From NCBI GenBank assembly GCA_963707025.1, contig CAVPOM010000003.1, positions 256,001 through 320,000 of the forward strand: a stretch of DNA of 64,000 bases, read 5' to 3'. Positions 1 through 64,000 of the stretch are shown here, one piece after another. The stretch comes from an uncultured Verrucomicrobiae bacterium. Lineage in GTDB: Bacteria; Verrucomicrobiota; Verrucomicrobiia; Limisphaerales; Palsa-1400. Within the stretch, counting starts at the first letter, position 1, and the number at the start of each line of letters is the position of its first letter. Made by a program: the position numbers and the translations under genes. The notes under the pieces were generated by a model, which was not told where the DNA came from, ran no database searches, and saw nothing but the letters and a program-made list of their open reading frames with translations.

Positions 1-28
1 TTCGCCGGGTAATGCCCCGGTCCTGCAT

Positions 29-134
29 GGCAGGGCGGGTCCCGAATTATCGGGACCCGCCGCGGACGACGGCAGTGCGACGTTGCTCCCTCGGCCAATG
101 CCCGCCGCGGCGCGCACAGAGCGCGCGCTCCACC
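29..134. repeat. REP/REPIN-like palindromic element (GGYAGGGCG...CGCCCTRCC family)
   Basis: Contains GCGGGTCCCGA-N4-TCGGGACCCGC hairpin; first ~70 nt closely match 8035-8137. Confidence 0.7.
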
Positions 135-210
135 ACCCAAGAATGACGCACCATGGGCGTTCGGCTTCAAACCACCCAATGCGCAATCCGCAATGAAACG
201 CGTTTTGCCT

Positions 211-552
211 TCACGCCACGGCCTCTTCCAGCAGGCTCTGGCTGCGATCCCGGATGCATCGTTGTCTGGCCCCCTGGCGCAGGGCCGCGCGCGCCTTTTC
301 CTCGAGCAAGCCCGGGAAAAACAGGAGCGGGAACGGCGTGAACCAAGCCAGCCCGGCCGCTTCATTGGCGGCGCGGCGCAAAGGGGCGTAGAGTCGCTCG
401 TCCGGCGATTGCTGGAGCCACTGCTGCAAAAGCCGGGCCTTGAGACGGTCCAGTTCCGTTTCCTGCGAGCCGCGAAACGGCACGGCGGGCACGGGCACCA
501 CCTCGAAATGGGTCTCCGGTTGGAACCGGGTCAGCACTTTATTTCTCTTCAT
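211..552 (-). CDS. Hypothetical protein (113 aa) downstream of a leader/attenuator
   Basis: ATG start preceded by GAAGGA; lies directly after the terminator hairpin at 591-634. Confidence 0.7.
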   Translation of the reverse strand: MKRNKVLTRFQPETHFEVVPVPAVPFRGSQETELDRLKARLLQQWLQQSPDERLYAPLRRAANEAAGLAWFTPFPLLFFPGLLEEKARAALRQGARQRCIRDRSQSLLEEAVA

Positions 553-590
553 AAATTAATTTCCTTCAAAAAATTCTCGGTTTGCTTTCT

Positions 591-634
591 GGGAAAACAA
601 AAAACCCACGATTGACTGGCAATCGTGGGTTTTT
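591..634 (-). terminator. Intrinsic terminator (attenuator terminator)
   Basis: AAAACCCACGATTG-ACTGG-CAATCGTGGGTTTT perfect 14-bp stem; U-tract follows on the minus strand. Confidence 0.8.
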
Positions 635-653
635 GAAATTGTTTTCGTCTTTT

Positions 654-764
654 TTAAACAACAGCTTCCACGATGCCAACATCCCGGCGGCCGCGCCACA
701 TGGTGATGGCTGCTCCGGCGCGATGCGCACACAGATTAGATTGAACTGTGAACGATTTATTCAT
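654..764 (-). CDS. Putative leader peptide (36 aa, MNKSFTVQSNLCAHRAGAAITMWRGRRDVGIVEAVV)
   Basis: Hand-translated ORF ending 20 nt before the terminator; Val/Ile-rich end; its 3' part can pair with the terminator 5' arm. Confidence 0.6.
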   Translation of the reverse strand: MNKSFTVQSNLCAHRAGAAITMWRGRRDVGIVEAVV

Positions 765-1008
765 TTACTGCGCACATTATGCCCCATCTCCATCAATTGT
801 CAAGCGCCCTCCCGCAACAATCTGGTGACGAGCCGGCGTCACCTTGCCCGCGCCCATCCTTGCCCAAGCCGGACATTCCACACCCGCCTTCGAATAGGGC
901 CGGCGCTGGGCGCCGGTTTTGACCCTGCCGGCCGCTCATGGCCGCCCGGGTCAAAAAAAATTGCCTCCGGCGGTTGCAAAATCGGCGGGGCGGATTACGG
1001 TAAGGCAA

Positions 1009-2739
1009 ATGGCTGAACCCAAGAAAAAGCCCGTCGCCAGCGGTGCGGCGCTAAAATCGTCTCCGCCCGGCAGTCAACCGACGCCGGGGCCGAAGCCCGT
1101 TGCGCCGCCGCCGGAATTGTTTTTGTCGCGCGAACAGTTGGACGCCCTTTCGCCGCTGCAATTGGTGGACATGATCACAGGCAAACTGCCGCCGCGGCAT
1201 GCGGCCATCATGGACATGGTGTATCTGCGGGACCGGGTGGCGGAGATGGAGGAAATCAACGACGAGGCGCGGCAGGCCATCGAAAAATTGGACGCGGTGG
1301 TGGAAAAGCTGCGCGCGCCCGCTTACCGGGTGGGCACCTTTTTGATGGCGGTGGAACCGGACAAGGCGCACGTCTGCGCCGGGGGAGCGGATTATGTCTG
1401 CCGGCTGGATCCGCAGATTCCACTGGCCAGCATGCAGGTGGGGCAGCGGGTATTGCTCAACGAGGCGTTTGCCGTCGTGCAAGGTCTGGGCTTTGACCGA
1501 CACGGGCCGATTGTGCGGATTGACGAATTGCTTTCCGGGGGGCGGCTGCGCATTGGGCAGGAGGCGGGACTGACCTGCTCGGTCCTGCTGCGCTCCGCGC
1601 TGCTGGCCAAGGAGAAGCTCAAGCCGGGGATGGAAGTGCGGCTGGACGCCAACCAGCGCGTCGCCCTGGAAGTCATCGGCGCGGGCAAACGGATCGAGCG
1701 CGCCCTGGAAACAGTGAGCGAACTGCCTTGGGCGGCGGTGGGGGGCCAGGAGGAGGCGGTGCAGGCGATCCGGGATACGATCGAGCTGCCCTTCTTGCAC
1801 CGGGCCTTGTTCAAGCGCTTTGAGCACAATGTGCCGAAAGGTTTTCTTCTTTACGGTCCGCCCGGTTGCGGCAAGACGCTGCTGGGCAAGGCGACGGCCT
1901 TCAATTTGCGGCGGCAGATCCGGGCGGAGACCGGGGTGGACCATCCGGAGTTCTTCCTGCATGTCAAGGGGCCGGAGATCTTGAACATGTGGGTGGGGGA
2001 ATCGGAGCGGCAGGTGCGCGATCTTTTTGTGCAATGCCGGGAACGGGCGGCGGAAGGCTCGCTGGCCTTTTTGTTTATTGACGAGGCGGAATCCATTTTG
2101 GGGACGCGGCGGGCGGGGCGTTATCACAGCATGTTGAGCACGGTGGTGCCGATGTTTTGCGCGGAAATGGACGGCCTGGAGCCGCTGCAAAATGTGGTGG
2201 TGATCCTGGCCTCCAACCGGGCCGACTTGATTGATCCGGCGATATTGCGGCCGGGCCGGATTGACCGGAAGATCAAGGTCAATCGCCCCGACCAGGCCGG
2301 AGCGCAACGGATTTACGAGATTTACCTCAAGGAAACCCTGCCGCTGGCCGAGCCCAAGGAAGCCCTGGCCCGCGCCCTGGCCGAAGCCCATTACGCGCGC
2401 ACGCGGGAGAACCAATTTTTGGAAATCGTCTATCGCAGCGGCAAGCGGGACCATCTTTACCGGGGCGACCTGGCCAGCGGGGCGGTCATCGCCGCCATTG
2501 TGGAGCGGGCCAAGAGCCTGGCCATCAAGCGCGCCATCGAGACGAAAATGGACACGGCGCTGGGGCGGGACGATCTGTTGCTGGCGCTGCAAAAAGAATA
2601 CGCCGAGAACGACCTGTTTCCGCCCACCGATGTGACCGAAGACTGGCTCAAGCTGACGGACTTCGATCCGGACAACGTGATCAAGCTCGGCCCCATCCGC
2701 CCGCGGCCGGACGCGGCCAAGGCCAGCGGCATCATTTGA
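1009..2739 (+). CDS. arc: Proteasome-associated AAA ATPase (ARC/Mpa family)
   Basis: Coiled coil + OB-like region, Walker A GPPGCGKT, FLHVKGPEILNMWVGESER, Walker B FIDEAES, IDPAILRPGRID. Confidence 0.9.
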   Translation: MAEPKKKPVASGAALKSSPPGSQPTPGPKPVAPPPELFLSREQLDALSPLQLVDMITGKLPPRHAAIMDMVYLRDRVAEMEEINDEARQAIEKLDAVVEKLRAPAYRVGTFLMAVEPDKAHVCAGGADYVCRLDPQIPLASMQVGQRVLLNEAFAVVQGLGFDRHGPIVRIDELLSGGRLRIGQEAGLTCSVLLRSALLAKEKLKPGMEVRLDANQRVALEVIGAGKRIERALETVSELPWAAVGGQEEAVQAIRDTIELPFLHRALFKRFEHNVPKGFLLYGPPGCGKTLLGKATAFNLRRQIRAETGVDHPEFFLHVKGPEILNMWVGESERQVRDLFVQCRERAAEGSLAFLFIDEAESILGTRRAGRYHSMLSTVVPMFCAEMDGLEPLQNVVVILASNRADLIDPAILRPGRIDRKIKVNRPDQAGAQRIYEIYLKETLPLAEPKEALARALAEAHYARTRENQFLEIVYRSGKRDHLYRGDLASGAVIAAIVERAKSLAIKRAIETKMDTALGRDDLLLALQKEYAENDLFPPTDVTEDWLKLTDFDPDNVIKLGPIRPRPDAAKASGII

Positions 2740-4265
2740 GCACAACTCCGATCATCCAGTTCGGCATCGAAACGGAAGTGGGCATCGCTCGCGACCCGGA
2801 GGAAAACCTGGACGTGGTGGCCGAGTCCATCGCCCTGGTGCGCAGCGCGACCAAATCGGGCGTGCTCATGCGGTGGGATTATGAATGCGAAGATCCGCAC
2901 GCCGACATGCGCGGATTCCATGTGGAGGAATTGCGGCAGGATTTCGACGAGGCGCATTATTTTGCGCAGGATTCGGCGCGGGAACTGAGTTTCGTGGAAA
3001 TCAAAAGCGACCTGGTGCTGGGCAACGGAGCCCGTTTTTACAACGACCACGCCCACCCGGAGTATTGCACGCCGGAATGCAGCACGCTGGAGGAACTGGC
3101 GGCGCATGACCGCGCGGGCGAGCGGATTTTGATGCGTTGCGCGCGAAAACTTTCCGAAGAACGCGGCGGCACGGTCCGCCTTTACAAGAACAACACCGAT
3201 TTCCGCGGGCACAGTTACGGGTGCCATGAGAATTACCTGCTGCCCCGCTCCCTTCCCTGGGAAACCCTGGCCCGCGGCGCGGAGGCCTTTCTGGTCACGC
3301 GGCAAATCTTTGCGGGGGCGGGGAAATTCGCCCTGGAGGAGGAGGACCGGTTTGTCGGGGCGGGATTCCAGATCGCGCAGCGCAGCGATTTTTTCAGCGA
3401 ACTGCAAAGCGTGGACACGATGCAGCGCCGGCCCATCATCAACACCCGCGACGAAGCGCACGCCGACCCCGCTTTATACCGCCGCTTCCACGTCATCCTG
3501 GGCGACGCCAACATGTCGCCCTTCGCCACCCGCCTGAAGACCGGCGCCACCGCCCTGATGCTCGAAGCCCTGGCGCGCCATCCCCGCTGGCCCTGCCCCG
3601 TGCTGGCCGACCCGCTGCGCGCCTTGCACGAGATTTCGCGGGACCCGGAATTTCGCCGGCCGGTCGCCTTGCAAGACGGCGCCGCCTCCAGCGCCCTGGC
3701 CGTGCAAAGGGCCTGGTGCGAGGCGGCGCGGGAATTTTGCGACCTGACCGACCCGGCCAAGGCGGCGCTGTGGCAGGACTGGAACCAAGTATTGACAGAC
3801 TTGGCCACCGACCCGATGCTCTGCCGGGACCGGCTGGATTGGGTGGCCAAACTGGGGCTGATCCGCGAATTCCAGGCGGCCCAAAAAATCGGCGGCCAGG
3901 ATGCCTGGCTGCGCAGCCTGGACCTGGAATATCACCGGCTGGATTTGGAGGCGGGCCTTTATTACGCGCTGGAACAATCCGGCGCCATGGCCTGGGCGCC
4001 GGAGGAGGCGGCGGTGCGGCGCGCCATCGCCGAACCGCCGCGCAGCACGCGGGCCTGCATCCGGGGACGGTGCATCCAGAAATTCTCCGAGCATGTCCTC
4101 TCCGCGCAATGGGACCACATCACCCTCCAAGGCAGCCGGCGTCCATTGAAGATCTCCCTGCTCAACCTGTTCACCCCCAAAGAACTGGCCGTGGCGCGCG
4201 AGGCGGTGGAGGCGGCGCGGCAGCCGGACGACCTGGCCGGAATCGCCGAGCCGGCCAATGAGTAA
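2736..4265 (+). CDS. dop: Depupylase/deamidase Dop (PafA/Dop family)
   Basis: GIETEVGI, WDYECEDPHADMRGF (Dop-loop-like), NGARFYNDHAHPEY, SYGCHENY, RPIINTRDEAHA, RRFHVILGDANMS. Confidence 0.85.
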   Translation: MSTTPIIQFGIETEVGIARDPEENLDVVAESIALVRSATKSGVLMRWDYECEDPHADMRGFHVEELRQDFDEAHYFAQDSARELSFVEIKSDLVLGNGARFYNDHAHPEYCTPECSTLEELAAHDRAGERILMRCARKLSEERGGTVRLYKNNTDFRGHSYGCHENYLLPRSLPWETLARGAEAFLVTRQIFAGAGKFALEEEDRFVGAGFQIAQRSDFFSELQSVDTMQRRPIINTRDEAHADPALYRRFHVILGDANMSPFATRLKTGATALMLEALARHPRWPCPVLADPLRALHEISRDPEFRRPVALQDGAASSALAVQRAWCEAAREFCDLTDPAKAALWQDWNQVLTDLATDPMLCRDRLDWVAKLGLIREFQAAQKIGGQDAWLRSLDLEYHRLDLEAGLYYALEQSGAMAWAPEEAAVRRAIAEPPRSTRACIRGRCIQKFSEHVLSAQWDHITLQGSRRPLKISLLNLFTPKELAVAREAVEAARQPDDLAGIAEPANE

Positions 4266-4433
4266 GCCGGCGCGGGCGCATGTCACTTTCTTGGGTCTCT
4301 GCTCCTTGGGATTGAGACGAAGAGTGGTTGCCCAACAAGATAAAATGCGCCCGGCTGCGGATGGGACGGAGGAAGGGCTTGATTTTTCGCGGCGGGGGAT
4401 GCAACTTGAGGCCCAAGAAAGGAAACTTTATTT

Positions 4434-4883
4434 ATGGCCATGCAAGCACTCGATTTAACCCGGCGTCCGCCGCGCAGTCCGCGCGTGCGCCTGGGCGGTT
4501 ACGTCATCCTTCCCCGCATGCTCGACAAGGGGCGGGCCACCATCAACCACAAAGCCGGGGAGTATCACTTCAACTGCCCGCTGGACCAGAGATTTCTGAC
4601 CTACGTCGGAATCCAGGCGGAGCCGCTGAAGAAACAACTGGCGCAAGGCAAAGGCGATGGCGAGATGCTGGCCTGGATCGAGGCCCACGCCAAATTCAAA
4701 CGGTCTGCCGTCGAAATCGCCGCCTGGTCGGTTTTTATGGAGCAGCGCGCGCCGTCGGACCTGGAAACGCGGAAGTATTTCAGCGAATTGCAGGCGGCCG
4801 CGGCGCCCAAACGCGAGGATGTGGCGACGTGGTTTGACTTGCTGGACGTGGATGATTTTGTCACCTTCGGCGGCCAGGCCTAA
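4434..4883 (+). CDS. DUF5069-like protein
   Basis: PPRSPRVRLGGYVILPRMLDKGRA...GEYHFNCPLD motif. Confidence 0.75.
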   Translation: MAMQALDLTRRPPRSPRVRLGGYVILPRMLDKGRATINHKAGEYHFNCPLDQRFLTYVGIQAEPLKKQLAQGKGDGEMLAWIEAHAKFKRSAVEIAAWSVFMEQRAPSDLETRKYFSELQAAAAPKREDVATWFDLLDVDDFVTFGGQA

Positions 4884-4894
4884 AAGGGTCCGCC

Positions 4895-5197
4895 TCAGGG
4901 TTCCTCCGCCAAGCGCCGCAAATAGTCGAAGGAAAAAATGCCGGTGGCGTGGCCGTCGGCCCAGACGGGCTGGATGGCATAGCCGCCCACCTTGGCGATC
5001 CGCGTGAGTTGGAAGGACAGCGGGGTGAGCGGTTCGTCCGGGCCTTTGTAGAGATTGCCCATAATGTCCGGCTCGCCCCGGCAGCCAGCGCAAGGACAGT
5101 GCCGGCGCAGCGCTTCCAGGGGAATAAAACTCTCCCGGCCATCGTCCCACTTGATGGCCAGTTCGCCGCCGATTTGCTGAATGTCCGCCGGATGCAC
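4895..5197 (-). CDS. DUF971 / GBBH-like N-terminal domain protein
   Basis: LAIKWDDG, LRRHCPCAGC, GGYAIQPVWADGHATGIFSFDYL; GTG start inferred. Confidence 0.85.
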   Translation of the reverse strand: MHPADIQQIGGELAIKWDDGRESFIPLEALRRHCPCAGCRGEPDIMGNLYKGPDEPLTPLSFQLTRIAKVGGYAIQPVWADGHATGIFSFDYLRRLAEEP

Positions 5198-5231
5198 CCG
5201 CCCATGATACAGCCGCCGGCGGCGTTGGTCA

Positions 5232-5960
5232 TCAGGGAAAAAGGGCGGCGATGGTGGCCTGAATTTCCTCGGCCATTGCTTTGGGGTCGGGGGCGTTTTT
5301 AATGGGACGGCCCACCACGATGTAGTCGGCGCCATTGCGGAAAGCCTGCGCGACGTCCACCGTGCGTTTCTGGTCGTCCGCGGGTTTGTTTTCCACGGGA
5401 CGAATCCCGGGGGTGACGATGAGGAAATGGCCGCCCAAATGGGCGCGGAGTTTGGGGGCCTCCAGCCCGGAGGAAATGACGCCGTGGCAGCCGAGTTGCA
5501 AGGCGCGTTTGGCGCGGGAAAGGACCAGTTTTTCCACGTCGCAGGCAAAACCCAGATCGTCCAGATCGCCGCGGTCCAGGCTGGTCAGGACGGTGACGGC
5601 CAGGATTTTCACCCCGGTTTGTTCGCGGGCGGCGGCTTCCAGAATGCGGTCGTTGCCATGGACGGTGGCGAACTCGATTTTTTTGCCGCGCAGTTGCGCC
5701 ACGGCCAGGCGCACGGTTTCGGGAACATCGAAGAATTTAAGGTCCACAAAAACTTTTTTGCCCCGGGCGGCCAGCCAGTCAATCAATTCGTAATAACCGC
5801 CGGCCATGAAAATTTGCAGGCCCAGCTTGTAAAAAAGCACGGCGTCGCCCAGTTTTTCCACCCAGAGTTTGGCCTCCTCCACCGTGGAGACATCCAGGGC
5901 GAAAATGAGCCTTTCCCTTCTGGGAACGGCCTTTTGCGAGAGCAGCGGTTGAGTCGTCAT
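5232..5960 (-). CDS. pyrF: Orotidine-5'-phosphate decarboxylase
   Basis: LIFALD, VFVDLKFFDVPETV, VTPGIRP, DDQKR, GADYIVVGRPI. Confidence 0.95.
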   Translation of the reverse strand: MTTQPLLSQKAVPRRERLIFALDVSTVEEAKLWVEKLGDAVLFYKLGLQIFMAGGYYELIDWLAARGKKVFVDLKFFDVPETVRLAVAQLRGKKIEFATVHGNDRILEAAAREQTGVKILAVTVLTSLDRGDLDDLGFACDVEKLVLSRAKRALQLGCHGVISSGLEAPKLRAHLGGHFLIVTPGIRPVENKPADDQKRTVDVAQAFRNGADYIVVGRPIKNAPDPKAMAEEIQATIAALFP

Positions 5961-6102
5961 GCCGGCCTCAAAACTGGGCCGGATCAAACCGGTTGTCAAA
6001 AGCAATTGAATTCCACGGCGCCGATTGTCCTTGCGCGGAAGGCCGCTCGGGTGCTTGCTTTTACCGGCCCGGCCGGCGCCGCCGCCGGCGGGGCGAACCG
6101 TC

Positions 6103-6531
6103 ATGTATAAAAAAATTCTGGTGGCGCTGGAGAACAGCGGGGCGGACCAGGCTCTGCTGCCGCACGTCGCGGAGCTGGCCGGGCATTTCCATTCCCAACT
6201 GGTGCTGCTGCACGTGGCGGACGGCTGGGTGGCGCGCAATTTCGAGCGGATGAAACTGGCGGAATCCGACGAGATGAAGGAGGACCGGACTTACCTGGAA
6301 AAAACGGCGGCGGCGTTGCGCGAGCAGGGCTTGCAGGTGGAAACGCAACTGGCGCTGGGGGAACCTTCCACGGAAATTCTGCGCGCGGCCCGCCAGGAAG
6401 ATTGCGATTTGATCGCCATGACGACCCACGGGCACCGGTTCCTCGGCGACCTGGTTTTTGGCAGCACCATCCATCAGGTGCGGCACAAGTCGTTGATCCC
6501 CATTTTGCTGGTGAGAGCGGCTTCCAAATAG
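6103..6531 (+). CDS. Universal stress protein
   Basis: MYKKILVAL, CDLIAMTTHGH...LVFGST...PILLV. Confidence 0.9.
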   Translation: MYKKILVALENSGADQALLPHVAELAGHFHSQLVLLHVADGWVARNFERMKLAESDEMKEDRTYLEKTAAALREQGLQVETQLALGEPSTEILRAARQEDCDLIAMTTHGHRFLGDLVFGSTIHQVRHKSLIPILLVRAASK

Positions 6532-6537
6532 GAAAGC

Positions 6538-8178
6538 TTACTTGGCCGGGGCCGGAGTTTCGGGCTGGTTCCAGCCGCCGCCCAGGGATTTGTAGAGGCG
6601 GACGATGATCAGGAGTTGGTTGAGCTGGGTGCGGGCCAGGGCGTTTTCATCGGGAAACAATTTTTGCTGGGCGTCGAGAACCTCGAAATAATTGGCGTGG
6701 CCGGCGCGGTAGCGTTCGGTGGCGACCAGAACCGCTTCTTGGTAGGCGGCGACGGAACGGGCCTGCTGGAGGCGGGCTTCGTCGTATTTTTGCCGGGTGT
6801 AAAGCTGGCCGGAGACTTCATGGAAGGCCTGGAGGACGGTTTGCTGGTACTGCAGCCTGGTCTCGTCCCAGAAGGCCCGCGCCTGCAGGTATTGCCCATG
6901 GAGAAAGCCGGCCTGGAAAAGCGGGCCGCTGGCGTCGAGGCCGGCGGACCAAAGATGGGAGCCGGGGGCGGTCAAGGCCGAAAGCTCCGGGCTGACGGCG
7001 CCGAAAAGAGCGGTCAGGCCTATTTTTGGCAGGAAATCGCCCATGGTCACGCCGACTTGAGCGTTGGCGGAACGGAGCAGTTGTTCGGCTTGGCGAATGT
7101 CGGGCCGCCGCTCCAGCAGGGCGGCGGGCAGGCCGGCGGGCACCGCCGGGGAGACGGTTTGGGCGGTCAGGGGGGCGCCGCGCGGGATGGAGCCGGAACC
7201 CTGGCCGAGCAGAACCTTGAGTTGGTTCTCCTGCAGGCGGATGCGCTGTTCCAGATCGGGGACGACGGCGGCGACATCGGCCAGAGCGCCCTCGGCGTCG
7301 TCGGTTTCGAGTCGGGAGGCCACTCCGCCGCCCAGGCGCTGGTTGAAGAGCGATAAACTTTCGCCATAGGAGTTGGTGGTGCGCCGGGCAATTTCCAGTT
7401 CCGCGTCCAGTTCCAAAAGCTGGAAATAGTCCTGCGCCACCTCGGCGAGGAGGGAGAGGCGCACGCCGCGGCGGGCCTCTTCGCTGGCGAAGAATTGGGC
7501 GCGGGCGGCTTCATTGAGGCGGCGCACACGCCCCCACAGATCAATTTCCCAGGTGGCGTTGAGCGCGGCCTCGAAGGAACTGGTGGTGGCGCCGTTTCCC
7601 TGGGCATTGGCCCCGCCGCCGCTGGCGTTTTTTCCGCGGTAGCCGTTGACATCGTAGCCGGCCTGGGGGAAGAACTGGGAGCGCGCCTGCACGGCCAAGG
7701 CGCGGGCCTGCTCGACGCGGGCGGCGGCGATGCGGATGTCGTAATTATTGGTCAGGGCCAGGTGGATGAGGTTGGTGAGGGTGGGGTCGTTAAAAACCTC
7801 CCACCAAGGAAGGTCCGCCAAGGAATTGGTGGCGCCGGGATCGAGGCTGTATTTGAATTCTTGGGGAATGTCGGCGGCGGGGCGGTGATAATTGGGGCCG
7901 ATGGCGCAGCCGGACAGGAGAAGCAGGGCCAACCCCAGGATTGCGGATTGTCCCGATCTATCGGGACGGATTGCGGATTGGAAACACCGGGATAGCCAAC
8001 GGTGTAATGCGTTAGTAATGCGTGGGCCGGGAAAGGTAGGGCGGGTCCCGAAATATCGGGACCCGCCGCACGACCGCAGTGCGACGTTGATTCCTCTGCC
8101 CATGCCCGACGGCGGCCAGGTGACTGCCCGCCCTGCCATCCATGACGGACGCATTACCCAGCGGCGATTTGTCCTCAC
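6538..8178 (-). CDS. RND efflux outer-membrane lipoprotein (NodT/OprM family); start uncertain
   Basis: Lipobox LLLSGC, WWEVFNDP, WEIDLWGR, LLERRPDIR, LYKSLGGGW; GTG at 8178 overlaps the RND stop. Confidence 0.85.
   Translation of the reverse strand: MRTNRRWVMRPSWMAGRAVTWPPSGMGRGINVALRSCGGSRYFGTRPTFPGPRITNALHRWLSRCFQSAIRPDRSGQSAILGLALLLLSGCAIGPNYHRPAADIPQEFKYSLDPGATNSLADLPWWEVFNDPTLTNLIHLALTNNYDIRIAAARVEQARALAVQARSQFFPQAGYDVNGYRGKNASGGGANAQGNGATTSSFEAALNATWEIDLWGRVRRLNEAARAQFFASEEARRGVRLSLLAEVAQDYFQLLELDAELEIARRTTNSYGESLSLFNQRLGGGVASRLETDDAEGALADVAAVVPDLEQRIRLQENQLKVLLGQGSGSIPRGAPLTAQTVSPAVPAGLPAALLERRPDIRQAEQLLRSANAQVGVTMGDFLPKIGLTALFGAVSPELSALTAPGSHLWSAGLDASGPLFQAGFLHGQYLQARAFWDETRLQYQQTVLQAFHEVSGQLYTRQKYDEARLQQARSVAAYQEAVLVATERYRAGHANYFEVLDAQQKLFPDENALARTQLNQLLIIVRLYKSLGGGWNQPETPAPAK
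8035..8137. repeat. REP/REPIN-like element in the RND-OMF junction
   Basis: GGTAGGGCGGGTCCCGA..TCGGGACCCGCC ... CCCGCCCTGCC; homologous to 29-134. Confidence 0.7.
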
Positions 8179-11100
8179 GGCTCTCCTTCGGCTGGCTCCG
8201 CCGGAACCGGCGCGGGATGCGCTTTGAAACGATGGGCGATTCTTTCCACCACATAGAAAGTCACCGGGATGAGGAAGATGGCGATGCAGGTGGCGGCGAG
8301 CATGCCGCCAATGACGACGGTGCCCAGGATGCGCCGCGAAACACCCCCCGCCCCCGTGGCGATCCAGAGCGGAATGCACCCGAAGATGAACGCAAAGGAG
8401 GTCATCAGGATGGGACGTAGCCGGATGCGCGCCCCGGTCAGGGCGGCGTCGGTCAGGGATTTCCCCCTGGCATATTCCATGCGGGCGAACTCGACGATGA
8501 GGATGGCGTTCTTGGCGGCAAGGCCAATGAGCATGACCAGCCCAATCTGGGCATAAACATTGTTGTCCATGTGCCGCGCCATCAGGGCGGCGAAGGCGCC
8601 AAAGACAGCGATGGGTGTGCCAAGCAGAACGCTGAAGGGCAGCGACCAGCTTTCATAGAGGGCGGCCAGAATGAGAAAGACAAACAGGAGGGAGAGGCCA
8701 AAAACGGCGGCCGGTTTGACGCCTTTCTGGGCCGCTTTTTCCTGGAAGGACATGCCATAGTAATCGTAACCCATCTCCGGCCCCATGGTTTGGGCGAAAA
8801 CCTCCTCCAAGGCCTGCATGACCTCGGCGGAACTGTGGCCCGGCTTGGCGCTGACGTAGATGCGGGCGCTGCGAAAGAGGTTGTAACGCTCGGTGAATTC
8901 CGGCCCGGACTGCATCTTGATGCTGGCCAGGGCGGAGAGCGGCACGGGCTGGCCGGCGCGGTTGCGCACGTAGAAAAGGTTGATGTCTTCCGGGCGGGCG
9001 CGGTATTGGTCCTCCGCCTCGACATAGACCTGCCACTGGCGGCCGAAGCGGTTGAAATAATTGATAAACGTGCCGCCCAGATAAGCCTGGAGGGTCTGGT
9101 AAACCTCGCCGATATCCACGCCTTGCTTCAGGGCCTTGTCGCGGTCCACATTTATGTAGGCCTGCGGGACGAGCGGCAAAAAGGTCGTGCTCACACTGGC
9201 TACTTCCGAACGTTTGCGCGCCGCGACGAGGAACTTGTCCAAGTTTTCGCTCAAGAACTGAACGTCCCTGCCCGAACGGTCCTCCAGCATGAAGGTGACC
9301 CCGCCCGCCGCGCCCACGCCCTGGATCGCCGGCGGCGTCGAGACCCTGGCGGCGGCGCCAGGAATTTTCGCCAGTTCGGTGTCGAGGTGGCTGATGATGG
9401 CCTCGTACTGTTCGTCGGGCTGCTTGCGCTCGCTCCAGGGTTTAAGCGCGATCCACAAGAAGGCGCTGTAAGTGTTGCGCACGCCGCTCAGGAGGCTGAA
9501 TCCGACCACCGTAAGATAAGATTTGATGCCGGGCGTTTTGCTCAGGATGTCCTCGCACTGCCGCGCGACCTCGCTGGTCCGCTCGGTCGAGGCAGCGAAG
9601 GGAAGCGACGCCCCCACATAAATGTAGCCCTGGTCTTCTTCGGGGAGAAATCCGCCGGGCAGCCTTTTTCCAGACCAGGCCACAGCCAGCGCGACCAGGA
9701 GAAGGAAGGTCAGACTGATGGCCGATTTGCGAATCAGCACGGCGGAGAATCCCACGTAGCCGTGAGTCACCCGCCCATACTGGCGGTTGAACCAATCATA
9801 AAACTTGCCCAGCGGCCCGCCGCCTTTTTTCCTCGGACGCAACAGCAGGGCCGACAAAGCCGGACTGAGACTCAGCGCGTTGAAGGCGGAAATGAGCACG
9901 GAAATGGCGATGGTGACGGCGAATTGCTGGTAGAGGCGGCCGGTAATTCCCGGGATGAAAACCGTTGGCACAAAGACCGCCGCCAAAATCAGCGCGATGG
10001 CCACGACCGGCCCCGAAACCTCGGACATGGCCTTGAGCGCCGCCGCTTTGGGGGCCAATCCCTCCTCGATGTGGCGTTCCACGCACTCGACCACCACAAT
10101 GGCATCGTCCACCACCAGCCCGACCGCCAGCACCAGGCCGAAGAGCGACAAGGTGTTGATGGAAAAGCCGAGCATCGGGAACAGAATAAAAGTGCCCACC
10201 AGCGAAACCGGCACCGCCAGCAATGGGATCAGCGTGGCCCGCCATCCCTGCAAAAACACGAACACCACGAGCGTGACCAGCCCAAGCGCGGCCAGGAAGG
10301 TGAACAGGATCTCCCGCATGCCTTCGGTGATGGCCTGGGTCGTGTCCAGCGCTATGTCGTAATCAATGTCGTTGGGAAAGCGCTTCTTCAATTCTTCCAG
10401 CCGCCGCTTGACCTCCTTGGCGGCATCCAGGGCGTTGGAGCCGGGCAATTGGTAGAGCGACATGTTGGCGGCGGCTTTGCCGTTGTAGCGGCCAATGATG
10501 TCGTAATCCTGGCCGCCCAATTCAAGGCGGGCAACGTCGTGCAGCCGCACCACAGAGCCATCCGGGTTGGCTCGCACCACGATTTGGCCGAATTGCTCCG
10601 GGGTCACCAACCGGCCCTGGGCCACCACGTTAAAGGTGAACTGCTGTCCCGCCGGAGCGGGGCTGCCACCCAGCCTGCCGGCCGGGTTGACCGTGTTCTG
10701 AGCACTAACCGCGTTGACAATTTCCGGGACGGTGATGTTCAGTTTGGCCAGCAGGTCGGGTTTGACCCAGATGCGCATGGCATACTGGCCGGCGCCGAAA
10801 ACATTGATTTGGGCGATGCCTTTCACCCGGCTCAACTCATCATACATGTTGATGTAGGCGTAATTGGCCAGGAACTGGGCATCGTGGGTCCCCTTGGGCG
10901 AAAACACCGACACGAACAGGAACGGCGACGAGGTGGCTTTTTGCACCAGGACGCCCAGATCGCGCACGTCAGCCGGCAACTGGCTTTCGGCCTGGGAGTA
11001 GCGCAAAAACGTCAAATCCTGATCCACGTTGGGGTCGGTCCCGACCTCGTAGTTCACGTACATGCGCATCAGGCCGTTGTTGGCGTTGAGGGAATCAAGG

Positions 11101-11330
11101 TAATTCATGTTGTCCACGCCGCTCATTTTCTCCTCGATGGGCGCGGCCACCGACTGCTCCAGGGTGATGGCGTCGGCCCCCACATAGTTGGCCTGAACCT
11201 GAACCTCCGGCGGCACAATGTTGGGGAATTTGGAAATAGGCAGCCCAAAGAGCGTGACCAAGCCGACGATGACCGTGATGATGGAGATCACCATGGCGAC
11301 AATGGGACGGCTGATGAAAAAGCGGCTCAC
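8175..11330 (-). CDS. RND efflux permease (AcrB/HAE1 family)
   Basis: SRFFISRPIVAMV, GLVVDDAIVVVE, GLAAKNAILIVEFA, RLRPILMTS. Confidence 0.95.
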   Translation of the reverse strand: MSRFFISRPIVAMVISIITVIVGLVTLFGLPISKFPNIVPPEVQVQANYVGADAITLEQSVAAPIEEKMSGVDNMNYLDSLNANNGLMRMYVNYEVGTDPNVDQDLTFLRYSQAESQLPADVRDLGVLVQKATSSPFLFVSVFSPKGTHDAQFLANYAYINMYDELSRVKGIAQINVFGAGQYAMRIWVKPDLLAKLNITVPEIVNAVSAQNTVNPAGRLGGSPAPAGQQFTFNVVAQGRLVTPEQFGQIVVRANPDGSVVRLHDVARLELGGQDYDIIGRYNGKAAANMSLYQLPGSNALDAAKEVKRRLEELKKRFPNDIDYDIALDTTQAITEGMREILFTFLAALGLVTLVVFVFLQGWRATLIPLLAVPVSLVGTFILFPMLGFSINTLSLFGLVLAVGLVVDDAIVVVECVERHIEEGLAPKAAALKAMSEVSGPVVAIALILAAVFVPTVFIPGITGRLYQQFAVTIAISVLISAFNALSLSPALSALLLRPRKKGGGPLGKFYDWFNRQYGRVTHGYVGFSAVLIRKSAISLTFLLLVALAVAWSGKRLPGGFLPEEDQGYIYVGASLPFAASTERTSEVARQCEDILSKTPGIKSYLTVVGFSLLSGVRNTYSAFLWIALKPWSERKQPDEQYEAIISHLDTELAKIPGAAARVSTPPAIQGVGAAGGVTFMLEDRSGRDVQFLSENLDKFLVAARKRSEVASVSTTFLPLVPQAYINVDRDKALKQGVDIGEVYQTLQAYLGGTFINYFNRFGRQWQVYVEAEDQYRARPEDINLFYVRNRAGQPVPLSALASIKMQSGPEFTERYNLFRSARIYVSAKPGHSSAEVMQALEEVFAQTMGPEMGYDYYGMSFQEKAAQKGVKPAAVFGLSLLFVFLILAALYESWSLPFSVLLGTPIAVFGAFAALMARHMDNNVYAQIGLVMLIGLAAKNAILIVEFARMEYARGKSLTDAALTGARIRLRPILMTSFAFIFGCIPLWIATGAGGVSRRILGTVVIGGMLAATCIAIFLIPVTFYVVERIAHRFKAHPAPVPAEPAEGEP

Positions 11331-11340
11331 TTGGAAATTC

Positions 11341-12526
11341 TCAATCCCTGCCGCGTCCGGGGGAATTCGTCATGGGTTGCGGGTTGACGGCTTCGCCGGC
11401 TCGGGCTTTTTGCAGGCCCTCCACGATGATGGTCTCGCCGGATTGGAGGCCGCTTTCGATGATCCACTTGTTGCTCATTTGCTCCCCGACTTTCACGGGG
11501 CGGATGGCAACCACATTGCTGCCGTTGGTCTGGACCACCACATCCACCTGGAAACTCCCCTGCAATTCCGTGACCGCGCGCTCTGGAACCAGGGCGACTC
11601 CTTTGCGCATTTCGGTGCGGGCTCTAATCCGGGCGTATTGCCCGGGGCGCAGAACATTGCCGGGATTGGGAAATAATACGGCCACGGTCACCGCGCCCGT
11701 GTTGGGCTCGACTTGGCGGTCCAGGAAATAAAACTTCCCCTTCTGCGGATAAACGGCCCCGTTGGCCAGAATCAGATCCAATTCCATCCCGCCGCCTTCC
11801 GTCCCGCTCCCGCTCGCAAAGGCCGCCAGATGGTCCAGGTAGTATTGTTCGGTGACGGTGATGTAGGCCTTGATCGGATCCAGCGTGGAAACCTCCGTCA
11901 GGTTGCCGGTGGCCGGGCCGACCAAATCGCCAATCTGGGCGCGGGCCAGGCCGGCGATCCCGTCAATGGGAGAAGTCACGCTGGCAAATTCCAGGTTCAA
12001 CTGGGCCTGCTCTTTGGCCGCCTGGCCCATGGCCACGCTGGCCACGGCCGCCTTGTTGGATTGCACGGCGTCATCCAATTCCTCCTGGCTGATGGCGTTG
12101 GATATGGCCAGCGGCCGGAAACGTTTGACATCCAGTTCCGTCCGCCCCAATTGCGCTTCCGCCATGCCGAGCTGGCCTTTGGCTTGATCCAGCGCCGCCG
12201 CAAATGGGCGCGCGTCAATCTGGAAAAGCACGTCCCCCTTTTTGACCAAACTGCCTTCCTTGTAATTCTGCGACATGAGATAGCCGGAAACCTGCGCGCG
12301 GATCTGGGCGTTGACGAAGCCGTCGAGCGAGCCAATCCATTCCTGATAGACGGGAACATCCTGGAGCCTCACCGTCATCACCTTGACTTCCGGCGGCGCC
12401 TGCGCCACGGGCGCGCCGGCCTTCTTCGCAGCCGGCCGCGCCGATCAGCAGCGCCATCGCCGCAAAAAAACCCCGGCGCCGGGAGATTCCCAGCCCGCGC
12501 CAATCGAGCAAATCTATGAGTCGCAT
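11341..12526 (-). CDS. RND periplasmic adaptor (MFP); one frameshift near 12415-12420
   Basis: IRAQVSGYL, SPIDGIAG, LRPGQY; lipobox AAGC lies in the upstream frame (ATG 12526); removing one base restores the frame. Confidence 0.85.
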
Positions 12527-12991
12527 GCCATTAGCCTCTTTAATAGGCGAAAAGTGAAGCATACCGGGCCGGGAATGTAAAGAGCGAGCAGAGAATGTCT
12601 GTATTCTTGCTGGCAGCCAGCCGCCCCTTGGGCCGGCTCCGCGCGGGCAGCCAGGCCTGGCCCGATGAATCCGCCTGCGCCGGGCCTTTTTCCGGCCTTT
12701 CCCTGGCGGGAGCGGTTTAGAGGCTATTCTGATTTAGTTGATAATCAACGGGTTGCGAAGGGGAGGGGAAACGGGGGGTCAAAAAAAGGGAAAAAATGGG
12801 CGCGTTTGGCAGGCAAAACGGCCTTTTGCCCAAACTATTTTCACTTTTGCAAATCCACTTGTTTGGGGGCAAACGCGACTTGACCGGCCATTGGCAAGGG
12901 TTTTTTTGGGGTGGGCAGGGGCGTTTTCGGGCATGCATTTTGTACCCACGGTGGGCAGTCGCTTTTCAAAAGGTGTGTTTAAATAGTAAAT

Positions 12992-13351
12992 ATGAAGATT
13001 AAATTATTCTGTAGTCTGATAGTGACGGTAATCACGGTAGCGGGGCTGGCGGGGTGCGCGACCTCGCACAAGAAGGAGTACCTGGTGCATGAGTTTTGGA
13101 CTTACTCCGACGCCGGGCAGGTCACGCGCCACGAGGTGTGGTCGGAGAACCATCACGGCGGCGGGACGGCGCTGCTGGCGGATCCGGTGGCGACGCAGAT
13201 CGCCAGTTTCCACACCGATCAAGCCGGGCTGGGCGGGGCTTCGGCCTTCACGGTGGGCAACGTGCAGTCCACCGTGAGCAGCAACGCGGCGGCCATTATC
13301 TCGGCGGGCGGGACGGCGGTGGGCAACGTCATCCAGGGAGCGGTGAAGTGA
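12992..13351 (+). CDS. Lipoprotein, first gene of the phage-like cluster
   Basis: MKIK + hydrophobic stretch + lipobox LAGC. Confidence 0.75.
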   Translation: MKIKLFCSLIVTVITVAGLAGCATSHKKEYLVHEFWTYSDAGQVTRHEVWSENHHGGGTALLADPVATQIASFHTDQAGLGGASAFTVGNVQSTVSSNAAAIISAGGTAVGNVIQGAVK

Positions 13352-14316
13352 GCCTGGGGAAGCGGGAAGCGGAAATTATGCAACCACTGCTGGATGGGGT
13401 TTATGACCGGAGGATGGCGGCGGCGCTGGCCAGGGGGGCGGCGGCGGCTTACGGGGAGGACCGGGAGATGCAGGCCTGGGCGGAGCTGCAGGGGTGCGAC
13501 GGCTGCGCCATCGTCCGCGATGCCGGAACCGATACGCTGGTTTTTGTGGCGGCGGCGGGCCAGCGCGCGTTTGTCGTGTTCCGCGGCACGACCGATTTGC
13601 GCAACTGGCTCACGGATCTGGACGCGAGAATGGTGAATTGGGAATTGGGAATTGAGAATTTCAAAATTCAAAATTCAAAATTCAGAATTCACGAGGGGTT
13701 TTCGCGGGCGCTGAGGACGGTCTGGCCGGAAATTGTTGACACGCTGGGAAAGCTGGCGCCGGGGAGGCGGAACATTTATTTCACGGGGCATTCCCTGGGC
13801 GGGGCCCTGGCCATGCTCGCTTGCGCTCGCTGGCAAGAAATGCAGAGTGCAGAGTGCAGAGTGCAGAATTCTGCAGTCCCCACTCTCCACTCTCCACTTT
13901 CCGTTTGGCTTTACACTTTCGGCCAGCCGCGCGTCGGCAACGCAGCCTGGGCACGCTGGTATGACGCGCGGCTGGGGAGCCGCTCCTTCCGGGTCGTCCA
14001 TGCCGAAGACATCGTGCCGCGCGTGCCCTGGCTGCTCGGCGCTTACCGGCACGCGGGGACTGAGATTTTCTTTGATGCGCTGGGGAAGGCGCATCAGGAC
14101 TGGCCCTGGTGGAAAAAGGCGCCCTCCGACGCGGCCGGGTTGTGGCGGCAATGGCGCCGCGGCAAGCTGGCGCTGCTGGGGGACCATCATGTCAGGACCT
14201 ATGTCGGCATGCTCAATGGGAAATGCGGCATCCGCCAGGCGGAGTGCGGCGGGCAAAAGGCTGAAACTTTTTTGCGGCGGTCCCGGACTGCCGCCACGGA
14301 CCAACATGGAATTTAA
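13348..14316 (+). CDS. Class 3 lipase-like alpha/beta hydrolase
   Basis: VVFRGT, IHEGF, FTGHSLGGALA, YTFGQPRVGN, DIVPRVP, DHHVRTY; GTG start overlaps upstream stop (ATG 13378 alternative). Confidence 0.85.
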   Translation: MSLGKREAEIMQPLLDGVYDRRMAAALARGAAAAYGEDREMQAWAELQGCDGCAIVRDAGTDTLVFVAAAGQRAFVVFRGTTDLRNWLTDLDARMVNWELGIENFKIQNSKFRIHEGFSRALRTVWPEIVDTLGKLAPGRRNIYFTGHSLGGALAMLACARWQEMQSAECRVQNSAVPTLHSPLSVWLYTFGQPRVGNAAWARWYDARLGSRSFRVVHAEDIVPRVPWLLGAYRHAGTEIFFDALGKAHQDWPWWKKAPSDAAGLWRQWRRGKLALLGDHHVRTYVGMLNGKCGIRQAECGGQKAETFLRRSRTAATDQHGI

Positions 14317-14695
14317 CCCACCAGTGGAAATCGCGGCCTGGCTGGGCTGCCTGGCCTTCGGATTCATGTTGTTCAACGAGGGGTCCAAATTTGTGGACCG
14401 GATCCGGGGCAAAACGCCGCACCCGCCCAATGAGCAACTGGAGTTCAGTGTGGCCGTGATGGACCGGAGGGTGTGCAAGCTGGAGGAGGATGGCGCCAAG
14501 CGCTGGGCCAAAATGGAGGCCGACAAGACGGAGATCCTGCTGGCCGGGGAGTTGCGGGCGGAGAAGCTGCACAACCGGATCAACCCCATCGCGGAGGGAA
14601 TGGAGGGGGTGAAGGCGGCGGTGGAACTGAATAATCAACACACCGTGCTGTTAAGCGCCAAACTGGACCATTTGATGGAGACACAGAACGCATGA
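14306..14695 (+). CDS. Membrane-anchored coiled-coil phage protein (position of Mu gp25/DUF2730-like)
   Basis: N-terminal TM segment followed by coiled coil; gene order before gp26/TerS/TerL. Confidence 0.6.
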   Translation: MEFNPPVEIAAWLGCLAFGFMLFNEGSKFVDRIRGKTPHPPNEQLEFSVAVMDRRVCKLEEDGAKRWAKMEADKTEILLAGELRAEKLHNRINPIAEGMEGVKAAVELNNQHTVLLSAKLDHLMETQNA

Positions 14696-14822
14696 AAAGA
14701 CTTTTGCCCGCCGATCACGCAGATAAGGCGGATAGGAAACGACAAATTCACTACTATAGATTCCGCTTCCTCATCTGCAACCCTCTGCGTGATCCGCGGG
14801 CAAAAAATGCCGGACAAAAAAT

Positions 14823-15092
14823 ATGAATGCGCAACAACATGAGATTTTTCGCGAGACGATGCTGCGGGCCTTCCAGGCGGCGGCGGGCTGCGGCCTGTGC
14901 CTGGCGACGCTGGATGTGACGCTGCGGACCTGCGGGTTCAAGCGGTTCGAGGAGCAGGACATCGAGGCGGAGGTGCAGTATTTCACCGACAAGGGATTTG
15001 TGGCGGAGGTGCCCAAGTCGCACTCGCTGGGCAACCGGATTTGGCGGATCACGGCGGCGGGCGTGGATGATCTGGAGAGAAGGGGACTGTAG
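14823..15092 (+). CDS. Mu gp26-like small winged-helix protein
   Basis: 89 aa; EVQYFTDKGFV...WRITAAGVD pattern; upstream of terminase genes. Confidence 0.6.
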   Translation: MNAQQHEIFRETMLRAFQAAAGCGLCLATLDVTLRTCGFKRFEEQDIEAEVQYFTDKGFVAEVPKSHSLGNRIWRITAAGVDDLERRGL

Positions 15093-15167
15093 GAAAGGCA
15101 AAATGTCCCGATTGATCGGGACAAAATGCAGAATGAAATTTGAAGTTTGGAAGAGGAGAGGTTGTGA

Positions 15168-15833
15168 ATGAAGAAGGCAAAAAAGTTCGACCGGAAACGG
15201 CTGAAGGAGATTCTGGAGTCTTACGAAGGCAGTTTGCACGCCTTCGACGAACTGCGGCCAGATTGTTACGAGCAGGAGGTGGCGGGGCATTCGCTGGAGC
15301 AATTGGATTTGCTTTACTCGGAAATTTTTGCGCCGGGGCAGAGCCTGGAGAAGGCGACCACAAAATGCCCGCCGTGGCCAAAGGGGTCGGCGCATGCCGG
15401 CCAGCCGCCTGGGGAGACGGTGTTGCGGGCAATCCACGACCGGTTCATGACGGAGCAGAGCCTGGACGTGATTCTGGCGGAGAAAGTCAGAAAGGAGCGA
15501 TTCATGAAGGCGGTAGCCCCGCTGCTTTCCAAGGAGCTGCGGCAGGAAGTGGACCGGGTGCTGAGCGAGCTGGCCCAGGAAGTAATGTCGGCCAAAATGC
15601 AGAAAATCCCCATCGCGCGACAATTGCCGTCGGTGGACCGGCTGATCAGCGGGGAAAAGCTGGCGCAGCGCGGGCGGGAGGGGAAGTTGAAGGAGAAGAG
15701 GTTCAAGCTGGAGGAGAGAAGGACGCGCGTGCTGGAGAAGAAAAGCCAGGAGACGGGAAAGCAGGGCGAAGAAGGCGGGGCGATTACAAAGGAGGGCTGG
15801 GAACAGGTGGAGAAGGATTTGAGGCTGCTATGA
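15168..15833 (+). CDS. Putative terminase small subunit (position of Mu gp27)
   Basis: Helical charged protein directly upstream of TerL, ending GAITKEGWEQVEKDLRLL. Confidence 0.55.
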   Translation: MKKAKKFDRKRLKEILESYEGSLHAFDELRPDCYEQEVAGHSLEQLDLLYSEIFAPGQSLEKATTKCPPWPKGSAHAGQPPGETVLRAIHDRFMTEQSLDVILAEKVRKERFMKAVAPLLSKELRQEVDRVLSELAQEVMSAKMQKIPIARQLPSVDRLISGEKLAQRGREGKLKEKRFKLEERRTRVLEKKSQETGKQGEEGGAITKEGWEQVEKDLRLL

Positions 15834-15923
15834 TTGCATCCCACAAAGCGAGGATGGAGGATGGAGTGAGTCAGGGCTCGAACGGAGTCTCGCCCTACCG
15901 GAGTGGGCGGGGCGAACTGGCGG

Positions 15924-17279
15924 ATGGAAAACTACTTTTTGTCCTATCAGGCGAAGTGGCTGCGGGATGGTTCGCCGAAACGGTTGATGGAGAAATCGCG
16001 GCAGATCGGCATGAGCCTGTGCGCGGCCTATGATTTGGTGAGGAAAACTTCGCTGGCGGGGAACCAATACGATGCCTGGGTTTCGAGCAGCGATGAGTTG
16101 CAGGCGGAGTTGTTCGGGATGGATTGCGGGCGTTGGGCGCGGATTCGACACCGGGCCTGCAAGCAACAGGAACTGAGGCGGCAGGTGCTGGATGCGAAGG
16201 AGAAAATATCGGCGCACGTGCTGACGTTCAAGAACGGCCGGGCGATTTATTCGCTGTCGTCAAATCCCAACGCGCAGGCGGGCAAGCGGGGGCGGCGGGT
16301 GTTTGATGAATTTGCGCTGAACGCGGAGAACCGGCTGCTCTATGCCATCGGCCAGCCGGGGACGATGTGGGGCGGCGGGATGGACATTATCTCGACGCAC
16401 CGGGGGTCGGAGAATTTTTTCAACGAACTGGTCAATGAGGCCAGGCACAAGGGCAATCCCAAGGGCTTTTCTCTCCATCGCGTCACCCTTGAGGACGCCT
16501 GCCAACAGGGGCTGCTGGCCAAGCTGCAAGACAAATGGCGCCAGGCCAACCCGGACGACAGCCGCTTGCAATGGCGGGATGAGGATTTTCTGCAAGCCAT
16601 GCGCAATGAATGCGCCGATGAGGAGGTCTGGTTGCAGGAGTTTATGTGCGTGCCGGGGGACGATCAGGCGGCGTTTCTGTCCTATGACCTGATCGCCGGC
16701 TGCGAGTATCAGCCGGGAGATTGGGAATTGGGAATTGAAAACTTGAAATTGGCAAAAGAACTCTACACGGGCGTGGACGTTGGCCGCGACCACGACCTGA
16801 CCGTCATCTGGGTCGTCGAACGGCTGGAGGATGTTTGTTTCACACGCCGGGTGATCTGTCTGGAGCAAGCCACTTTCGACGCACAGGAGCAGGAGCTTTA
16901 TCAACTGTTGGCCCTGCCAACAGTCAGGAGAGCCTGCATTGACCAGACCGGGATCGGCCGGCAGTTCGCCGAGCGGGCCGCCCAACGCTTCGGGCGCTAC
17001 AAAGTGGAGGGGATTCAGTTTACCAGCGGGGTGCAGGAGGAGCTGGCCTACGACACGCGCCTGGCCTTTGAAAAAAAAACGGTGCGCATCCCGGCGGACA
17101 AATGGATTCGGGCCGATTTGCGCAGCATGCGCAAGGAGGCCACCGCCTCAGGCCATATCCGCTTCACCGGGGAGCGGACGCGCCACGGCCACGCCGACCG
17201 GTTTTGGGGGCTGGCCCTGGCCTTGCACGCGGCCAAAGCAGCGACGGCCGCGAACCGGATTTTTGCGCAATTGATATGA
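15924..17279 (+). CDS. Terminase large subunit, Mu gp28-like
   Basis: FLSYQAKW, EKSRQIGMS, VFDEFA, IISTHRG, QEFMC, GVDVGRDHDLTV, IDQTGIG, HADRFWGLALA. Confidence 0.9.
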   Translation: MENYFLSYQAKWLRDGSPKRLMEKSRQIGMSLCAAYDLVRKTSLAGNQYDAWVSSSDELQAELFGMDCGRWARIRHRACKQQELRRQVLDAKEKISAHVLTFKNGRAIYSLSSNPNAQAGKRGRRVFDEFALNAENRLLYAIGQPGTMWGGGMDIISTHRGSENFFNELVNEARHKGNPKGFSLHRVTLEDACQQGLLAKLQDKWRQANPDDSRLQWRDEDFLQAMRNECADEEVWLQEFMCVPGDDQAAFLSYDLIAGCEYQPGDWELGIENLKLAKELYTGVDVGRDHDLTVIWVVERLEDVCFTRRVICLEQATFDAQEQELYQLLALPTVRRACIDQTGIGRQFAERAAQRFGRYKVEGIQFTSGVQEELAYDTRLAFEKKTVRIPADKWIRADLRSMRKEATASGHIRFTGERTRHGHADRFWGLALALHAAKAATAANRIFAQLI

Positions 17280-20173
17280 AGACGATGAACTCCACCTTTC
17301 TATCCCGGCTCCATGCCGCCGCCAACTTGATTTTCAAGAGCGGGGCGCCCTTTCCCTTCAATAAGATCATGCCCTACGACGCCATGGGCGGGGAGCGGAT
17401 GTACCGGGCCTTCGAGCAGTCCACCTGGGTGATGAGAGCGATCAAGAAGATCGCCGGACCGATCGCGGCGGTGGATTTGCATTTCACGCGGGCGGGAGAA
17501 CGGTATCACCAGGCCGGGCTGGAGGCTTATTGGGAGATGCCGGGAGCGGGGCTGACGCGGACGGATTTGATCGAGGCGACGGTGGGCTGGCTCAAGCTGG
17601 AAGGGGAGGCCTTTTGGCTGCTGGATGATGCCTGGCTGGCGCCGTTTCCGGGGCAAGGAAATTTAATTGGCGGCGGTCACAGACCGCCGCTCGCGGTGGC
17701 GCGGCCGGACCGCATGCGGCATGTTGTCAAGAATGGAGAGTTGCAGGGATGGGAGTACGTGGACGGGGCGGGCCGGCGGGCGCTGCTCCTGCCCGAACAG
17801 GTCATCCAGTTGAAGCTGTGGAATCCTTACAACGACTGGCGCGGCATGGCGGAGTTGAAGCCGTGCCGGGACGCGGCGGAGGCGGATTACCTGGCGGGGA
17901 AGTTCAATTTAAACCTGATGCGCAACAACGGGGACCAGGGGGTCTATGTCATCGCCAAGGACGGGCTGCCGGTGGACGGGCAGCGCCAACAAATTGTGGA
18001 CCAGATCCGGGAGAAGCGGGAGCTGGCCCAGCGCGGGGTGTTCAAGCCGGTGTTTCTGGACGGAAACGTCACGATCGAGGACCCGAAGATCCGGGTGCCG
18101 GACGGGGATTTCATCGCCTCGCGGCTGCAGAACCGGCATGAGGTGTTTATCGCCATGGGTGTGCCGGCTTCGATGGCGGATGTCAAGGCCAGTTACTCCA
18201 TCGGCTCGGCCTCGGACTGGTTCATGCTCATCGCCGAGACGTGCATCCCGCTGGGGGAGAAAATCTGCCAGGGGATCAACCAGGTGTTGCGGCGCCAGGG
18301 GGCGGCGCAGGTCAGGGCCTCGCTCAATTGGGACGAGCATCCGGTCATCCAGGCCGTGCGCCGGGAACGGGCCGACACGGCGGCCAAGTATTTTGCCATG
18401 GGCGTGCCGCTCCAGGCGCTCAATGATTATCTGGACCTGGAGCTGCCGGCCTGCCCGGGTTGGGAAAAGGCGTATGTGCCGGCCAAGCTGGCGGAGATCA
18501 GCCAGGAGGCGGCGCCGGCGGCCGCCGTGACGGTGGATGACATGGATGACACGGTCGGCCTGATGCGGCAAGCCCTCAGCCCCGCCAACAGGATCAAACG
18601 GGCTTTTAACGCAAAGGCGCACAGGCGCGAAGACGCAAAGACGGAAGAGGACGGGAATGGCGGATTGGGATTAGGATCAAGATTAGGATTAAGATTAGCA
18701 GGCCAAGAGGGAGCAAGTCAGCGCGCGACGCCCTCCTGCGCTGAAGCTTCCTCCTTCACCGGGCCTGCGCAGGACGGGACGGAGGGCAGGGAGTCCCGCC
18801 CTGCCGACGGGGAGACGGCCGGAGTGCGCCCGTCCCCGGGCGCAGCCACTTTCGGACTTGCACCCCGCCCGGCCAATCCCGCAACCGCCGGGTCTTTGCG
18901 GCCGGCTGCGCCCGGGGACGGGCGCACTCCTTTGCTGATGAAGGGGTTCGTCCCGCGCTTTAACCGGGAGTTGATGAAGGCGCGCACGGAAACGCTGCGG
19001 CGGCTGGAGGGGAACGGGACTTTTGTATTTGACACGGCGGGGTTTGCGCGCGGACTGGCCACGGGACTGCGGCCGGTGGCGCAGGCGGCGTTGCAGGACA
19101 TGCAAAATGAGGACGAGCGGATCCTCTGCTTGGACAGGCGGGAAATGGTCTGGCGGGCGGAGGCGGAACGGATTGGACGGGAGATCGAGACGGCGGCGGG
19201 CCAGGCGGAGGGAGGCGGGCAGGCGGACGCGGTGCGGGCCAAGTTTAATGAGATCGCCAAACGCCGCGCCCCGGAGCTGGCGCGGGAGGAAATGGAGGCG
19301 CTCCACTGCGGATTAGGATTAGGATTAGGATTAGGATTAGGATTAAGATTAGGAGGGGAAGAGGGATCGAGTCAGGGCGCGACGGAGTCTCGCCCTACCG
19401 TCGGCGCGGGCGAAGCCGCTGCTGTTATTCCGGCCTGCGGCGGGCAGGGGACTGCCCGCCCTGCCGTGAAAGGAATGGGGGTGGCGCCGCTGCGGCGGCT
19501 GCTCCATCCGGAGGTCAGGGTGGTGGACGCGCGCCGGGGGATCGTGGATTATATCGCGTCGGATGAAAGTATTGACAGTTACAAGGAGGTCATCCGGGCG
19601 GCGGGCTGGCGCTTCACCCATTTTGCCCGGAATGCGCCCTTCGTGGATTCGCACGATTATTCCAGCATCGAGAAATGCCTGGGCAAGGTGATTGATTTCC
19701 GGGTGGACGGCGCGCGGCTGATCGAACGGGTGCAGTGGGCCATAGATGTGCCGGAGAACAAGCTGGCCCAGATCGGCTGGAAGATGACGGAGGCGGGCTA
19801 CCTCAAGGCGGTCAGCCTGGGGTTTTTTCCTGTCAAGTATGTCACGGCGGGCGCGGGGGAGGAATGGACCCGGCAGTTGCGGGAGCTGGGGTTGCCCGCC
19901 GACGCGCCCGTGCGCACCATTTACACCGAGCAGGAACAGGTCGAGCTGTCCTGCTGCGTGGTCGGGTCCAATCCCAACGCCCTGGCCAAGGCCTGGCAGG
20001 CGGGGGCCATCAGCGACGCGGACATCGCAACACTTTCCTTGGAATACTCACCCCGTGAAAACGGCCGCGCGGCCGACTGTCCTGCTCCCGCCGCGCCGGC
20101 CCCGGGGCAGGCACGGGCGAGGTTTTTGGAGGAATTGCACAAAGCAATGAAAACAGAAGAACAGAAATTATGA
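17276..20173 (+). CDS. HK97-type portal fused through a repeat-rich linker to an HK97-type prohead protease (965 aa)
   Basis: Portal: LKLEGEAFW, RPDRMRHV, EQVIQLKLWNPYNDWRGM, IAMGVPAS; protease: ASDESIDSYKEVI, FVDSHDY, LKAVSLGF, ELSCCVVGSNPNA; ATGA overlap with TerL. Confidence 0.85.
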   Translation: MKTMNSTFLSRLHAAANLIFKSGAPFPFNKIMPYDAMGGERMYRAFEQSTWVMRAIKKIAGPIAAVDLHFTRAGERYHQAGLEAYWEMPGAGLTRTDLIEATVGWLKLEGEAFWLLDDAWLAPFPGQGNLIGGGHRPPLAVARPDRMRHVVKNGELQGWEYVDGAGRRALLLPEQVIQLKLWNPYNDWRGMAELKPCRDAAEADYLAGKFNLNLMRNNGDQGVYVIAKDGLPVDGQRQQIVDQIREKRELAQRGVFKPVFLDGNVTIEDPKIRVPDGDFIASRLQNRHEVFIAMGVPASMADVKASYSIGSASDWFMLIAETCIPLGEKICQGINQVLRRQGAAQVRASLNWDEHPVIQAVRRERADTAAKYFAMGVPLQALNDYLDLELPACPGWEKAYVPAKLAEISQEAAPAAAVTVDDMDDTVGLMRQALSPANRIKRAFNAKAHRREDAKTEEDGNGGLGLGSRLGLRLAGQEGASQRATPSCAEASSFTGPAQDGTEGRESRPADGETAGVRPSPGAATFGLAPRPANPATAGSLRPAAPGDGRTPLLMKGFVPRFNRELMKARTETLRRLEGNGTFVFDTAGFARGLATGLRPVAQAALQDMQNEDERILCLDRREMVWRAEAERIGREIETAAGQAEGGGQADAVRAKFNEIAKRRAPELAREEMEALHCGLGLGLGLGLGLRLGGEEGSSQGATESRPTVGAGEAAAVIPACGGQGTARPAVKGMGVAPLRRLLHPEVRVVDARRGIVDYIASDESIDSYKEVIRAAGWRFTHFARNAPFVDSHDYSSIEKCLGKVIDFRVDGARLIERVQWAIDVPENKLAQIGWKMTEAGYLKAVSLGFFPVKYVTAGAGEEWTRQLRELGLPADAPVRTIYTEQEQVELSCCVVGSNPNALAKAWQAGAISDADIATLSLEYSPRENGRAADCPAPAAPAPGQARARFLEELHKAMKTEEQKL
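18662..18935. repeat. GATTAR hexamer run plus nested REP-like palindromes, in frame in the portal linker
   Basis: GATTAG/GATTAA units; CCCTCC..GGAGGG nested hairpins; GGAGTGCGCCCGTCCCCGGGCGCAGC...GCTGCGCCCGGGGACGGGCGCACTCC inverted repeat. Confidence 0.8.
19310..19466. repeat. GATTAG hexamer run plus REP halves, in frame in the portal linker
   Basis: (GATTAG)n encodes GLGLGLGLRL; GCGACGGAGTCTCGCCCTACC; GCGGGCAGGGGACTGCCCGCCCTGCC. Confidence 0.8.
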
Positions 20174-21433
20174 AGACGTTAAGTGAAGATCAATTCCAGG
20201 AGACAGTCCTGCGGGGAGTCAACGCGGTGGGGGAGAAATTCGAGGCGGTGGAACGCAACCAGGAGACGCTGCTGCGCAATTACGACCAGTTGGGCCGGGA
20301 AACCAAGCAAACCATGGAGGAGCTGACGCGGCTGAAGAACACGGCCAACGACCGCGCCCAGATTCTGAGCGCGGTGCAGAAGCTGCAACTGCAACTGCGG
20401 GCCGAAGCGGTCGCCGCCGGGATGGACCCGATCCAGCGCATCGTCAACGACCCGGAAAAAAGGGCGCGGCTGAACCTGGCGGTGCGCCTGGCGGTGGACC
20501 GGAACGGGGACCTGCGGCCGGCGATTGAACCGCTGGCCCGGGCCATCGGGGAGGACACCGGGGAAGGGGCGACCCTGATCATCGCGCAGTTGTTCAAGGA
20601 AATCTACGACACGCTGGCCCAGTACCGGGGACTGGAGCACGCTGGGGGTCAGGCGGCTGGGAACCAAGGTGACCAACTTCCCGGTCAAGACGGCCCGGGT
20701 GGTGGCGCAATGGCTGACCACCGAGGCGGTGGCCATCCCGGACGACACCAACGAGGCCGGTTCGACCATGACGCTGACCGTGCTGCCCAACGCGGTGCTG
20801 CTCAACGTCAGCCGGCAGTTGATCGAGGACGCGGAGTTCGACGTGACCACGGTGGTGATGGAGGACTTCCAGGAGGCCTGGAACCTGCGGCTGGACACGG
20901 CGGCCTTCACGGGCAACGGCACGGGCGACGGGAACAACGGCGGCTTCACCGGGCTGTTCAACGCCGGCAACAAGGCGGTGGCGGCGCAGGGGAACACGAC
21001 GGTGGCGGCGCTGGATTTCGACGACGTGACCCGCTGCCTGACGTCGGTGGCACCGGTGGTGTTGAAACGCAAGCCGCGCTGGTGGCTGCACCCGCAGATG
21101 CTGGTGCGGTTGATGGGGATCAAGGACAACAACGGCCGGCCGATTTTCCTGGGGGCGCTGGAGGCGCCCAGTTACGGGGCCATCGGCACCATCCTGGGCT
21201 ACCCGGTGACGGCGGTGATGGCGGCGCCCAACACCGACGCGGCCGGCCAACTGGTCGCCGCCTTCGGGGACCGGAACGGCCAGGTGGTGGGGGTGCGGGA
21301 CGACTTCGTGTTTGAATCGTCGGATCATTACCGGTGGAACACGCTGGAGCGGTCCTTCCGGGCCTACGGCCGGGCGGCCACAGGCTGCCGCCAGGCCAAC
21401 GCGTTTGCGATTTTGCAGACGGCGGCAAGGTAA
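20170..21433 (+). CDS. Major capsid protein, HK97 family (420 aa after removing one extra C near 20625)
   Basis: N-terminal coiled delta-like domain; LLNVSRQLIEDAEFD, AAFTGNGTG, IKDNNGRPIF, ILGYPV, AFGD. Confidence 0.85.
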
Positions 21434-21571
21434 GACCAAATGCCGAATGCAAAATGAGGAATGCAAAATGAAGAATGAACCGCGGATAAACACGGACAGA
21501 CACGGATAGATCCGCGTTCATCCGCGTCCATCTGCGGTTCTCAAATAAAGATCAAGATTAAGATTAAGATT

Positions 21572-22066
21572 ATGAAAAAGATATTGTTGACAATGATGGG
21601 GATGGCGGCGGCGGGCGCGGCCTGGGGGCAGGAGTATGCGAGCCTGCCCATCACCTACACGCCGCCGGGCACGACGAACACGGGGACGGCGCTGACCAAC
21701 GCGGTGCCGGCCAACGCCACCAACGCGGTGCTGAGCGATCCGATTGGACTGACGAGGTACGACAGTTGCGCCATCCAATGGGAGTTCAACGCCCTGAGCA
21801 ACGCCGCGCCGCTGGGCTGCACCAATTATCTGACGTTCGGGGCCTCGTCGGACGGGTTGGTCTTCACCCCGACGAACGCGCCGTTTCTGACGCTGACGGT
21901 GGTGATCCCGCCGACGGCGACCAACGGGGTGCTGGTGACCAATCTGTCCGGCACGCTGCTGGGAAGCATCGGCTACCTGCAGTTGCAGACCATGGCCTGC
22001 CAGGGGACGAACACCACCACCAACCATAGCGTGCTGATTTGGCGCAAGCCAAAGCGGAACGGGTAG
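21572..22066 (+). CDS. Signal-peptide protein directly after the capsid gene
   Basis: MKKILLTMMGMAAAGAAWG|QEY; beta-rich, TN-rich. Confidence 0.75.
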   Translation: MKKILLTMMGMAAAGAAWGQEYASLPITYTPPGTTNTGTALTNAVPANATNAVLSDPIGLTRYDSCAIQWEFNALSNAAPLGCTNYLTFGASSDGLVFTPTNAPFLTLTVVIPPTATNGVLVTNLSGTLLGSIGYLQLQTMACQGTNTTTNHSVLIWRKPKRNG

Positions 22067-22296
22067 GCCAGGGCGGATGGCGGATTGGGAGAAACAGGGA
22101 AGGGCGGCGGGGTTGGCGAGCCCCGCCGCCTGAGGGGGCTGAGATTAGGATTAAGATTAAGATTAAGATTAGGATTAACAGCAGGAGCGGGAGGCGTGAG
22201 GACGACAAGAACAAACGGAGTATGGGAGTGTAGGAGTATTGGGATCCGGAATCCCATCACTCCACCGCTCCACCACTCCATGACTCCATTCAGACG

Positions 22297-22941
22297 ATGA
22301 ATATTGGACTGGGAAATTTGACGGAGTTGAAGGGGCAGTTGCTGGCGGCGTCGCTGCGGAGCGACACGAATTATGACGCGGTGATCAGCGGGATCGGGCT
22401 GGGAGTGGCCAATTTGTTCGATCAGTACTGCAACCGGACGCTGTGCCGGACGGTGGGCAAGGTGGACACTTTCTCGGCGGACCGGCGGCACTGGTATCTG
22501 AATTGCTTCCCGGTGGAGACGATCACGGCGCTGGCGAAAAAGGACGATGAGACCGACGGGTTCGTGGCCTCCCCGCTGCCGCCGGCGCCGGGCTCGCTCA
22601 TCCAGGCGATGCAGCCGGACCAGGGCTACATCATGTTTATCTCGATCCAGGGCTATTACTGGTCGCGCATCCAGGTGACTTACACAGGCGGATTTTGGTT
22701 TCCGATGTTGGAGCCGGCCGATGCGGGCTACCCGGACACGATGCCGGCGACGGCCCATCCGCTGCCGGCGGCGGTGAAGTCGGCGTGGTATTTGCAGTGC
22801 CAGCAGGTGTGGAAGCGGATTGACAAGCTGGGGGCGCAGATCGCGCAAAACCCGGAGGGGCAGACGGCCCTGAGCGGGATCGGGCTGATCCCGCTGGCGG
22901 AGGAGCTGCTGCGGCCGTTCCAGAGGATGCAAATGACATGA
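22297..22941 (+). CDS. Head-tail connector/adaptor-like protein
   Basis: LTELKGQL, FDQYCNRTL, IQVTYTGGF, LPAAVKSAW. Confidence 0.7.
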   Translation: MNIGLGNLTELKGQLLAASLRSDTNYDAVISGIGLGVANLFDQYCNRTLCRTVGKVDTFSADRRHWYLNCFPVETITALAKKDDETDGFVASPLPPAPGSLIQAMQPDQGYIMFISIQGYYWSRIQVTYTGGFWFPMLEPADAGYPDTMPATAHPLPAAVKSAWYLQCQQVWKRIDKLGAQIAQNPEGQTALSGIGLIPLAEELLRPFQRMQMT

Positions 22942-23053
22942 GGAAGAAAGCGAAGAGTGACTAGTGAACAGTGAACAGTGGACAGTGGAAAGTGACCAGT
23001 GAACAGAATTTTAGAGCTAATCACTAACCACTAATCACTGACCACTAAAAACT

Positions 23054-23767
23054 ATGGACTTGCTTTTGCAATTGCAGCAGGACGTGTGCGACAAGCTGAA
23101 TTCGGAGGCGGCGTTTGAGTATCTGGCGGTGGCGACACTGCGCGGGCATGTGATCGGGAGCGAGATCGAACGGCGGGTGGCGCATCTGACGGGGAAGAAC
23201 GGGCGGAAGGGTTGCGGGCTGACGGTGAGGATGCCGTCGCTGCGGGGCTTGCAGCCGAATGTGGCGCCGGCGCAGGGGGAGGTGGCGGTGGCGGTGGATG
23301 TGGTGGAGGCGCCGGAGATCAATTTCAACGCGGGGGGAACGCGGGTGACGGCGGAGGAGGCGGCGCGGGCGGCGCGGAGGGCGCTGCACCAGTTTGCCAT
23401 CGAGGGGAAAATTCTTCTTTACCAGGATGAGAAGGCGATCGAACCGCTGGCGGGGCTGGAGAAGGAGTTTCCGGGCTGCCTGGGCTACCGGGTGCGGCTG
23501 CGGGGACGGATGAGCGAGGCGGCGGCGGGGAAATGCGCGCAGCCGGCCATAGCGGCGCCGGGGCAGACGGTGAGTTTTTCGACGACGGACGAGGGGGCGG
23601 GGATTTATTACACGACGGACGGGAGTTTTCCGGGGCCGGGGAATTGCGGGGGAACGGCGCTGGTGTATGCGGGGCCGTTCGAGGTGGATCCGGGAACGGT
23701 GGTGCGGTGGGCGGGTTATGTGGAGGGGTTGATGGGGAGCGACACGGGGGAGGCGACGATTGGTTAA
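23054..23767 (+). CDS. Putative tail completion protein with C-terminal Fn3-associated/chitobiase-C-like domain
   Basis: Position between connector and tube gene; IYYTTDGSFP...YAGPFEV motif. Confidence 0.55.
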   Translation: MDLLLQLQQDVCDKLNSEAAFEYLAVATLRGHVIGSEIERRVAHLTGKNGRKGCGLTVRMPSLRGLQPNVAPAQGEVAVAVDVVEAPEINFNAGGTRVTAEEAARAARRALHQFAIEGKILLYQDEKAIEPLAGLEKEFPGCLGYRVRLRGRMSEAAAGKCAQPAIAAPGQTVSFSTTDEGAGIYYTTDGSFPGPGNCGGTALVYAGPFEVDPGTVVRWAGYVEGLMGSDTGEATIG

Positions 23768-23862
23768 ACGCAGCATGGGGAATGCCGCGTGGATAATGCG
23801 AAAGGCAAAAAGCAGGAAGAAAGACTTGGAGCGGGAGCACGGAGTCAAACACACAATAAATT

Positions 23863-24784
23863 ATGAGCATATCGAGATCATTGCTGGCGGGCGGGCCGGC
23901 TTATGTAAATTTTAACGGGGCGAACATACCGCTGGGGGAGGATTCGCGGCTGGAGATCGCGCCGGTCAACCGGGTGATCAGCGCGGCACTCTACGGGGAG
24001 ATTGACGAGGTCTATGCGGACCTGGTGGTCAAGGGGACGGGGACGCCGCTGACCTACGATAATCTGGCAACGCTGTGGCCGTATTTGCAGCCGACGATCG
24101 GGGGGAGGATTTTCGGGAATGCGGACGCGGCGTTGCAATGGCTGTCGAACAACGGGGACGTGATCACGGTGAGGGCGGGGGCGGTGACGAGGATGCCGGA
24201 ATTAATCCTGGGGGTGGAGAAGGCGGGGATCGGGCCGATGGAGTTTGGCGGGGTGGTCGGCAATGGATTGGATCCGAGCGCGAGCAATTCGTATTACACG
24301 ATAGCCACGGGGCAGACGTTCAGCCCGCCGGCGATTGCGGCCGCGAAAATACCGCGGCAGAAATACACGGCGGGATGGGGAAGCGTGGCGGGGTTCACCA
24401 GTTTCCAGGCGCAGGAGGAGTGGACGATCACGCACGAGTTGAAGCTGGCGCCGGTGAGGATTCAAGGGCGGACGGTGGACATGAAGATCACGAGCTACCG
24501 GGCGATGGCGAAATGCATGCCCGGCGGAGCCGACGATGGCGGAAGTGGACGCGGCGCTGCTGGCGCAGGGAGGGGCGGCGGAGCACGGGGCCAAGCTGAG
24601 TGCGAAGGCGGCGGACCTGGTGATCACGGGAGCGCAGACGGTGAGTGTGACTGTCAAGAATGCGGCGCTGAAGACGGCGGGATTTGTGTTTGCGGGCAAG
24701 GCGCTGCGGAACGGGGAGATCGGGTTTGTGTCAACCATAAATGTGAGCAGCGGGACGGCCACGGCGGCGCTGGTGCTGGGATGA
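23863..24784 (+). CDS. Putative major tail (tube) protein; one extra C near 24521 (306 aa corrected)
   Basis: Position; LLAGGPAYVNFNG start; two ORFs join on a single-base correction. Confidence 0.55.
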
Positions 24785-24840
24785 GGAAATCAAGATCCGG
24801 ATCAGGATAAAGCAGGAGGAAGCAGAGGCGGGACCGAGGC

Positions 24841-25251
24841 ATGAAGATAACGATCACAGCGGGGGGAGCACCGGCGTTTGTGCTGGCGGACGACGCGGGC
24901 GGGGCGACGGTGCAGGATGGGTTTTGTCCGAAACAGACGCGGATTTTACAGAGCCAGGGGATGTTCCGGGCGGCCTACAAGGCGAACCTGCCGCGCTACA
25001 ACCTGGAGAACCGGCTGAGGTTTGTGGTGGAGCGGACCTTTGGGACGGTGGAGGCGGCGCTGAGCTTCATCGCCGGCCACGCCGACCAGACGCCGGCGCA
25101 GGGGACGCTGACGGTTTATAATCTGAGCGCCCGGGGACAGAGCCGGCGCAGCCTGGCCAACGCGGTGGTGGCGGAGGTGGAGTGCGTGGAACATGTGGGA
25201 GTGAGCTGCAAGTTTCAATACACCATCGCGGGAAACGGAGCCTGGCAATGA
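24841..25251 (+). CDS. Phage tail-region hypothetical protein
   Basis: Co-oriented ORF with GAGG RBS. Confidence 0.65.
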   Translation: MKITITAGGAPAFVLADDAGGATVQDGFCPKQTRILQSQGMFRAAYKANLPRYNLENRLRFVVERTFGTVEAALSFIAGHADQTPAQGTLTVYNLSARGQSRRSLANAVVAEVECVEHVGVSCKFQYTIAGNGAWQ

Positions 25252-25351
25252 ACAGGAAAAGCAATGCAACAGCAGCACCCCCAGGGGAGACAGGGGAGGT
25301 TCGACCCCGCCCCGCCCCTCTCCTGCAGGAGAGGGAACTGAAAATAAAAGT

Positions 25352-25987
25352 ATGAGCGCGATTGGAGTTTTACCGATTCGACTTTTTTGCGATCTGGCGG
25401 CGCGGAATGAGCCGTTGCTGGACGTTAATACCGGGCAGGCGGCGGTTTTCTATCGCGGGGACGACGTGGAGATAGACATCGGGATTGGGGAGGATGGGGC
25501 GCTGCTGGCGCCGGTCTTGTCCAACATAACCTCGGTGACGTGCCAGATTTTCGCCAAACAAAACGATGTCAACGCGCCGATGATGTCCTGCACGGTGGCC
25601 GCGGCCGGCATGAATTTGACGCTGACGGCGGCGCAGTGGGCGGGGAACACGGCGCCCTTTTATCACGCGGCGTTCGTGTTTCCGAATGGGCAGACGCAGA
25701 TCCCGCTCAACGGGGCGGCGTCGCAGAATTACTGGCTGCGCATCACGCTGACGACGGCGGACGCGGCCGCCAAGGTGATCACGCTGCTGGACGGGCCGGT
25801 CACGGTGCTGGACGGGCCGGTGAGCGGGGCCAGTCCGGGGGTGGGGAATGTGCGGTTTACGACGGACGCTTCCGGGAACTGGGTCTTGCAGCTCCGCAAC
25901 GACTCGGACGGGAAGTTTTACACGGTGGGGATTGAGAACGGGGCGGGAGGGATGCCGGGGCTTTACCTCGGAGACACGGGAAGCTGA
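25352..25987 (+). CDS. Putative baseplate/fibre-attachment protein
   Basis: FYRGDDVEIDIGI, beta-sandwich-like; precedes the fibre-like gene. Confidence 0.5.
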   Translation: MSAIGVLPIRLFCDLAARNEPLLDVNTGQAAVFYRGDDVEIDIGIGEDGALLAPVLSNITSVTCQIFAKQNDVNAPMMSCTVAAAGMNLTLTAAQWAGNTAPFYHAAFVFPNGQTQIPLNGAASQNYWLRITLTTADAAAKVITLLDGPVTVLDGPVSGASPGVGNVRFTTDASGNWVLQLRNDSDGKFYTVGIENGAGGMPGLYLGDTGS

Positions 25988-26016
25988 CTGAAATTTTGAA
26001 TTTTGAATTTTGAATT

Positions 26017-28498
26017 ATGAAAACGGAAAAGAATTTAGGATGGATCGGGCTGCTGTCTTTTTTCACTATTCTCTATTCTCAATTCACCATTCCGCTCCGC
26101 GCGCAGACGCGGAGTGCGGTCATGGTGAGCAACGCCACGGGGCAACTGGCCGGGCCGACAAACTTTTTTGCCGCGAACTCCAATTTGCTGAATCAGGCGG
26201 TCAATACGTCCGGTTTTGGGGGCGGCGGCGGCGGCGCGCCGGGCTTTGACCCCTGCTGGTTTTTCACCAACGCGGCGGGCAAGATTGACCTGGCGCTTTC
26301 GATCAGCAATTTCCTGAACGCCGCCCAAACCGGGTCGGTGAACCTGACCAACTGGTCGGCGCTGTCCACCAACATTTTGACGGCGATGGGTGCGGCCTGG
26401 ACCAATGCCATTGCGGGCGGGACCAACGCGCTCAACGCCGGGCAGTATCTTATCGCCAACGGCGGGACGGGCAACGCCAACACCTTCACCGGCGCGCCGC
26501 TGTTCCAGGGCGCGGGCGGGACGGGACCGGGCTTGGCGGCCACGTTCTACAGCAGCGGGACGGTGACCAGCGCCACCATCAGCAACCACACCGGCACCGG
26601 CACCATGCTCAATTTCGACAACGATCCAACCTCCGCCGGGGAGATCCCGTTCAATTTCGGGGGGGCGCAATACTGGATTGTCTGGGCGACGAGCAACCTC
26701 TGGCAAATCAAGGATCTCAACGGGCAGGCCGTGGCCACGTTCAGCAACCTCAATGACAGCCTGCTCCTCGGCGGAAACCTTTACAGCCCGAGCAACGCGT
26801 CCTTCGGCGGCAACTTGGCCATGAACGGTTCGGCCAGTTTTCTGGGCGCACTGACGGAAAGCAACCGCTATTCCTACCACACCAACGCCACATTTGTGGA
26901 ACCGGAAATCCTGCTCGGCGGCACGGGAACCTTTGCGGAAGTCTTCGAGTTTGGCGGACTGTTTGCCTGGCTGCGCCAGGTGCAGAGCAATACCTGGAGC
27001 GTGACCGATTTGAATAACCAGCATGTCATTGACTTCACCAACCTGACCGACAGCATCGGCCTGCACGGCAATGTCAACGTGGACAGCAATCTCACCGTGG
27101 CCGGCGCGGTTTCGATCACCGGCAACCTCTCAGCGGCCAACTTTGGCACGGCCGGCCAATCCAACGGCCTGCAATTCCTGGGAGGCTCTGGGCGGCCAGG
27201 GAAGCAATGACGTGCTCTACGCGCCCATCACCACCAATCTCCATGAGCGTGCGAATCTGACGGTGGATGGCCTCGCCTCTCTCGGCAACGGCAATTTCAA
27301 GGTGAACACCGCCGGCAATTCCACCAATGCGGGGAGCATGGCCATCCAGGGCAGTTTGACGGCGAGCGGTAGCGTGAACATCATCACCCATGCGATGAAC
27401 GGAACGGAAAAAGTGGACATTAACCTGGCCAACCTTTCGGACACAGACGCCCTGGCCGTCATGTCCGGCAACAACAGTTATAACTTCAATTATCCATCCG
27501 CCGTCGGCCCGGAATTTCAGGTCGGTCCGGGCGGCGGAATCAATGAGGCGTTTGTCTATTACAACGTCACCAACGCCGATGGCAATCTCGCTTTGGCGGA
27601 CAACATCTTCTCTGCGCCCACCTGGAATACGGTCATCCAGACTGGCGGGGCCAACACCACGCTGACCTTGCCGACCTCGACCAATTGGAGCACCTCCATT
27701 TATTCCGGCAACGCCGGTTCGCACGCCGTCAGTCTCTTCGGCTCCAACACCTGCGTTTTCGACGTTTTAAACGACGGCGGCGGCATCGAAACCGTGGTGA
27801 CGGCCGACCACGCCTTTTTTCACATCCTGACCAATGGCGGCTACATCGCCATCACCAACCCCTCCATCTCGGCCGGCCAATATATGAGGCTCTGCTACGG
27901 CGGCTCCAACGGCATCGCCATCCTCAACCTTGCCAACAGCTACCCGACGACCAGCGCCAGCCAACTGACCAGCGGCACGGTGCCGGACGCGGTGATGAGA
28001 AGTTCTGGGAGTTATGGGGATAATGAGTCGAACTATGTCCGCAGCGTCACCCTGCCAGGCGGCGATTTCATGCCCGCGACCAATGGCAATCTGGTCACTG
28101 CGACCAATCTGGCGGGCAGCGGGTTCGGCGCGCTCACCAATGGGCCGGTTTCCTTTGCCACCAATTTTACGGCCATCTTTGGCTCGAACATCTTCCAGAC
28201 CATCGTGCTGCCCAACAAGGACTTTTACCTGAGCGCGGTCAGCTTTGTCGGGGCGTCGCAGTATCCGCAGCCGCTCAATCTCATCCTGACAAACAATGGC
28301 AGCGCCACCACCGTTCACCTGTGGATTCCGACCAATCTTATGGCCTTCAACACCAATTGGACGGTGCTGGGGACCAATTACGAAATCCCCCTGACTAACA
28401 CCACCTTTGGCCGGGTGGCGCACCTGAGCATGCTGGCCCTGGCCCCCGACCCGACCATGCACGCCATCGAGTGGAACCTGGGAGTGACCCTGCCATGA
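26017..28498 (+). CDS. Large G/N/T/S-rich fibre/adhesin-like protein with signal peptide; one extra G near 27190 (826 aa corrected)
   Basis: ORFs 26017-27210 and 27071-28498 join on a single-base correction; internal repeat (WQIKDLNGQAVATFSNLNDSL / WSVTDLNNQHVIDFTNLTDSI). Confidence 0.7.
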
Positions 28499-28542
28499 CG
28501 GGGAAATGAAAAATGAAAAATGAAAAATGAAAAATTGAAGCC

Positions 28543-29373
28543 ATGAAAAAGATCAGACAGATGGGATCCCGATTCCGAATCGGGAGACCGATAGGCCTGA
28601 CATTCTGCATTTCTGCCCTTGCCCAGGGCAGCCTTTCCCCCGCCGGGATGGTTCCCTATCTGCTGCCCATGCCCACCAATGCAGTGGCTTCCAGCGGCGG
28701 CTACACCAACGTGGCCAACGGCCTGCTGGCCTGGTGGAAGCTCAACGACGGCACCGGGGCCAGCGCGGCGGATTCATCCGGCAACGGCAACACGGCGGCG
28801 CTGGTCGGCACGCCAACGTGGGGAACGGGCGATCTCACCCTCAACGGCACCAGCCAATACGTCAACACAACGGACGGCAACTCGATCAAGGGTTTGGCGG
28901 CCTATAGCTTGTGCTTTTGGATTGACGGCCCGTTGAACAATGCCAATGGGTCGGACCTATGGTGTGAGCACAACAATTCGGGAAGCGAGACGCGCTTTGA
29001 AATCTATGTCAATTACCCGGCCCCGTTCACGCTTTGGGTGGATGGCAGTTCAACGGATGCAGCGAGCACGGCCTGGATTACCGCGACCACCAGCGCCATC
29101 CCGGCGAACACCTGGACGCATGTGGCCGTGACAGTTGACTTGACGGCGGGCAAGGTGCTGGTCTATTTCAACGGCTCGCAAGACGCGACGACCGGAACTG
29201 TGAGCGGCACAACGTTTGTCGGGACCAACCCGCAAGTAGTCCCATGCCTGGGCAATGATCCCGACGGCGGCGGTTATTATTTGCCGGCCACGCTCTGCCA
29301 GGCGCGGGTCTATAATCGCGCCCTGACCGCGACGGAGATAAACGACCTTTTCCACTATGACGCGCATCCTTAA
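28543..29373 (+). CDS. LamG/concanavalin A-like domain protein with signal peptide
   Basis: GLLAWWKLNDGTG...DSSGNGN, WTHVAVT, VYFNG, ARVYNRALTATEI. Confidence 0.85.
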   Translation: MKKIRQMGSRFRIGRPIGLTFCISALAQGSLSPAGMVPYLLPMPTNAVASSGGYTNVANGLLAWWKLNDGTGASAADSSGNGNTAALVGTPTWGTGDLTLNGTSQYVNTTDGNSIKGLAAYSLCFWIDGPLNNANGSDLWCEHNNSGSETRFEIYVNYPAPFTLWVDGSSTDAASTAWITATTSAIPANTWTHVAVTVDLTAGKVLVYFNGSQDATTGTVSGTTFVGTNPQVVPCLGNDPDGGGYYLPATLCQARVYNRALTATEINDLFHYDAHP

Positions 29374-30751
29374 GATCGGCTTGACATTCTGCATTCTGCA
29401 TTTTGCATTCTGCATTAGGGCGGCGGGGACTGGCCCGGCCTATCCACTGAAATACAACGCCGGCCAGCATTACCTGGTGGACCAGAACAACGTCCCGTTT
29501 TTCATCATGGGCGACAGCCCCTGGTATCTGACCGAATCGCTCTACCAACCGGACATCCTCTATTATTTGACCAATCGCGCGGCGCAAGGCTTCAACTCGA
29601 TCATCCTGGACATCACCGCCGTCACCGAGGAAAGCGCGCAGTCTTTCCCCAGCCGGACAGGCAACATCTACGGGCAGGACCCGTTCACCGGCGTCATCGC
29701 CGGGCCTTACACCAACCTGGCCGCGATCAACGCCAATTATTTCACCAACGTGGACTGGGTTTTGAAGGCGGCGGCGTCCAATGGCATTTGCTGCTTCATC
29801 TATCCCATGTTTGACGGCGTGCAGGACGGCGGCGAGTGGGGCTGGTATCAGGACGCCGCGCAGAACAGCAGCAACGCCATCTACGGCTACGGCCAGTTCA
29901 TCGGCAACAGGTATGCCGCGCAGCCCAACATCGTTTGGATCGGGGCGGGGGATTTCGACGAGCCGCAGCCCCCCGATCCGGTTTGGACCATCATCGCCAA
30001 CGGCATCTTGTCCAAGGACAGCAGCCATCTCATGACCGCGCAGGCCGCGCCGTTTGAAGCGGCCAAACTCCACTACACAAACACCTGGTGCAACCTCAAT
30101 GACACTTATCCAAGGTCGCCTGGCCCGCAAAACACCACCTACGATTTTGAGAAAACCAACTGGTTCTATTCACCGGTCATGCCCAGCTTCTCGCGTGAGC
30201 CGTGGTATGAGAACGACCAGTGGGGGACCATCGGCACGAACTACTTTGACTGCCGGCGTTATGCCTGGGGATCGGCGACCTTCGGGGCCTGCGGCGTGTT
30301 TTACGGGAACCAAAACATTTGGGCCTTCAACGGCTCGGCTTCCAGCCAGGATTGGAAAAGCGCCATGCAATCCCCGGCGGCCGTGACCAACGTGATCAAG
30401 CTGCTGAACACGCGGCCGTGGTGGAACTTCGTACCCGACTACAACAACGCGGCGGTGAGCGCGGGTTATGGGACTTATGGCCAGGAGGCTTACGTGACGG
30501 CCATGCGCGAGGCCAGCGGGCAGGGGATCATTGCTTATGTTCCGTTTGGCACCATGACACCGACGGTGGCCATGAATCAATTGGCTGGATGGTCGGCGAC
30601 GGCCTGGTGGTATAATCCCCGGACCGGCGCGGGCACGGCCATCGGCGCCTATGCCACGAGCGGGACGCAGACTTTCACGCCGCCAGACACCAATGACTGG
30701 GTGCTGGTGATAGACTCGGTGCTGGCGCGGAGCGCGGGGGTTCACCCATGA
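29357..30751 (+). CDS. DUF4038 (apiosidase/GH140-like) protein with C-terminal collagen-binding-like domain and signal peptide
   Basis: YLVDQNNVPFFIMGDSPW, RAAQGFNSI, PNIVWIGAGD, EPWYE, AWWYNPRTG, DWVLVI. Confidence 0.8.
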   Translation: MTRILKIGLTFCILHFAFCIRAAGTGPAYPLKYNAGQHYLVDQNNVPFFIMGDSPWYLTESLYQPDILYYLTNRAAQGFNSIILDITAVTEESAQSFPSRTGNIYGQDPFTGVIAGPYTNLAAINANYFTNVDWVLKAAASNGICCFIYPMFDGVQDGGEWGWYQDAAQNSSNAIYGYGQFIGNRYAAQPNIVWIGAGDFDEPQPPDPVWTIIANGILSKDSSHLMTAQAAPFEAAKLHYTNTWCNLNDTYPRSPGPQNTTYDFEKTNWFYSPVMPSFSREPWYENDQWGTIGTNYFDCRRYAWGSATFGACGVFYGNQNIWAFNGSASSQDWKSAMQSPAAVTNVIKLLNTRPWWNFVPDYNNAAVSAGYGTYGQEAYVTAMREASGQGIIAYVPFGTMTPTVAMNQLAGWSATAWWYNPRTGAGTAIGAYATSGTQTFTPPDTNDWVLVIDSVLARSAGVHP

Positions 30752-30906
30752 GAAAAATCGGATTGACAAGATGGATGGGACTGATGGGATTGATGGGAGC
30801 GATGGGAGCCATGGGAGCAATGGGAGCGATGGGAGTGATGATGGCCGGCGGGGCGGGCCGGCGCCGCAATAACAGGCCAGGTGGAGATGGAGGAGAATAT
30901 GTCTGA
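30748..30906 (+). CDS. Signal-peptide-like mini-ORF built from 9-mer repeats (MRKIGLTRWMGLMGLMGAMGAMGAMGAMGVMMAGG...)
   Basis: ATGA overlap with upstream stop; GATGGGAGC-type repeats; one base from fusing to the 30881 ORF. Confidence 0.4.
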   Translation: MRKIGLTRWMGLMGLMGAMGAMGAMGAMGVMMAGGAGRRRNNRPGGDGGEYV

Positions 30907-31693
30907 AGAAGGCCCGGAGTTTGAAGTTCGTGTGGAGACGGCGCTGGAACTGGCCGGGGCGGAGGAGGGGGCGGCGGAGCTGGAGAGGGCCATCGGGAAG
31001 GCCAAGGCGGTGGGCCGGAATTTTGGCCGGTTGGCAAAGCAACTGGCCAGGGCCAGGGAAGGGGTGAGGCGGTTTCGCCTGGCACACCCAGGCGGAGGCG
31101 CCGGGGCGGTGGAGACAAGGCAGAATGCATCGTCCTGCGCAGAGGCTTCCACCTTGGCCGGGCCTACGGTGGACAGGACGGAGGACAGGACGGCGGAGGA
31201 GAAAGGGCAAGGGCAGCATGAAAAGCAGGGGAGGGATTACGAATTGGAAGAGGGAACGAGTCACGGCTCGACGGAGTCTCGCCCTACCGGGGCGGAAGGA
31301 GGGCAGGAGGGCAAAGGGACTGAGGCAAGACAAAATGCATCCTCTCCCGCCGGGCCTTCCACCTGCGCCGGGGCTTCGGAGGACAGGACGGCGGACGAGA
31401 ACGGCCAAGGGCAGAATGAAAACGAGGAGAGGGATTACGGATTGGAAGAGGGAACGAGTCACGGCTCGACCGAGCCCCGCCCGGCCGGAGCGGGAGGCGG
31501 CGATGGTGGAGACGGGAGGATGGCAGAGGCGGGCCGGCGGGAGGTGGAGGCGATGGTGCGGCAGGCGATGGAGGAGCGGGAAAGGACGCGGCCACAAAGG
31601 GAAAACCGGCCGGAGGAGGAGGCGCGGGTGGCGGCGCTGGAGTCGCGGCTGCGGTGGCTGGAGGAACGGACGAGGATTGGCCGGGATTTCTGA
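30881..31693 (+). CDS. Short/degenerate tape-measure-like protein with repeat-derived middle
   Basis: Helical ends (EFEVRVETALELAGAE...; ARVAALESRLRWLEER); position before the tail-tip gene; internal duplication of REP DNA. Confidence 0.45.
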   Translation: MEMEENMSEEGPEFEVRVETALELAGAEEGAAELERAIGKAKAVGRNFGRLAKQLARAREGVRRFRLAHPGGGAGAVETRQNASSCAEASTLAGPTVDRTEDRTAEEKGQGQHEKQGRDYELEEGTSHGSTESRPTGAEGGQEGKGTEARQNASSPAGPSTCAGASEDRTADENGQGQNENEERDYGLEEGTSHGSTEPRPAGAGGGDGGDGRMAEAGRREVEAMVRQAMEERERTRPQRENRPEEEARVAALESRLRWLEERTRIGRDF

Positions 31694-31708
31694 AATGAAA
31701 AATGCAGC

Positions 31709-31843
31709 ATGAAAAATGAAAAGACTTATACGACGCTGACTTTTGCAGGGGTGGAACAGTGCCTGGGCGACCCTCCTGAGCTAAAGCTTCCTCCTTCGCC
31801 GGGCCTACGGAGGACGGGACGGAGGGCAGATTGGGGGATCTGA
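31709..31843 (+). pseudogene. Duplicated 5' fragment of the downstream tail gene with a 60-nt REP insertion
   Basis: TYTTLTFAGVEQCLGD[insert]WGI versus TYTTLTYNGTEKSLADWGI at 31850. Confidence 0.6.
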
Positions 31844-31846
31844 GCC

Positions 31847-34222
31847 GTGACCTATACCACACTGACATACAATGGGACGGAGAAGTCGCTGGCTGATTGG
31901 GGGATCGGCAAGTGGCGGCGCGAGGCCTTTAACCAGGCGAGCGATTCGTTCGCATTCGATCTGCTGGCCGCGACGGACGCGGCGGAGATTCTCCCCTATG
32001 GGGCGATGGTCACAATTTCCACGGGGAGGACGCCCGGGCCGGGCGTCCCTACCCCGGCGAATGGACTGCCCGTGTCGGGCTGCACTTCATGGACGGGGGG
32101 CAAGAAATGGTTTGTCGGATGGCGGGTGCAGAACATCCGCACCGGGACGCCGGAGATGGAGGGGTTCGCTTACAGATTCGCGGGGCCGTGGGACTTTTTC
32201 TTCGAGCGGCTGGTTTTTCAGAAGCTGTGGCTGACCTGGAACGGGGTGAAGCAGATCGCCGACTGGCGCTCGCAAGTGGTGCTGGGGATGAGCGTCAATG
32301 CCCTGACCGGAGCGGGGGACACGGTGACGGGGAGCACGGCGACCAACCTGATGAGCATCAGTCAACAATTAAAGGAGATCGCGGCCTAAGTTATTGCGCA
32401 AAGTTCCTACGAGCAAACCATCAACGGGCTGGGCTGGCCGGCGGGCGGGCAACCGCAGTTTGACAACCTCACGACGGACGGGAACGGCAATTACGAGCTA
32501 TTGCCGGCGCCTGGCCCAAATTGCCGGATCCCGGATTTTGTGCCGGGGCTGGCGGGCGCAAGCGGAGACACGTCGGTTAGCACGTCGGGCCTTATGCTGC
32601 GCGCTCCTCTCGATGCGGTGAATGACATGACCTGCGGGGAGTGTTTTCGCCGCATGCCGCGCTGGATCGGGGCGGTAGGCTCGCCGGTGGCGTGGTTTGA
32701 TTATACGACGGCGCCGCCGACGCTGCAGGTGAGCACGCGGGACCAGTTGGCGGGCGTGGCGCTGCCGCTGGTCGGGGCCACCGAATCCATCAAAATCCAG
32801 CGGCGGGATGATTTGATCCCGTCGGCCATCGCGTTCAAGTATCGCATCAGCGGGCAGATCAATGGCACGCCTTATTCCATCATCGAGAATGACATTGCGG
32901 CCACGGTGGATGGCAGCGCGGTGGAGGGGATGGGGATGTTCGGGCTGCTGACCAATTTGCGCGGGGGCGCGATTTCCGGGGACGCGCAAACGCAGTTGCC
33001 GCAGCAGGCGCGGCGGTTGGCGGCGCAAATCGCGACGTTCGATTTCGAGGGGTTCTCCGGCGATACGGCCAGCGGGACGATCGCGACGGTGGCGCTGAAC
33101 CTGGCCGATCCGGCGGGCGGGGGAGCGGCGGCGGCGTTCTGGACGGCGCTGTTTCCGCAACTGGCCAATGTGAGCGGGCTGGCGTTTTATCAGGACCCGG
33201 CGGGAGCGGTGGCGCCGCTGGTGCAGGATGCCGGCGGCAATCCGATCAACACGGCGGCGTATCCGAATATCCTGGCGGACGGCAATGTGGCGCCGTGGAT
33301 GTATGTCAATAATACGCCGGGCAGCGCCACGCCGGGGCAATGCGTGGGGGCGACGATCACGGGTTATTTTGCCTACACGGACAACGCCAGCCCGGCGGCC
33401 GATCCGGACGTGAACCCCGGCACGGTGCAGTGCCATCCGCTGACCATCAAGGTCAAGCTGACCAATCTGAGCAGCGGCACCTATCAGTCGCGCCCGCAGG
33501 TCAACCCTGGCGAGCCGGTGCCCTACGGGCTGCCGGGTTACATTTACGCGATTGAATCCATCCCGCAATACCAGGGGAGTTTGAGCGTGGTGGAAGAGGA
33601 GATCGGCGACCTCTGCCCGCTGGGGCATGGTCTGAATCTGAGCGGAGGGCTGGCGGAATGGGGGACGATGAACGCGTGCGTGCAACAGGTCAATTATGAC
33701 GGGACGGGGCGGACGGAAATTATTTTTGGCCCCGCCCGGCATTTGGGGAACGCGGATCTGGTGGAGCGGCTGCGGGTGAACCGGGGGCCGCGCTGGTATA
33801 ATTTGATCGGGAACGATCTGTTGAACTCCAATCCGAGCACGGGGGCGACGGCGCTGGGAAAGAATGTGCCGGTGTCGTCGCCCAGTCCGGGGAACAAGGT
33901 GTGCAGTGAGACGCTGCTGCCGCAGAGTCTGAAGGATTTGCAAAGCCATTTGGCGGGCTACACGCAGTTGTTGCCGGGCGCTTATCTGTGGACAAAAGGC
34001 AACGGACGCAGCGGGCTGAGCCTGGTGGATGCGGGGCCGGGGCTGGCGCTGGCGGGGGGAAGCGGCGGGGCGCTGGACAGCCAGTACGTGCTGGTTTCGG
34101 TCGCGCAACTGCTCTCGGTGGTGGCGGGCCAGCCGGTGAAGTTCTTCGAGCTCAACACTTGCGAGGGCGGGGACGCGACCTATTACCGGACGTTCCTTTG
34201 CACGGACAAGTATCATCATTGA
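31847..34222 (+). CDS. Putative tail tip/hub protein with an in-frame TAA at 32387-32389 (791 aa read through)
   Basis: ORFs 31847 and 32501 share a frame and the sequence between them is open after the TAA. Confidence 0.6.
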
Positions 34223-34783
34223 TCGGGCTGATCGGACTGAGCAGACGGACCAGACGGATTGGACGGATTAGCGAGAATGAAATATGGCAAATCGAGTGGC
34301 AACGTGCCCCAGGGCGAAACAGATCGTCGGCTATAAGGGCTGGCTGGGCTGGGCGGGGGGCTTTGCCTTTCCGGGGTTCAAGGGGAATTGGGTTTATCCG
34401 GTGACTTATGCCGGCGGGGTGCCGACTAACAGCGGGCCGGGAAGCTGGACCTTTGCCGCGGACGGCGGCGCGATCACGGGCAGCACCGCCAACTTCGCCG
34501 CGGGCGACCTGGTGCTGCGGGAGTTCGAGCCGGCCGGTCCTTTGACGGATTATTTAACCGGGATCGCGCAAAGCTATCCGAAATACTGGACCGTTTATAT
34601 TTGCACGTCGGCCATCACCGGGAGCACGACGGATCCGGCGCTGGACAGCACCCATTTTGAGGCGTGGGATTTCCAGGTGTTCACCGTCAGCGGCGGCACC
34701 CTGACGACCGACGCGGGCAATGCGGCGGGCGGCTCCATTGGCGGCTCGGGCCGGGCGCTCTTTACGGAGACGACGGACACGGC

Positions 34784-35791
34784 TAGAGCGTTTCCATAAA
34801 TGATATAGCTTGACTGGGGCGAGAGGGCTGGCAGGCTTGAGCCATGCGAGCGATACCCGTGTCTGCGCGCGAGCGCATCCTGCAACTCTATGAACAAGGC
34901 AAAAGCACCCGCGAGATCGCGGACTTTTTCGGCTTTTGCGTGGCGGCGGTGCGCCGGGTCCGGCAGCAGTTCCAAGAGCGCGGCACGCTCCAGCCGCAAA
35001 CCCATTTGTGCGGGCGCAAAACGCTGCTGAACGCCGGACGCCAGGCTCGCCTGCAAAAGCTGGTGGCGGCCCAGCCCGACGCGACGTTGGCCGAGTTGGG
35101 GGCGCGTCTGGACCGCCCTTTCGGGACCTCCACTGTGGATTTGTGGCTGCGCAAACTGGGGTTGAGCTATAAAAAAAACGCTCTGCGCCGCCGAGCAGAA
35201 CCGTCCGGACGTGGCCGAAAAGCGGGCCCATTGGCATGAGCGTCTGGCAAGTGACCCACCTGCCCGACTGGTCTTCGTGGATGAAAGCGGGGCCAACACC
35301 AAGATGACCCGTTTTTGCGGGCGGTCACCCGTGGGCCGAAGACTGGCGGCCCACGTCCCGCAGGGACATTATCAGACCACCACCCTGGTCTGCGCCATTC
35401 GTCTGGCCGGGCCTGCGGCCCCCTGCCTCTTTGAGGGGGCCATGGACGGGGAAATGTTTTTGGCCTGGATCCAGCAGGGGCTGGTGGTGGAGTTGCGCAA
35501 GGGTGACTTGGTCATCATGGACAACTTGGCCACGCATAAGGTGACCGGAGTTCGCCAAGCCATCGAAGAGGCCGGGGCAACGCTGCTGTATCTGCCGCCC
35601 TATTCGCCAGACTTTAATCCCATCGAAAATATGTGGAGCAAGGTCAAACAAATTATGCGAGGTCTCGCGCCGCGAACCGCCAAGGAACTGCTCCAAGCGG
35701 CGAAGATTGCCTTTGAAGCCATCTCCACCGCCGATTGCCGGGGCTTCTTTTTAAACGCCCGCTACGCTACATGATTTATGGAAATGCTCTA
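34784..35791 (+). mobile_element. IS630-family insertion sequence, copy 1
   Basis: TA at both ends; IRs TAGAGCGTTTCCATAAATGATATAGC / GCTACATGATTTATGGAAATGCTCTA. Confidence 0.95.
34844..35774 (+). CDS. IS630 transposase (two ORFs joined by frameshift at the A-run near 35171-35178)
   Basis: HTH orf then VFVDES, VIMDNLATHK, LPPYSPDFNPIE. Confidence 0.9.
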
Positions 35792-36846
35792 ATTTAGAAT
35801 TGACAATCACGACGGCGCTGGACAATTTTCCCCTGATGCCGACGGCGATCAGCGGCCTGACGGCGGCTCTGGGCACGAGCAATGACAGCGCGCCGGCCTG
35901 GGCGGACGCCAGCGCGCAGGAGGCGGCGGCGGCGGGGACTTTTGTCCATGATTGGACCTTCCCCGGCAATTACGACGGGACAGCGGCGACTTACACGCCG
36001 CCGGGGACGCCGCCGGGCGCGGCGCAGGCGGAGCTGGTTTTTCCGGCGCTGCCCTATCAACGGACGGTGAATTTCTCCCCGGTCTATCCTGGCGGGGGCG
36101 CGATCAACAGCGTCTTCGCCATCGTGGCATCGCCCCCGGCGGTTTATCTGCCGGGCCTGGTGAGCTGGGCCTGTTCGGCGAGTTCGTTGCAATGGGAGTT
36201 CGCGGCCTGGAGTTGGAATGCGAGCGTGGAATACAGTTTCGCCCTCGGCCACTTTGGCGCGCTGGCCACGGCGCCGGGGACAATCACGCAGACGATCACG
36301 CTGGGCCGGCCTTACTCCTTAAGCGATGTGGCGGCGCAGGCGGCGGCCTTGATGAGCGCCACGACCTTTGCCGCGATTGCCTGGGGAACGTCGTGGCAGA
36401 ACACCTACGATGCCACCGGGGCGGTGGTCTCGACCCAGAATTTTGCGTTCGATGTCACCAACGCCATCACGGCTTCCTGCCGGATCGGCACGGAGGTGAA
36501 GTGGGGCGCGGCGGTCAACGGGCTGTTCACCTCGGGGGCGGCTTCGTGTTATTGCAGCAAAGCCCTGGTGGACGTGTGCGGCAATTATTGCCAGCGGACC
36601 TACCACTGCCCGACGGTGACGTGTGTTTCGGGCAATGTGGACGGATACGCGCCGGTGGAGATTGACCCGCCGGGCACGCCGGGGGAATCTTCTGCGATTT
36701 ACGCGGGGTGCCAATGCACCTGAAGAAATGCAGAGTGCAGAATGCAAAATGCAGAATGAAATGCGGCCTCCTCCGCAGAGCCTGCCACCTGCGCCGGGCC
36801 TTCGGTGGACAGGACGGTGGACGGGATGGTGGACAGGGAATGAAGA

Positions 36847-37080
36847 ATGCAAAATGAAAATCAGCCCATCCTCCTGCGCCTCAGCCTCGCCGAAATCCAC
36901 TCGCGCGGACGGGTCAGGACGCCGGGATATGTGGAGGCGCTGCTGGCGGCGGGGCGGGCGGACGCGGACGGGGTGCATTGGCTGGTGCCGCTGGCGGCGC
37001 TGCGGGAGGTGTGGGCCCGCCATGGCGCGCCGGGCTTGGACCTGGAGCATGGGGGCGGCTGCGGCGGATGCGGCTCCTGA
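36847..37080 (+). CDS. Small terminal protein of the cluster with C-terminal CGGC
   Basis: 77-aa ORF: RTPGYVEALLAAG...GGGCGGCGS. Confidence 0.55.
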   Translation: MQNENQPILLRLSLAEIHSRGRVRTPGYVEALLAAGRADADGVHWLVPLAALREVWARHGAPGLDLEHGGGCGGCGS

Positions 37081-37232
37081 AACGGGGCGGGCTTTTGGCC
37101 GGCGCACAGTCAAACACAATGTTGCCATGCCGGGAACCAGGCCCTTTGCCAGGCGCGTGTGCTCCCCGGAACGGGCCGGGTTTTGCGCTGGCGGCTTGTG
37201 GAAAGGGCGGGGGGATGGCATGGTGGCGGGGC

Positions 37233-37790
37233 TTGAAAATACTCGTCGCCATGACCGGGGCCAGCGGGGCCATCTACGCGCAGCGCCTGCTGGATAATCT
37301 GGATCCGGGCCGGCACGAAATCCATGTGGTGCTGAGCCATTACGCGCAGGTGGTGCTGGCGGAGGAGCTGCCGGGCGGCCTGCGCCTGGCGGCCGGGGTG
37401 ACGACGCACGGCCTGAAAAGCATGAACGCGCCCTTCGCCAGCGGCTCCAATCCAGTGGACGCCATGGTGGTGATCCCCTGCACCATGGGCACGGCGGGAC
37501 GGATCGCGCACGGGTTCAGCGAGGACATTTTGCTGCGGGCGGCGGACGTGACGCTGAAGGAGAAGCGCAAGCTGATCCTGGTGCCGCGGGAAACGCCGCT
37601 GAGCCTGATTCATGTCAGGAATTTTGAGCTGCTCCTGCTGGCGGGGGCGGTCATTCTGCCGGCCAATCCGTCCTTTTATCATCGTCCGGCCAGCATTGAG
37701 CAAGTGGTGGACAGCGTGGTGGGGCGGGTGCTGGATCATCTGGGAATTGGGCACGGGCTGGTGCCGCGCTGGCAAGAAGAAAAGGAGTGA
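37233..37790 (+). CDS. ubiX: Flavin prenyltransferase UbiX
   Basis: KILVAMTGASGAIY, FASGS, PCTMGT, RAADVTLKEKRKLILVPRETP; TTG start inferred. Confidence 0.92.
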   Translation: MKILVAMTGASGAIYAQRLLDNLDPGRHEIHVVLSHYAQVVLAEELPGGLRLAAGVTTHGLKSMNAPFASGSNPVDAMVVIPCTMGTAGRIAHGFSEDILLRAADVTLKEKRKLILVPRETPLSLIHVRNFELLLLAGAVILPANPSFYHRPASIEQVVDSVVGRVLDHLGIGHGLVPRWQEEKE

Positions 37791-37814
37791 GGCCGCCACA
37801 GCCGAGGACGCAGG

Positions 37815-38738
37815 ATGTTTTTCTCGAAAATACGGAAATGGGCCGGGTTCATCAAGCTGTCGCACACGGTGTTTGCCCTGCCCTTTGCCCTGGCGGGGAT
37901 GGCAGTGGCGGCGCGGGAGCAGCGCGGCTGGCCGGGCTGGCGGAAGTTCCTGCTGATCCTGGCGGCGATGTTTTGCGCGCGGACCTGCGCCATGGCCTTC
38001 AACCGCATCGCGGACCGGGAACTCGACCGGGCCAATCCGCGCACGGCGGGGCGGCCCCTGGCGGCGGGGGAGATTTCGGCGGCGGGGGCGTGGGCGCTAT
38101 GTTTGACAGGGGCGGCCGGGCTGGTGCTGGCGAGCTGGCTGCTCAATGATGTCTGCGCGGCGCTGTCGCCGGTGGCGCTGGTCATCGTGTGTTTTTATTC
38201 GCTGACCAAACGGTTCACCGATTTCAGCCATGTTTTCCTGGGGGTGGCGCTGGGGCTGGCGCCGGTCGGGGCCTGGCTGGCGGTGAAGGGGAGTTTTCAT
38301 TTTTTCCCGGACGGGGCCAGGACGCTGGAGAACAGCGCCATCCTGCCGCTGCTGCTGGGGGCGGGGGTGGTGTTCTGGCTGGTGGGCTTCGACATTATTT
38401 ACGCGCTGCAGGACTATGAGTTTGACCGGGCGCACGGCCTGCATTCGCTGGTGGTGCGGTGGGGTGTCAACAATGCGCTGGCCGCGTCGTTTTTGTCGCA
38501 CATGATCATGTGGCTGGTGTTGATGGTGTTCGGATTGCTGGCCCGCTTCCGGCTGGCCTATTATGTCGGGCTGGTTTTTATTCTGGGCTGCCTGTTCATG
38601 GAACACTGGCTGGCGCGGCGGCGGAGCTTGAACTGGATCAACCAGGCCTTTTTCCGGCTCAACGCCGTGATCAGCGTGGTGTTCGTGGTGGTGACGCTGA
38701 CGGAAATCGTGTTTCCATTCCTGCGCTTTAGAAGGTGA
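37815..38738 (+). CDS. ubiA: UbiA-family polyprenyltransferase (MqnP-like)
   Basis: IKLSHTVFALPFA, AMAFNRIADRELDRANPRT, YSLTKRFT, GFDIIYALQDYEFD. Confidence 0.88.
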   Translation: MFFSKIRKWAGFIKLSHTVFALPFALAGMAVAAREQRGWPGWRKFLLILAAMFCARTCAMAFNRIADRELDRANPRTAGRPLAAGEISAAGAWALCLTGAAGLVLASWLLNDVCAALSPVALVIVCFYSLTKRFTDFSHVFLGVALGLAPVGAWLAVKGSFHFFPDGARTLENSAILPLLLGAGVVFWLVGFDIIYALQDYEFDRAHGLHSLVVRWGVNNALAASFLSHMIMWLVLMVFGLLARFRLAYYVGLVFILGCLFMEHWLARRRSLNWINQAFFRLNAVISVVFVVVTLTEIVFPFLRFRR

Positions 38739-38872
38739 ACTTTTTTTGAGGCGGAGCGGACCAGGACCAAGCCGGCAAAGGCAGGGGTCGGTGTCTTAAT
38801 TTGTTTTTTCGGGCGTTCTCCGATTGCGTTCAATGGGTTACGCACGAAATTGCCGCATGGGTTGTATTACAG

Positions 38873-39474
38873 TCATTTTTGCACTGGCCCGGCATTGGTT
38901 AAAAGCCCGTATCCGGCGGCGATAAAACCGCCGTTCGTCAAAAAAGTAGAAACCCTCCAAAATTGGTTTGTTTGCGGCGGTATCTGGAAAGTTTTTGGCC
39001 AGTTCTTGTTCACAATAAGGACAATTTCTCCACCCATAGTTTGCAAAGGCGATGTGGCTTCATCCTTCCCGAGTCCCTCAATCTGCACAAAACTCAGGTC
39101 GTTAAACGTCACCCTATTTGGGTTCCGAAATCCATCCTGCTTGGTGGAGTCAAATGTCAAATCAAAACAGATGTTTGGAACGTATGGCTTATTTCTGCGG
39201 ATACCCAAAGCTTCTCCAGAAAGCGTCCCCACAAAAACCACATGCCCGATAAGCACCATTTCTGCGAACCCTTCTTCCAGTGATATGTTAGGCCGCTGCC
39301 CTAAAACCAACAGAGCGGTCTCGCCCTTTTTACTATCCAAATCACTGAACTGCGGCTCATCGTTGCGAAAGGCATCATGGAAATTCAGTAATTTCTTCGC
39401 AAATTCCATTTCTCGACCGTCCTTGGGTCGAATCTCGATGCGGGCATATCCAGAGATAGAATTGATTGGGAGAT
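38873..39474 (-). pseudogene. AT-rich hypothetical gene lacking its 5' end at the IS3 boundary
   Basis: Long open frame running into the IS inverted repeat. Confidence 0.5.
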
Positions 39475-39555
39475 TGAGGGGGTCCCCAAAAACTAGACCA
39501 CTGCTGAAGAAGATAGACTTTTGTTGGTCTGCTGGAAATGAGAGAAAGCAGACTG

Positions 39556-39846
39556 ATGAAAACAAAACGGAAGCGGCACAGTGCGGCCTTCAAGGCCAAA
39601 GTGGGATTCGAAGCCCTGGTGGGGCTTAAGACGGTCGCGCAGCTGGCGCGAGAGTACGCGGTGCATCCGACCCAGGTCACGCAATGGAAAGCGACGATTC
39701 GCGACCGGTTGCCCGACCTGTTTGAGGCGGGGCATGCGGGCAGCGCAGACCAGGAGGAGTTGATCGGGCAATTGCACCAGAAGATCGGGCAGTTGACGGT
39801 GGACCTGGACTGGCTGAAAAAAAAATCCAAACAACTGGGCCTTTAA
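39556..39846 (+). CDS. IS3 OrfA
   Basis: RKRHSAAFKAKV, LHQKIGQLTVDLDWLKKKS; A9 slippery run near 39816-39824. Confidence 0.9.
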   Translation: MKTKRKRHSAAFKAKVGFEALVGLKTVAQLAREYAVHPTQVTQWKATIRDRLPDLFEAGHAGSADQEELIGQLHQKIGQLTVDLDWLKKKSKQLGL

Positions 39847-39860
39847 AGAGCCTGGCGGAG

Positions 39861-40742
39861 TTGGTCGGCCCGGATGCGCAGGTGAGCGTGCGGCATCAGT
39901 GCGACCTGCTGGATTTATGCCGGAGCAGTTACTATTACCAACCGTGCCCCGAGACGCCGGAGAATCTGGCGCTGATGCGGCGTTTGGACCAGTTGCACTT
40001 GGACCATCCGGTCTATGGCAGCCGCAAGTTGCGGGTGCTGTTGGGCCGGGAGGGCTGGGAAGTCAATCGCAAGCGGGTGGTGCGGCTGTTGCGGGTCATG
40101 GGCATCGAGGCCATCTACCGCAAACCCCGGACCAGCCTGCCGGGGCCGGGCCATCAGATCTATCCGTATCTGTTGGGCGAGTTGGAGATCACCGGGCCCG
40201 ATCAGGCTTGGTGCGCGGACATCACCTATGTGCCGATGGCACAGGGGTTTATGTATCTGGTGGCGGTGATGGATTGGTGGAGCCGGTATGTGCTGGCGTG
40301 GCGCTTGAGCAACACGTTGGAGAGCGCCTTCTGCGTGGACGCCTGGGAAGCGGCGCTGCAGAGCGGGCGGAAGGCCCCGCTGATCGCCAACACCGACCAG
40401 GGGTCGCAGTTCACTTCGCCGCTGTATATCAACGCGGTGGAATCGGCGGGGGTGGACGTGAGCATGGATGGCCGGGGGCGGTGGATGGACAACCGGTTTA
40501 TCGAGCGGTTGTGGCGGAGCGTCAAGCATGAGGACATATATCTGCAAGATTACCTGGACGGGATCGAGGCCGGGCGCGGGCTGGCGCGCTGGTTTGAGGA
40601 TTACAACCGGTTGCGTCCGCACGCGGCTTTGCACTATGCGACGCCCGCGGCCGTGTATTCTGATCCCGGGGCCTACGGAGCCCAACCGGCCCGATGGGAA
40701 GCGATGCAGCCCAAGGAGGGCTGGCCGGCCGGAAAAACTTGA
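39861..40742 (+). CDS. IS3 OrfB DDE transposase
   Basis: YGSRK, WCADITY, NTDQGSQF, DNRFIERLWRSVK. Confidence 0.92.
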   Translation: MVGPDAQVSVRHQCDLLDLCRSSYYYQPCPETPENLALMRRLDQLHLDHPVYGSRKLRVLLGREGWEVNRKRVVRLLRVMGIEAIYRKPRTSLPGPGHQIYPYLLGELEITGPDQAWCADITYVPMAQGFMYLVAVMDWWSRYVLAWRLSNTLESAFCVDAWEAALQSGRKAPLIANTDQGSQFTSPLYINAVESAGVDVSMDGRGRWMDNRFIERLWRSVKHEDIYLQDYLDGIEAGRGLARWFEDYNRLRPHAALHYATPAAVYSDPGAYGAQPARWEAMQPKEGWPAGKT

Positions 40743-40950
40743 AATCAGACCGCCTGCGGCGGTAAGGTTGGAAACCCTAAGAAAACGGAGAGGGAGGACG
40801 GGCGGTGCCAGGCGCGGCTCGTTCTCTCTTTTCGAAAGGGTTTGGAAGCGCGGAATGAACAACAGACAAACAAAAATACAAATGACAGCGGACCTCCAGA
40901 GTCTATCTTATTCTCCGCGCTCCGTGGTCTAAAGGATGGGGTCCACCTCA

Positions 40951-41344
40951 AATCGCCAGGTTTCGTTGTCCCTCTGGGCGTAATCAGGCTTGATGATCGG
41001 CCTGGGTCAATAAGCTTTTCAAGTTCTATCGGTCTTCCGCTCAATTCAGCTATTTTCTTTCGTTTCTGCCCCCTCTCAAGGATCGCCCATGATGTGCTTA
41101 AGCCAGCAATCACCCATGCAACCCATTGATTTATCGCCACACTTGCTAATAATTTTTCTGCGAACTTAGCCATGGTCACTTTACCACTCAGCGCCTTAAT
41201 TGATTCGTTGGCATAATGCGCCCAAAAAATAAGCACCAGACCCCATATTGCCACTTTCACAATCGCAACTGACGCTTCAATCACTTTAACCATCAGCGTA
41301 GTTTTATATTGCATCTCCGCTTTGGATAATGGAGGTTTGCCCAT
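40951..41344 (-). CDS. AT-rich two-TM membrane protein; 3' end abuts IS3
   Basis: Two hydrophobic segments; ends LEKLIDPGRSSSLITPRGTTKPGD at the IS end. Confidence 0.6.
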
Positions 41345-41524
41345 GTGCCACAGTAAATCAAAACCCCCAAAAACTGTCAATTAGAATCACTGGTAAAGAA
41401 CAGCCCTTTCCACAACCATTTTAGCACAACTCATGCCAAAGTCAATAGTGCAACAATCTAATTATTCAACCAAAACGGATTGAGTCAAACAACCCGGAAG
41501 CGCACCATGACCCTAAATGAGGAT

Positions 41525-41579
41525 GGCAGGGCGCGCACTCCGTGCGCGCCGCGGCGGGCAACGGAGTGCCCGCCCTACC
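41525..41579. repeat. REP doublet
   Basis: GGCAGGGCGCGCACTCCGTGCGCGCC + GGCGGGCAACGGAGTGCCCGCCCTACC. Confidence 0.7.
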
Positions 41580-41870
41580 TTTCGCGGCACATCCATGACG
41601 GACGAGTTGCCAAGAATTGTTGCGGGGCCGGCGCCCTGCGCCGAGTTCGAGCCACAGGCTCGACGCTACACCGTTGGAAGGAACGAACCGCCAGCCATGA
41701 ACCCGCGGCAAACTCCCTCTCCACGGCCCTGCTCCTCCACGAGGGTGCGGAGTAGAGGGGAAGACGCACGGGGTCCCATACCTTTTCCAGTTCGTAACGG
41801 CACTATGGCGAAGGCGATTGGCGACGGTCGCAGAACGCCGCTACAGTGGGAGAGCAAACTGGAAACGGGG

Positions 41871-42056
41871 TCAATCTTCGGGGCGCTCGCCGCTGGGGGC
41901 CATCTTGACCAGCTTGGGATCGAATTGGCCCAGCACGGTGACCAGGTCTTGCTGGGCGGCCATGACCTGGCGAATGTTCTTGCAGGCCATGGGCACTTCG
42001 TCCAGGCCGGCGGAAATCAGGGTGACGCCGGCCTGTTTGAGAAAACGGCTTACGTC
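41871..42056 (-). pseudogene. rtcB: 3' remnant of RNA ligase RtcB
   Basis: Hand translation DVSRFLKQAGVTLISAGLDEVPMACKNIRQVMAAQQDLVTVLGQFDPKLVKMAPSGERPED*; preceded by in-frame TAG. Confidence 0.75.
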
Positions 42057-42072
42057 CTATCAGGCCGGGAGA

Positions 42073-43365
42073 TCAATGGAGCTGGCCGATTTGGAAATCC
42101 AGGGCGGCGCGCTGGATGTGGTAATCGTAACGCGCGCCGGCTTCCTCAATTTGGGCGGAGGTTTGGTTCAACTCCGCCTGGCTCAATTCCACGATGGAAT
42201 TGAGGCCGAGGTTGAAGCGGGCCTGGGCCAGTTGCAAGGCCTGGTTGGCGTTTTGCAACAGGCTGGCCGTCAGCGCAATGCGGGCGAAGGAATAGTCGAG
42301 GTTGAGCTTGGAAATCTGGGTGTCGCGCGCGATGGTGTTTTCCTGGTCGCGCACGGTCTGGCCGGCGGCATCGGCCAGCAAGGCGGCCTCGCGCTGGCGG
42401 GCCTGATAAAGACCGCCGGTGAAGAGCGGGAAATTGAGGTTGACGCCGGCGGCGGCGTAATTGTCCCCCAGGCGCGAATCGCCCAGCGGCATCAGGCCGC
42501 CGCCGGCCAGGGCGCTGAGGGTGGGGTAACTCAACTTGTTTTCGGCGCGCGCGAATTCCTTGGCGGCGTCGCGCTGGTAGCGGGCGCGGGCCAGGTCGGG
42601 CCGGTTGGCCAGGGCCAGGACGATGAGGTCCGGGCCGCTGTTGGTGACCAATTCGGGCATCGGCTCCTCGGCCAGGTCAAAGCTTTGGGGCTGGCGCTCG
42701 CCCAGCACGGTGGAGAGGCTGGCGAAGGCCGATTGCAAATCCTTGTCCGCCTTGGCCACGAGGAGATGGGCTTGATCGAGGTCCACGCTGGCAAAGCTGA
42801 CATCCAGCTCGGACCTCGTTTTGGCGGTGGCGGCCAGTGCCTGGGTCTGGCGCAGGACGACCGTGCGTTCATTTTCTGTTTGACGCGCGGTGGCCAGAAT
42901 GGCCTGCGATTCCAAGGCGGAGAAATAAGCGGCATTGACCTCGAGCAGAATTTCCTCACGGGTCGCCTCCCGGTTCATTTCCTCGGCGCGGGCGCGCAGA
43001 CTGGAGCTGCGGGTCAGTTCGGAGGTCCGGCCAAAATCGGTGAGGAGCTGGGCGATGGTAATGCCCTCGGCCTCACGCTGGAAGACATTGGGATTATTGA
43101 GGTAGCCGGCGGAGACGTGGGTGTTGTTGGGGTCGGCCGTTCCGACCGCCGTGGCGCTGGCGTAGATGTTGGGAAGAAACGCGGCGCGGACCTCTTTGAC
43201 AGATTGCCGGGCGGCCAGGGCCTGAAGATTGGCGACGGAAATGCGGGGGTGTTGGGCCAGAGCGATGTCTTCGGCTTCCCGCAAGCTCAGGCGCCGCGGG
43301 GCATCGGCGGCGGGCAGAGAGCCGGCGGCGCAGAGCAAGAGCATAAAGCAAGCGGCTTTTTTCAT
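42073..43365 (-). CDS. TolC-family outer-membrane efflux protein
   Basis: Signal peptide, LSLREAEDIALAQHP, ALANRPDL, FPLFTGG. Confidence 0.9.
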   Translation of the reverse strand: MKKAACFMLLLCAAGSLPAADAPRRLSLREAEDIALAQHPRISVANLQALAARQSVKEVRAAFLPNIYASATAVGTADPNNTHVSAGYLNNPNVFQREAEGITIAQLLTDFGRTSELTRSSSLRARAEEMNREATREEILLEVNAAYFSALESQAILATARQTENERTVVLRQTQALAATAKTRSELDVSFASVDLDQAHLLVAKADKDLQSAFASLSTVLGERQPQSFDLAEEPMPELVTNSGPDLIVLALANRPDLARARYQRDAAKEFARAENKLSYPTLSALAGGGLMPLGDSRLGDNYAAAGVNLNFPLFTGGLYQARQREAALLADAAGQTVRDQENTIARDTQISKLNLDYSFARIALTASLLQNANQALQLAQARFNLGLNSIVELSQAELNQTSAQIEEAGARYDYHIQRAALDFQIGQLH

Positions 43366-46300
43366 GAGGCGGGATGGACCTTGAGTCCGGCGGAACGGGC
43401 GGCATCGTGTTTGCCATAGAGGATCAGGTAAGCGGCCGGGACGATGAACACGGTCAGCACCACCGAAACAGCCAGTCCGCCGATGATGGCCCGGGCCAGA
43501 GGCGCGTAGGCCTCGCTGCCGGTGCCCAGCTTGAGTGCCATCGGAATGCAGGCCGATTAAGCGTGGCCAGCGAGGTCATCAGCACCGGACGCAGCCGCAC
43601 CCGGCAGGCCAGCGACACGGCCTCCCGCAACGGCCGTCCTTCTTCCCGCAGCCGGCTGGTAAATTCCACGATCAGGATGCTGTTGGAAACCACGATGCCC
43701 ACCATCATCACCACGCCCATCAGCGACATGACGTTCAGCGTCGTGCCGGTCAGCCAACAGGATGAGCAGCACTCCGGTCAGCCCGGTCGGCACCGCCAGC
43801 AGAATCAGCAACGGATCCACGAAGGACTTGAACTGCGCGACCAGGATCAGATAAACCAGCAGCGTCGACAGGATCAGCCCCAGCCCGAAACTGCGTGAAG
43901 GAGGAGCGCATGGCCTGCACCGAGCCGCGCACGGCGATCTTCATGTTTTCCGGCAATACGAGTTGCCTGAATGATCTTTTGCACGCCGGCATAGACCCGG
44001 CTCAAGTCCTCGCCCGCGGGGGCGACATAAACATCCACGGCGCGCCGGATCTGGTAGTGGTCCACCTCGGTGGGGCTGAGGATGTGGGAGATGCGGACGA
44101 CCGAGTCCAGCCGGGTCGGCTCCTTGAGGTGGGGCGCGCGCAAGGGCATCGAGCCAAGGTCGGCCAGATTTTTCACGATGTTCTCCGGGTATTGGACGGT
44201 CAGCAAGTAGTCGTTGCCGGTCTTGGGGTCAATCCAGTAGCTGGGCGCGATCATGCCGTCGGAGGTCAGCGCGGTGATGAGGCTGTCCACGACTTCCTTG
44301 GCGCTGAGGCCCAGTTCGCTGGCGCGCTCGCGGTCAATGTCAATTTTCAACGCCGGATAATCCACGTCCTGCGGCACCAGCACGTCGCTGACGCCCGGCA
44401 GTGCGCGCACTTGCTGGGCGATTTTGGTGGCGACGGCGTGCGTCGGCCGTGCAGGTCCATGCCGCTGACTTGGATGTCCAGCGGCGCGGGCATGCCCTGG
44501 TTGAGGATGGCGTCCACCAGGCCGCCGGTCTGGAAATAGGCGCTGAGTTGCGGCAACTCCTTTTGGAGACTGGCGCGGACCAGGTTCATGTAGGCAAAGC
44601 TGCTGCAGTTCGATGGCCGTCGTTTAGCCCGACCTGGACAAAGGCGGTGTGCGGGCCGGAGTTGGGGGTGAGGATGGAGGAAAAGCCGGGCGTGATGCCG
44701 ATGTTGGAGACGATGATTTTGAGGTCGCGCTTGGGCACGACCTCGCGGACGATGTCCTCGACCTGGCCGACCAATTGGTCGGTCAGTTCCAGGCGCGTGC
44801 CGGAGGGCGCTTTGACATTGATGACGAACTGGCCGGGATCGGTGCGCGGGAAGTAGGCCTTGCCGACCAGCGGATAGAGCGCCAGGCTGAGCAGAAAGAC
44901 GCCGGTGATGCCGAGCACGGTGGCCAGCGGGCGCAGCAGGGCGATGTTCAAGCACGCCCTCGTAGCGGTCGAGCATCTGGTGGAATTTGTGGTTGAACCA
45001 GGCGTTGAAGCGCGCGCCCCAGCTTTTCCTGGGCGCTGGCACGCCCGGCTCCTCTCCGAGTTCCTCGTCGGCATCGTGCCTTTTGATCAGCTTGGCGCAG
45101 AACAGCGGCACCACCGTCATGGCCACGAAATAGGAGGCGAACAGCGAGAGCACCACCGACAAGCGCCAGGCGCCGAAACAGATAGCGGCTGACGCCGTAA
45201 AGGAAGGTGACCGGAAAGAAGACAACGACCGTGGTCAGGGTCGCCGCCAGCACCGGCAGGGCGACTTCCTTGCCGCCGCGTTCGGCGGCGACCTCGGGCG
45301 GCTCGCCCATTTCCAGGTGGCGGAAAATGTTTTCCAGGACGACGACCGAGTTGTCGATCAGCCGGGAAAAGGCCAGGGCCAGCCCGCCCAGAACCATGGC
45401 GTTGATGGTGCTGTTGCCCAGATCCAAGGCGAATAAAGGCCGCCAGGGCCGAGAGCGGAATGGAAAGGAACACCGCCGCCGTCGCCCGCAGGCTGCCCAG
45501 AAAGATCAGAATCATCAGCCCGGTCAGGACCAAGCCGATGGTGCCTTCATGGATCAGGTTTTCAATGGCCGCTGCGACAAACACCGACTGGTCGAAGACG
45601 ACGTCTGCGTGCACCAGTTGCTTGGGCACGTCCAGCAGTTTGGCAACGACGTCTTTGACGCCGTCGACCACCGCGATGGTGTTGGCCTCGCCCCCCTGCT
45701 TCAGGACCGGGAGATACACCGAAGGCTGGCCGTTCATGCGCACTTTGTTATAACTGGATTTGCGAGGCGTCCTGGGCCTTGCCCACATCGGCCACCAGCA
45801 CCGAGGCGTCGCCCACCGTCTTCAGCGGCACCAGGTTGATGTCTTTCATGGCGTTGATCTGGCTGTTGGCATAGAGGTTGTAGTCGTAAGGCCCGATCTT
45901 CACGTCGCCCGCCGGCAGAATGAGGTTGGCCTCGTTGACCGCGCGCACCACATCCATGACGCTCAACTGATGCGCCTCCAGTTTGAGGGGGTCCACATAA
46001 ACCATGATCTGGCGATAGCGTCCGCCGAAGGCGGCGGCACGGAGGCCCCCGGCACGCCGGCCATCTGGTTGCGCACGTTGAACTGGCCCAGGTCGCGCAG
46101 CTGCGCTTCGCTCAGGCCCTCGCCTTTCAAGGTGACCAGGCAGACCGGCAGGCTGGAGGCGTCGAATTTCAACACGACCGGCGGCAGGGTGCCCGGCGGC
46201 AGCTAACGCAGGTTGGCCATGGCCAGGTTGGCGATGCTCGTCACGGCCGAATCCGGATTGGAGCCGGGCTGGAAATAGACCTTGATCAGACTGACGCCCG

Positions 46301-46551
46301 GCAGCGAGCGGGACTCCATGTGGTCGATGCCGGTGGCCAGCGTGAAGAAGCGCTCGAACTGGCCGGTGATGTCGTTTTCAATCTGCTCCGGCGGCATGCC
46401 CGGAATAGAACGTGGCCACCACCACCACGGGAATTTTGATCGGGGGAAACAAATCCACCGGCATGCGCATCAGGCTGGTCACGCCCACCACGCAGATGAT
46501 CAGGCACAGCACGACGATGAAATAGGGATAGCGGATGGCAAAGCGGGACAT
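43362..46551 (-). CDS. RND permease broken by many frameshifts (assembly error or pseudogene)
   Basis: Fragments in order: MSRFAIRYP, RLIDNSVVVLENIFRH, YFPRTDPGQF, VVSNSILIVEF, RLRPVLMTSLAT. Confidence 0.8.
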
Positions 46552-46566
46552 AATGAGATGAGGGGT

Positions 46567-47271
46567 TCAGTATTTTGCCTGGGCCACCGCCGCCTTCAAC
46601 TTTTCCAGGGAGAAGCCGGAGGAGCGGCAGAGTGAGATCAGCGTCTCCTCCACCGCCTCGATTTTCGCCGCCGCCTGCGGAATCTGGGCGGCGATCTCCA
46701 GGGGAATGGATTGGACGCCGTGAATGTCGCCGTGCAGCAGATCGCCGGTCTGAATCTTCAAGCCGCCGATCTCCACCGGCCCGCCGATTTCCACGATGTG
46801 GACATAGGCGTGCGAGACCGAAACGCTGCCGGCAAAGAGGGAAAAACCGAGGGCCTCCGCCTCCGGAATGTCGCGCACCGAACCGTTGGTGACGGCTCCA
46901 ACGCAGCCCAGGGCGCGCAGGATGTTGACATGCACCGCGCCGAGCAAGGAGCCAAGCCCCGGGCGCGTGGCGCAGTCCTGCACCACCACCACGCGCGGCG
47001 CGGGGAGGGACAGGATGTACTCCCACCAGTCCGTGCGGTCGGGATAAGGCCCGTCGGCCGTCGGAGGCGACGAACCGCGAATCTGCACGGTGGCGGCGTA
47101 GCCGAGCATGGGCGGAAGGGACGGGAAAAGGCAATGCACCTCGCCGGTCACGAAGCCTTCGTTGCGCAGGCGTTTATGGAAGGTTTCAATGGCGTTGGCC
47201 AGCAGACAGGCGTTGAGTTTGCGCAAGGCTTCCAATTGGTCTTCCGTCAACACTGTTTTCATCGGTTTCAC
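46567..47271 (-). CDS. RraA/HMG-aldolase family protein
   Basis: MLGYAAT, GAVTNGSVRDI, GDLLHGDIHGV. Confidence 0.85.
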   Translation of the reverse strand: MKPMKTVLTEDQLEALRKLNACLLANAIETFHKRLRNEGFVTGEVHCLFPSLPPMLGYAATVQIRGSSPPTADGPYPDRTDWWEYILSLPAPRVVVVQDCATRPGLGSLLGAVHVNILRALGCVGAVTNGSVRDIPEAEALGFSLFAGSVSVSHAYVHIVEIGGPVEIGGLKIQTGDLLHGDIHGVQSIPLEIAAQIPQAAAKIEAVEETLISLCRSSGFSLEKLKAAVAQAKY

Positions 47272-47298
47272 ATTATCCTTTCCGCTTCACTTGGGCCG

Positions 47299-48489
47299 TC
47301 ATTGCAGCACCGGCTCCTGCCAGGGTTTGGTCTCCACTTTTTCGCCGGCGCGGACCAAGGTGCGCCCGCCAATCATGACCAACTCCCCCTCGTTGAGGCC
47401 GGATGTGACTTCGCAGCGCGTGGGCGTTTCCAGTCCAATGGTGACGGTGCGGGTCTCAATTTCATGGCTGGCGTTGACCACATAAACGGTGTCGGTAACC
47501 CCAAGGGACACGGCTTGGATGGGAATGGAAAGGGCGTGCGGGCTCTCATCCAATTTGAAGGCGGCGGCGGCGTACATGCCCGGCACCAATTCCAAGGTAG
47601 GATTGGGCACTTCGATTTCAGTGATCATCGTTCGGGTGTCGTGATTGACCCTGCTGGTGAAACGTGAAACCTCGCCCGTGAAGAGTTTGTTGCCCAAGGA
47701 TTGCACCCGCACCGCCACCTTGTCCCTCAAGTGAATGAATCTAACGTCGTCCACGGAGACGGGAAAATCCAGGCGGAGCCGGTAATTGTCCGACACGCGC
47801 ACCAGCGGCCGGGCCTGGGTGTCCGAAGAGGTGCCGGCCTGAATGAGCGCGCCAGGGTCGGCATACCTCATGGTGACGACGCCATCAAAGGGCGCGATGA
47901 TTTGCGTGTAGTCCACCAGCGTTCGATATTTCTCCACGTCCGCCTTGGCGGAGGCCAGGGCGGCGGCAGTGGCCATGTCCTTGGCTTCGGCGGTATCAAT
48001 ATCCTGCTGGGCGACGAGATTGGAATGCTCCACGTTGACCCCGTCCAGCCGGGTAAAGATCAGATGGGCATTGGTGTATTCGGCTTCGGTCCGCTGTTGC
48101 GCGGCCCTGGCTGCGTCCAGTTCGGCGTGTAATTCTGGAACCTCCAGCGAGGCCAATAGCTGCCCCTTCTTGACCTTGTCCCCAAAATCCACGTTCATGT
48201 TGGTCACATAACCGGAGACCTTGGCGTTCAATTCCACCTCGACGTACGGACGGAATTCGGCGGCGATGGTCACTTCATTGTAAAGGTCTTCACGGTCCAC
48301 CTTCGCCACTGCCACCAGGGGCGACAGGGTGTCCGGCGAATCGGATGTTGCTTGATGGTGTTTGCGCACATAAAGCCAAAGACCACCGATCATGATCCCC
48401 ACCGCCAGCAGCGGCCAGATCAGGCCGAGCCGCCGGGGCGGGGCGGCGGACGGCTGGGGGTCGGACGAGATAACAGTTTCTGATTCCAT
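47299..48489 (-). CDS. RND periplasmic adaptor (MFP)
   Basis: TM anchor, AKVSGYV, IIAPFDGVVT, LVPGMYA. Confidence 0.9.
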   Translation of the reverse strand: MESETVISSDPQPSAAPPRRLGLIWPLLAVGIMIGGLWLYVRKHHQATSDSPDTLSPLVAVAKVDREDLYNEVTIAAEFRPYVEVELNAKVSGYVTNMNVDFGDKVKKGQLLASLEVPELHAELDAARAAQQRTEAEYTNAHLIFTRLDGVNVEHSNLVAQQDIDTAEAKDMATAAALASAKADVEKYRTLVDYTQIIAPFDGVVTMRYADPGALIQAGTSSDTQARPLVRVSDNYRLRLDFPVSVDDVRFIHLRDKVAVRVQSLGNKLFTGEVSRFTSRVNHDTRTMITEIEVPNPTLELVPGMYAAAAFKLDESPHALSIPIQAVSLGVTDTVYVVNASHEIETRTVTIGLETPTRCEVTSGLNEGELVMIGGRTLVRAGEKVETKPWQEPVLQ

Positions 48490-48494
48490 AACAT

Positions 48495-49910
48495 TTATTT
48501 AGTGGCTGGGGATGAGAGGGGCAGTTCCACACGGAAGCAGCTTCCTTTCCCCTCCACGCTTTCCACTTCCACCTTGCCGCCATGCGCGGCGCAAATGGAT
48601 TTGACGATGGCCAGGCCCAAGCCGGCTCCGCCCGCGTCGCGGGAGCGCGCTTTGTCCACGCGAAAAAAGCGCTCGAAAAGGTGCGGCAAAGCGCCGGCCG
48701 GAATGCCCATGCCCGTGTCCGCCACTTCCAGGACGGCCTTGCCGCCGCGGGCGTGAACATTGAGGCTGATGGAACCGCCTGCCGGGGTGTATTTGATGGC
48801 GTTGTCCAGGAGATTGACGACCACTTGTTTGATGCGGGACCGGTCGCCATCCACGCTGACTTTGCCCTCCACATTGCAGGCCACGGCAACGCCTTTATCC
48901 TCTGCCAGCAAAGACATCTGCTCGGTCGTGCTGGCGGCCAGCGGGGCCAGGTCAAATCGTTCCCACGGTTGCTGCGACTCCCCGGCGTCGAGACGGGAAA
49001 TGGCAAAAAGGGCGTCCACAATTTTCGCCAGACGATCCACCTCCTCCAACACACTCCCCGCCCGGTCGCTCAATTCCGGCAAGGTTTGAGCTTGTGCGAC
49101 CACACTTTCCATTTCGCCGCGCAACGCCGCCAGCGGCGTGCGCAACTCATGCGAGGCGTCGGCGAGAAAGCGGCGGTTTTGTTCCAACGCCTCATTCAAC
49201 CGGACGATCATGCGGTTCAGCGCCAGCGACAAGTGCTCCAGCTCATCTCCGGTCCGGGTCACCGGCAGTCGCTCCTCCAGATTATGCAGGGTGATTTGTT
49301 CGGCGCTCCGCGCCATTTGCACCACCGGCGCCAGGGCGCGGCCCACCAGAAAAAGGCCCCCGCCCACCGCCACCAGGCCCAAGAGGGGCACGCCGAGCAG
49401 GAGCGAGAACAGCAAATGCGACAAGATCGTGTCAATCGGCGCCATCGGCCCGCCACTCTCGATGAGGAACCGATGCCCGTCGCTGGATTGAAAATTCTTG
49501 ACCGCCACCAACAGGCGGCCGCCGTCTTCCAGCAGCGCCTTTTGCACGAAGTCGCCATGAACCGCGTTGACCGCCAAGGGCCGCAATCCGGTTGGATCAA
49601 AACTCGCGGTCCGGCCCGAGGCGTAGAGGATGCTTCCGTCCTGGCGGGTAATGCGAATAAACCGGTCGTAGTTTTCCGGCGCATAGCGGGCGGTGATCTG
49701 ATCGGCCACATAACGCGCCCCGGCGTCATCGGCGCCGTCCAGGAGGGAGAGAGCGATCTGATCGGAGCGACGGGTCAGCGTCTGGGCCAGGCTATGCTCC
49801 AAATAACCCCGCAGGACTTGGTACAAAGCGATGCCGAAGAGCAGGAACACCCCGGTGAGCAAACCGGCGTACCACATGATGAGGCGAAAGCGAATGGAAC
49901 GGGGATTCAT
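48495..49910 (-). CDS. HAMP sensor histidine kinase (CusS-like)
   Basis: FLADASHELRTP, NLLDNAIKYT, DTGMGI, GAGLGLAIV. Confidence 0.95.
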   Translation of the reverse strand: MNPRSIRFRLIMWYAGLLTGVFLLFGIALYQVLRGYLEHSLAQTLTRRSDQIALSLLDGADDAGARYVADQITARYAPENYDRFIRITRQDGSILYASGRTASFDPTGLRPLAVNAVHGDFVQKALLEDGGRLLVAVKNFQSSDGHRFLIESGGPMAPIDTILSHLLFSLLLGVPLLGLVAVGGGLFLVGRALAPVVQMARSAEQITLHNLEERLPVTRTGDELEHLSLALNRMIVRLNEALEQNRRFLADASHELRTPLAALRGEMESVVAQAQTLPELSDRAGSVLEEVDRLAKIVDALFAISRLDAGESQQPWERFDLAPLAASTTEQMSLLAEDKGVAVACNVEGKVSVDGDRSRIKQVVVNLLDNAIKYTPAGGSISLNVHARGGKAVLEVADTGMGIPAGALPHLFERFFRVDKARSRDAGGAGLGLAIVKSICAAHGGKVEVESVEGKGSCFRVELPLSSPATK

Positions 49911-50586
49911 GGCTCGGCCTCGTCGCTGATGGAGTAACCGACCCCCCGCACGGTGCGGATCAGTTTTTTCGGATTCGGATCATCCACCTTGCTGCGCAAA
50001 TGGCGCACATAGACATCCACGATGTTGGTCAAGCCTTGGAAACTTTCGTCCCAAACGTGTTCAATGATCATGGTGCGGGACAGGACTCTGCCGGCATTGG
50101 CGGCCAGATATTCCAGGAGGCTGTATTCCTTGGGGGTCAGCTCAACGCGTTTGCCGGCCCGTTTTGCCTGCTGCCTTTGGCGGTCAATTTCCAAATCACC
50201 CAGCCGCAGAATGCTGGACCGGTCCGGCGAGCCGCGGCGCAAGAGCGCCTTGACCCGAACCAGCAATTCATCAAAAGCGAAGGGTTTGGTCAGATAGTCA
50301 TCGGCCCCCGCCTCGAAATTCTCCACCTTCTCCGCCGTGCCGGCGCGCGCCGTCAGCACCAAAACCGGCACCGTGGAGCCTGCCGCCGGATGCGTTTCAG
50401 AACCTCGTTCCCGCTCAGGCTGGGCAGCATCAGATCCAGCACCACCAGATCGTAATGGCAGGTGCTGGCCATGTCCCAACCGGCCTGGCCGTCGTTGGCC
50501 ACGTCCACGGCGAATCGTTGGTCCCGCAAACCTCGCGCCACAAACTCCGCCACCTTCCGCTCGTCTTCTATTACTAGAATTCTCAT
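49907..50586 (-). CDS. OmpR-family response regulator; one-base deletion near 50380
   Basis: MRILVIEDE, LDLMLP, GADDYLTKPF, IRTVRGVGY. Confidence 0.9.
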
Positions 50587-50612
50587 TGCTTCCGGTCTAT
50601 CAGACAGGATCA

Positions 50613-50642
50613 ACATTAAAGTTCGGTGAAGGACACATTAAA
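50613..50642 (-). promoter_or_regulatory. Possible autoregulatory operator (direct repeat ACATTAAA, 22-bp period)
   Basis: ACATTAAA at 50613 and 50635, just upstream of the response regulator. Confidence 0.35.
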
Positions 50643-51002
50643 ATTCATTCAGAATTCCCATTTGCCTGGATCGGCCTCAGCTCCCCCCATCCCGCCCGCC
50701 AGGTCCGCGGATGGCAAATTGCGGATTTGAAGAGACCTGTCGCCGCCGTGCTCCATCCCCAATTCGCAACCGGCCACGTGCCTTGGGCGGGAAAACTGAA
50801 CCATTCCGCATTGCCGTGCCAGGCCCTGCCGGCGGCGGGCCGGGCGGGGGACACGGTTTGGCAAAAGCGAGCTGCACAAATCCGATGTCCCTGTGAGCGC
50901 GCAATCATTGCCGGCGGGGAGGCCACGGGGTCGCGGGCCAGGCAAAGATTATTTGCGTGGTCTCGATTTCGAGCCGCCGGATGCCCTGTGGAAAGGCCTT
51001 AA

Positions 51003-51491
51003 TCAGGCCCCCTTGGCCGCAGCCATTTTGGAGCAGGCTTCGTCCATCCGCTTCTTCATTTCTTGCGGCGGCACGTCCTCGATGTGGGTCATCAAGGTCC
51101 AAACATGGCCGAAGGGATCCACCAGGGTGCCCGCCCGCTCGCCATAGAACTTGTTTTCGAGCGGTTGCTTGACGGTGGTGCCGGCAGCCACGGCGCGTTG
51201 GAAGGCCGCGTCAACGTCCGCCAGGTAAATCAGCAAAGAAACGGCCGTGCCATGGAGCGTCTGGGGGGACTGGCCGCAGCCCGGAAATTCGTCCGCCAGC
51301 ATCAAGATGGAATTTCCGATGGTCACTTCCGCATGGCCGAGGGTCTTGCCATCAGGGCCGGGCATGTGGAATCGTTCCTTTGCGCCGAAGGCGCGTTTGT
51401 AAAAGTCAATGGCCTGGGCTGCGCCTTTGACCGTCAAATAAGGGGTCAACGTATGGAATCCGTCCGGAATGGGTTTTACTTTGGCATTCAT
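51003..51491 (-). CDS. VOC/PhnB-family protein
   Basis: KPIPDGFHTLTPYL, AIDFYKRAFGA, FYGERAGTLVDPFGHVW. Confidence 0.9.
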   Translation of the reverse strand: MNAKVKPIPDGFHTLTPYLTVKGAAQAIDFYKRAFGAKERFHMPGPDGKTLGHAEVTIGNSILMLADEFPGCGQSPQTLHGTAVSLLIYLADVDAAFQRAVAAGTTVKQPLENKFYGERAGTLVDPFGHVWTLMTHIEDVPPQEMKKRMDEACSKMAAAKGA

Positions 51492-51640
51492 AATCAACTG
51501 TTTTCTCTGCTGTTTTGACTGCACCACTAATCTTGACTCTCCGGCTCGAACTGTCAAGTGGCGGCTGGGTGACAAGAAGCGGGAGCCGCCACCTTCATCA
51601 CCCCTGCGCTGGCATGAACCGGCCCGGTTCCCGGCTTTTG

Positions 51641-52468
51641 CTAAAGGAGGTAGCCAGTGAACAGGCCGGCGAAAATCAGGGCCGCCAGGAGGATGCGATA
51701 GCAGCCGAAGGCGACAAAGGTGTGGGTCTGAACATAACGCAGGAACCATTTCACGACGATGAATGAAACCACCGCCGCCACGATGGAGGCGATCCAAACC
51801 ATCGTCCAGTTCTCCTGGACCTGCACAACCGGGTGGTGGAAGGCCTTGAAAATCTTGTAGCCGCCGGCCGCCATCATCGTCGGGATGCCGGCGAGGAATG
51901 AAAATTCCGTCGCCAAGGGGCGGTTCAAACCCAAAATCAGGGCGAGCAGTATGGTCGTGCCAGAGCGCGAGCTGCCCGGGAAGACAGCGGCGATCAGTTG
52001 TCCGATCCCCACCGCCGCCGCCACGGTCCAGGTGATGGAGGCGAGGGAGGAGCCGGGTTCCTTTTTTCTTTTTGACAGCCATCCTTCCACCAGGAGAAAG
52101 AGCACGCCGCCGATGAGCAGGGCGGAGGCCACGGGCTGGAGTGTCTCGGGAAGTTTGAAGTTGGTTTTTTCGAGGAGGAAGCCGCCCACGCCGGTGATGA
52201 CAAAGGCGGCGGTGATTTTGATGAAATAACTCAACACGTCCGGGTCGCGCCAGCGAAAGATGAATTGATGGAACCGCTGGCGAAAGAGCGGAATGACCGC
52301 CAAAACCGCGCCGCATTGGATGACCACGTTGAACAGGTCGTGGTCGGTCTGTGGCGGCAAGGGAAACCAGTGTTCGGCAATGAGCAGGTGGCCGGTGGAG
52401 GAGACGGGAAGGAACTCGGTGATTCCCTCGACCACCCCGAGGACGACGGCGGTAAATGGGTCGGTCAT
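51641..52468 (-). CDS. uppP: Undecaprenyl-diphosphate phosphatase
   Basis: LGVVEGITEFLPVSSTGH, PGSSRSGTT, ATEFSFL. Confidence 0.95.
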   Translation of the reverse strand: MTDPFTAVVLGVVEGITEFLPVSSTGHLLIAEHWFPLPPQTDHDLFNVVIQCGAVLAVIPLFRQRFHQFIFRWRDPDVLSYFIKITAAFVITGVGGFLLEKTNFKLPETLQPVASALLIGGVLFLLVEGWLSKRKKEPGSSLASITWTVAAAVGIGQLIAAVFPGSSRSGTTILLALILGLNRPLATEFSFLAGIPTMMAAGGYKIFKAFHHPVVQVQENWTMVWIASIVAAVVSFIVVKWFLRYVQTHTFVAFGCYRILLAALIFAGLFTGYLL

Positions 52469-52498
52469 GCTTTTTGGGGTGAAAGGCCGCGGGAGGGA

Positions 52499-52903
52499 TC
52501 AGCTTTTTTTCTTGAACATGGAGGTGATGAAATTCTGGCCTTCGACCTCCCGCTGCTTGACCTTGACCTGGCCGAGCAGCGCCTGGAATCCGACGTAGAT
52601 TTTATGCCACTGGTTTTCCAAGGCGCGCAGGGCGCCCTCGTTGCTCTCGCTCAGATACCGCAGCGAGGGCGCGGCGGAGACAAAGGCGTAAATCTCTTCG
52701 CGCGACGGAGAGGTGAATTCAATGGCGGCGCTGATCAACTCCACCTCCTGCACCACGATGGCTTTGACTTCCAGAAACTGGTTTTCATCCTCGGCGGTGA
52801 ATTTTTTGCCGCGGGCCAGGTTGATGAAGTTGTTGAGGATCTTCCAGCACTCCACAAAGTGTTCCAGTTGGGTGACGAGCTGGTCCAATTTTTGATTTTT
52901 CAT
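52499..52903 (-). CDS. Helical hypothetical protein
   Basis: 134-aa ORF overlapping its upstream neighbour in an apparent operon. Confidence 0.75.
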   Translation of the reverse strand: MKNQKLDQLVTQLEHFVECWKILNNFINLARGKKFTAEDENQFLEVKAIVVQEVELISAAIEFTSPSREEIYAFVSAAPSLRYLSESNEGALRALENQWHKIYVGFQALLGQVKVKQREVEGQNFITSMFKKKS

Positions 52904-53232
52904 AACACAGATTTCACTAATTCGTCGGCAGGGCGCAGGGGCTGCCCCGCCGGCTTGGGCGAAAGAAAAATGATGGCCCCCCCGCGCATGGCACGGGCGG
53001 TAATGCGAAACGCCTCATAATGCACCCGCAATTCGGCAAAGGGCAGGCGGACGCCGGAGGCGCCTTTGAAAATGGTCAAAATCTGCCGGCCGATCTGCAC
53101 GACCCAATCCTCCGGAACCCATTGGGGCATGGTCGAGCTGACCAGGTTCCCTTGCGCATCCACGGTGAACGCCCCGCTGGGAAGCCGGTGCAGGCCGGAT
53201 TTGCCGGCGCCTGATTTTGTCAGGAAACCCAT
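52900..53232 (-). CDS. Hypothetical protein, possibly roadblock/longin-like
   Basis: GAFTVDAQGNLVSSTM followed by helix and beta-hairpin pattern. Confidence 0.6.
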   Translation of the reverse strand: MGFLTKSGAGKSGLHRLPSGAFTVDAQGNLVSSTMPQWVPEDWVVQIGRQILTIFKGASGVRLPFAELRVHYEAFRITARAMRGGAIIFLSPKPAGQPLRPADELVKSVL

Positions 53233-54308
53233 TTGTCAAAAACGTGTTTCATGGTCTGTTCCACTTGTTCGGCGCTCAAGGCGGGCCGGAACCCGACACA
53301 GAGCAGCCCTTTTCGCTCGTGGGCATCCAAGGCCCAATGTTCCTGATAGCCGAAGCCAAGGGCGCCGACAAAGGCGCCCGCGCGCAGGCCTTCGCCCAAT
53401 TGGGTCAGCCGGAGATGGGCGTCCCGCGCCCAATTGGCCACGTCCATGGAGTTTTCCAGGCTCCAGGAATCCACCGGCGCCCTGGCATCCAGCGGAATGG
53501 CCAGGACAAAGCCCACCCCTTCAAAGCGGCCCAGCGCGGCCAGACCGATGGGGACGCCGCCGGTGGTTTGGCTGCCCGCCTCCGGCCCGGCGCCAGCGGC
53601 CGGCCCTTTGGATTCGTCCAGCGCTTGGGCCGTGTCGAGCAGCAGGCCCTGGGAGGAAATGTTGATGGTGCGGGCGCGGCTGGGATCGGCAGGAAGTATT
53701 TCAAAATTGCCGCTTTTCCATGACAAAATCTCCTTGAAGGCCTCCTCCCCGGTCAGGCTGGCGGTGGCCGCATCCATAATTTCACCGTTCTGAATCCAGA
53801 TTTTGCCATGGAGACCGCCGCGCATGATGTTGAGGATGGAGGAACTGCGCGACAAACATTCCAACTGGATCAGGTCCACCAGGCTCTTGTTTTGCACCCC
53901 GCGGAAACCCTCCGCCATTTGGGTGGGGCGGTCGAGCATGGATTCGATGCAGTCCTGGAACAACTGAATATCCTCGGCGCTGTTCGGCTTCTGCCAGAAC
54001 ATCTCCACCCCCTGGGCGTAAGCCCGCGAGCGGTATTCCTCGTCGGGCACGGCGGTGAGCACGACAATCCGCAAGAGCGGGAATTTTCGGCGCACGATGG
54101 CCAGGACCTGCAGCCCGTCCATCTTGGGCATGCGCAAATCGGTAATGAGCAGGGTGAACGGCTCTGAATCGAGCATGGCAATGGCCCGCGCGCCGGCATT
54201 GCAAACCTGCACCTCCGGATGGCTGGGAATTTGCTCGATCAAGGCCTGATAAAGCTCCAGCATTTGCTCATCATCATCGAGCAAGAGAATTTTATTTTGC
54301 GCCGGCAT
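53220..54308 (-). CDS. Response regulator with DUF4388/PATAN-like domain
   Basis: KILLLDDD, ITDLRMPKMDG; GFRGVQNKSLVDLIQLECL...GKIWIQNGEIMDA...GEEAFKEILSWKSGNF. Confidence 0.85.
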   Translation of the reverse strand: MPAQNKILLLDDDEQMLELYQALIEQIPSHPEVQVCNAGARAIAMLDSEPFTLLITDLRMPKMDGLQVLAIVRRKFPLLRIVVLTAVPDEEYRSRAYAQGVEMFWQKPNSAEDIQLFQDCIESMLDRPTQMAEGFRGVQNKSLVDLIQLECLSRSSSILNIMRGGLHGKIWIQNGEIMDAATASLTGEEAFKEILSWKSGNFEILPADPSRARTINISSQGLLLDTAQALDESKGPAAGAGPEAGSQTTGGVPIGLAALGRFEGVGFVLAIPLDARAPVDSWSLENSMDVANWARDAHLRLTQLGEGLRAGAFVGALGFGYQEHWALDAHERKGLLCVGFRPALSAEQVEQTMKHVFDKWVS

Positions 54309-54415
54309 AGTCTGGGGCGAACATAAACCCAACCCGGCCCCGCATGCAAGCCGGGTTAATGTCCCCAACTCACCCGCCACCGTGACCACCCCCGCCATTC
54401 ATCATTTTGCGTTTA

Positions 54416-55072
54416 TCATGGCGCCCGGTCCATGGGTGCGCCGGTCCCGCGCCCCGCTCCAAGCGGCATCGCCCGATACGCCGCCCGCAAAGTCTGGATG
54501 CCTTTCTGATTGAAATCGCGTTCAAAGTCAGTCACCAGCGCGGCGAGCGCAGCCGGGGTGTCGGTCTCTTGAAAAAATGGGGCTGCGCCGAAGACCTCCC
54601 GCATTTGCGCGAAATAATCGGCGTCGTCGGTGCGCAGCCAGACCACGCCGCCGGGGACGAGCGCCTGCCGGGCGGATTTGGCAAAAGGCGGGTTGATCAG
54701 CCGGTGTTTGCGATGTTTGCGTTTGGGCCACGGATCGGGGAAGTAAACGTGAATGGCCTGGGCCGAGTTTTCCGGCAGGAGATACTGCAAAAAATACGCG
54801 GCCTCCATCCGCAGGCAGCGCAAATTGGCCAGGCCGGCCCGCCGCCCTTTGCGGTCCATTTTGCGCAGGCGGCCGAGCAGGCGTTCCACCCCGAGCAGGT
54901 TGATCTGCGGATGCCGCGCCGCGTAGTCCACCAGGAAGGTGCCGTCGCCGCTGCCCAATTCCACCTCCACCGGTTGAAGGCGCGGAAACAAACCGGGCAG
55001 GTCCAGCCTCTCCACAATGCCGGCAGGCTGGTGGATCAGGCTGGCTGGCGGCGGTGTCAGGGCTTGGGCCAT
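54416..55072 (-). CDS. trmB: tRNA (guanine-N7)-methyltransferase
   Basis: VELGSGDG, YFPDPWPKRKHRKHRL, LRTDDADY, TDFE. Confidence 0.92.
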   Translation of the reverse strand: MAQALTPPPASLIHQPAGIVERLDLPGLFPRLQPVEVELGSGDGTFLVDYAARHPQINLLGVERLLGRLRKMDRKGRRAGLANLRCLRMEAAYFLQYLLPENSAQAIHVYFPDPWPKRKHRKHRLINPPFAKSARQALVPGGVVWLRTDDADYFAQMREVFGAAPFFQETDTPAALAALVTDFERDFNQKGIQTLRAAYRAMPLGAGRGTGAPMDRAP

Positions 55073-55165
55073 GAGTTTTATGAGCGGTTGATCATCAAAA
55101 CAATGACTTGTGCTATAGAGCGGGAATGGGTTAGAAACAATAGCGAAAGGGCTTTGCTCTCTGGA

Positions 55166-56146
55166 ATGAACAGAATGGTGTGCAAGTTAATTGATCGCTG
55201 GGTGATTCGTGCCGCCGCCTCCCGCCTGCCCCGGCCGACCGGAGCCGACCCTCATTGGGAGCAAGCCCAGCGCCTCATGGAGTCCCCGGATTTTTTCGCG
55301 GAAAGGACGCCGCCGGCGGCGATTTCCTTCACCGGCGGGAAGAATTTCCAATTTCCTTCGCCGGTCGTCACGGCCTCCCCGGAAAACAACCTGGTGACGG
55401 GGCGCATCTCGCGTTGCGGCAAGCATTGGCGGAAGAGGCCGGCGGTGGTGCTCTTGCATGGCTGGAACGACCGCTGGGGTTATGGCTACCGCTTCCCCTG
55501 GCTGGCCCGGCGCTTTAACCGCCGCGGCATCAACTCGGTCATGTTTGAGTTGCCCTATCATTTCCAGCGCCGGCCGCGCCAGGGCGTGGTGCGCAATTTT
55601 ATTTCCGAGGACCTCGGTCGGACGATGGAGGCGGCCCATCAGGCGCTGGCGGAAACCAACTCGGTGGTCAACTGGCTGTTGGAACAAGGCTGTCCGCGGG
55701 TGTCGTTGCTGGGCCTGTCGTTGGGGGCGTGGATGGCCGGATTGGTGGCCTGCCATAATTCCAGGATTGCCTGCGCCGTTTTAATCACGCCGGTTTCGCG
55801 CATGGATCGGATGATTGACGAGATGGCCTTCTGCCAGCCGATCCGGGAGGCGCTGCTAACGAAGCCGCTGGACTTGACCCGCTTGAATCTGGCCTTCCAC
55901 AAACCCAAATTGACCCGCGGGTTTATTTTGGTGGTGGAGGCCGAGCACGATGTCTTCGTGCCGGCGGATACCACCCAGGAACTTTGGCAGGCCTGGGGCA
56001 ATCCTGAGCTTTGGAGCCTGCCCTACGGCCACATCACCGTGTTGGGTTCTTCCAGCCTGTTCAAGCGGGCCAGCAAGTGGATTAGCCAGCGCATGAGAAT
56101 TCCCGATGCGGCTCAGGAAGGCATCCGCCCGGACTACACTGTGTAG
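55166..56146 (+). CDS. Alpha/beta hydrolase
   Basis: VVLLHGW, LPYHFQRRP, GLSLG nucleophile elbow, HDVFVP, YGH. Confidence 0.8.
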   Translation: MNRMVCKLIDRWVIRAAASRLPRPTGADPHWEQAQRLMESPDFFAERTPPAAISFTGGKNFQFPSPVVTASPENNLVTGRISRCGKHWRKRPAVVLLHGWNDRWGYGYRFPWLARRFNRRGINSVMFELPYHFQRRPRQGVVRNFISEDLGRTMEAAHQALAETNSVVNWLLEQGCPRVSLLGLSLGAWMAGLVACHNSRIACAVLITPVSRMDRMIDEMAFCQPIREALLTKPLDLTRLNLAFHKPKLTRGFILVVEAEHDVFVPADTTQELWQAWGNPELWSLPYGHITVLGSSSLFKRASKWISQRMRIPDAAQEGIRPDYTV

Positions 56147-56244
56147 TCAACGGGTCCAGGATGACCAACAGCGGTTTCTGCTCGTAATCCTAATCTTAAT
56201 CTTAATCCTAATCTTATTCTTATTCTTGCCTTGGGGAAGGAGAT

Positions 56245-57253
56245 TAGAGCGTTTCCATAAATGATATAGCTTGACTGGGGCGAGAGGGCTGGCAGGCTTG
56301 AGCCATGCGAGCGATACCCGTGTCTGCGCGCGAGCGCATCCTGCAACTCTATGAACAAGGCAAAAGCACCCGCGAGATCGCGGACTTTTTCGGCTTTTGC
56401 GTGGCGGCGGTGCGCCGGGTCCGGCAGCAGTTCCAAGAGCGCGGCACGCTCCAGCCGCAAACCCATTTGTGCGGGCGCAAAACGCTGCTGAACGCCGGAC
56501 GCCAGGCTCGCCTGCAAAAGCTGGTGGCGGCCCAGCCCGACGCGACGTTGGCCGAGTTGGGGGCGCGTCTGGACCGCCCTTTCGGGACCTCCACTGTGGA
56601 TTTGTGGCTGCGCAAACTGGGGTTGAGCTATAAAAAAAACGCTCTGCGCCGCCGAGCAGAACCGTCCGGAACGTGGCCGAAAAGCGGGCCCATTGGCATG
56701 AGCGTCTGGCAAGTGACCCACCTGCCCGACTGGTCTTCGTGGATGAAAGCGGGGCCAACACCAAGATGACCCGTTTTTGCGGGCGGTCACCCGTGGGCCG
56801 AAGACTGGCGGCCCACGTCCCGCAGGGACATTATCAGACCACCACCCTGGTCTGCGCCATTCGTCTGGCCGGGCCTGCGGCCCCCTGCCTCTTTGAGGGG
56901 GCCATGGACGGGGAAATGTTTTTGGCCTGGATCCAGCAGGGGCTGGTGGTGGAGTTGCGCAAGGGTGACTTGGTCATCATGGACAACTTGGCCACGCATA
57001 AGGTGACCGGAGTCCGCCAAGCCATCGAAGAGGCCGGGGCAACGCTGCTGTATCTGCCGCCCTATTCGCCAGACTTTAATCCCATCGAAAATATGTGGAG
57101 CAAGGTCAAACAAATTATGCGAGGTCTCGCGCCGCGAACCGCCAAGGAACTGCTCCAAGCGGCGAAGATTGCCTTTGAAGCCATCTCCACCGCCGATTGC
57201 CGGGGCTTCTTTTTAAACGCCCGCTACGCTACATGATTTATGGAAATGCTCTA
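56245..57253 (+). mobile_element. IS630-family insertion sequence, copy 2
   Basis: Near-identical to 34784-35791; TA duplicated; one extra A near 56670. Confidence 0.95.
56305..57236 (+). CDS. IS630 transposase (frameshifted ORF pair)
   Basis: Same protein as copy 1. Confidence 0.9.
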
Positions 57254-57323
57254 AGATTAGGATTAAGATTAGGATTGAGAGGAGCGCCCTGACCGCCCAC
57301 TGCAAACCACATGGCTCATCCTC

Positions 57324-57941
57324 TCATTTTCCAGCGATCCGCCTGGAGACATACCGGCTTCCTTCCAGCGAATAACGCAGCGGCCAATCCGCCGCTTTGC
57401 TGATGCCGACCCGGCGGGTGACGACGACCGGCTGGCGTGACCGGCGGAACCCCCTCACCTTCGGATGGCGGGCCAGCAGCAACGCCGACCCGGCGTCGCA
57501 CAAATCCGCGCCGTCCAGTTCCCGCTGGATTCCCAGGGCCGCGCAAAGTTTTCCCGGACCGTTGGTCAACTGAAGGTCAGCCTGGCCCGGCCGGTTGCCG
57601 CGCAGAATCTCCAGGCCGAATTGCGCTTCCACCGCCCGGATCAGCACCGCCTCCGCCTTTCCGGCCCCGCGGCAAACCGCGTTCACGCAAAAATGGTTCC
57701 CATAGATAAAATAAACATAGGCCCGCCCCGGCGGCCCGTACATCGTGCGGTTTCGCGCGGTTTCGCCCGCGAACCCGTGGGAGGCTGGATCATCCTGCAA
57801 ATAGGCTTCCGTTTCCACGATGGGCCCCCCGCAGAATCCCGCCGCCGTCCGGCGGATCAGCCAATGGCCGAGCAACCGCCGGGCGACCACCGCCGCCGAG
57901 GGCGCGAAAAAAGAGCGGGGCAGCGGAGAGAATTTCGTCAT
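57324..57941 (-). CDS. mpg: DNA-3-methyladenine glycosylase (MPG/AAG family)
   Basis: IVETEAY, DPASH, AYVYFIYGNHFCVN, AVLIRA, NGPGKLCAALGI. Confidence 0.92.
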   Translation of the reverse strand: MTKFSPLPRSFFAPSAAVVARRLLGHWLIRRTAAGFCGGPIVETEAYLQDDPASHGFAGETARNRTMYGPPGRAYVYFIYGNHFCVNAVCRGAGKAEAVLIRAVEAQFGLEILRGNRPGQADLQLTNGPGKLCAALGIQRELDGADLCDAGSALLLARHPKVRGFRRSRQPVVVTRRVGISKAADWPLRYSLEGSRYVSRRIAGK

Positions 57942-58855
57942 CCAACGGCACCAGGCGCGGCGGGCAAGCTGAATTCGTCGGCGTGGTAGGAACTGCGCAC
58001 CATCGGACCGCTGGCGACATGGAGGAAACCGAGCTGTTCGGCCACGGTCTTGTAGTGCGCGAAGCGGGCCGGGGAGATGAAGGCCACCACCGGCAAATGT
58101 CGCAGGGTCGGTTGCAGGTACTGGCCCAGCGTCAGCAGGTCGCAACGGGCGCGGCGCAGATCGGCCAGGGCGGTGAAAAGTTCCTCCTCCGTTTCCCCCA
58201 GCCCCAGCATCAAACCGGACTTGGTCACGATGGCCTCTCCGCGCCGGGCCTTGACTTTGCCCAGGACGCTGAGGGAACGATCATAAGTGGCACGGTGGCG
58301 CACGGCGGGGGTGAGACGCCGGACGGTTTCCAGGTTGTGATTGTAAATGTCGGGACGGGCGGCGAGGACGGAATCAATGGAGGCGTCGTTGTCAAGAAAA
58401 TCGGGGACCAAGACTTCGATGACGGTTCCGGGGTTGAGTTGGCGGACTTTTTCGATGGTCCGGCCGAAGTGGCCGGCGCCGCCATCGGGCAGATCGTCGC
58501 GGGCCACGGCGGTGACCACGACGTGTTTGAGCCCCAAGCGGCGGGTGGCTTCGGCGACGCGGGCCGGTTCGTCGGTTTCCAGGGGAAGCGGTTTGGCGGT
58601 GCTGACGGCGCAAAAGCCGCAGGCGCGGGTGCAATGATCGCCGGCGATCATGAAAGTGGCGGTGCTCCTGCTCCAGCATTCCCAATGGTTGGGGCATTTG
58701 GCGCTCTGGCAAACGGTGTGGAGCTTGAGTTCTTCCAGGAGCGCGCGGGTCTGGCTGAAGCCCTGGTGGACGGGCAGTTGGAAGCGCAGCCATTCCGGCA
58801 GGCGCGGGCGGGATGGCGGCGTTGTCTCAGTCGTGTTCACGTTGCTCTGGCTCAA
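57938..58855 (-). CDS. lipA: Lipoyl synthase
   Basis: CQSAKCPNHWEC, CTRACGFC, HNLETV, GQYLQP, VRSSYHA. Confidence 0.95.
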   Translation of the reverse strand: MSQSNVNTTETTPPSRPRLPEWLRFQLPVHQGFSQTRALLEELKLHTVCQSAKCPNHWECWSRSTATFMIAGDHCTRACGFCAVSTAKPLPLETDEPARVAEATRRLGLKHVVVTAVARDDLPDGGAGHFGRTIEKVRQLNPGTVIEVLVPDFLDNDASIDSVLAARPDIYNHNLETVRRLTPAVRHRATYDRSLSVLGKVKARRGEAIVTKSGLMLGLGETEEELFTALADLRRARCDLLTLGQYLQPTLRHLPVVAFISPARFAHYKTVAEQLGFLHVASGPMVRSSYHADEFSLPAAPGAVG

Positions 58856-59094
58856 ATTGCTTCCAGAATAGTGCCAGTTGTCCGGGGTCGAAGTCAGCCA
58901 AAATCTGGCCGTCCGCCTCGATGACCGGGGCGAGTGTCTGTCCGGATAATGCCCGCATTTCCTGGCGTGCGGCGCGGCTGGAACGTCACGTCAATCAGAT
59001 CGTAACGGATGCCTTTTGCGTCCAGCCAGGCCTGCGCCTCGCGGCACCAAGCGCACCAGGGTTTGACAAACAGACGAACATGTTCCGGTTTCAT
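58827..59094 (-). CDS. Glutaredoxin-like protein; one extra base near 58983
   Basis: KPWCAWC; corrected frame continues EMRALSGQTLAPVIEADG. Confidence 0.75.
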
Positions 59095-59242
59095 CTTGCA
59101 CATTCAGTTTAAACTTTAAGCCGTCTTATTCGAGTTTTAAACTTCTGTTGTGAAGCGTTTTGAAAGCGAGGGCCGATTTTCGGCCGAGCTGCGAGACGAA
59201 TCCCAAGTTGCCTTATGCCGGGAACGGCGGTATTGTTTTAGT

Positions 59243-59434
59243 ATGATTACAACTGGTCCCTTTGATCTGCCTCCGGACGAAAGGCTGGAATTGGCCCGTC
59301 GTTTGGTTGAAAGCGTGGTGGCGCCCGAACCTTTGAATGAGGCGGTTCTTGAGGGCATCCGGCGGATCGAGGATATTGCCACGGGTCGTACGCAAGGATT
59401 GACAGAAGAGCAATACCGCGCGGCCTTGAAATGA
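59243..59434 (+). CDS. Addiction-module antitoxin
   Basis: DLPPDERLELARRLVESV...RRIEDIATG; ATGA overlap with toxin. Confidence 0.75.
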   Translation: MITTGPFDLPPDERLELARRLVESVVAPEPLNEAVLEGIRRIEDIATGRTQGLTEEQYRAALK

Positions 59435-59755
59435 CCGTGTTTTTTCATCCCGAGTTTCCGGGTGATATTCGGAAATTTGAAGTCAGCTATTTGCCAGTTT
59501 CCAAAGGTCTCGCGGCGCGGTTCCGCAAGGAAGTTGACGATGCGGTCGAGGCAATCCAAACATCTCCGCGCAGCGCCGGCCACCTGCTGGCGCCACGGAT
59601 CATCTGCGGCCGGCGAACTGCGACAAAGAAATGTGCGGTCCTTTCCATTCTTCGTCCTTTACGGCATAGTGGGCGACCGGTTGATTTTCGGCTCGATCAT
59701 CCCGAGCCGTTCCGATCCCTTGACTTGGCTGACCCGTTTTTCTGGAAAAAATTGA
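59431..59755 (+). CDS. RelE/ParE-family toxin; one extra base near 59590
   Basis: FHPEF...GLAARFRKEVDDAVEAIQTSP then LRQRNVRSFPFFVLY...RSDPLTW. Confidence 0.75.
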
Positions 59756-59825
59756 CTTTCGCCTGGCAGCATTTCGCCCGCTTGCTTCCAAGCGGCCACT
59801 AAAGCCAATAAGCACTTCAACGCTC

Positions 59826-60764
59826 TTATTCGGTGGGGAGCCAGAGGCGGCCGAAGAATTTTTCCCAGTTGGCCTGGCCGAGGAAGACCCCGGCGCCGAT
59901 CAGGATCATGGCGGGCCAGAAGGTGCCGGTCAGTTGTTCGCCGAGGCAGAAATAGGCCCAGGCGGTGGAACTGAGCGGAACCAAATTGTTGAACAAATAG
60001 ACCCGGCTGGTCGGCCAATGGCGCAAGGCGCTGTTCCAAATGGCAAAGGCCACCACGCCGCCGCCCAGCACGCAAACCAGTTGGGCCAAAATCAGGCTGC
60101 TGCGGACCGGGACGGCCTGGTGGGTGAACAACTCCCCGGCGGCAAAGGGGGCGAGGATGAGGCCGGCCCGCCAGAAGGTGTGGGCGCTGACCTCCGCCCC
60201 GTTGAGGTCGCGGCCCAAGGCGTGGCATTGATGGCCAAAATTGGTCCAGAGAACGCTGCAAGAAAAGCCCAGGAGTTCGCCCGTCAGGCTGCCCCGGCCG
60301 GTGCGCAGAGCGGGCCAAAGCAGAACGAGCACGCCGCAGAAGGCGAGGGCGGAAGCGCCGTAACGCTGGGCGGATTTCCAGCTTTTTTCGGGCCATCCTT
60401 CCCAGAGCAAGGCCCAAACGGGCGAGGCCCCGAGGTAAAGCACGACATGCGACAGGGCGGTGAGTTTCAAGGCCCAATTAAACACCACTATGTAAGCGGC
60501 CAGGCTCAGCCCGCCGCGCCACCACAAACGGCGGTTTAAATCCGGCGGCACGGCATGGATTTCGCCGAACCATTTTGTCCAGCGGAGCAGCGCCACCAGA
60601 ATCAGCCCCGCTGCCAGGAACCTCGTGCTCCCCGTAAAATTGGCCGGCCAACTTTTGAGGATGAATTTGGCGGCCGCGTTGTTTGCGCCCCAAATGAAAA
60701 TGGCCAGGAACAGTTCGGCGGCGATGATGGTGTTGTTCGGCTTATTTTGCACGTTCGACAACAA
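59826..60764 (-). CDS. DMT/EamA-family transporter
   Basis: IWGAN, TRFLAAG, ~10 TM segments, LGEQLT. Confidence 0.85.
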   Translation of the reverse strand: MLSNVQNKPNNTIIAAELFLAIFIWGANNAAAKFILKSWPANFTGSTRFLAAGLILVALLRWTKWFGEIHAVPPDLNRRLWWRGGLSLAAYIVVFNWALKLTALSHVVLYLGASPVWALLWEGWPEKSWKSAQRYGASALAFCGVLVLLWPALRTGRGSLTGELLGFSCSVLWTNFGHQCHALGRDLNGAEVSAHTFWRAGLILAPFAAGELFTHQAVPVRSSLILAQLVCVLGGGVVAFAIWNSALRHWPTSRVYLFNNLVPLSSTAWAYFCLGEQLTGTFWPAMILIGAGVFLGQANWEKFFGRLWLPTE

Positions 60765-60788
60765 TCCTTTTGCACCGCCGTCGCGGGC

Positions 60789-62498
60789 TTACGAAAGGAG
60801 CAGTTCCAGGATTTTTGCCACGGCATCATCGGCTTTGACCAGGGTCAACTGCCCGCCGCGCCGCTTCAGTTCGACTTCGCCCTTGGCCAGGGATTTTTCG
60901 CCAATGGCCAGACGAATCGGGAACCCAACCAGTTCGGAATCCTTGAACTTGGAGCCGGGACGCTCGTCGCGGTCGTCCAGGATGACCTCCACGCCCTTGG
61001 CGGTGAGTTCGGCGTAGATTCTTTCTGCGACTTGCATGACGGCGCTGGCGGGAGCGACGGTCAAGGGGGTGAGACAAACGGTGTAGGGGGCGATGGCCAC
61101 GGGCCAGAGGATGCCGTCCTTGTCGTGGGATTGTTCGATGACGGCTTGCATGGTCCGGGCAATGCCGATGCCGTAGGAACCCATGATGGCGGGTTGTTGT
61201 TTGCCGGATTCGTCGAGGAACAGAGCGTTGAGGGCCTTGCTGTATTTGGTGCCAAGTTTGAAGAGGTGGCCGACTTCGATGGCGCGGCGGATGGCCAGGG
61301 GGTGGCCGCAATGGGGACAGGCTTCGCCGGCTTGGACGAGACGCAGATCGCTCCACCCGTTGACCTGGATGTCGCGGGCCATGTCAACCTGCCGCAGATG
61401 AAATCCATCTTCGTTGGCCCCGGTGGTCATGCCGGTCGCGCCTTGCAAGGATTCATCGGCGTGAACGGGCAGGTCTTTTACGCCGACGGCGCCGAGGCTG
61501 CCGGGATGGGCGTGGAGGACCGCAAAAATTTCTGCCGGCTCGGCGGGGCGGAAGTTGGTGGTCACCAAGGCGGCGGTGAGTTTGGCCTCATTGAGTTGAT
61601 GATCGCCGCGCAGGAGGATGAGAACGGGTTTGTCGGCGACGATATAAACCAGGGTTTTGATCTGGCGCTCCGGCCGGACATGGAAGGGAGCGGCGGCCAG
61701 GGCATCAATTGTAACCACGCCGGGGGTGGCAAATTTTTCGGGAGCGGGCGAAGGGACGGCGGCGGGCTGGACTTGGGCCACGCGGCTGGCGGCTTTTTCG
61801 ATGCTGGCGGAGCGGTGGCAGGCTTCACAGGAAACGATTTCGTTCTCGCCCGTTTCGGCCGGGACCATGAATTCATGGGAGAATTTTCCGCCCATGACGC
61901 CGGTGTCGGCCTCGACCGGGATGGCGCGCAAGCCGCAGCGCTGAAAAATGCGGGTGTAGGCGTCAAACATTTTTTGGTAGGCGGCGGCGCAGGCCTCGTC
62001 GGTGGCGTCGAAGGTATAGGCGTCCTTCATGATGAATTCGCGGGTGCGCATGAGGCCGAAGCGGGGGCGGATTTCGTCGCGGAATTTGGTTTGGATTTGA
62101 TAGAAATTCTTGGGCAACTGGCGGTAGGAACTCAGTTCGCCGGCCATCATGGTGGCGGTGGCTTCCTCGTGGGTGGGGCCGAGGACCCATTCTCTTTTGG
62201 CGCGGTCATAGGCCTTGAAGAGGACGCCTTTGGCGGTTTCGTAGCGGCCGCTTTGCTGCCAGATTTCAGGCGGTTGCAGGGCGGGCATGAGAATCTCCAG
62301 GGCGCCGGCGCGGTCCATTTCCTCGCGCACGATTTGCTCGACCTTTTTCAGGGCGCGCAAGCCGAGCGGCAGAAAGGTGTAGAGGCCGCCGGCCAGCTTG
62401 CGGATGAGGCCGGCGCGGAGCAGGAGTTGGTGCGAGGGGATTTCGGCTTCGGCCGGGGTTTCCTTGAGGGTGGGGATGAAGGTTTGGGTCCAGCGCAT
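60789..62498 (-). CDS. proS: Proline--tRNA ligase
   Basis: PTLKETPAEAEIPSHQLLLRAG, LGPTHEE, FRDEIRPRFGLMRTREF, IEVGHLFKLGTKYS. Confidence 0.97.
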   Translation of the reverse strand: MRWTQTFIPTLKETPAEAEIPSHQLLLRAGLIRKLAGGLYTFLPLGLRALKKVEQIVREEMDRAGALEILMPALQPPEIWQQSGRYETAKGVLFKAYDRAKREWVLGPTHEEATATMMAGELSSYRQLPKNFYQIQTKFRDEIRPRFGLMRTREFIMKDAYTFDATDEACAAAYQKMFDAYTRIFQRCGLRAIPVEADTGVMGGKFSHEFMVPAETGENEIVSCEACHRSASIEKAASRVAQVQPAAVPSPAPEKFATPGVVTIDALAAAPFHVRPERQIKTLVYIVADKPVLILLRGDHQLNEAKLTAALVTTNFRPAEPAEIFAVLHAHPGSLGAVGVKDLPVHADESLQGATGMTTGANEDGFHLRQVDMARDIQVNGWSDLRLVQAGEACPHCGHPLAIRRAIEVGHLFKLGTKYSKALNALFLDESGKQQPAIMGSYGIGIARTMQAVIEQSHDKDGILWPVAIAPYTVCLTPLTVAPASAVMQVAERIYAELTAKGVEVILDDRDERPGSKFKDSELVGFPIRLAIGEKSLAKGEVELKRRGGQLTLVKADDAVAKILELLLS

Positions 62499-62514
62499 AA
62501 AAACGGGCCGAATC

Positions 62515-63270
62515 TCATTTTACCGAGTTGACCAGGGGCGACAGGCCCTGGATGCGCACTTCCAGACGGTCGCCGGATTGGATCGGGCCCACGCCGCTGG
62601 GAGTGCCGGTCAGGATGATGTCGCCCGGCAGCAGGGTCATGTTGGTGGAGACAAAACTGACCAGGTGGTGACAATCGAAGATGAGCTGGCTGGTGTTGGA
62701 GTTCTGGCGGAGCTGGCCGTTCTGGAACAATTGAATGGTCAGATCACGCGGGTCCGCCTTGGTTTCGACAAAGGGCCCGAGCGGGGTGAAGGTGTCGAAG
62801 GACTTGGCCCGGGCCCATTGGCTCTCGGCGTTTTGGATGGTGCGGTCGCTGATGTCCTGGGCGGCGGTGAAACCCAGGATGTAACGCGACGCGCCGGCGG
62901 GGGTGACGTTGCGGACGCGGCGGCCCATGACAATGGCCAGCTCGGCTTCGTAATCGGTGCGATGCTGGGGAAAGGGGATTTCAATCTTGCCGCCGTCCGG
63001 CAGAAGGGAGGTGGCGGCTTTGAACCAGAAGAGCGGTTCCTTGGGCAGCGCCTTGCCCTGCTCGCGGGCGTGGTCGGCATAATTGAGGCCGATGGCGATG
63101 ATCTTGGAAGGGGCCACCGGCGTGAGCATTTTGAGGCCCTTGGACGGCATTGGTCTCTTGTCGAAAGAGGGAGAGCCAAAAACGTCGCCGCGCAGGCGAA
63201 ATAATTCGCCTTCAACCACCTTGGCGTAAAAGATCTCGTTGCCTTTCTGAAACCTGCCGATCGCTGCCAT
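62515..63270 (-). CDS. Fumarylacetoacetate hydrolase family protein
   Basis: KIIAIGLNYADH, DYEAEL, AKSFDTFTPLGP, GDIILTGTPSGV. Confidence 0.92.
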   Translation of the reverse strand: MAAIGRFQKGNEIFYAKVVEGELFRLRGDVFGSPSFDKRPMPSKGLKMLTPVAPSKIIAIGLNYADHAREQGKALPKEPLFWFKAATSLLPDGGKIEIPFPQHRTDYEAELAIVMGRRVRNVTPAGASRYILGFTAAQDISDRTIQNAESQWARAKSFDTFTPLGPFVETKADPRDLTIQLFQNGQLRQNSNTSQLIFDCHHLVSFVSTNMTLLPGDIILTGTPSGVGPIQSGDRLEVRIQGLSPLVNSVK

Positions 63271-63323
63271 ACGTGCCCTTACTAATAACAAATTCAACTC
63301 TCCTCGCAAGGAAAATGGGCCGG

Positions 63324-63983
63324 TCAGGATGAGGCCGCCTGGCCGGTGTCCTCGGCGGCGGGGGCGAGGGACGGTTCCGCCGGCCCGGTTTCCGCCTCCG
63401 GCTCCTCCTTCTCCTCCTCTTGCGCCGGGGCCTCCTCCATGGCTTCCGACAATTTCATGGCGCCCACAAAAAGTCCGGTAAAAATGCCGCCGCTCAAGAA
63501 GGTGCCTCGGAAAAACTCCCAGGTGGAGGGGTAGCCGGGTTGCCCGGTGGTGAGGGCTCTGATCCATTCAGCCAAAGTTTTTCCATACCACGGGCCCAGC
63601 CATGCGCCCGTGTTGGAAATCAGATAAAATAGGATGGCCCCCAAAATGCCGCCGCTCCACAACGTGGCAAAAGAACGCTTCTTCGCCCCAAGGGCGCATC
63701 CCAGCCAGATCAAGACCGCGTAAGCGACATAATTGCCGGCCTGGTCCCGCGCGAAGGTGAGCAAAGTGCAATCCTTTGGATGGTAATAGCAAAAGGTCAG
63801 GAGCAGGTCGGTCGCCACGACTACCGCCAAGGGAACAGTCCAGGCCAGACGCCGCGGCAGGCACAAGCCGGCGCAAAAACAGAGGGCGTAGGTCGCGCTG
63901 AAATTTTGCGGCATGGCTCCAGGCCAGCGGCTCAAGGCGAAAATTAAAATCAGCGCCACCGGCCAGAGGATTTTACTTTTCAC
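63324..63983 (-). CDS. Membrane protein, DUF6580/ECF S-component-like
   Basis: SRWPGAMPQNFS, ILFYLISN.GAW; multiple TM segments. Confidence 0.7.
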   Translation of the reverse strand: MKSKILWPVALILIFALSRWPGAMPQNFSATYALCFCAGLCLPRRLAWTVPLAVVVATDLLLTFCYYHPKDCTLLTFARDQAGNYVAYAVLIWLGCALGAKKRSFATLWSGGILGAILFYLISNTGAWLGPWYGKTLAEWIRALTTGQPGYPSTWEFFRGTFLSGGIFTGLFVGAMKLSEAMEEAPAQEEEKEEPEAETGPAEPSLAPAAEDTGQAASS

Positions 63984-64000
63984 GCGGCCATCATAGCGCC

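Follow-up and report, generated by a model that had tools for sequence, protein, structure and literature searches.

Locus and setting

The window analysed here, a stretch of 64,000 nucleotides, belongs to a Verrucomicrobiota genome (G000) that is assembled in 18 contigs with a completeness score of 88%. The assembly has indel problems, with lepA being scattered over at least 4 reading frames. Between positions 12992 and 37080, GC3 frame plots show a single run of plus-strand genes, about 22 in number and all co-oriented. This run is flanked on the left by an RND efflux operon on the minus strand (OEP, AcrB and MFP genes, 6538-12408) and on the right by ubiX and ubiA (37110-38738). The name ubiX is putative and derives from an earlier label and the place of the gene beside UbiA; Pfam gave no match, the called frame lying outside the scan. 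The first-pass annotation of this DNA had described a co-oriented run between an efflux operon and ubiX, which the GC3 frames and flanking genes bear out, and a host-like composition, which agrees with a GC content of 0.59-0.65 within the cluster and 0.59-0.66 outside it. The absence of mobility and replication genes, tRNAs and edge repeats, also claimed at that stage, holds as well: Pfam and PHROGs searches of the cluster reveal neither an integrase nor a Mu transposase nor a replication gene, the sole transposase there being that of an IS630-family element, no tRNA is found in the whole window, a k-mer comparison of both cluster edges yields no shared stretch of at least 11 nt, and no pair among the top-ranked repeats of the window brackets the edges. 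G000 carries the cluster as a single copy.

The cluster is preceded by a dispersed 180-nt repeat (12805-12987, plus strand) that terminates 4 nt ahead of the start codon of the first gene, g01. Five further full copies with 81-84% identity are present in G000, and upstream of g01 the repeat is also kept in G003, a genome of the same genus, as well as in six loci on metagenome or IMG/VR contigs (L129/L150, L130, L144-L147). It has no match in Rfam and may contain a promoter or leader of the cluster.

Lysis-position, packaging and head genes

The lysis-position block opens with g01 (12992-13351, plus strand, as are all genes that follow), which encodes 119 aa with a lipoprotein-type signal. This gene has no family match in Pfam or PHROGs, shares 92% identity with its homologue in G003 and 38% with that in a prophage of G015, a genome of another genus, and shows a dN/dS of 0.11. 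The second gene, g02 (13387-14316), encodes a class-3 lipase (PF01764, E 5e-31; phrog_21992) with homologues at the matching place in G015, G013 and G003; no endolysin is recognisable in the cluster. The block g03-g05 (14300-15833) was delimited by GC3 frames, which place g03 at about 14300-14695, g04 at 14823-15092 and g05 at 15168-15833. None of these has a family match, and homologues of g03 (45%) and g05 (31%) are found in the G015 prophage. By position only, g05 is a candidate small terminase; it is strongly diverged in G003.

The large terminase TerL (g06, 15903-17279) is intact and matches Terminase_6N/6C and phrog_5909 (E 4e-36); its interdomain linker includes a short, in-frame stretch derived from a repeat (about 16720). 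The next gene, g07 (17102-20173), is a single ORF of 1023 aa that combines a portal protein, a Mu F-like middle part and a prohead-protease-like end, with matches to PF04860 (E 1e-27), phrog_617 and, at residues 805-960, phrog_4523. These parts are joined by in-frame repeat insertions at 18650-18930, containing a perfect 27-nt inverted repeat, and at 19300-19460. In G015 and G016, the portal homologue contains PF04233 (Mu F) and the protease is encoded by a gene of its own, while the portal-protease fusion also occurs in G003 (ORF of 1008 aa). The earlier remark that repeat insertions are read in frame is thus correct for the portal ORF and the TerL linker, and for g21 further downstream.

Together, g08 and g09 (20170-21433) encode a scaffold or delta part and an HK97-type major capsid protein. 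The capsid part (20669-21433) reaches a protein-atlas score of 0.97 to PF05065 clusters, and the G015 homologue matches PF05065 at E 4.6e-32. In relatives, scaffold and capsid form a single ORF of 418-493 aa, which in G000 is split by one extra C at about 20626, a +1 frameshift relative to all relatives in the alignment. The dN/dS of this unit between G000 and G003 is 0.06-0.09. The block g10-g13 (21572-23767) comprises g10 (164 aa, with a signal peptide), the repeat-rich and non-conserved g11 (71 aa), the adaptor-like g12, whose G003 counterpart matches phrog_442 (head-tail adaptor) at E 7e-6, and g13 (237 aa), which has a C-terminal Ig-like domain and matches CHB_HEX_C_1 and Fn3_assoc. Of these, g10, g12 and g13 are syntenic in G003, G013, G015 and G016.

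Tail genes and distal end

The major tail tube protein g14 (23863-24784) consists of two fused tube domains. Relatives encode it as a single ORF of 292-339 aa, which one extra C at about 24520 splits in G000, again a +1 frameshift relative to all relatives in the alignment. An AlphaFold model of a 306-aa relative (pLDDT 81) retrieved a T5 tail-tip chain, the T5 tube pb6 and the P74-26 tube in Foldseek (E 5e-8 to 2e-4, TM 0.44-0.53), and the tube is accordingly modelled as a T5-type double-domain protein. The conserved tail genes g15 (136 aa) and g16 (211 aa; together 24841-25987) have no family matches, g16 corresponding to the N-terminal region of a 1398-aa G015 protein that bears a pectate lyase. 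They are followed by a variable cassette, g17-g21 (26017-31693; PF13385, PF13204, PF12904), for which G003, G016 and G015 have other genes or none. Within 26017-30751, it encodes two Asn/Thr-rich secreted proteins (g17, g18), a LamG lectin (g19) and an apiosidase-like glycoside hydrolase (g20), the latter with a 61% identical paralogue on contig C18 of G000; g21, within the same cassette, is a small charged protein with two repeat copies inside.

The tail hub or central spike protein (g22 and g23, 31847-34222) is a single ORF of 797-819 aa in relatives. The AlphaFold model of the G003 protein (pLDDT 80.6) matches baseplate chains of contractile injection systems, VgrG spikes, the Mu gp44 hub and the T5 tail tip in Foldseek (E 5e-10 to 3e-4), a set of matches that predicts a tail hub of the gp27/VgrG type. 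The distal gene g24-g25 (34284-36723), without family matches, forms a single ORF in G003 (495 aa) and in G005, another member of the genus (453 aa). In G000, it contains the IS630-family insertion sequence (34784-35791, plus strand; HTH_23 and DDE_3, with 26-nt terminal inverted repeats), of which about 20 near-identical copies occur across the genome. The final gene ahead of ubiX, g26 (36847-37080, 77 aa), shares 81% identity with G003 and 65% with G005, at a dN/dS of 0.32.

The first-pass annotation had spoken of a complete head and tail gene set. TerL, portal and protease, capsid, tube and hub are indeed present, but none of the cluster genes could be identified as a tape-measure, connector or fibre gene, save for the weak adaptor match of g12, and completeness is unproven because no tape measure is recognised. 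It had also reported a nonsense codon and an insertion sequence in distal tail genes, both of which are real: a TAA at 32387-32389 interrupts the hub of G000, the matching codon in the continuous 797-aa ORF of G003 encoding Tyr, and the IS630 element splits g24-g25. The two frameshifts in capsid and tube had been overlooked, so that this description stands in part. As these frameshifts may be assembly errors, the G000 cluster carries 2 to 4 disruptive lesions. The hub stop and the IS630 insertion are probably recent, and the copy is probably not fully functional now.

Distribution in related genomes

Two further species of the genus carry syntenic clusters at this locus. G003 has the whole cluster in the order acrB-mfp-(g01..g26)-ubiX-ubiA, with host genes abutting it at both ends on one contiguous 82-kb contig and with all named late genes open apart from the variable g17-g21 stretch, and G005 has the right part (g20..g26-ubiX-ubiA). 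G001, G002 and G004, three of the five other genus members searched, lack the cluster at this position, and the capsid gene was found in one of these five (genomes 64-92% complete). Conservation is therefore shallow and known for a subclade of one genus. Seventeen close loci were retrieved from metagenomes and MAGs, some of which duplicate one contig. Among their 140 gene instances, 115 are whole, 11 are cut by a contig end, 8 are partial and 6 are broken, although in three of these six the portal and protease are simply not fused. An uninterrupted capsid gene occurs in 12 of 12 loci, and the lipase is lost in L129/L150.

The left neighbour is mfp in G000, GH92 in G003, L146 and L147 (which share the left junction of G003), Maf in L150/L129 and AbiEi in L145; since it varies, a single ancestral loss at one locus is not proven. 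Phage-side homology begins within about 90 nt of one common point (12716-12805 of the window) in G000, G003, L129/L150, L144 and L145, the DNA to the left being different. This common boundary could stem from recombination at the 180-nt repeat. Related remnants lacking TerL or portal are found elsewhere (G013:C24, G016:C184, G003:C172, G004:C82), which indicates that decay of these prophages is common in this bacterial family.

Mu-like ancestry

The prophage of G015 contains homologues of g01-g16 and g22-g23 in matching order (27-57% identity), preceded by a transposase (phrog_310, E 2e-6) and a MuB-like ATPase (phrog_296, E 3e-29); its early region also holds Gam (PF07352), a Dam methylase and DUF5131. 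The last of these is kept upstream of g01 in L135 and L136 (capsid 73% identical). This arrangement of late genes behind Mu-type early genes argues that the cluster, as judged from gene content and order, is the late half (lysis, head, DNA packaging and tail) of a Mu-like transposable siphophage. A tblastn search of the G000 assembly with the early proteins of G015 returned nothing but a transposase-like fragment of 110 aa, located on a different contig, so that by this search these Mu early genes are missing from the rest of the assembly too. Upstream of g01, tblastn with the proteins of this one distant prophage found no Mu early genes in 7 of 7 close loci reaching there, of which only L145-L147 reach further than about 1.5 kb; the upstream ORFs of L145 and L150 are, by Pfam, only unrelated genes. 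A picture in which homologues occur only in full prophages at variable sites is partly matched by G015, whose prophage occupies a different site, but G003 and G005 share the locus of G000.

Selection, allele exchange and decay

Between G000 and G003, dN/dS is 0.06-0.44 in 25 of the 26 cluster segments, g21 being the exception (0.78), and 0.11-0.29 in six flank genes; between G003 and its metagenomic relatives, it is 0.06-0.54 in 72 of 73 comparisons. Purifying selection is thus clear. The dS between G000 and G003 is 0.13-0.41 in the flanks and 0.22-0.45 in most cluster genes, with high outliers in TerL (1.16, at a dN/dS of 0.15), lipase (0.78), g22 (0.72) and g24 (0.98). Furthermore, the hub and g24-g25 of G005 show a dS of 1.05-1.9 compared to 0.36-0.54 for ubiX, these alleles being 2-4 times more diverged than ubiX of the same genome. 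The uneven dS and the diverged G005 alleles indicate that the cluster swaps alleles with a phage pool, which sets it apart from a GTA that behaves strictly as a host element, and low dN/dS need not mean host-level selection, because imported alleles carry the selection of active phages. The earlier proposal of long residence under selection keeps the low dN/dS and the shared locus of G003 and G005, but has to accommodate shallow conservation and allele exchange.

Inheritance together with purifying selection points to a host-retained defective prophage rather than plain junk, and we favour, with moderate confidence, a Mu-like late half that has lost its early half, is kept under purifying selection and was most likely selected for building particles. 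The chief alternative, which we regard as possible but distinctly less probable, is an inert, decaying remnant that is young, with its lethal early region deleted and its silent late genes refreshed by recombination. Such decay would fit the many truncated relatives in varied states within the bacterial family, the uneven dS and far-diverged G005 alleles, the stop codon, insertion and possibly two frameshifts of G000, the lost lipase of L129/L150 and the lack of conservation of g17-g21 and g11. Yet the dS of most genes equals that of the flanks while their dN/dS stays at 0.06-0.44, and the named late genes of G003 outside g17-g21 are open. Neutral drift at a dS of about 0.3 would, by our reckoning, have left many stops and frameshifts, as opposed to 115 whole instances out of 140. 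In addition, the G000 hub has no excess of lineage-specific amino-acid changes (non-synonymous to synonymous 19:56, compared to 24:59 in G003).

The common left boundary of phage-side homology, and the occurrence of full Mu-like relatives in the same bacterial family, would also suit a helper-dependent element, a natural mini-Mu or satellite with defined ends that relies on the transposase of a co-infecting full Mu-like phage to be moved and packaged. This is improbable: the right flank is ubiX in all three genomes showing that side, the edges share no repeat of the kinds searched for, the cluster is single-copy, and the left boundary coincides with the dispersed 180-nt repeat, which could drive rearrangements. 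It is very improbable that the cluster belongs to a complete, active prophage with an early region that was left out of the assembly or misplaced by it: despite the fragmented, incomplete and indel-prone assembly of G000, host genes adjoin both ends in G003, L146 and L147 display the same left junction, and the tblastn search of G000 found no MuB or Gam homologue nor, beyond the 110-aa fragment, any homologue of the Mu-type transposase.

Possible function

Under the favoured reading of a host-retained late half, a single loss in the ancestor of a shallow peat-soil clade of Verrucomicrobiota would have removed the early genes (repressor, transposase A, MuB-like ATPase, Gam and neighbours), and the remaining late half would have been inherited beside ubiX and held open by purifying selection. 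Constraint extends over terminase, portal, protease, capsid, tube and hub, so selection would most likely act on the formation of DNA-filled tailed particles. Chromosomal DNA would be their only possible cargo because the element can neither replicate nor transpose, and packaging might be GTA-like or resemble lateral transduction from a site near the cluster. Since no phage late activator is present, expression would need a host-side promoter, one candidate for which is the 180-nt repeat abutting g01. Relatives in peat-soil Verrucomicrobia keep the set almost intact, which suggests that the cluster may serve the host. A GTA-like function, as first proposed, is possible; the absence of early genes, the shared locus and the selection agree with that interpretation, and the Mu-like origin, the shallow conservation, the mosaic alleles and the damage of the G000 copy limit it.

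Comparison with known systems

Mu-like transposable siphophages, such as Pseudomonas B3 and D3112 and Rhodobacter RcapMu, share with the cluster a TerL of the Terminase_6 type, a portal linked to a head-morphogenesis part resembling Mu F, a prohead protease, an HK97-fold capsid with an N-terminal scaffold part and a non-contractile tail with tube and gp27/Mu gp44-like hub, the tail type of the cluster being predicted from its genes. Their upstream transposase, MuB-like ATPase and Gam are found in the full relative G015, whereas G000, G003 and close relatives lack the whole early region. The cluster further differs in its fused double-domain tube of the T5 pb6/P74-26 type, in having a class-3 lipase in the lysis position and no recognisable endolysin, and in having no recognised tape measure.

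RcGTA-type gene transfer agents of Alphaproteobacteria likewise consist of structural and packaging genes without replication or integration genes, lie at the same chromosomal locus in related species and are under purifying selection, with TerL and portal conserved. In contrast, the cluster is known from its genes, is conserved in a subclade of one genus, evolves as a mosaic with allele replacement, has no known host regulator and descends from a different, Mu-like phage type. PBSX-type phages and tailocins are also host-retained phage structural genes unable to propagate, but tailocins lack the capsid, portal and terminase that are conserved here, and PBSX comes with regulators of its own and an established route of induction, neither of which is known for the cluster.

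A further likeness is to defective or 'grounded' prophages, which Bobay and co-workers (PNAS 2014) reportedly found to be kept under purifying selection. As in the cluster, these are vertically inherited remnants without mobility genes; their dN/dS is low, they recombine with other phages, and they take up IS elements and lose genes gradually. The present case differs in its Verrucomicrobiota host and Mu-like phage, and in retaining almost the whole virion gene set instead of scattered genes.

Gene content and genomic setting

The cluster (g01-g26) comprises the lysis, head, packaging and tail genes of a Mu-like siphophage and is its late half, the early half having been lost. It resides in a 6.96-Mb genome of the Palsa-1400 lineage (G000; 18 contigs, about 62% GC), where it is single-copy, and GC3 frame plots resolve it as a single unbroken run of plus-strand genes at 12992-37080. 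On the left it is flanked by OEP, AcrB and MFP genes on the minus strand (6538-12408), and on the right by ubiX and ubiA (37110-38738). The name ubiX is putative, being taken from the first-pass annotation and from the place of the gene beside UbiA; Pfam returned no match for it. The first-pass annotation had described a co-oriented cluster of host-like composition between an efflux operon and ubiX, and both statements hold; the cluster GC of 0.59-0.65 matches that of the flanks. No tRNA gene lies within the 64-kb window, and no terminal inverted repeats are common to the two cluster edges.

Pfam and PHROGs name a class-3 lipase (g02), the large terminase subunit TerL (g06), an Ig-like domain protein (g13), a LamG lectin (g19), an apiosidase-like glycoside hydrolase (g20) and an IS630 element, and give no match for g01, g03-g05, g10, g11, g15-g18 and g21-g26. 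The lipase (13387-14316) is in the lysis position, a placement kept in G015 (same family, another genus), G013 (same family) and G003 (same genus). No recognisable endolysin was found, and the lipase may be a lipid-targeting lysis enzyme.

The surroundings hold further features. A proteasomal-type AAA ATPase and a Pup-ligase family gene (919-4265) represent a pupylation system in a Verrucomicrobiota genome. Synteny between G000 and G003 stops directly past ubiA, GC falls to 0.56-0.59 across 38-42 kb, and an IS3-family element (orfA plus an orfB with an rve domain; 39538-40742) is located 0.8 kb downstream of ubiA.

Head and packaging genes

The head module is of the Mu type, comprising a portal with a Mu F-like part, a protease/scaffold and a capsid. 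The portal gene g07 is a 1023-aa ORF with a portal domain (PF04860 match) and a protease-like end. The portal ORFs of G016 (same family) and G015, which contain a Mu F domain (PF04233 at E 2e-14 and 3e-5, respectively), are homologues of its middle part; PF04233 gives no score on the G000 sequence itself. For g09 (20669-21433, plus strand) Pfam found no match in G000; in the protein atlas it scores 0.97 among PF05065 clusters, and its G015 homologue, 39-43% identical, matches PF05065 at E 4.6e-32. Judged from its sequence, g09 belongs to this family and is predicted to be the HK97-fold major capsid protein. The G003 copy of the adaptor g12 matches a head-tail adaptor PHROG (E 7e-6).

Tail genes

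Homologues of g14 (180 collected, mostly from Verrucomicrobiota) are all annotated as hypothetical. A fold was modeled for a 306-aa relative from a 39-row alignment (pLDDT 81), and Foldseek aligned it over its full length with the T5 tail-tip chain 7qg9_G, T5 pb6 (9iny, 5ngj) and the P74-26 tube (8ed0), at E values of 5e-8 to 2e-4 and TMq of 0.44-0.53. Single-domain tubes and Hcp align with half of the chain only, and g14 is therefore predicted to be a fused, double-domain major tail tube of the T5 pb6/P74-26 type. A programmed frameshift of the tail-chaperone G/GT type in g14/g14b was considered and discarded on account of this fold and of the single ORF present in G003, G013, G015 and G016.

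For g22 and g23, the unbroken 797-aa G003 protein was modeled with 39 of 107 homologues aligned (pLDDT 80.6). Foldseek returned 50 matches at E <= 0.001 with baseplate hub and spike chains on top, namely contractile-injection-system baseplates, VgrG, Mu gp44, T4 gp27 and the T5 tail tip (E 5e-10 to 3e-4). The protein is larger than these targets, which keeps the TM scores low (0.2-0.3 over the query), and a profile search of PDB sequences gave no match. According to the model, g22 and g23 together encode a tail hub or central spike with the gp27/VgrG/Mu gp44 fold. A podovirus-type tail had been considered in view of the missing tape measure and was dropped once these two folds, of hub and tube, were known.

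None of the cluster genes was recognisable as a tape measure, chaperone or fibre gene. Thus, the head/tail set that had been called complete does contain head, packaging, tube and hub genes, but its completeness is not upheld, as the tape measure was not recognised. The products of g17-g20 look secreted, like those of ordinary host genes, and are not recognisable virion parts. These genes form a cassette within the tail region (26017-30751) encoding signal-peptide proteins, the LamG lectin and the apiosidase-like hydrolase, the last with a 61% paralogue on contig C18. Other genes take the place of the cassette in G003. The reading frames of g17 and g18 differ, and the two genes share 140 nt in G000, with a similar overlap in G003.

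Mu-like origin and absence of early genes

TerL relatives were found in 23 of the 41 genomes searched (G000 included), some with several copies, and in 19 of the 24 other family members. Relatives retrieved by means of TerL bear titles such as "Verrucomicrobiota bacterium" and belong to peat and soil MAG sets. The capsid gene is present in 12 of 31 family genomes (G000 included) and in one of the five other genus members. The relative G015 carries g01-g16 and g22-23 in the same order at 27-57% identity to G000. Upstream of these late genes it encodes a transposase (phrog_310), a MuB-like transposition protein (phrog_296, E 3e-29), Mu Gam (PF07352), a Dam methylase and DUF5131. PF07352 is also found in G013 (contig C135).

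The cluster had been described as free of mobility and replication genes, and the searches bear this out. Neither Pfam nor PHROGs detected a MuA-like DDE transposase or a MuB-like ATPase in 12992-37080, the IS630 transposase being the only one present. Furthermore, tblastn of the G015 transposase, MuB-like and Gam proteins against all of G000 recovered just one 110-aa transposase-like fragment, on contig C12, and no Gam homologue. In gene content the cluster matches a gene transfer agent (GTA): it has genes for head, tail and packaging but none for replication, integration or excision, the tape measure again being unrecognised. No late-gene activator family was recognised at any locus. The C12 fragment belongs to a second, small Mu-like remnant (C12:199983-203143), in which it lies 2.3 kb from a g16-like stretch of 27% identity.

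Truncated relatives occur at other sites, at G013:C24 (L031) without TerL and protease and at G016:C184 (L032/L033) without TerL; one truncated relative retains portal, capsid and tail genes without TerL or protease, its capsid gene being intact and 80% identical. In the truncated relatives at G013:C135, G003:C172 (L030) and G004:C82 (L014), TerL stands beside housekeeping genes.

The locus in related genomes

An 82-kb contig of G003 shows the arrangement acrB-mfp-(GH92)-[g01..g26]-ubiX-ubiA, and a contig of G005 (same genus) starts with g20..g26-ubiX-ubiA. In G001, G002 and G004, also of this genus, no cluster gene is present in the 5 to 20 kb adjoining mfp or ubiX. G000, G003 and G005 share the locus, and the cluster may have been inherited vertically there; set against this are its absence from these three genomes, the differing left neighbours among metagenome contigs and G005 alleles that are much more diverged than their flank.

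IMG/VR and metagenome scans yielded 17 close loci, that of G005 included. They represent fewer distinct lineages than loci, since L129 and L150 look like one contig and L146 and L147 are near-identical, and the IMG/VR records end within the cluster, so that neighbours were compared on the left side. In all seven close loci that reach upstream of g01, tblastn found no Mu early genes there, just three of them extending more than about 1.5 kb. On that side L146 and L147 carry GH92 and mfp, L150/L129 carries Maf, and L145 has an AbiEi antitoxin along with a recombinase fragment. With a capsid identity of 73%, L135 and L136 retain DUF5131 upstream of g01.

The simplest reading is that the early region was lost once, in a common ancestor. 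This is not proven, because the left neighbour varies between genomes and the shared left boundary (12716-12805) coincides with a dispersed 180-nt repeat. This coincidence undercuts the shared breakpoint as proof of one loss, and that argument was dropped also because the G000 junction might just as well mark where a GH92 deletion particular to G000 stops.

Repeats and insertion sequences

The 180-nt repeat lies at 12805-12987, upstream of g01. Other G000 copies are found at C5:296363-296542, C4:726144-726323, C14:22379-22561, C2:75461-75641 (minus strand) and C17:33926-34105; copies are 81-84% identical, share a conserved CCCACGGTGGG palindrome and each end a few bases before an ATG. The repeat has no Rfam match and may be a mobile promoter or leader cassette. 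It also precedes unrelated host genes such as lepA, and is absent upstream of lepA in G003, G005 and G001. A shared late-promoter regulon was consequently discarded, the other copies preceding unrelated host genes and the lepA copy being specific to G000.

The repeat insertions with preserved reading frames noted in the first-pass annotation are found in g07, in the TerL linker and in g21. The portal ORF contains two host-type insertions (18650-18930 and 19300-19460; GGATTA arrays with a REP-like motif) and a perfect 27-nt inverted repeat (18821-18847/18904-18930). The second insertion joins the portal/Mu-F gene to the protease gene, a fusion also present in G003 (1008 aa), whereas the genes are separate in G016 and G015. 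Similar pieces occur in the TerL linker (about 16720) and twice in g21 (31124-31517), and they are always read in one frame, giving ...SQG(S/A)TESRPTG.... The REP-like motif GAGTCYCGCCCKRCC has 50 genome copies, 4 of them in the 24-kb cluster, and the in-ORF repeats may be related to a RAYT/REP system of the G000 genome. The IS630-family element has about 20 near-identical genome copies, two of them in the window (34784-35791 and 56245-57250), a number that points to a recent transposition burst.

Integrity and selection

Unlike all its relatives, the G000 copy has one additional C at about 20626, breaking up the scaffold-capsid ORF, and one at about 24520 that does the same to the tube ORF. 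In addition, the nonsense codon and IS hit reported for its distal tail genes are both present, as a TAA at 32387-32389 in the hub (Tyr in G003) and as an IS630 element interrupting g24-25. The frameshifts cannot be trusted, since a +1 frameshift in a G run (C18, about 56187) also turned up among the roughly 27 host genes that were compared with their G003 counterparts, in one of them, and lepA (C14, about 22900-24700; L140), an intact 667-aa ORF in G003, is spread over at least four reading frames. These host frameshifts are either assembly indel errors or real pseudogenes, and cluster-specific decay is accordingly not upheld. In practice, the assembly probably has indel errors, which makes frameshift-based pseudogene calls in G000 unreliable. 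The hub shows no excess of lineage-specific amino-acid changes in G000 (19 non-synonymous and 56 synonymous, against 24 and 59 in G003), so its stop, if real, is recent.

In G003 every named late gene is open, save in the variable g17-g21 stretch. Of the 140 gene instances in the 17 close loci, 115 are complete in a single frame, 11 run off contig ends, 8 are partial and 6 are broken; three of those six reflect nothing more than a portal and protease that are not fused. All 12 loci with a capsid gene have it whole. Purifying selection on the structural genes, as first proposed, is supported by dN/dS values calculated with our own Nei-Gojobori script. Between G000 and G003 these are 0.06-0.44 in 25 of 26 cluster segments (capsid 0.06, scaffold 0.09, portal 0.13, TerL 0.15), the exception being g21 (0.78); g05 and g11 (no match) and g18-g20 (no G003 counterpart) were left out. 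Six flank genes give 0.11-0.29. The close loci compared with G003 give 0.06-0.54 in 72 of 73 comparisons, with one value of 0.84. Some of this constraint may date from selection in active phages.

The dS values are less uniform. Most cluster genes have a dS of 0.22-0.45 against G003, with flanks at 0.13-0.41, and TerL (1.16), lipase (0.78), g17 (0.79), g22 (0.72) and g24 (0.98) are outliers. In G005 the hub and g24-25 reach 1.05-1.9, against 0.36-0.54 for its ubiX. Together, the uneven dS and the G005 divergence indicate that alleles have been replaced from a wider pool.

Host retention or remnant

Taken together, a shallow Verrucomicrobiota clade has probably inherited the late-half cluster and has kept it largely intact under purifying selection. 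We lean toward retention at the level of the host, with particle production as the most likely selected activity. Allele replacement also suits an inert remnant kept fresh by recombination, an account that we regard as less likely. A true GTA-like or transducing function seems unlikely at present. The gene content fits it, but the uneven dS with allele replacement, the varying left neighbour, the lack of terminal inverted repeats shared by the edges, the shallow conservation and the lack of a recognised regulator all speak against a simple GTA. The search for sequencing runs listed just two, both from metagenomes and with low word sharing, and none that holds RNA.

Under the GTA-like or transducing reading, a peat-soil Verrucomicrobiota clade would have made a particle system of its own out of the late genes of a Mu-like transposable phage, expressed from a host-type promoter repeat. 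With neither replication nor transposition, such particles would package chromosomal DNA, and the outcome would be an independently evolved, Mu-derived GTA or a lateral-transduction device. The titles and abstracts of the literature searched mention neither a GTA in Verrucomicrobia nor a Mu-derived one. If the cluster is no more than a remnant in slow decay, it counts as an ordinary defective prophage. If selection acts at the host level, it would be a young case, from a soil phylum without cultures, of a transposable phage becoming a particle system that the host keeps. The intermediates are still visible, since one genus has the full prophage, several species have intact clusters of late genes alone, and G000 has an example of a recently broken copy; under that condition, the early stages of GTA-like domestication would be open to direct study.

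Follow-up and report, generated by a model that had tools for sequence, protein, structure and literature searches.

Tailed-phage particles are regarded as being completed in the cytoplasm, and this raises the question of why several genes embedded in a head-tail gene cluster of a Verrucomicrobiae bacterium start with Sec-type leaders. The cluster resides in a 64-kb window, the whole stretch of DNA analysed here, in which gene calling delimits an element, a decayed prophage, at 12992-36723 with all listed genes on the + strand (Table 1; genes are named by their start positions). Neither the gene calls nor Pfam and PHROG family scans revealed an integrase or a replication gene within these limits, and no Pfam or PHROG family was matched by 21572, 25352 or the fibre.

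Table 1. Features of the element, with positions in the window.
Feature	Position	Strand	Basis or remark
Lipoprotein with SPII-type leader, first gene	12992..13351	+	heuristic score 5.6 (SPII); homologues in G003, G015, L051 and L056
Class 3 lipase, repeats inserted in frame	13378..14313	+	PF01764, E 2.9e-31
Small protein with one hydrophobic segment	14306..14695	+	no family match
Putative small terminase and large terminase	15168..17279	+	PF03237, PF17289; phrog_5909
Portal, in a single frame with a prohead-protease-like domain via a repeat-rich linker	17276..20173	+	PF04860, phrog_2662, phrog_4523
HK97-type major capsid protein, frameshifted near 20625, leaderless here	20170..21433	+	PF05065
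Post-capsid protein with signal (leader 21572-21628), predicted jelly-roll beta-sandwich	21572..22066	+	candidate decoration/cement protein
Head-tail adaptor 22297, leaderless, first of block	22297..25251	+	phrog_442, weak
Tail-completion-like protein 23054 with Fn3-associated domain, leaderless	within 22297..25251	+	PF13290
Tube-like 23863 (broken near 24523) and distal-tail-like 24841, leaderless	within 22297..25251	+	labels from position only
BppU-N-fold adaptor, leaderless, likely fibre anchor	25352..25987	+	model pLDDT 90.8; TP901-1 BppU match
Fibre-like protein with signal (leader 26017-26103), frameshift near 27190	26017..28498	+	homologues
LamG (concanavalin-like) protein with signal, variable cassette	28543..29373	+	PF13385, E 2.7e-23; phrog_8510
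Apiosidase-like hydrolase with signal	29357..30751	+	PF13204, E 7.2e-54; 61% paralogue on C18
Tape-measure-like protein, short, degenerate	30881..31693	+	position and longer G015 homologue
Hub-like tail protein, leaderless, in-frame stop at 32387	31847..34222	+	single 797-aa ORF in G003
Last tail gene, leaderless, interrupted by IS630-type element 34844-35774	34284..36723	+	495-aa ORF in G003; PF13358

The element and its decaying copy

The lipoprotein encoded by the first gene likely belongs to a lysis cassette, the lipase is a candidate membrane-disrupting lysis enzyme and 14306 may be holin-like, judging from its position. Five lesions affect the window copy, i.e. three frameshifts (capsid, tube-like and fibre genes), the in-frame stop in the hub-like gene and the IS630-type insertion, and this copy is decaying and probably makes no particles. 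The capsid orthologue of G003, a genome of the same genus, is intact with 420 aa. The frameshifts may reflect assembly error, but when host genes were set beside their orthologues from the same genus, a break showed up in only one of 39 comparisons (certain genes being counted more than once); the element carries five lesions.

In three genomes of the genus (G000, G003, G005) the element occupies the ubiX site; G001 yielded no match to the ubiX gene. Compared with G003, element genes have dN/dS values of 0.06-0.44, with capsid, tube and hub under the same purifying selection. A compact head-tail cluster at a fixed site, devoid of replication and integration genes and with dN/dS values suggestive of purifying selection despite the lesions, resembles gene transfer agents of the RcGTA type. 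Membership in this group was nevertheless rejected on account of patchiness (the ubiX site is without the element in G002 and G004, and a close capsid relative is present in 5/31 family genomes); the element is also broken in the window genome and close to ordinary prophages that retain early genes, such as G015. Relatives were compared in a set of 35 related elements, about ten of which are close kin.

Leaders on four genes of unequal weight

The original prediction had assigned n/h/c-type leaders to four genes, 21572, 26017, 28543 and 29357, and their starts, + strand and leaders were all borne out. The leader of 21572 spans 19 aa (A-W-G, then Gln), that of 26017 29 aa (L-R-A, then Gln), that of 28543 27 aa (A-L-A, then Gln) and that of 29357 about 22 aa. 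Scoring relied on an n/h/c heuristic of our own, benchmarked on 32 E. coli proteins, which gave at least 4.8 for all ten exported proteins and at least 4.3 for none of the 22 cytoplasmic ones. Scores amounted to 4.99 for 21572, 4.92 for 28543, 4.90 for 29357 and a marginal 3.8 for 26017, the weakest; shuffled sequences reached the respective protein's own score in 0.5%, 0.2%, 0.05% and 2.8% of 2000 trials each. With a basic n-region, an h-region and small residues at -3 and -1, 21572, 28543 and 29357 qualify as predicted Sec/SPI substrates; 26017 does so via its homologues, on which its cleavage site assignment rests as well. The four leaders are real, yet unequal in weight as evidence.

Some of the original descriptions had to be amended. 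The gene 21572 indeed lies right after the capsid gene, which is itself frameshifted, and 26017 is fibre-like as proposed, but the open reading frame represents just the front half of a fibre some 820 aa long that ends at 28498 (cf. P0188). The LamG label of 28543 holds, as does that of 29357 as DUF4038, which corresponds to an apiosidase-like plus a collagen-binding domain (PF13204, PF12904). Core genes of the related elements are devoid of leaders: portal 0/31, protease 0/23, adaptor 0/31, 23054 0/22, tube 0/20, 24841 0/19 and hub 0/10. Apparent leaders on terminases (12/24) were discarded as false matches in frames open upstream of the true starts.

Homologues of 21572 are present in 26 of the 35 related elements, invariably 0.49-1.12 kb past the capsid stop and invariably with a leader that immediately precedes the mature domain (26/26 for both), N-terminal in 18 cases and internal in eight; the remaining nine elements gave no match to the family. 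A profile built from the mature part only gathered 144 distant representatives, 134 of which carry a leader even though leader sequences diverge. Most family leaders are unrelated to the short repeats of this genome and to one another, yet retain the n/h/c form. The post-capsid slot is kept across divergent tail types, and the C-terminus is conserved and basic. Paired cysteines as a reason for export were rejected, as 101 of the 144 members contain no or one Cys in the last 125 residues.

The predicted fold of 21572 is a generic jelly roll. As in jelly-roll decoration and cement proteins, a single domain of this kind is encoded beside the capsid gene. The best structural match, PBSX XepA, shares the single domain (Z 8.9, rmsd 2.9, 107 aligned), and SPbeta YomS (Z 8.1) and 7-7-1 capsid chain G (Z 6.8) also match; these scores lie within the common-fold range, and no cement protein stands out among the matches. 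Neither 21572 nor the capsid has a sequence match in a cultured phage. The 21572 protein is a candidate capsid decoration or cement protein. Passages of a review on such proteins describe attachment at the last stage or after assembly, also in vitro, and mention neither signals nor the periplasm (PMC7602432).

In the fibre, the N-terminal segment is conserved and the remainder variable. A leader is present in 8/8 homologues judged by eye, and 8/15 fibre-slot genes pass the heuristic at 4.5, the others having long or repeat-coded leaders. As 21572 is unmatched in nine of the 35 elements and G016 is without a fibre gene, both are dispensable. The gene directly upstream of the fibre, 25352, has no leader in any of its 120 homologues; three elements (L056, G015 and one on C12) encode it as a fusion with the fibre, preceded by a leader. 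Its model matches fibre-anchoring BppU/p132-type domains, with the N-terminal fold shared by TP901-1 BppU (Z 9.7, rmsd 3.3, 124 aligned), the 80alpha and NF5 baseplates (Z 9.1 and 8.8) and the T5 tail-tip collar (Z 7.9). Of the six highest-scoring structures, five come from siphophage baseplates or tail tips, and the top one, at Z 10.8, is a neck chain of Sf14. The model makes it likely that 25352 anchors the fibre; a complex prediction for three 25352 chains and three fibre N-terminal segments scored 0.16 against a mark of 0.32 and carries no weight in either direction. BppU-anchored baseplate and T5 collar parts are produced in the cytoplasm, in contrast to the situation here, where the fibre has a leader and in the three fused cases the adaptor as well.

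The genes 28543 and 29357 form a variable cassette that is missing from the orthologous element of G003. The 29357 protein has a 61% identical host paralogue on C18 in a region of sugar genes; a gene of the same type sits in the same slot in G005, and no relatives were found on viral contigs. For 28543 only distant relatives were retrieved. The block from 26 to 30.7 kb differs from core genes in GC skew and third-position bases, and codon use in 21572 resembles that of core genes. The moron traits of patchy presence and atypical composition are found in 28543 and 29357 only and not in 21572. Scans for own promoters and terminators returned chance-level counts (6 promoter-like sites versus 5.0 expected, 21 terminator-like sites versus 19.1 expected). 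The sequences mark 29357 as likely cargo captured from the host, and 28543 and 29357 together are predicted exported cassette cargo. Given this cassette and the host paralogue, the four leader genes are not alike.

A Thr-Asn mark on exported proteins

Host proteins predicted to be exported are enriched in Thr-Asn (observed/expected 1.99, n=436) compared with cytoplasmic ones (1.05, n=1395), with Asn-Thr and Ser-Asn at about 1 in the exported set. In the window the ratio is 2.50 for leader-bearing genes versus 0.67 for core genes, and in the BppU domain 0.66 where it is leaderless (n=120) versus 2.66 where it is exported (n=3). The 21572 protein contains nine Thr-Asn in 145 aa, two of the sites being conserved in 56/63 and 59/63 aligned family members, and the fibre has 23 against 9.7 expected. 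The excess is present in 29357 and absent from 28543 (3 versus 2.6 expected). The mark holds whatever start codon is chosen.

This pattern suggests that exported proteins of the lineage undergo a modification not yet described. N-glycosylation of the STT3/PglB type is disfavoured: the host genome, 88% complete, contained no match to PF02516 or PF21436, and the observed/expected ratio for N-x-S/T in exported proteins is 1.09. Ten PMT_2-family GT-C genes score above cut-off in the host genome, none of them linked to Thr-Asn.

No cultured phage matching the family was found. Cellulophaga phage phi10:1 (GenBank KC821618), a tailed phage that exists in culture and has an HK97-type head, likewise carries Sec-type leaders followed by Gln. 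Its consecutive late-tail genes gp091-gp094, annotated as structural via MS/MS, score 5.2-6.2 in our heuristic; gp095 scores 4.9 and the 14 other, leaderless genes within gp076-gp096 score 0. Detection by MS in phi10:1 preparations could be due to co-purification. The phage differs from the window element in its Bacteroidota host and in lacking both a leader-bearing post-capsid gene and a Thr-Asn excess (0.32 in its leader-bearing proteins). In view of this value and the missing STT3/PglB match, modification at Thr-Asn cannot be the general reason for export. A literature search, which did not extend to the original proteomics work on Cellulophaga phages, returned nothing on tailed phages that export virion parts.

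Probable export, proposed late attachment and competing readings

We consider it probable, at about 0.58, that 21572 and the fibre are exported via Sec, likely modified in the periplasm and attached at lysis. Both the tail fibre and the jelly-roll protein encoded after the capsid would leave the cytoplasm through the host Sec pathway and then likely be modified at Thr-Asn sites, glycosylation being a guess; once lysis opens the inner membrane, the exported parts would join finished heads and the BppU-like tail collar. Since 21572 and the fibre carry predicted export signals, as do their relatives, folding of these outer parts probably takes place beyond the cytoplasm. The original suggestion that decoration and receptor-binding parts are exported is thus retained for 21572 and the fibre, where leader conservation and the Thr-Asn mark support it well, and does not extend equally to 28543 and 29357 as cassette cargo; late joining of the particle appears favoured by gene position and by the fusion of fibre and BppU fold. 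Virion proteins with cleavable signal peptides have a precedent in the filamentous phage coat proteins M13 pIII and pVIII, which are membrane-inserted and extruded without lysis, unlike the case of an element with terminase, portal, HK97 capsid and tail. If decoration and receptor-binding parts do take a conserved Sec route, particle assembly would include a further step, at lysis or later, and phages would gain access to folding and modification in the periplasm. A signal peptide would then be unsafe ground for labelling a phage gene a moron, and the Thr-Asn mark would offer a sequence-only test for the compartment a phage protein has traversed.

More tentatively, it is conceivable that this phage family divides particle building between the cytoplasm, for heads and tails, and the periplasm, for decoration and fibres, the latter Thr-Asn-modified by an undescribed host system and all united at lysis, with some members using a membrane-tethered capsid precursor and a host-glycan-coated virion as the product.

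Rather unlikely, in our view, is that the exported proteins stay with the lysogenic cell, acting as adhesins on its surface, blocking receptors or serving as periplasmic enzymes, the host keeping the element for them or as a particle-like device. The host paralogue of 29357 among sugar genes, the deviating composition of the 26-30.7 kb block, the lack of integrase and replication genes, the single site and the low dN/dS are all compatible with this, and a host role is possible given that the element now sits immobile at a single site in three genomes of the genus. Set against it are the core-like codon use and fixed place of 21572, the fibre/BppU-fold fusion in three elements, the equal purifying selection on capsid, tube and hub, and the decay of the window copy. 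Host repurposing as the origin of the leaders, the other option initially put forward, fails because prophages with early genes (G015) bear leaders too.

Nine of 35 related capsid proteins start with one or two hydrophobic segments lacking a clear A-x-A site, so membrane tethering appears to be present in the phage family. The leaders of 21572 and the fibre could by analogy be uncleaved tethers for assembly intermediates with cytoplasmic domains. This is improbable, as they consist of one h-region with preceding basic residues and A-x-A/G followed mostly by Gln, and as the mature proteins bear the Thr-Asn mark of host exported proteins, whereas the hairpin-leader capsids do not (0-0.8 Thr-Asn per 100 aa). 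Sliding the heuristic upstream of terminase starts yields false matches, short tandem repeats that abound in the genome extend into the h-regions of 26017 and 29357, and the same repeats occur in frame in the lipase, but accidental leaders from repeat DNA or mis-called starts, with true proteins beginning downstream, are very improbable in view of family leaders mostly unrelated to the repeats and a start-independent mark, and for 21572 are largely refuted by leader conservation.

The Thr-Asn mark, the internal signal peptides and the membrane-hairpin capsid leaders in relatives are new here; the literature search returned nothing on capsid membrane hairpins or on the mark. A prophage (L103) of the cultured Luteolibacter marinus combines a capsid hairpin with one leader-bearing tail gene.

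Conserved leaders on the post-capsid protein and the fibre

As had been predicted from the window, Sec-type leaders are present on all four genes in structural positions: 21572 (the post-capsid protein), 26017 (fibre), 28543 (LamG) and 29357 (apiosidase-like hydrolase). Our own n/h/c heuristic, benchmarked on one E. coli region (at least 4.8 for 10/10 exported proteins, at least 4.3 for 0/22 cytoplasmic ones), gave 4.9-5.0 for 21572, 28543 and 29357 (shuffle rates 0.05-0.5%) and 3.8 for 26017 (2.8%). Of 25 phage segments tested in the window, the lipoprotein 12992 was the only other one above 4.3.

The leader of 21572 is real and conserved. We tallied 35 elements, drawn from IMG/VR and from the order's genomes, about ten of them being close kin. 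Repeats of counted elements (L047, L055, L057, L059, L061-L065, L067, L086, L091, L092 and seven further records), the short L053, the capsid-only locus on G013 C135, genomes G091, G201 and G372, in which the gene caller found no capsid gene, and G155 were omitted. A 21572 homologue occurs in 26/35 elements, always directly after the capsid gene, and in 26/26 a leader immediately precedes the mature domain (18 N-terminal, 8 internal), as counted by a sliding heuristic prone to false hits (12/24 upstream of terminases) and also read by eye in each case. A profile search with the mature part alone yielded 478 clusters; the best 150 listed included 144 new ones, with N-terminal leaders in 105 and internal leaders in 29, while most of the other 10 resemble fragments or mis-called starts. 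In the internal form, some 100 residues stand ahead of the leader; their homologue in other members is a small post-capsid gene with no leader (10/35 long forms at E <0.005; weak DUF7210 match). Cleavage by signal peptidase would part the exported domain from a tethered piece left in the cytoplasm. The mature part is modelled as a jelly-roll sandwich (pLDDT 81.5) with generic structural matches (XepA, Z 8.9, rmsd 2.9, 107 aligned; TNF-like lectins), and a basic C-terminus is conserved in 103/144 of the family. Position, predicted fold and C-terminus point to a decoration protein.

The fibre leader is likewise real and conserved. A segment of about 35 residues at the fibre N-terminus is conserved, the remainder being variable. 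By eye, each of the eight long homologues has a hydrophobic leader, 29-128 residues long, that stops immediately ahead of this segment; the heuristic accepted 8/15 fibre-slot genes. The neighbouring adaptor 25352 (model pLDDT 90.8) has a predicted fold like that of the BppU N-terminal domain and of related chains from baseplates and tail tips. None of the 120 stand-alone homologues listed has a leader. In L056, in G015 and in a second element, which lacks a capsid gene and lies on C12 of the host genome G000, adaptor and fibre are fused into a single leader-bearing protein.

With the heuristic, no leaders were found in homologues of portal (0/31), protease (0/23), adaptor (0/31), 23054 (0/22), tube (0/20), 24841 (0/19) and hub (0/10). 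In 9/35 elements, the window's not among them, the capsid protein begins with a basic stretch and one hydrophobic segment or, in six cases, at least two; a clear cleavage site and a Thr-Asn excess are both absent. These are probably membrane hairpins that would tether the precursor to the inner membrane, to be released when the prohead protease cuts off the N-terminal domain.

The four genes do not make up one set: 21572 and the fibre are conserved; 28543 and 29357, which lie in a block of distinct base composition, are missing from the element in genome G003. The 29357 protein, which shares 61% identity with a host gene product and whose counterpart fills the same slot in G005, is ordinary cargo. 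For LamG, the nearest relative (31%) is the end part of a protein with a leader, encoded among a series of genes with leaders on a 122-kb viral contig.

A Thr-Asn signature of exported proteins

No dipeptide is more over-represented in the G000 host proteome than Thr-Asn. Relative to a per-protein expectation, the observed/expected ratio of Thr-Asn is 1.99 in 436 predicted exported versus 1.05 in 1395 cytoplasmic host proteins, and it reaches 2.41 among the 67 proteins that carry a FYR-type motif at the C-terminus. Within the exported set there is no excess of Asn-Thr (0.93), Ser-Asn (0.96) or Thr-Asp (0.86). G009, G096 and G368, sampled on a small scale, agree with this, and E. coli controls (small sets) gave 0.70 and 1.00. 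In the window, the ratio is 2.50 in the four leader-bearing proteins versus 0.67 in 14 leaderless core segments, with 9 observed versus 2.1 expected in 21572, 23 versus 9.7 in the fibre and 8 versus 2.7 in 29357 (p ~0.001 or less) and no excess in LamG (3 versus 2.6) or hub (3 versus 3.2). The BppU domain shows 0.66 when leaderless versus 2.66 in three exported fusions. The 3.09 of 21572 representatives is partly circular, the search profile having contained Thr-Asn columns.

The phage proteins have acquired a periplasmic-side signature by evolution. Order-specific and limited to the exported set, the mark behaves as a modification site would, and Thr-Asn is a candidate for an undescribed one; glycosylation would be a guess. 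No STT3/PglB gene was found in G000, which has many GT-C family genes.

Proposed export and late joining of virion parts

We favour, at a probability of roughly 0.58, export and likely modification followed by particle binding at lysis. Heads and tails would be put together in the cytoplasm, while 21572 and the fibre would be exported, cleaved, likely modified and held in the periplasm. The putative lysis cassette (lipoprotein, lipase, holin-like protein) would open the inner membrane, whereupon the exported parts could bind particles. Late in vitro binding is ordinary for P22 tailspikes and for T4 and T7 fibres. Late binding is ordinary for decoration proteins too (PMC7602432). If the parts reach the particle, this would be a new variant of tailed-phage assembly; the openly accessible literature searched contained no description of an export route for tailed-phage virion parts.

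The best link to real particles is the cultured Cellulophaga phage phi10:1. Its gp091-gp094, structural proteins according to their MS/MS-based annotation, bear clear leaders with Gln next in sequence, and the heuristic gives 0 for the head, connector and remaining tail genes; co-purification is possible. Unlike 21572 and the fibre, these proteins lack the Thr-Asn mark. In the portions available, one study counted signal peptides in two Bacteroides phages without assigning roles (PMC5723332) and another ascribed cell-surface roles to phage sortase substrates and outer-membrane proteins (10.64898/2026.10.24.761521). Export without joining the particle is a less probable alternative. That the leaders of the window proteins act as membrane tethers is improbable, and an artefact is more improbable still; the periplasmic Thr-Asn signature of the phage proteins speaks against both cytoplasm-facing tethers and accidental leaders.

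The element and its relatives

In the window (G000:C3:256001-320000), the element is flanked by what we take to be an RND efflux operon on one side and ubiX/ubiA-like genes on the other. Genes for an integrase, a repressor, replication or an endolysin were not recognised in it. Since host genes are broken in only 1/39 comparisons, the lesions of the window copy (see table) reflect decay more likely than assembly error. The orthologous element in G003, with the same flanks, has intact capsid, tube and hub; dN/dS between the two is 0.06-0.44, with dS mostly close to that of flanking host genes. The right end occurs at the same site in G005 and is absent from G002 and G004. Short tandem repeats typical of G000 intergenic DNA form in-frame parts of the lipase, of the linker between portal and protease, and of the h-regions of signal peptides.

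Locations of features in the window and in related genomes
Feature	Location	Remark
Co-oriented phage genes	window 12992-36723	24-kb run
Lipoprotein, class 3 lipase, small membrane protein, terminase	from 12992	start of gene order
Portal fused to protease-like domain, HK97 capsid, 21572, head-tail adaptor, tail genes		middle
25352, fibre, LamG, apiosidase-like hydrolase, short tape-measure-like gene, hub, last tail gene	to 36723	end
Frameshifts in capsid, tube, fibre	near 20625, 24523, 27190	window copy
In-frame stop in hub	32387	window copy
IS630-type copies	window 34844-35774, 56305-57236	near-identical; one interrupts last tail gene
IS3-like element (presumed)	window 39538-40742	
77-aa ORF	window 36847-37080	between element and ubiX; kept in G003 and G005
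Short tandem repeats	window 13627-13690, 13784-13860, 18660-19400, 26050-26095, 29380-29415, 30748-30870	
Short remnant ORF	starts at 30748	leader repeat-coded
G003 fibre	L035:17137-20276	also frameshifted; different, presumably SGNH-like body; an intact form is P0187
HK97 capsids with hydrophobic segment/hairpin before delta domain	L056:7577, L060:6293, L087:9860, L093:9836, L098:9719, L103:9815, L033:11998, L069:9522, L076:5908	the nine relatives
Lone terminase sites	G009:C1, near 2.18, 2.30, 2.59, 2.76, 3.50, 5.25 Mb	
Small elements with long ORFs and few virion genes	G000:C12:198600-209200, G096:C113, G235:C162, G013:C135	

Among genomes of the family, 24/30 have a terminase match and only 8/30 a capsid match. 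Terminase genes amid host genes, without a capsid gene and often with a small upstream gene, were seen on G009:C1 and G004:C82. The long ORFs of the small elements presumably resemble Mu transposition genes, and the one on C12 of G000, which has no capsid gene, encodes a tape-measure-like protein as well as the fusion of adaptor and fibre with its leader.
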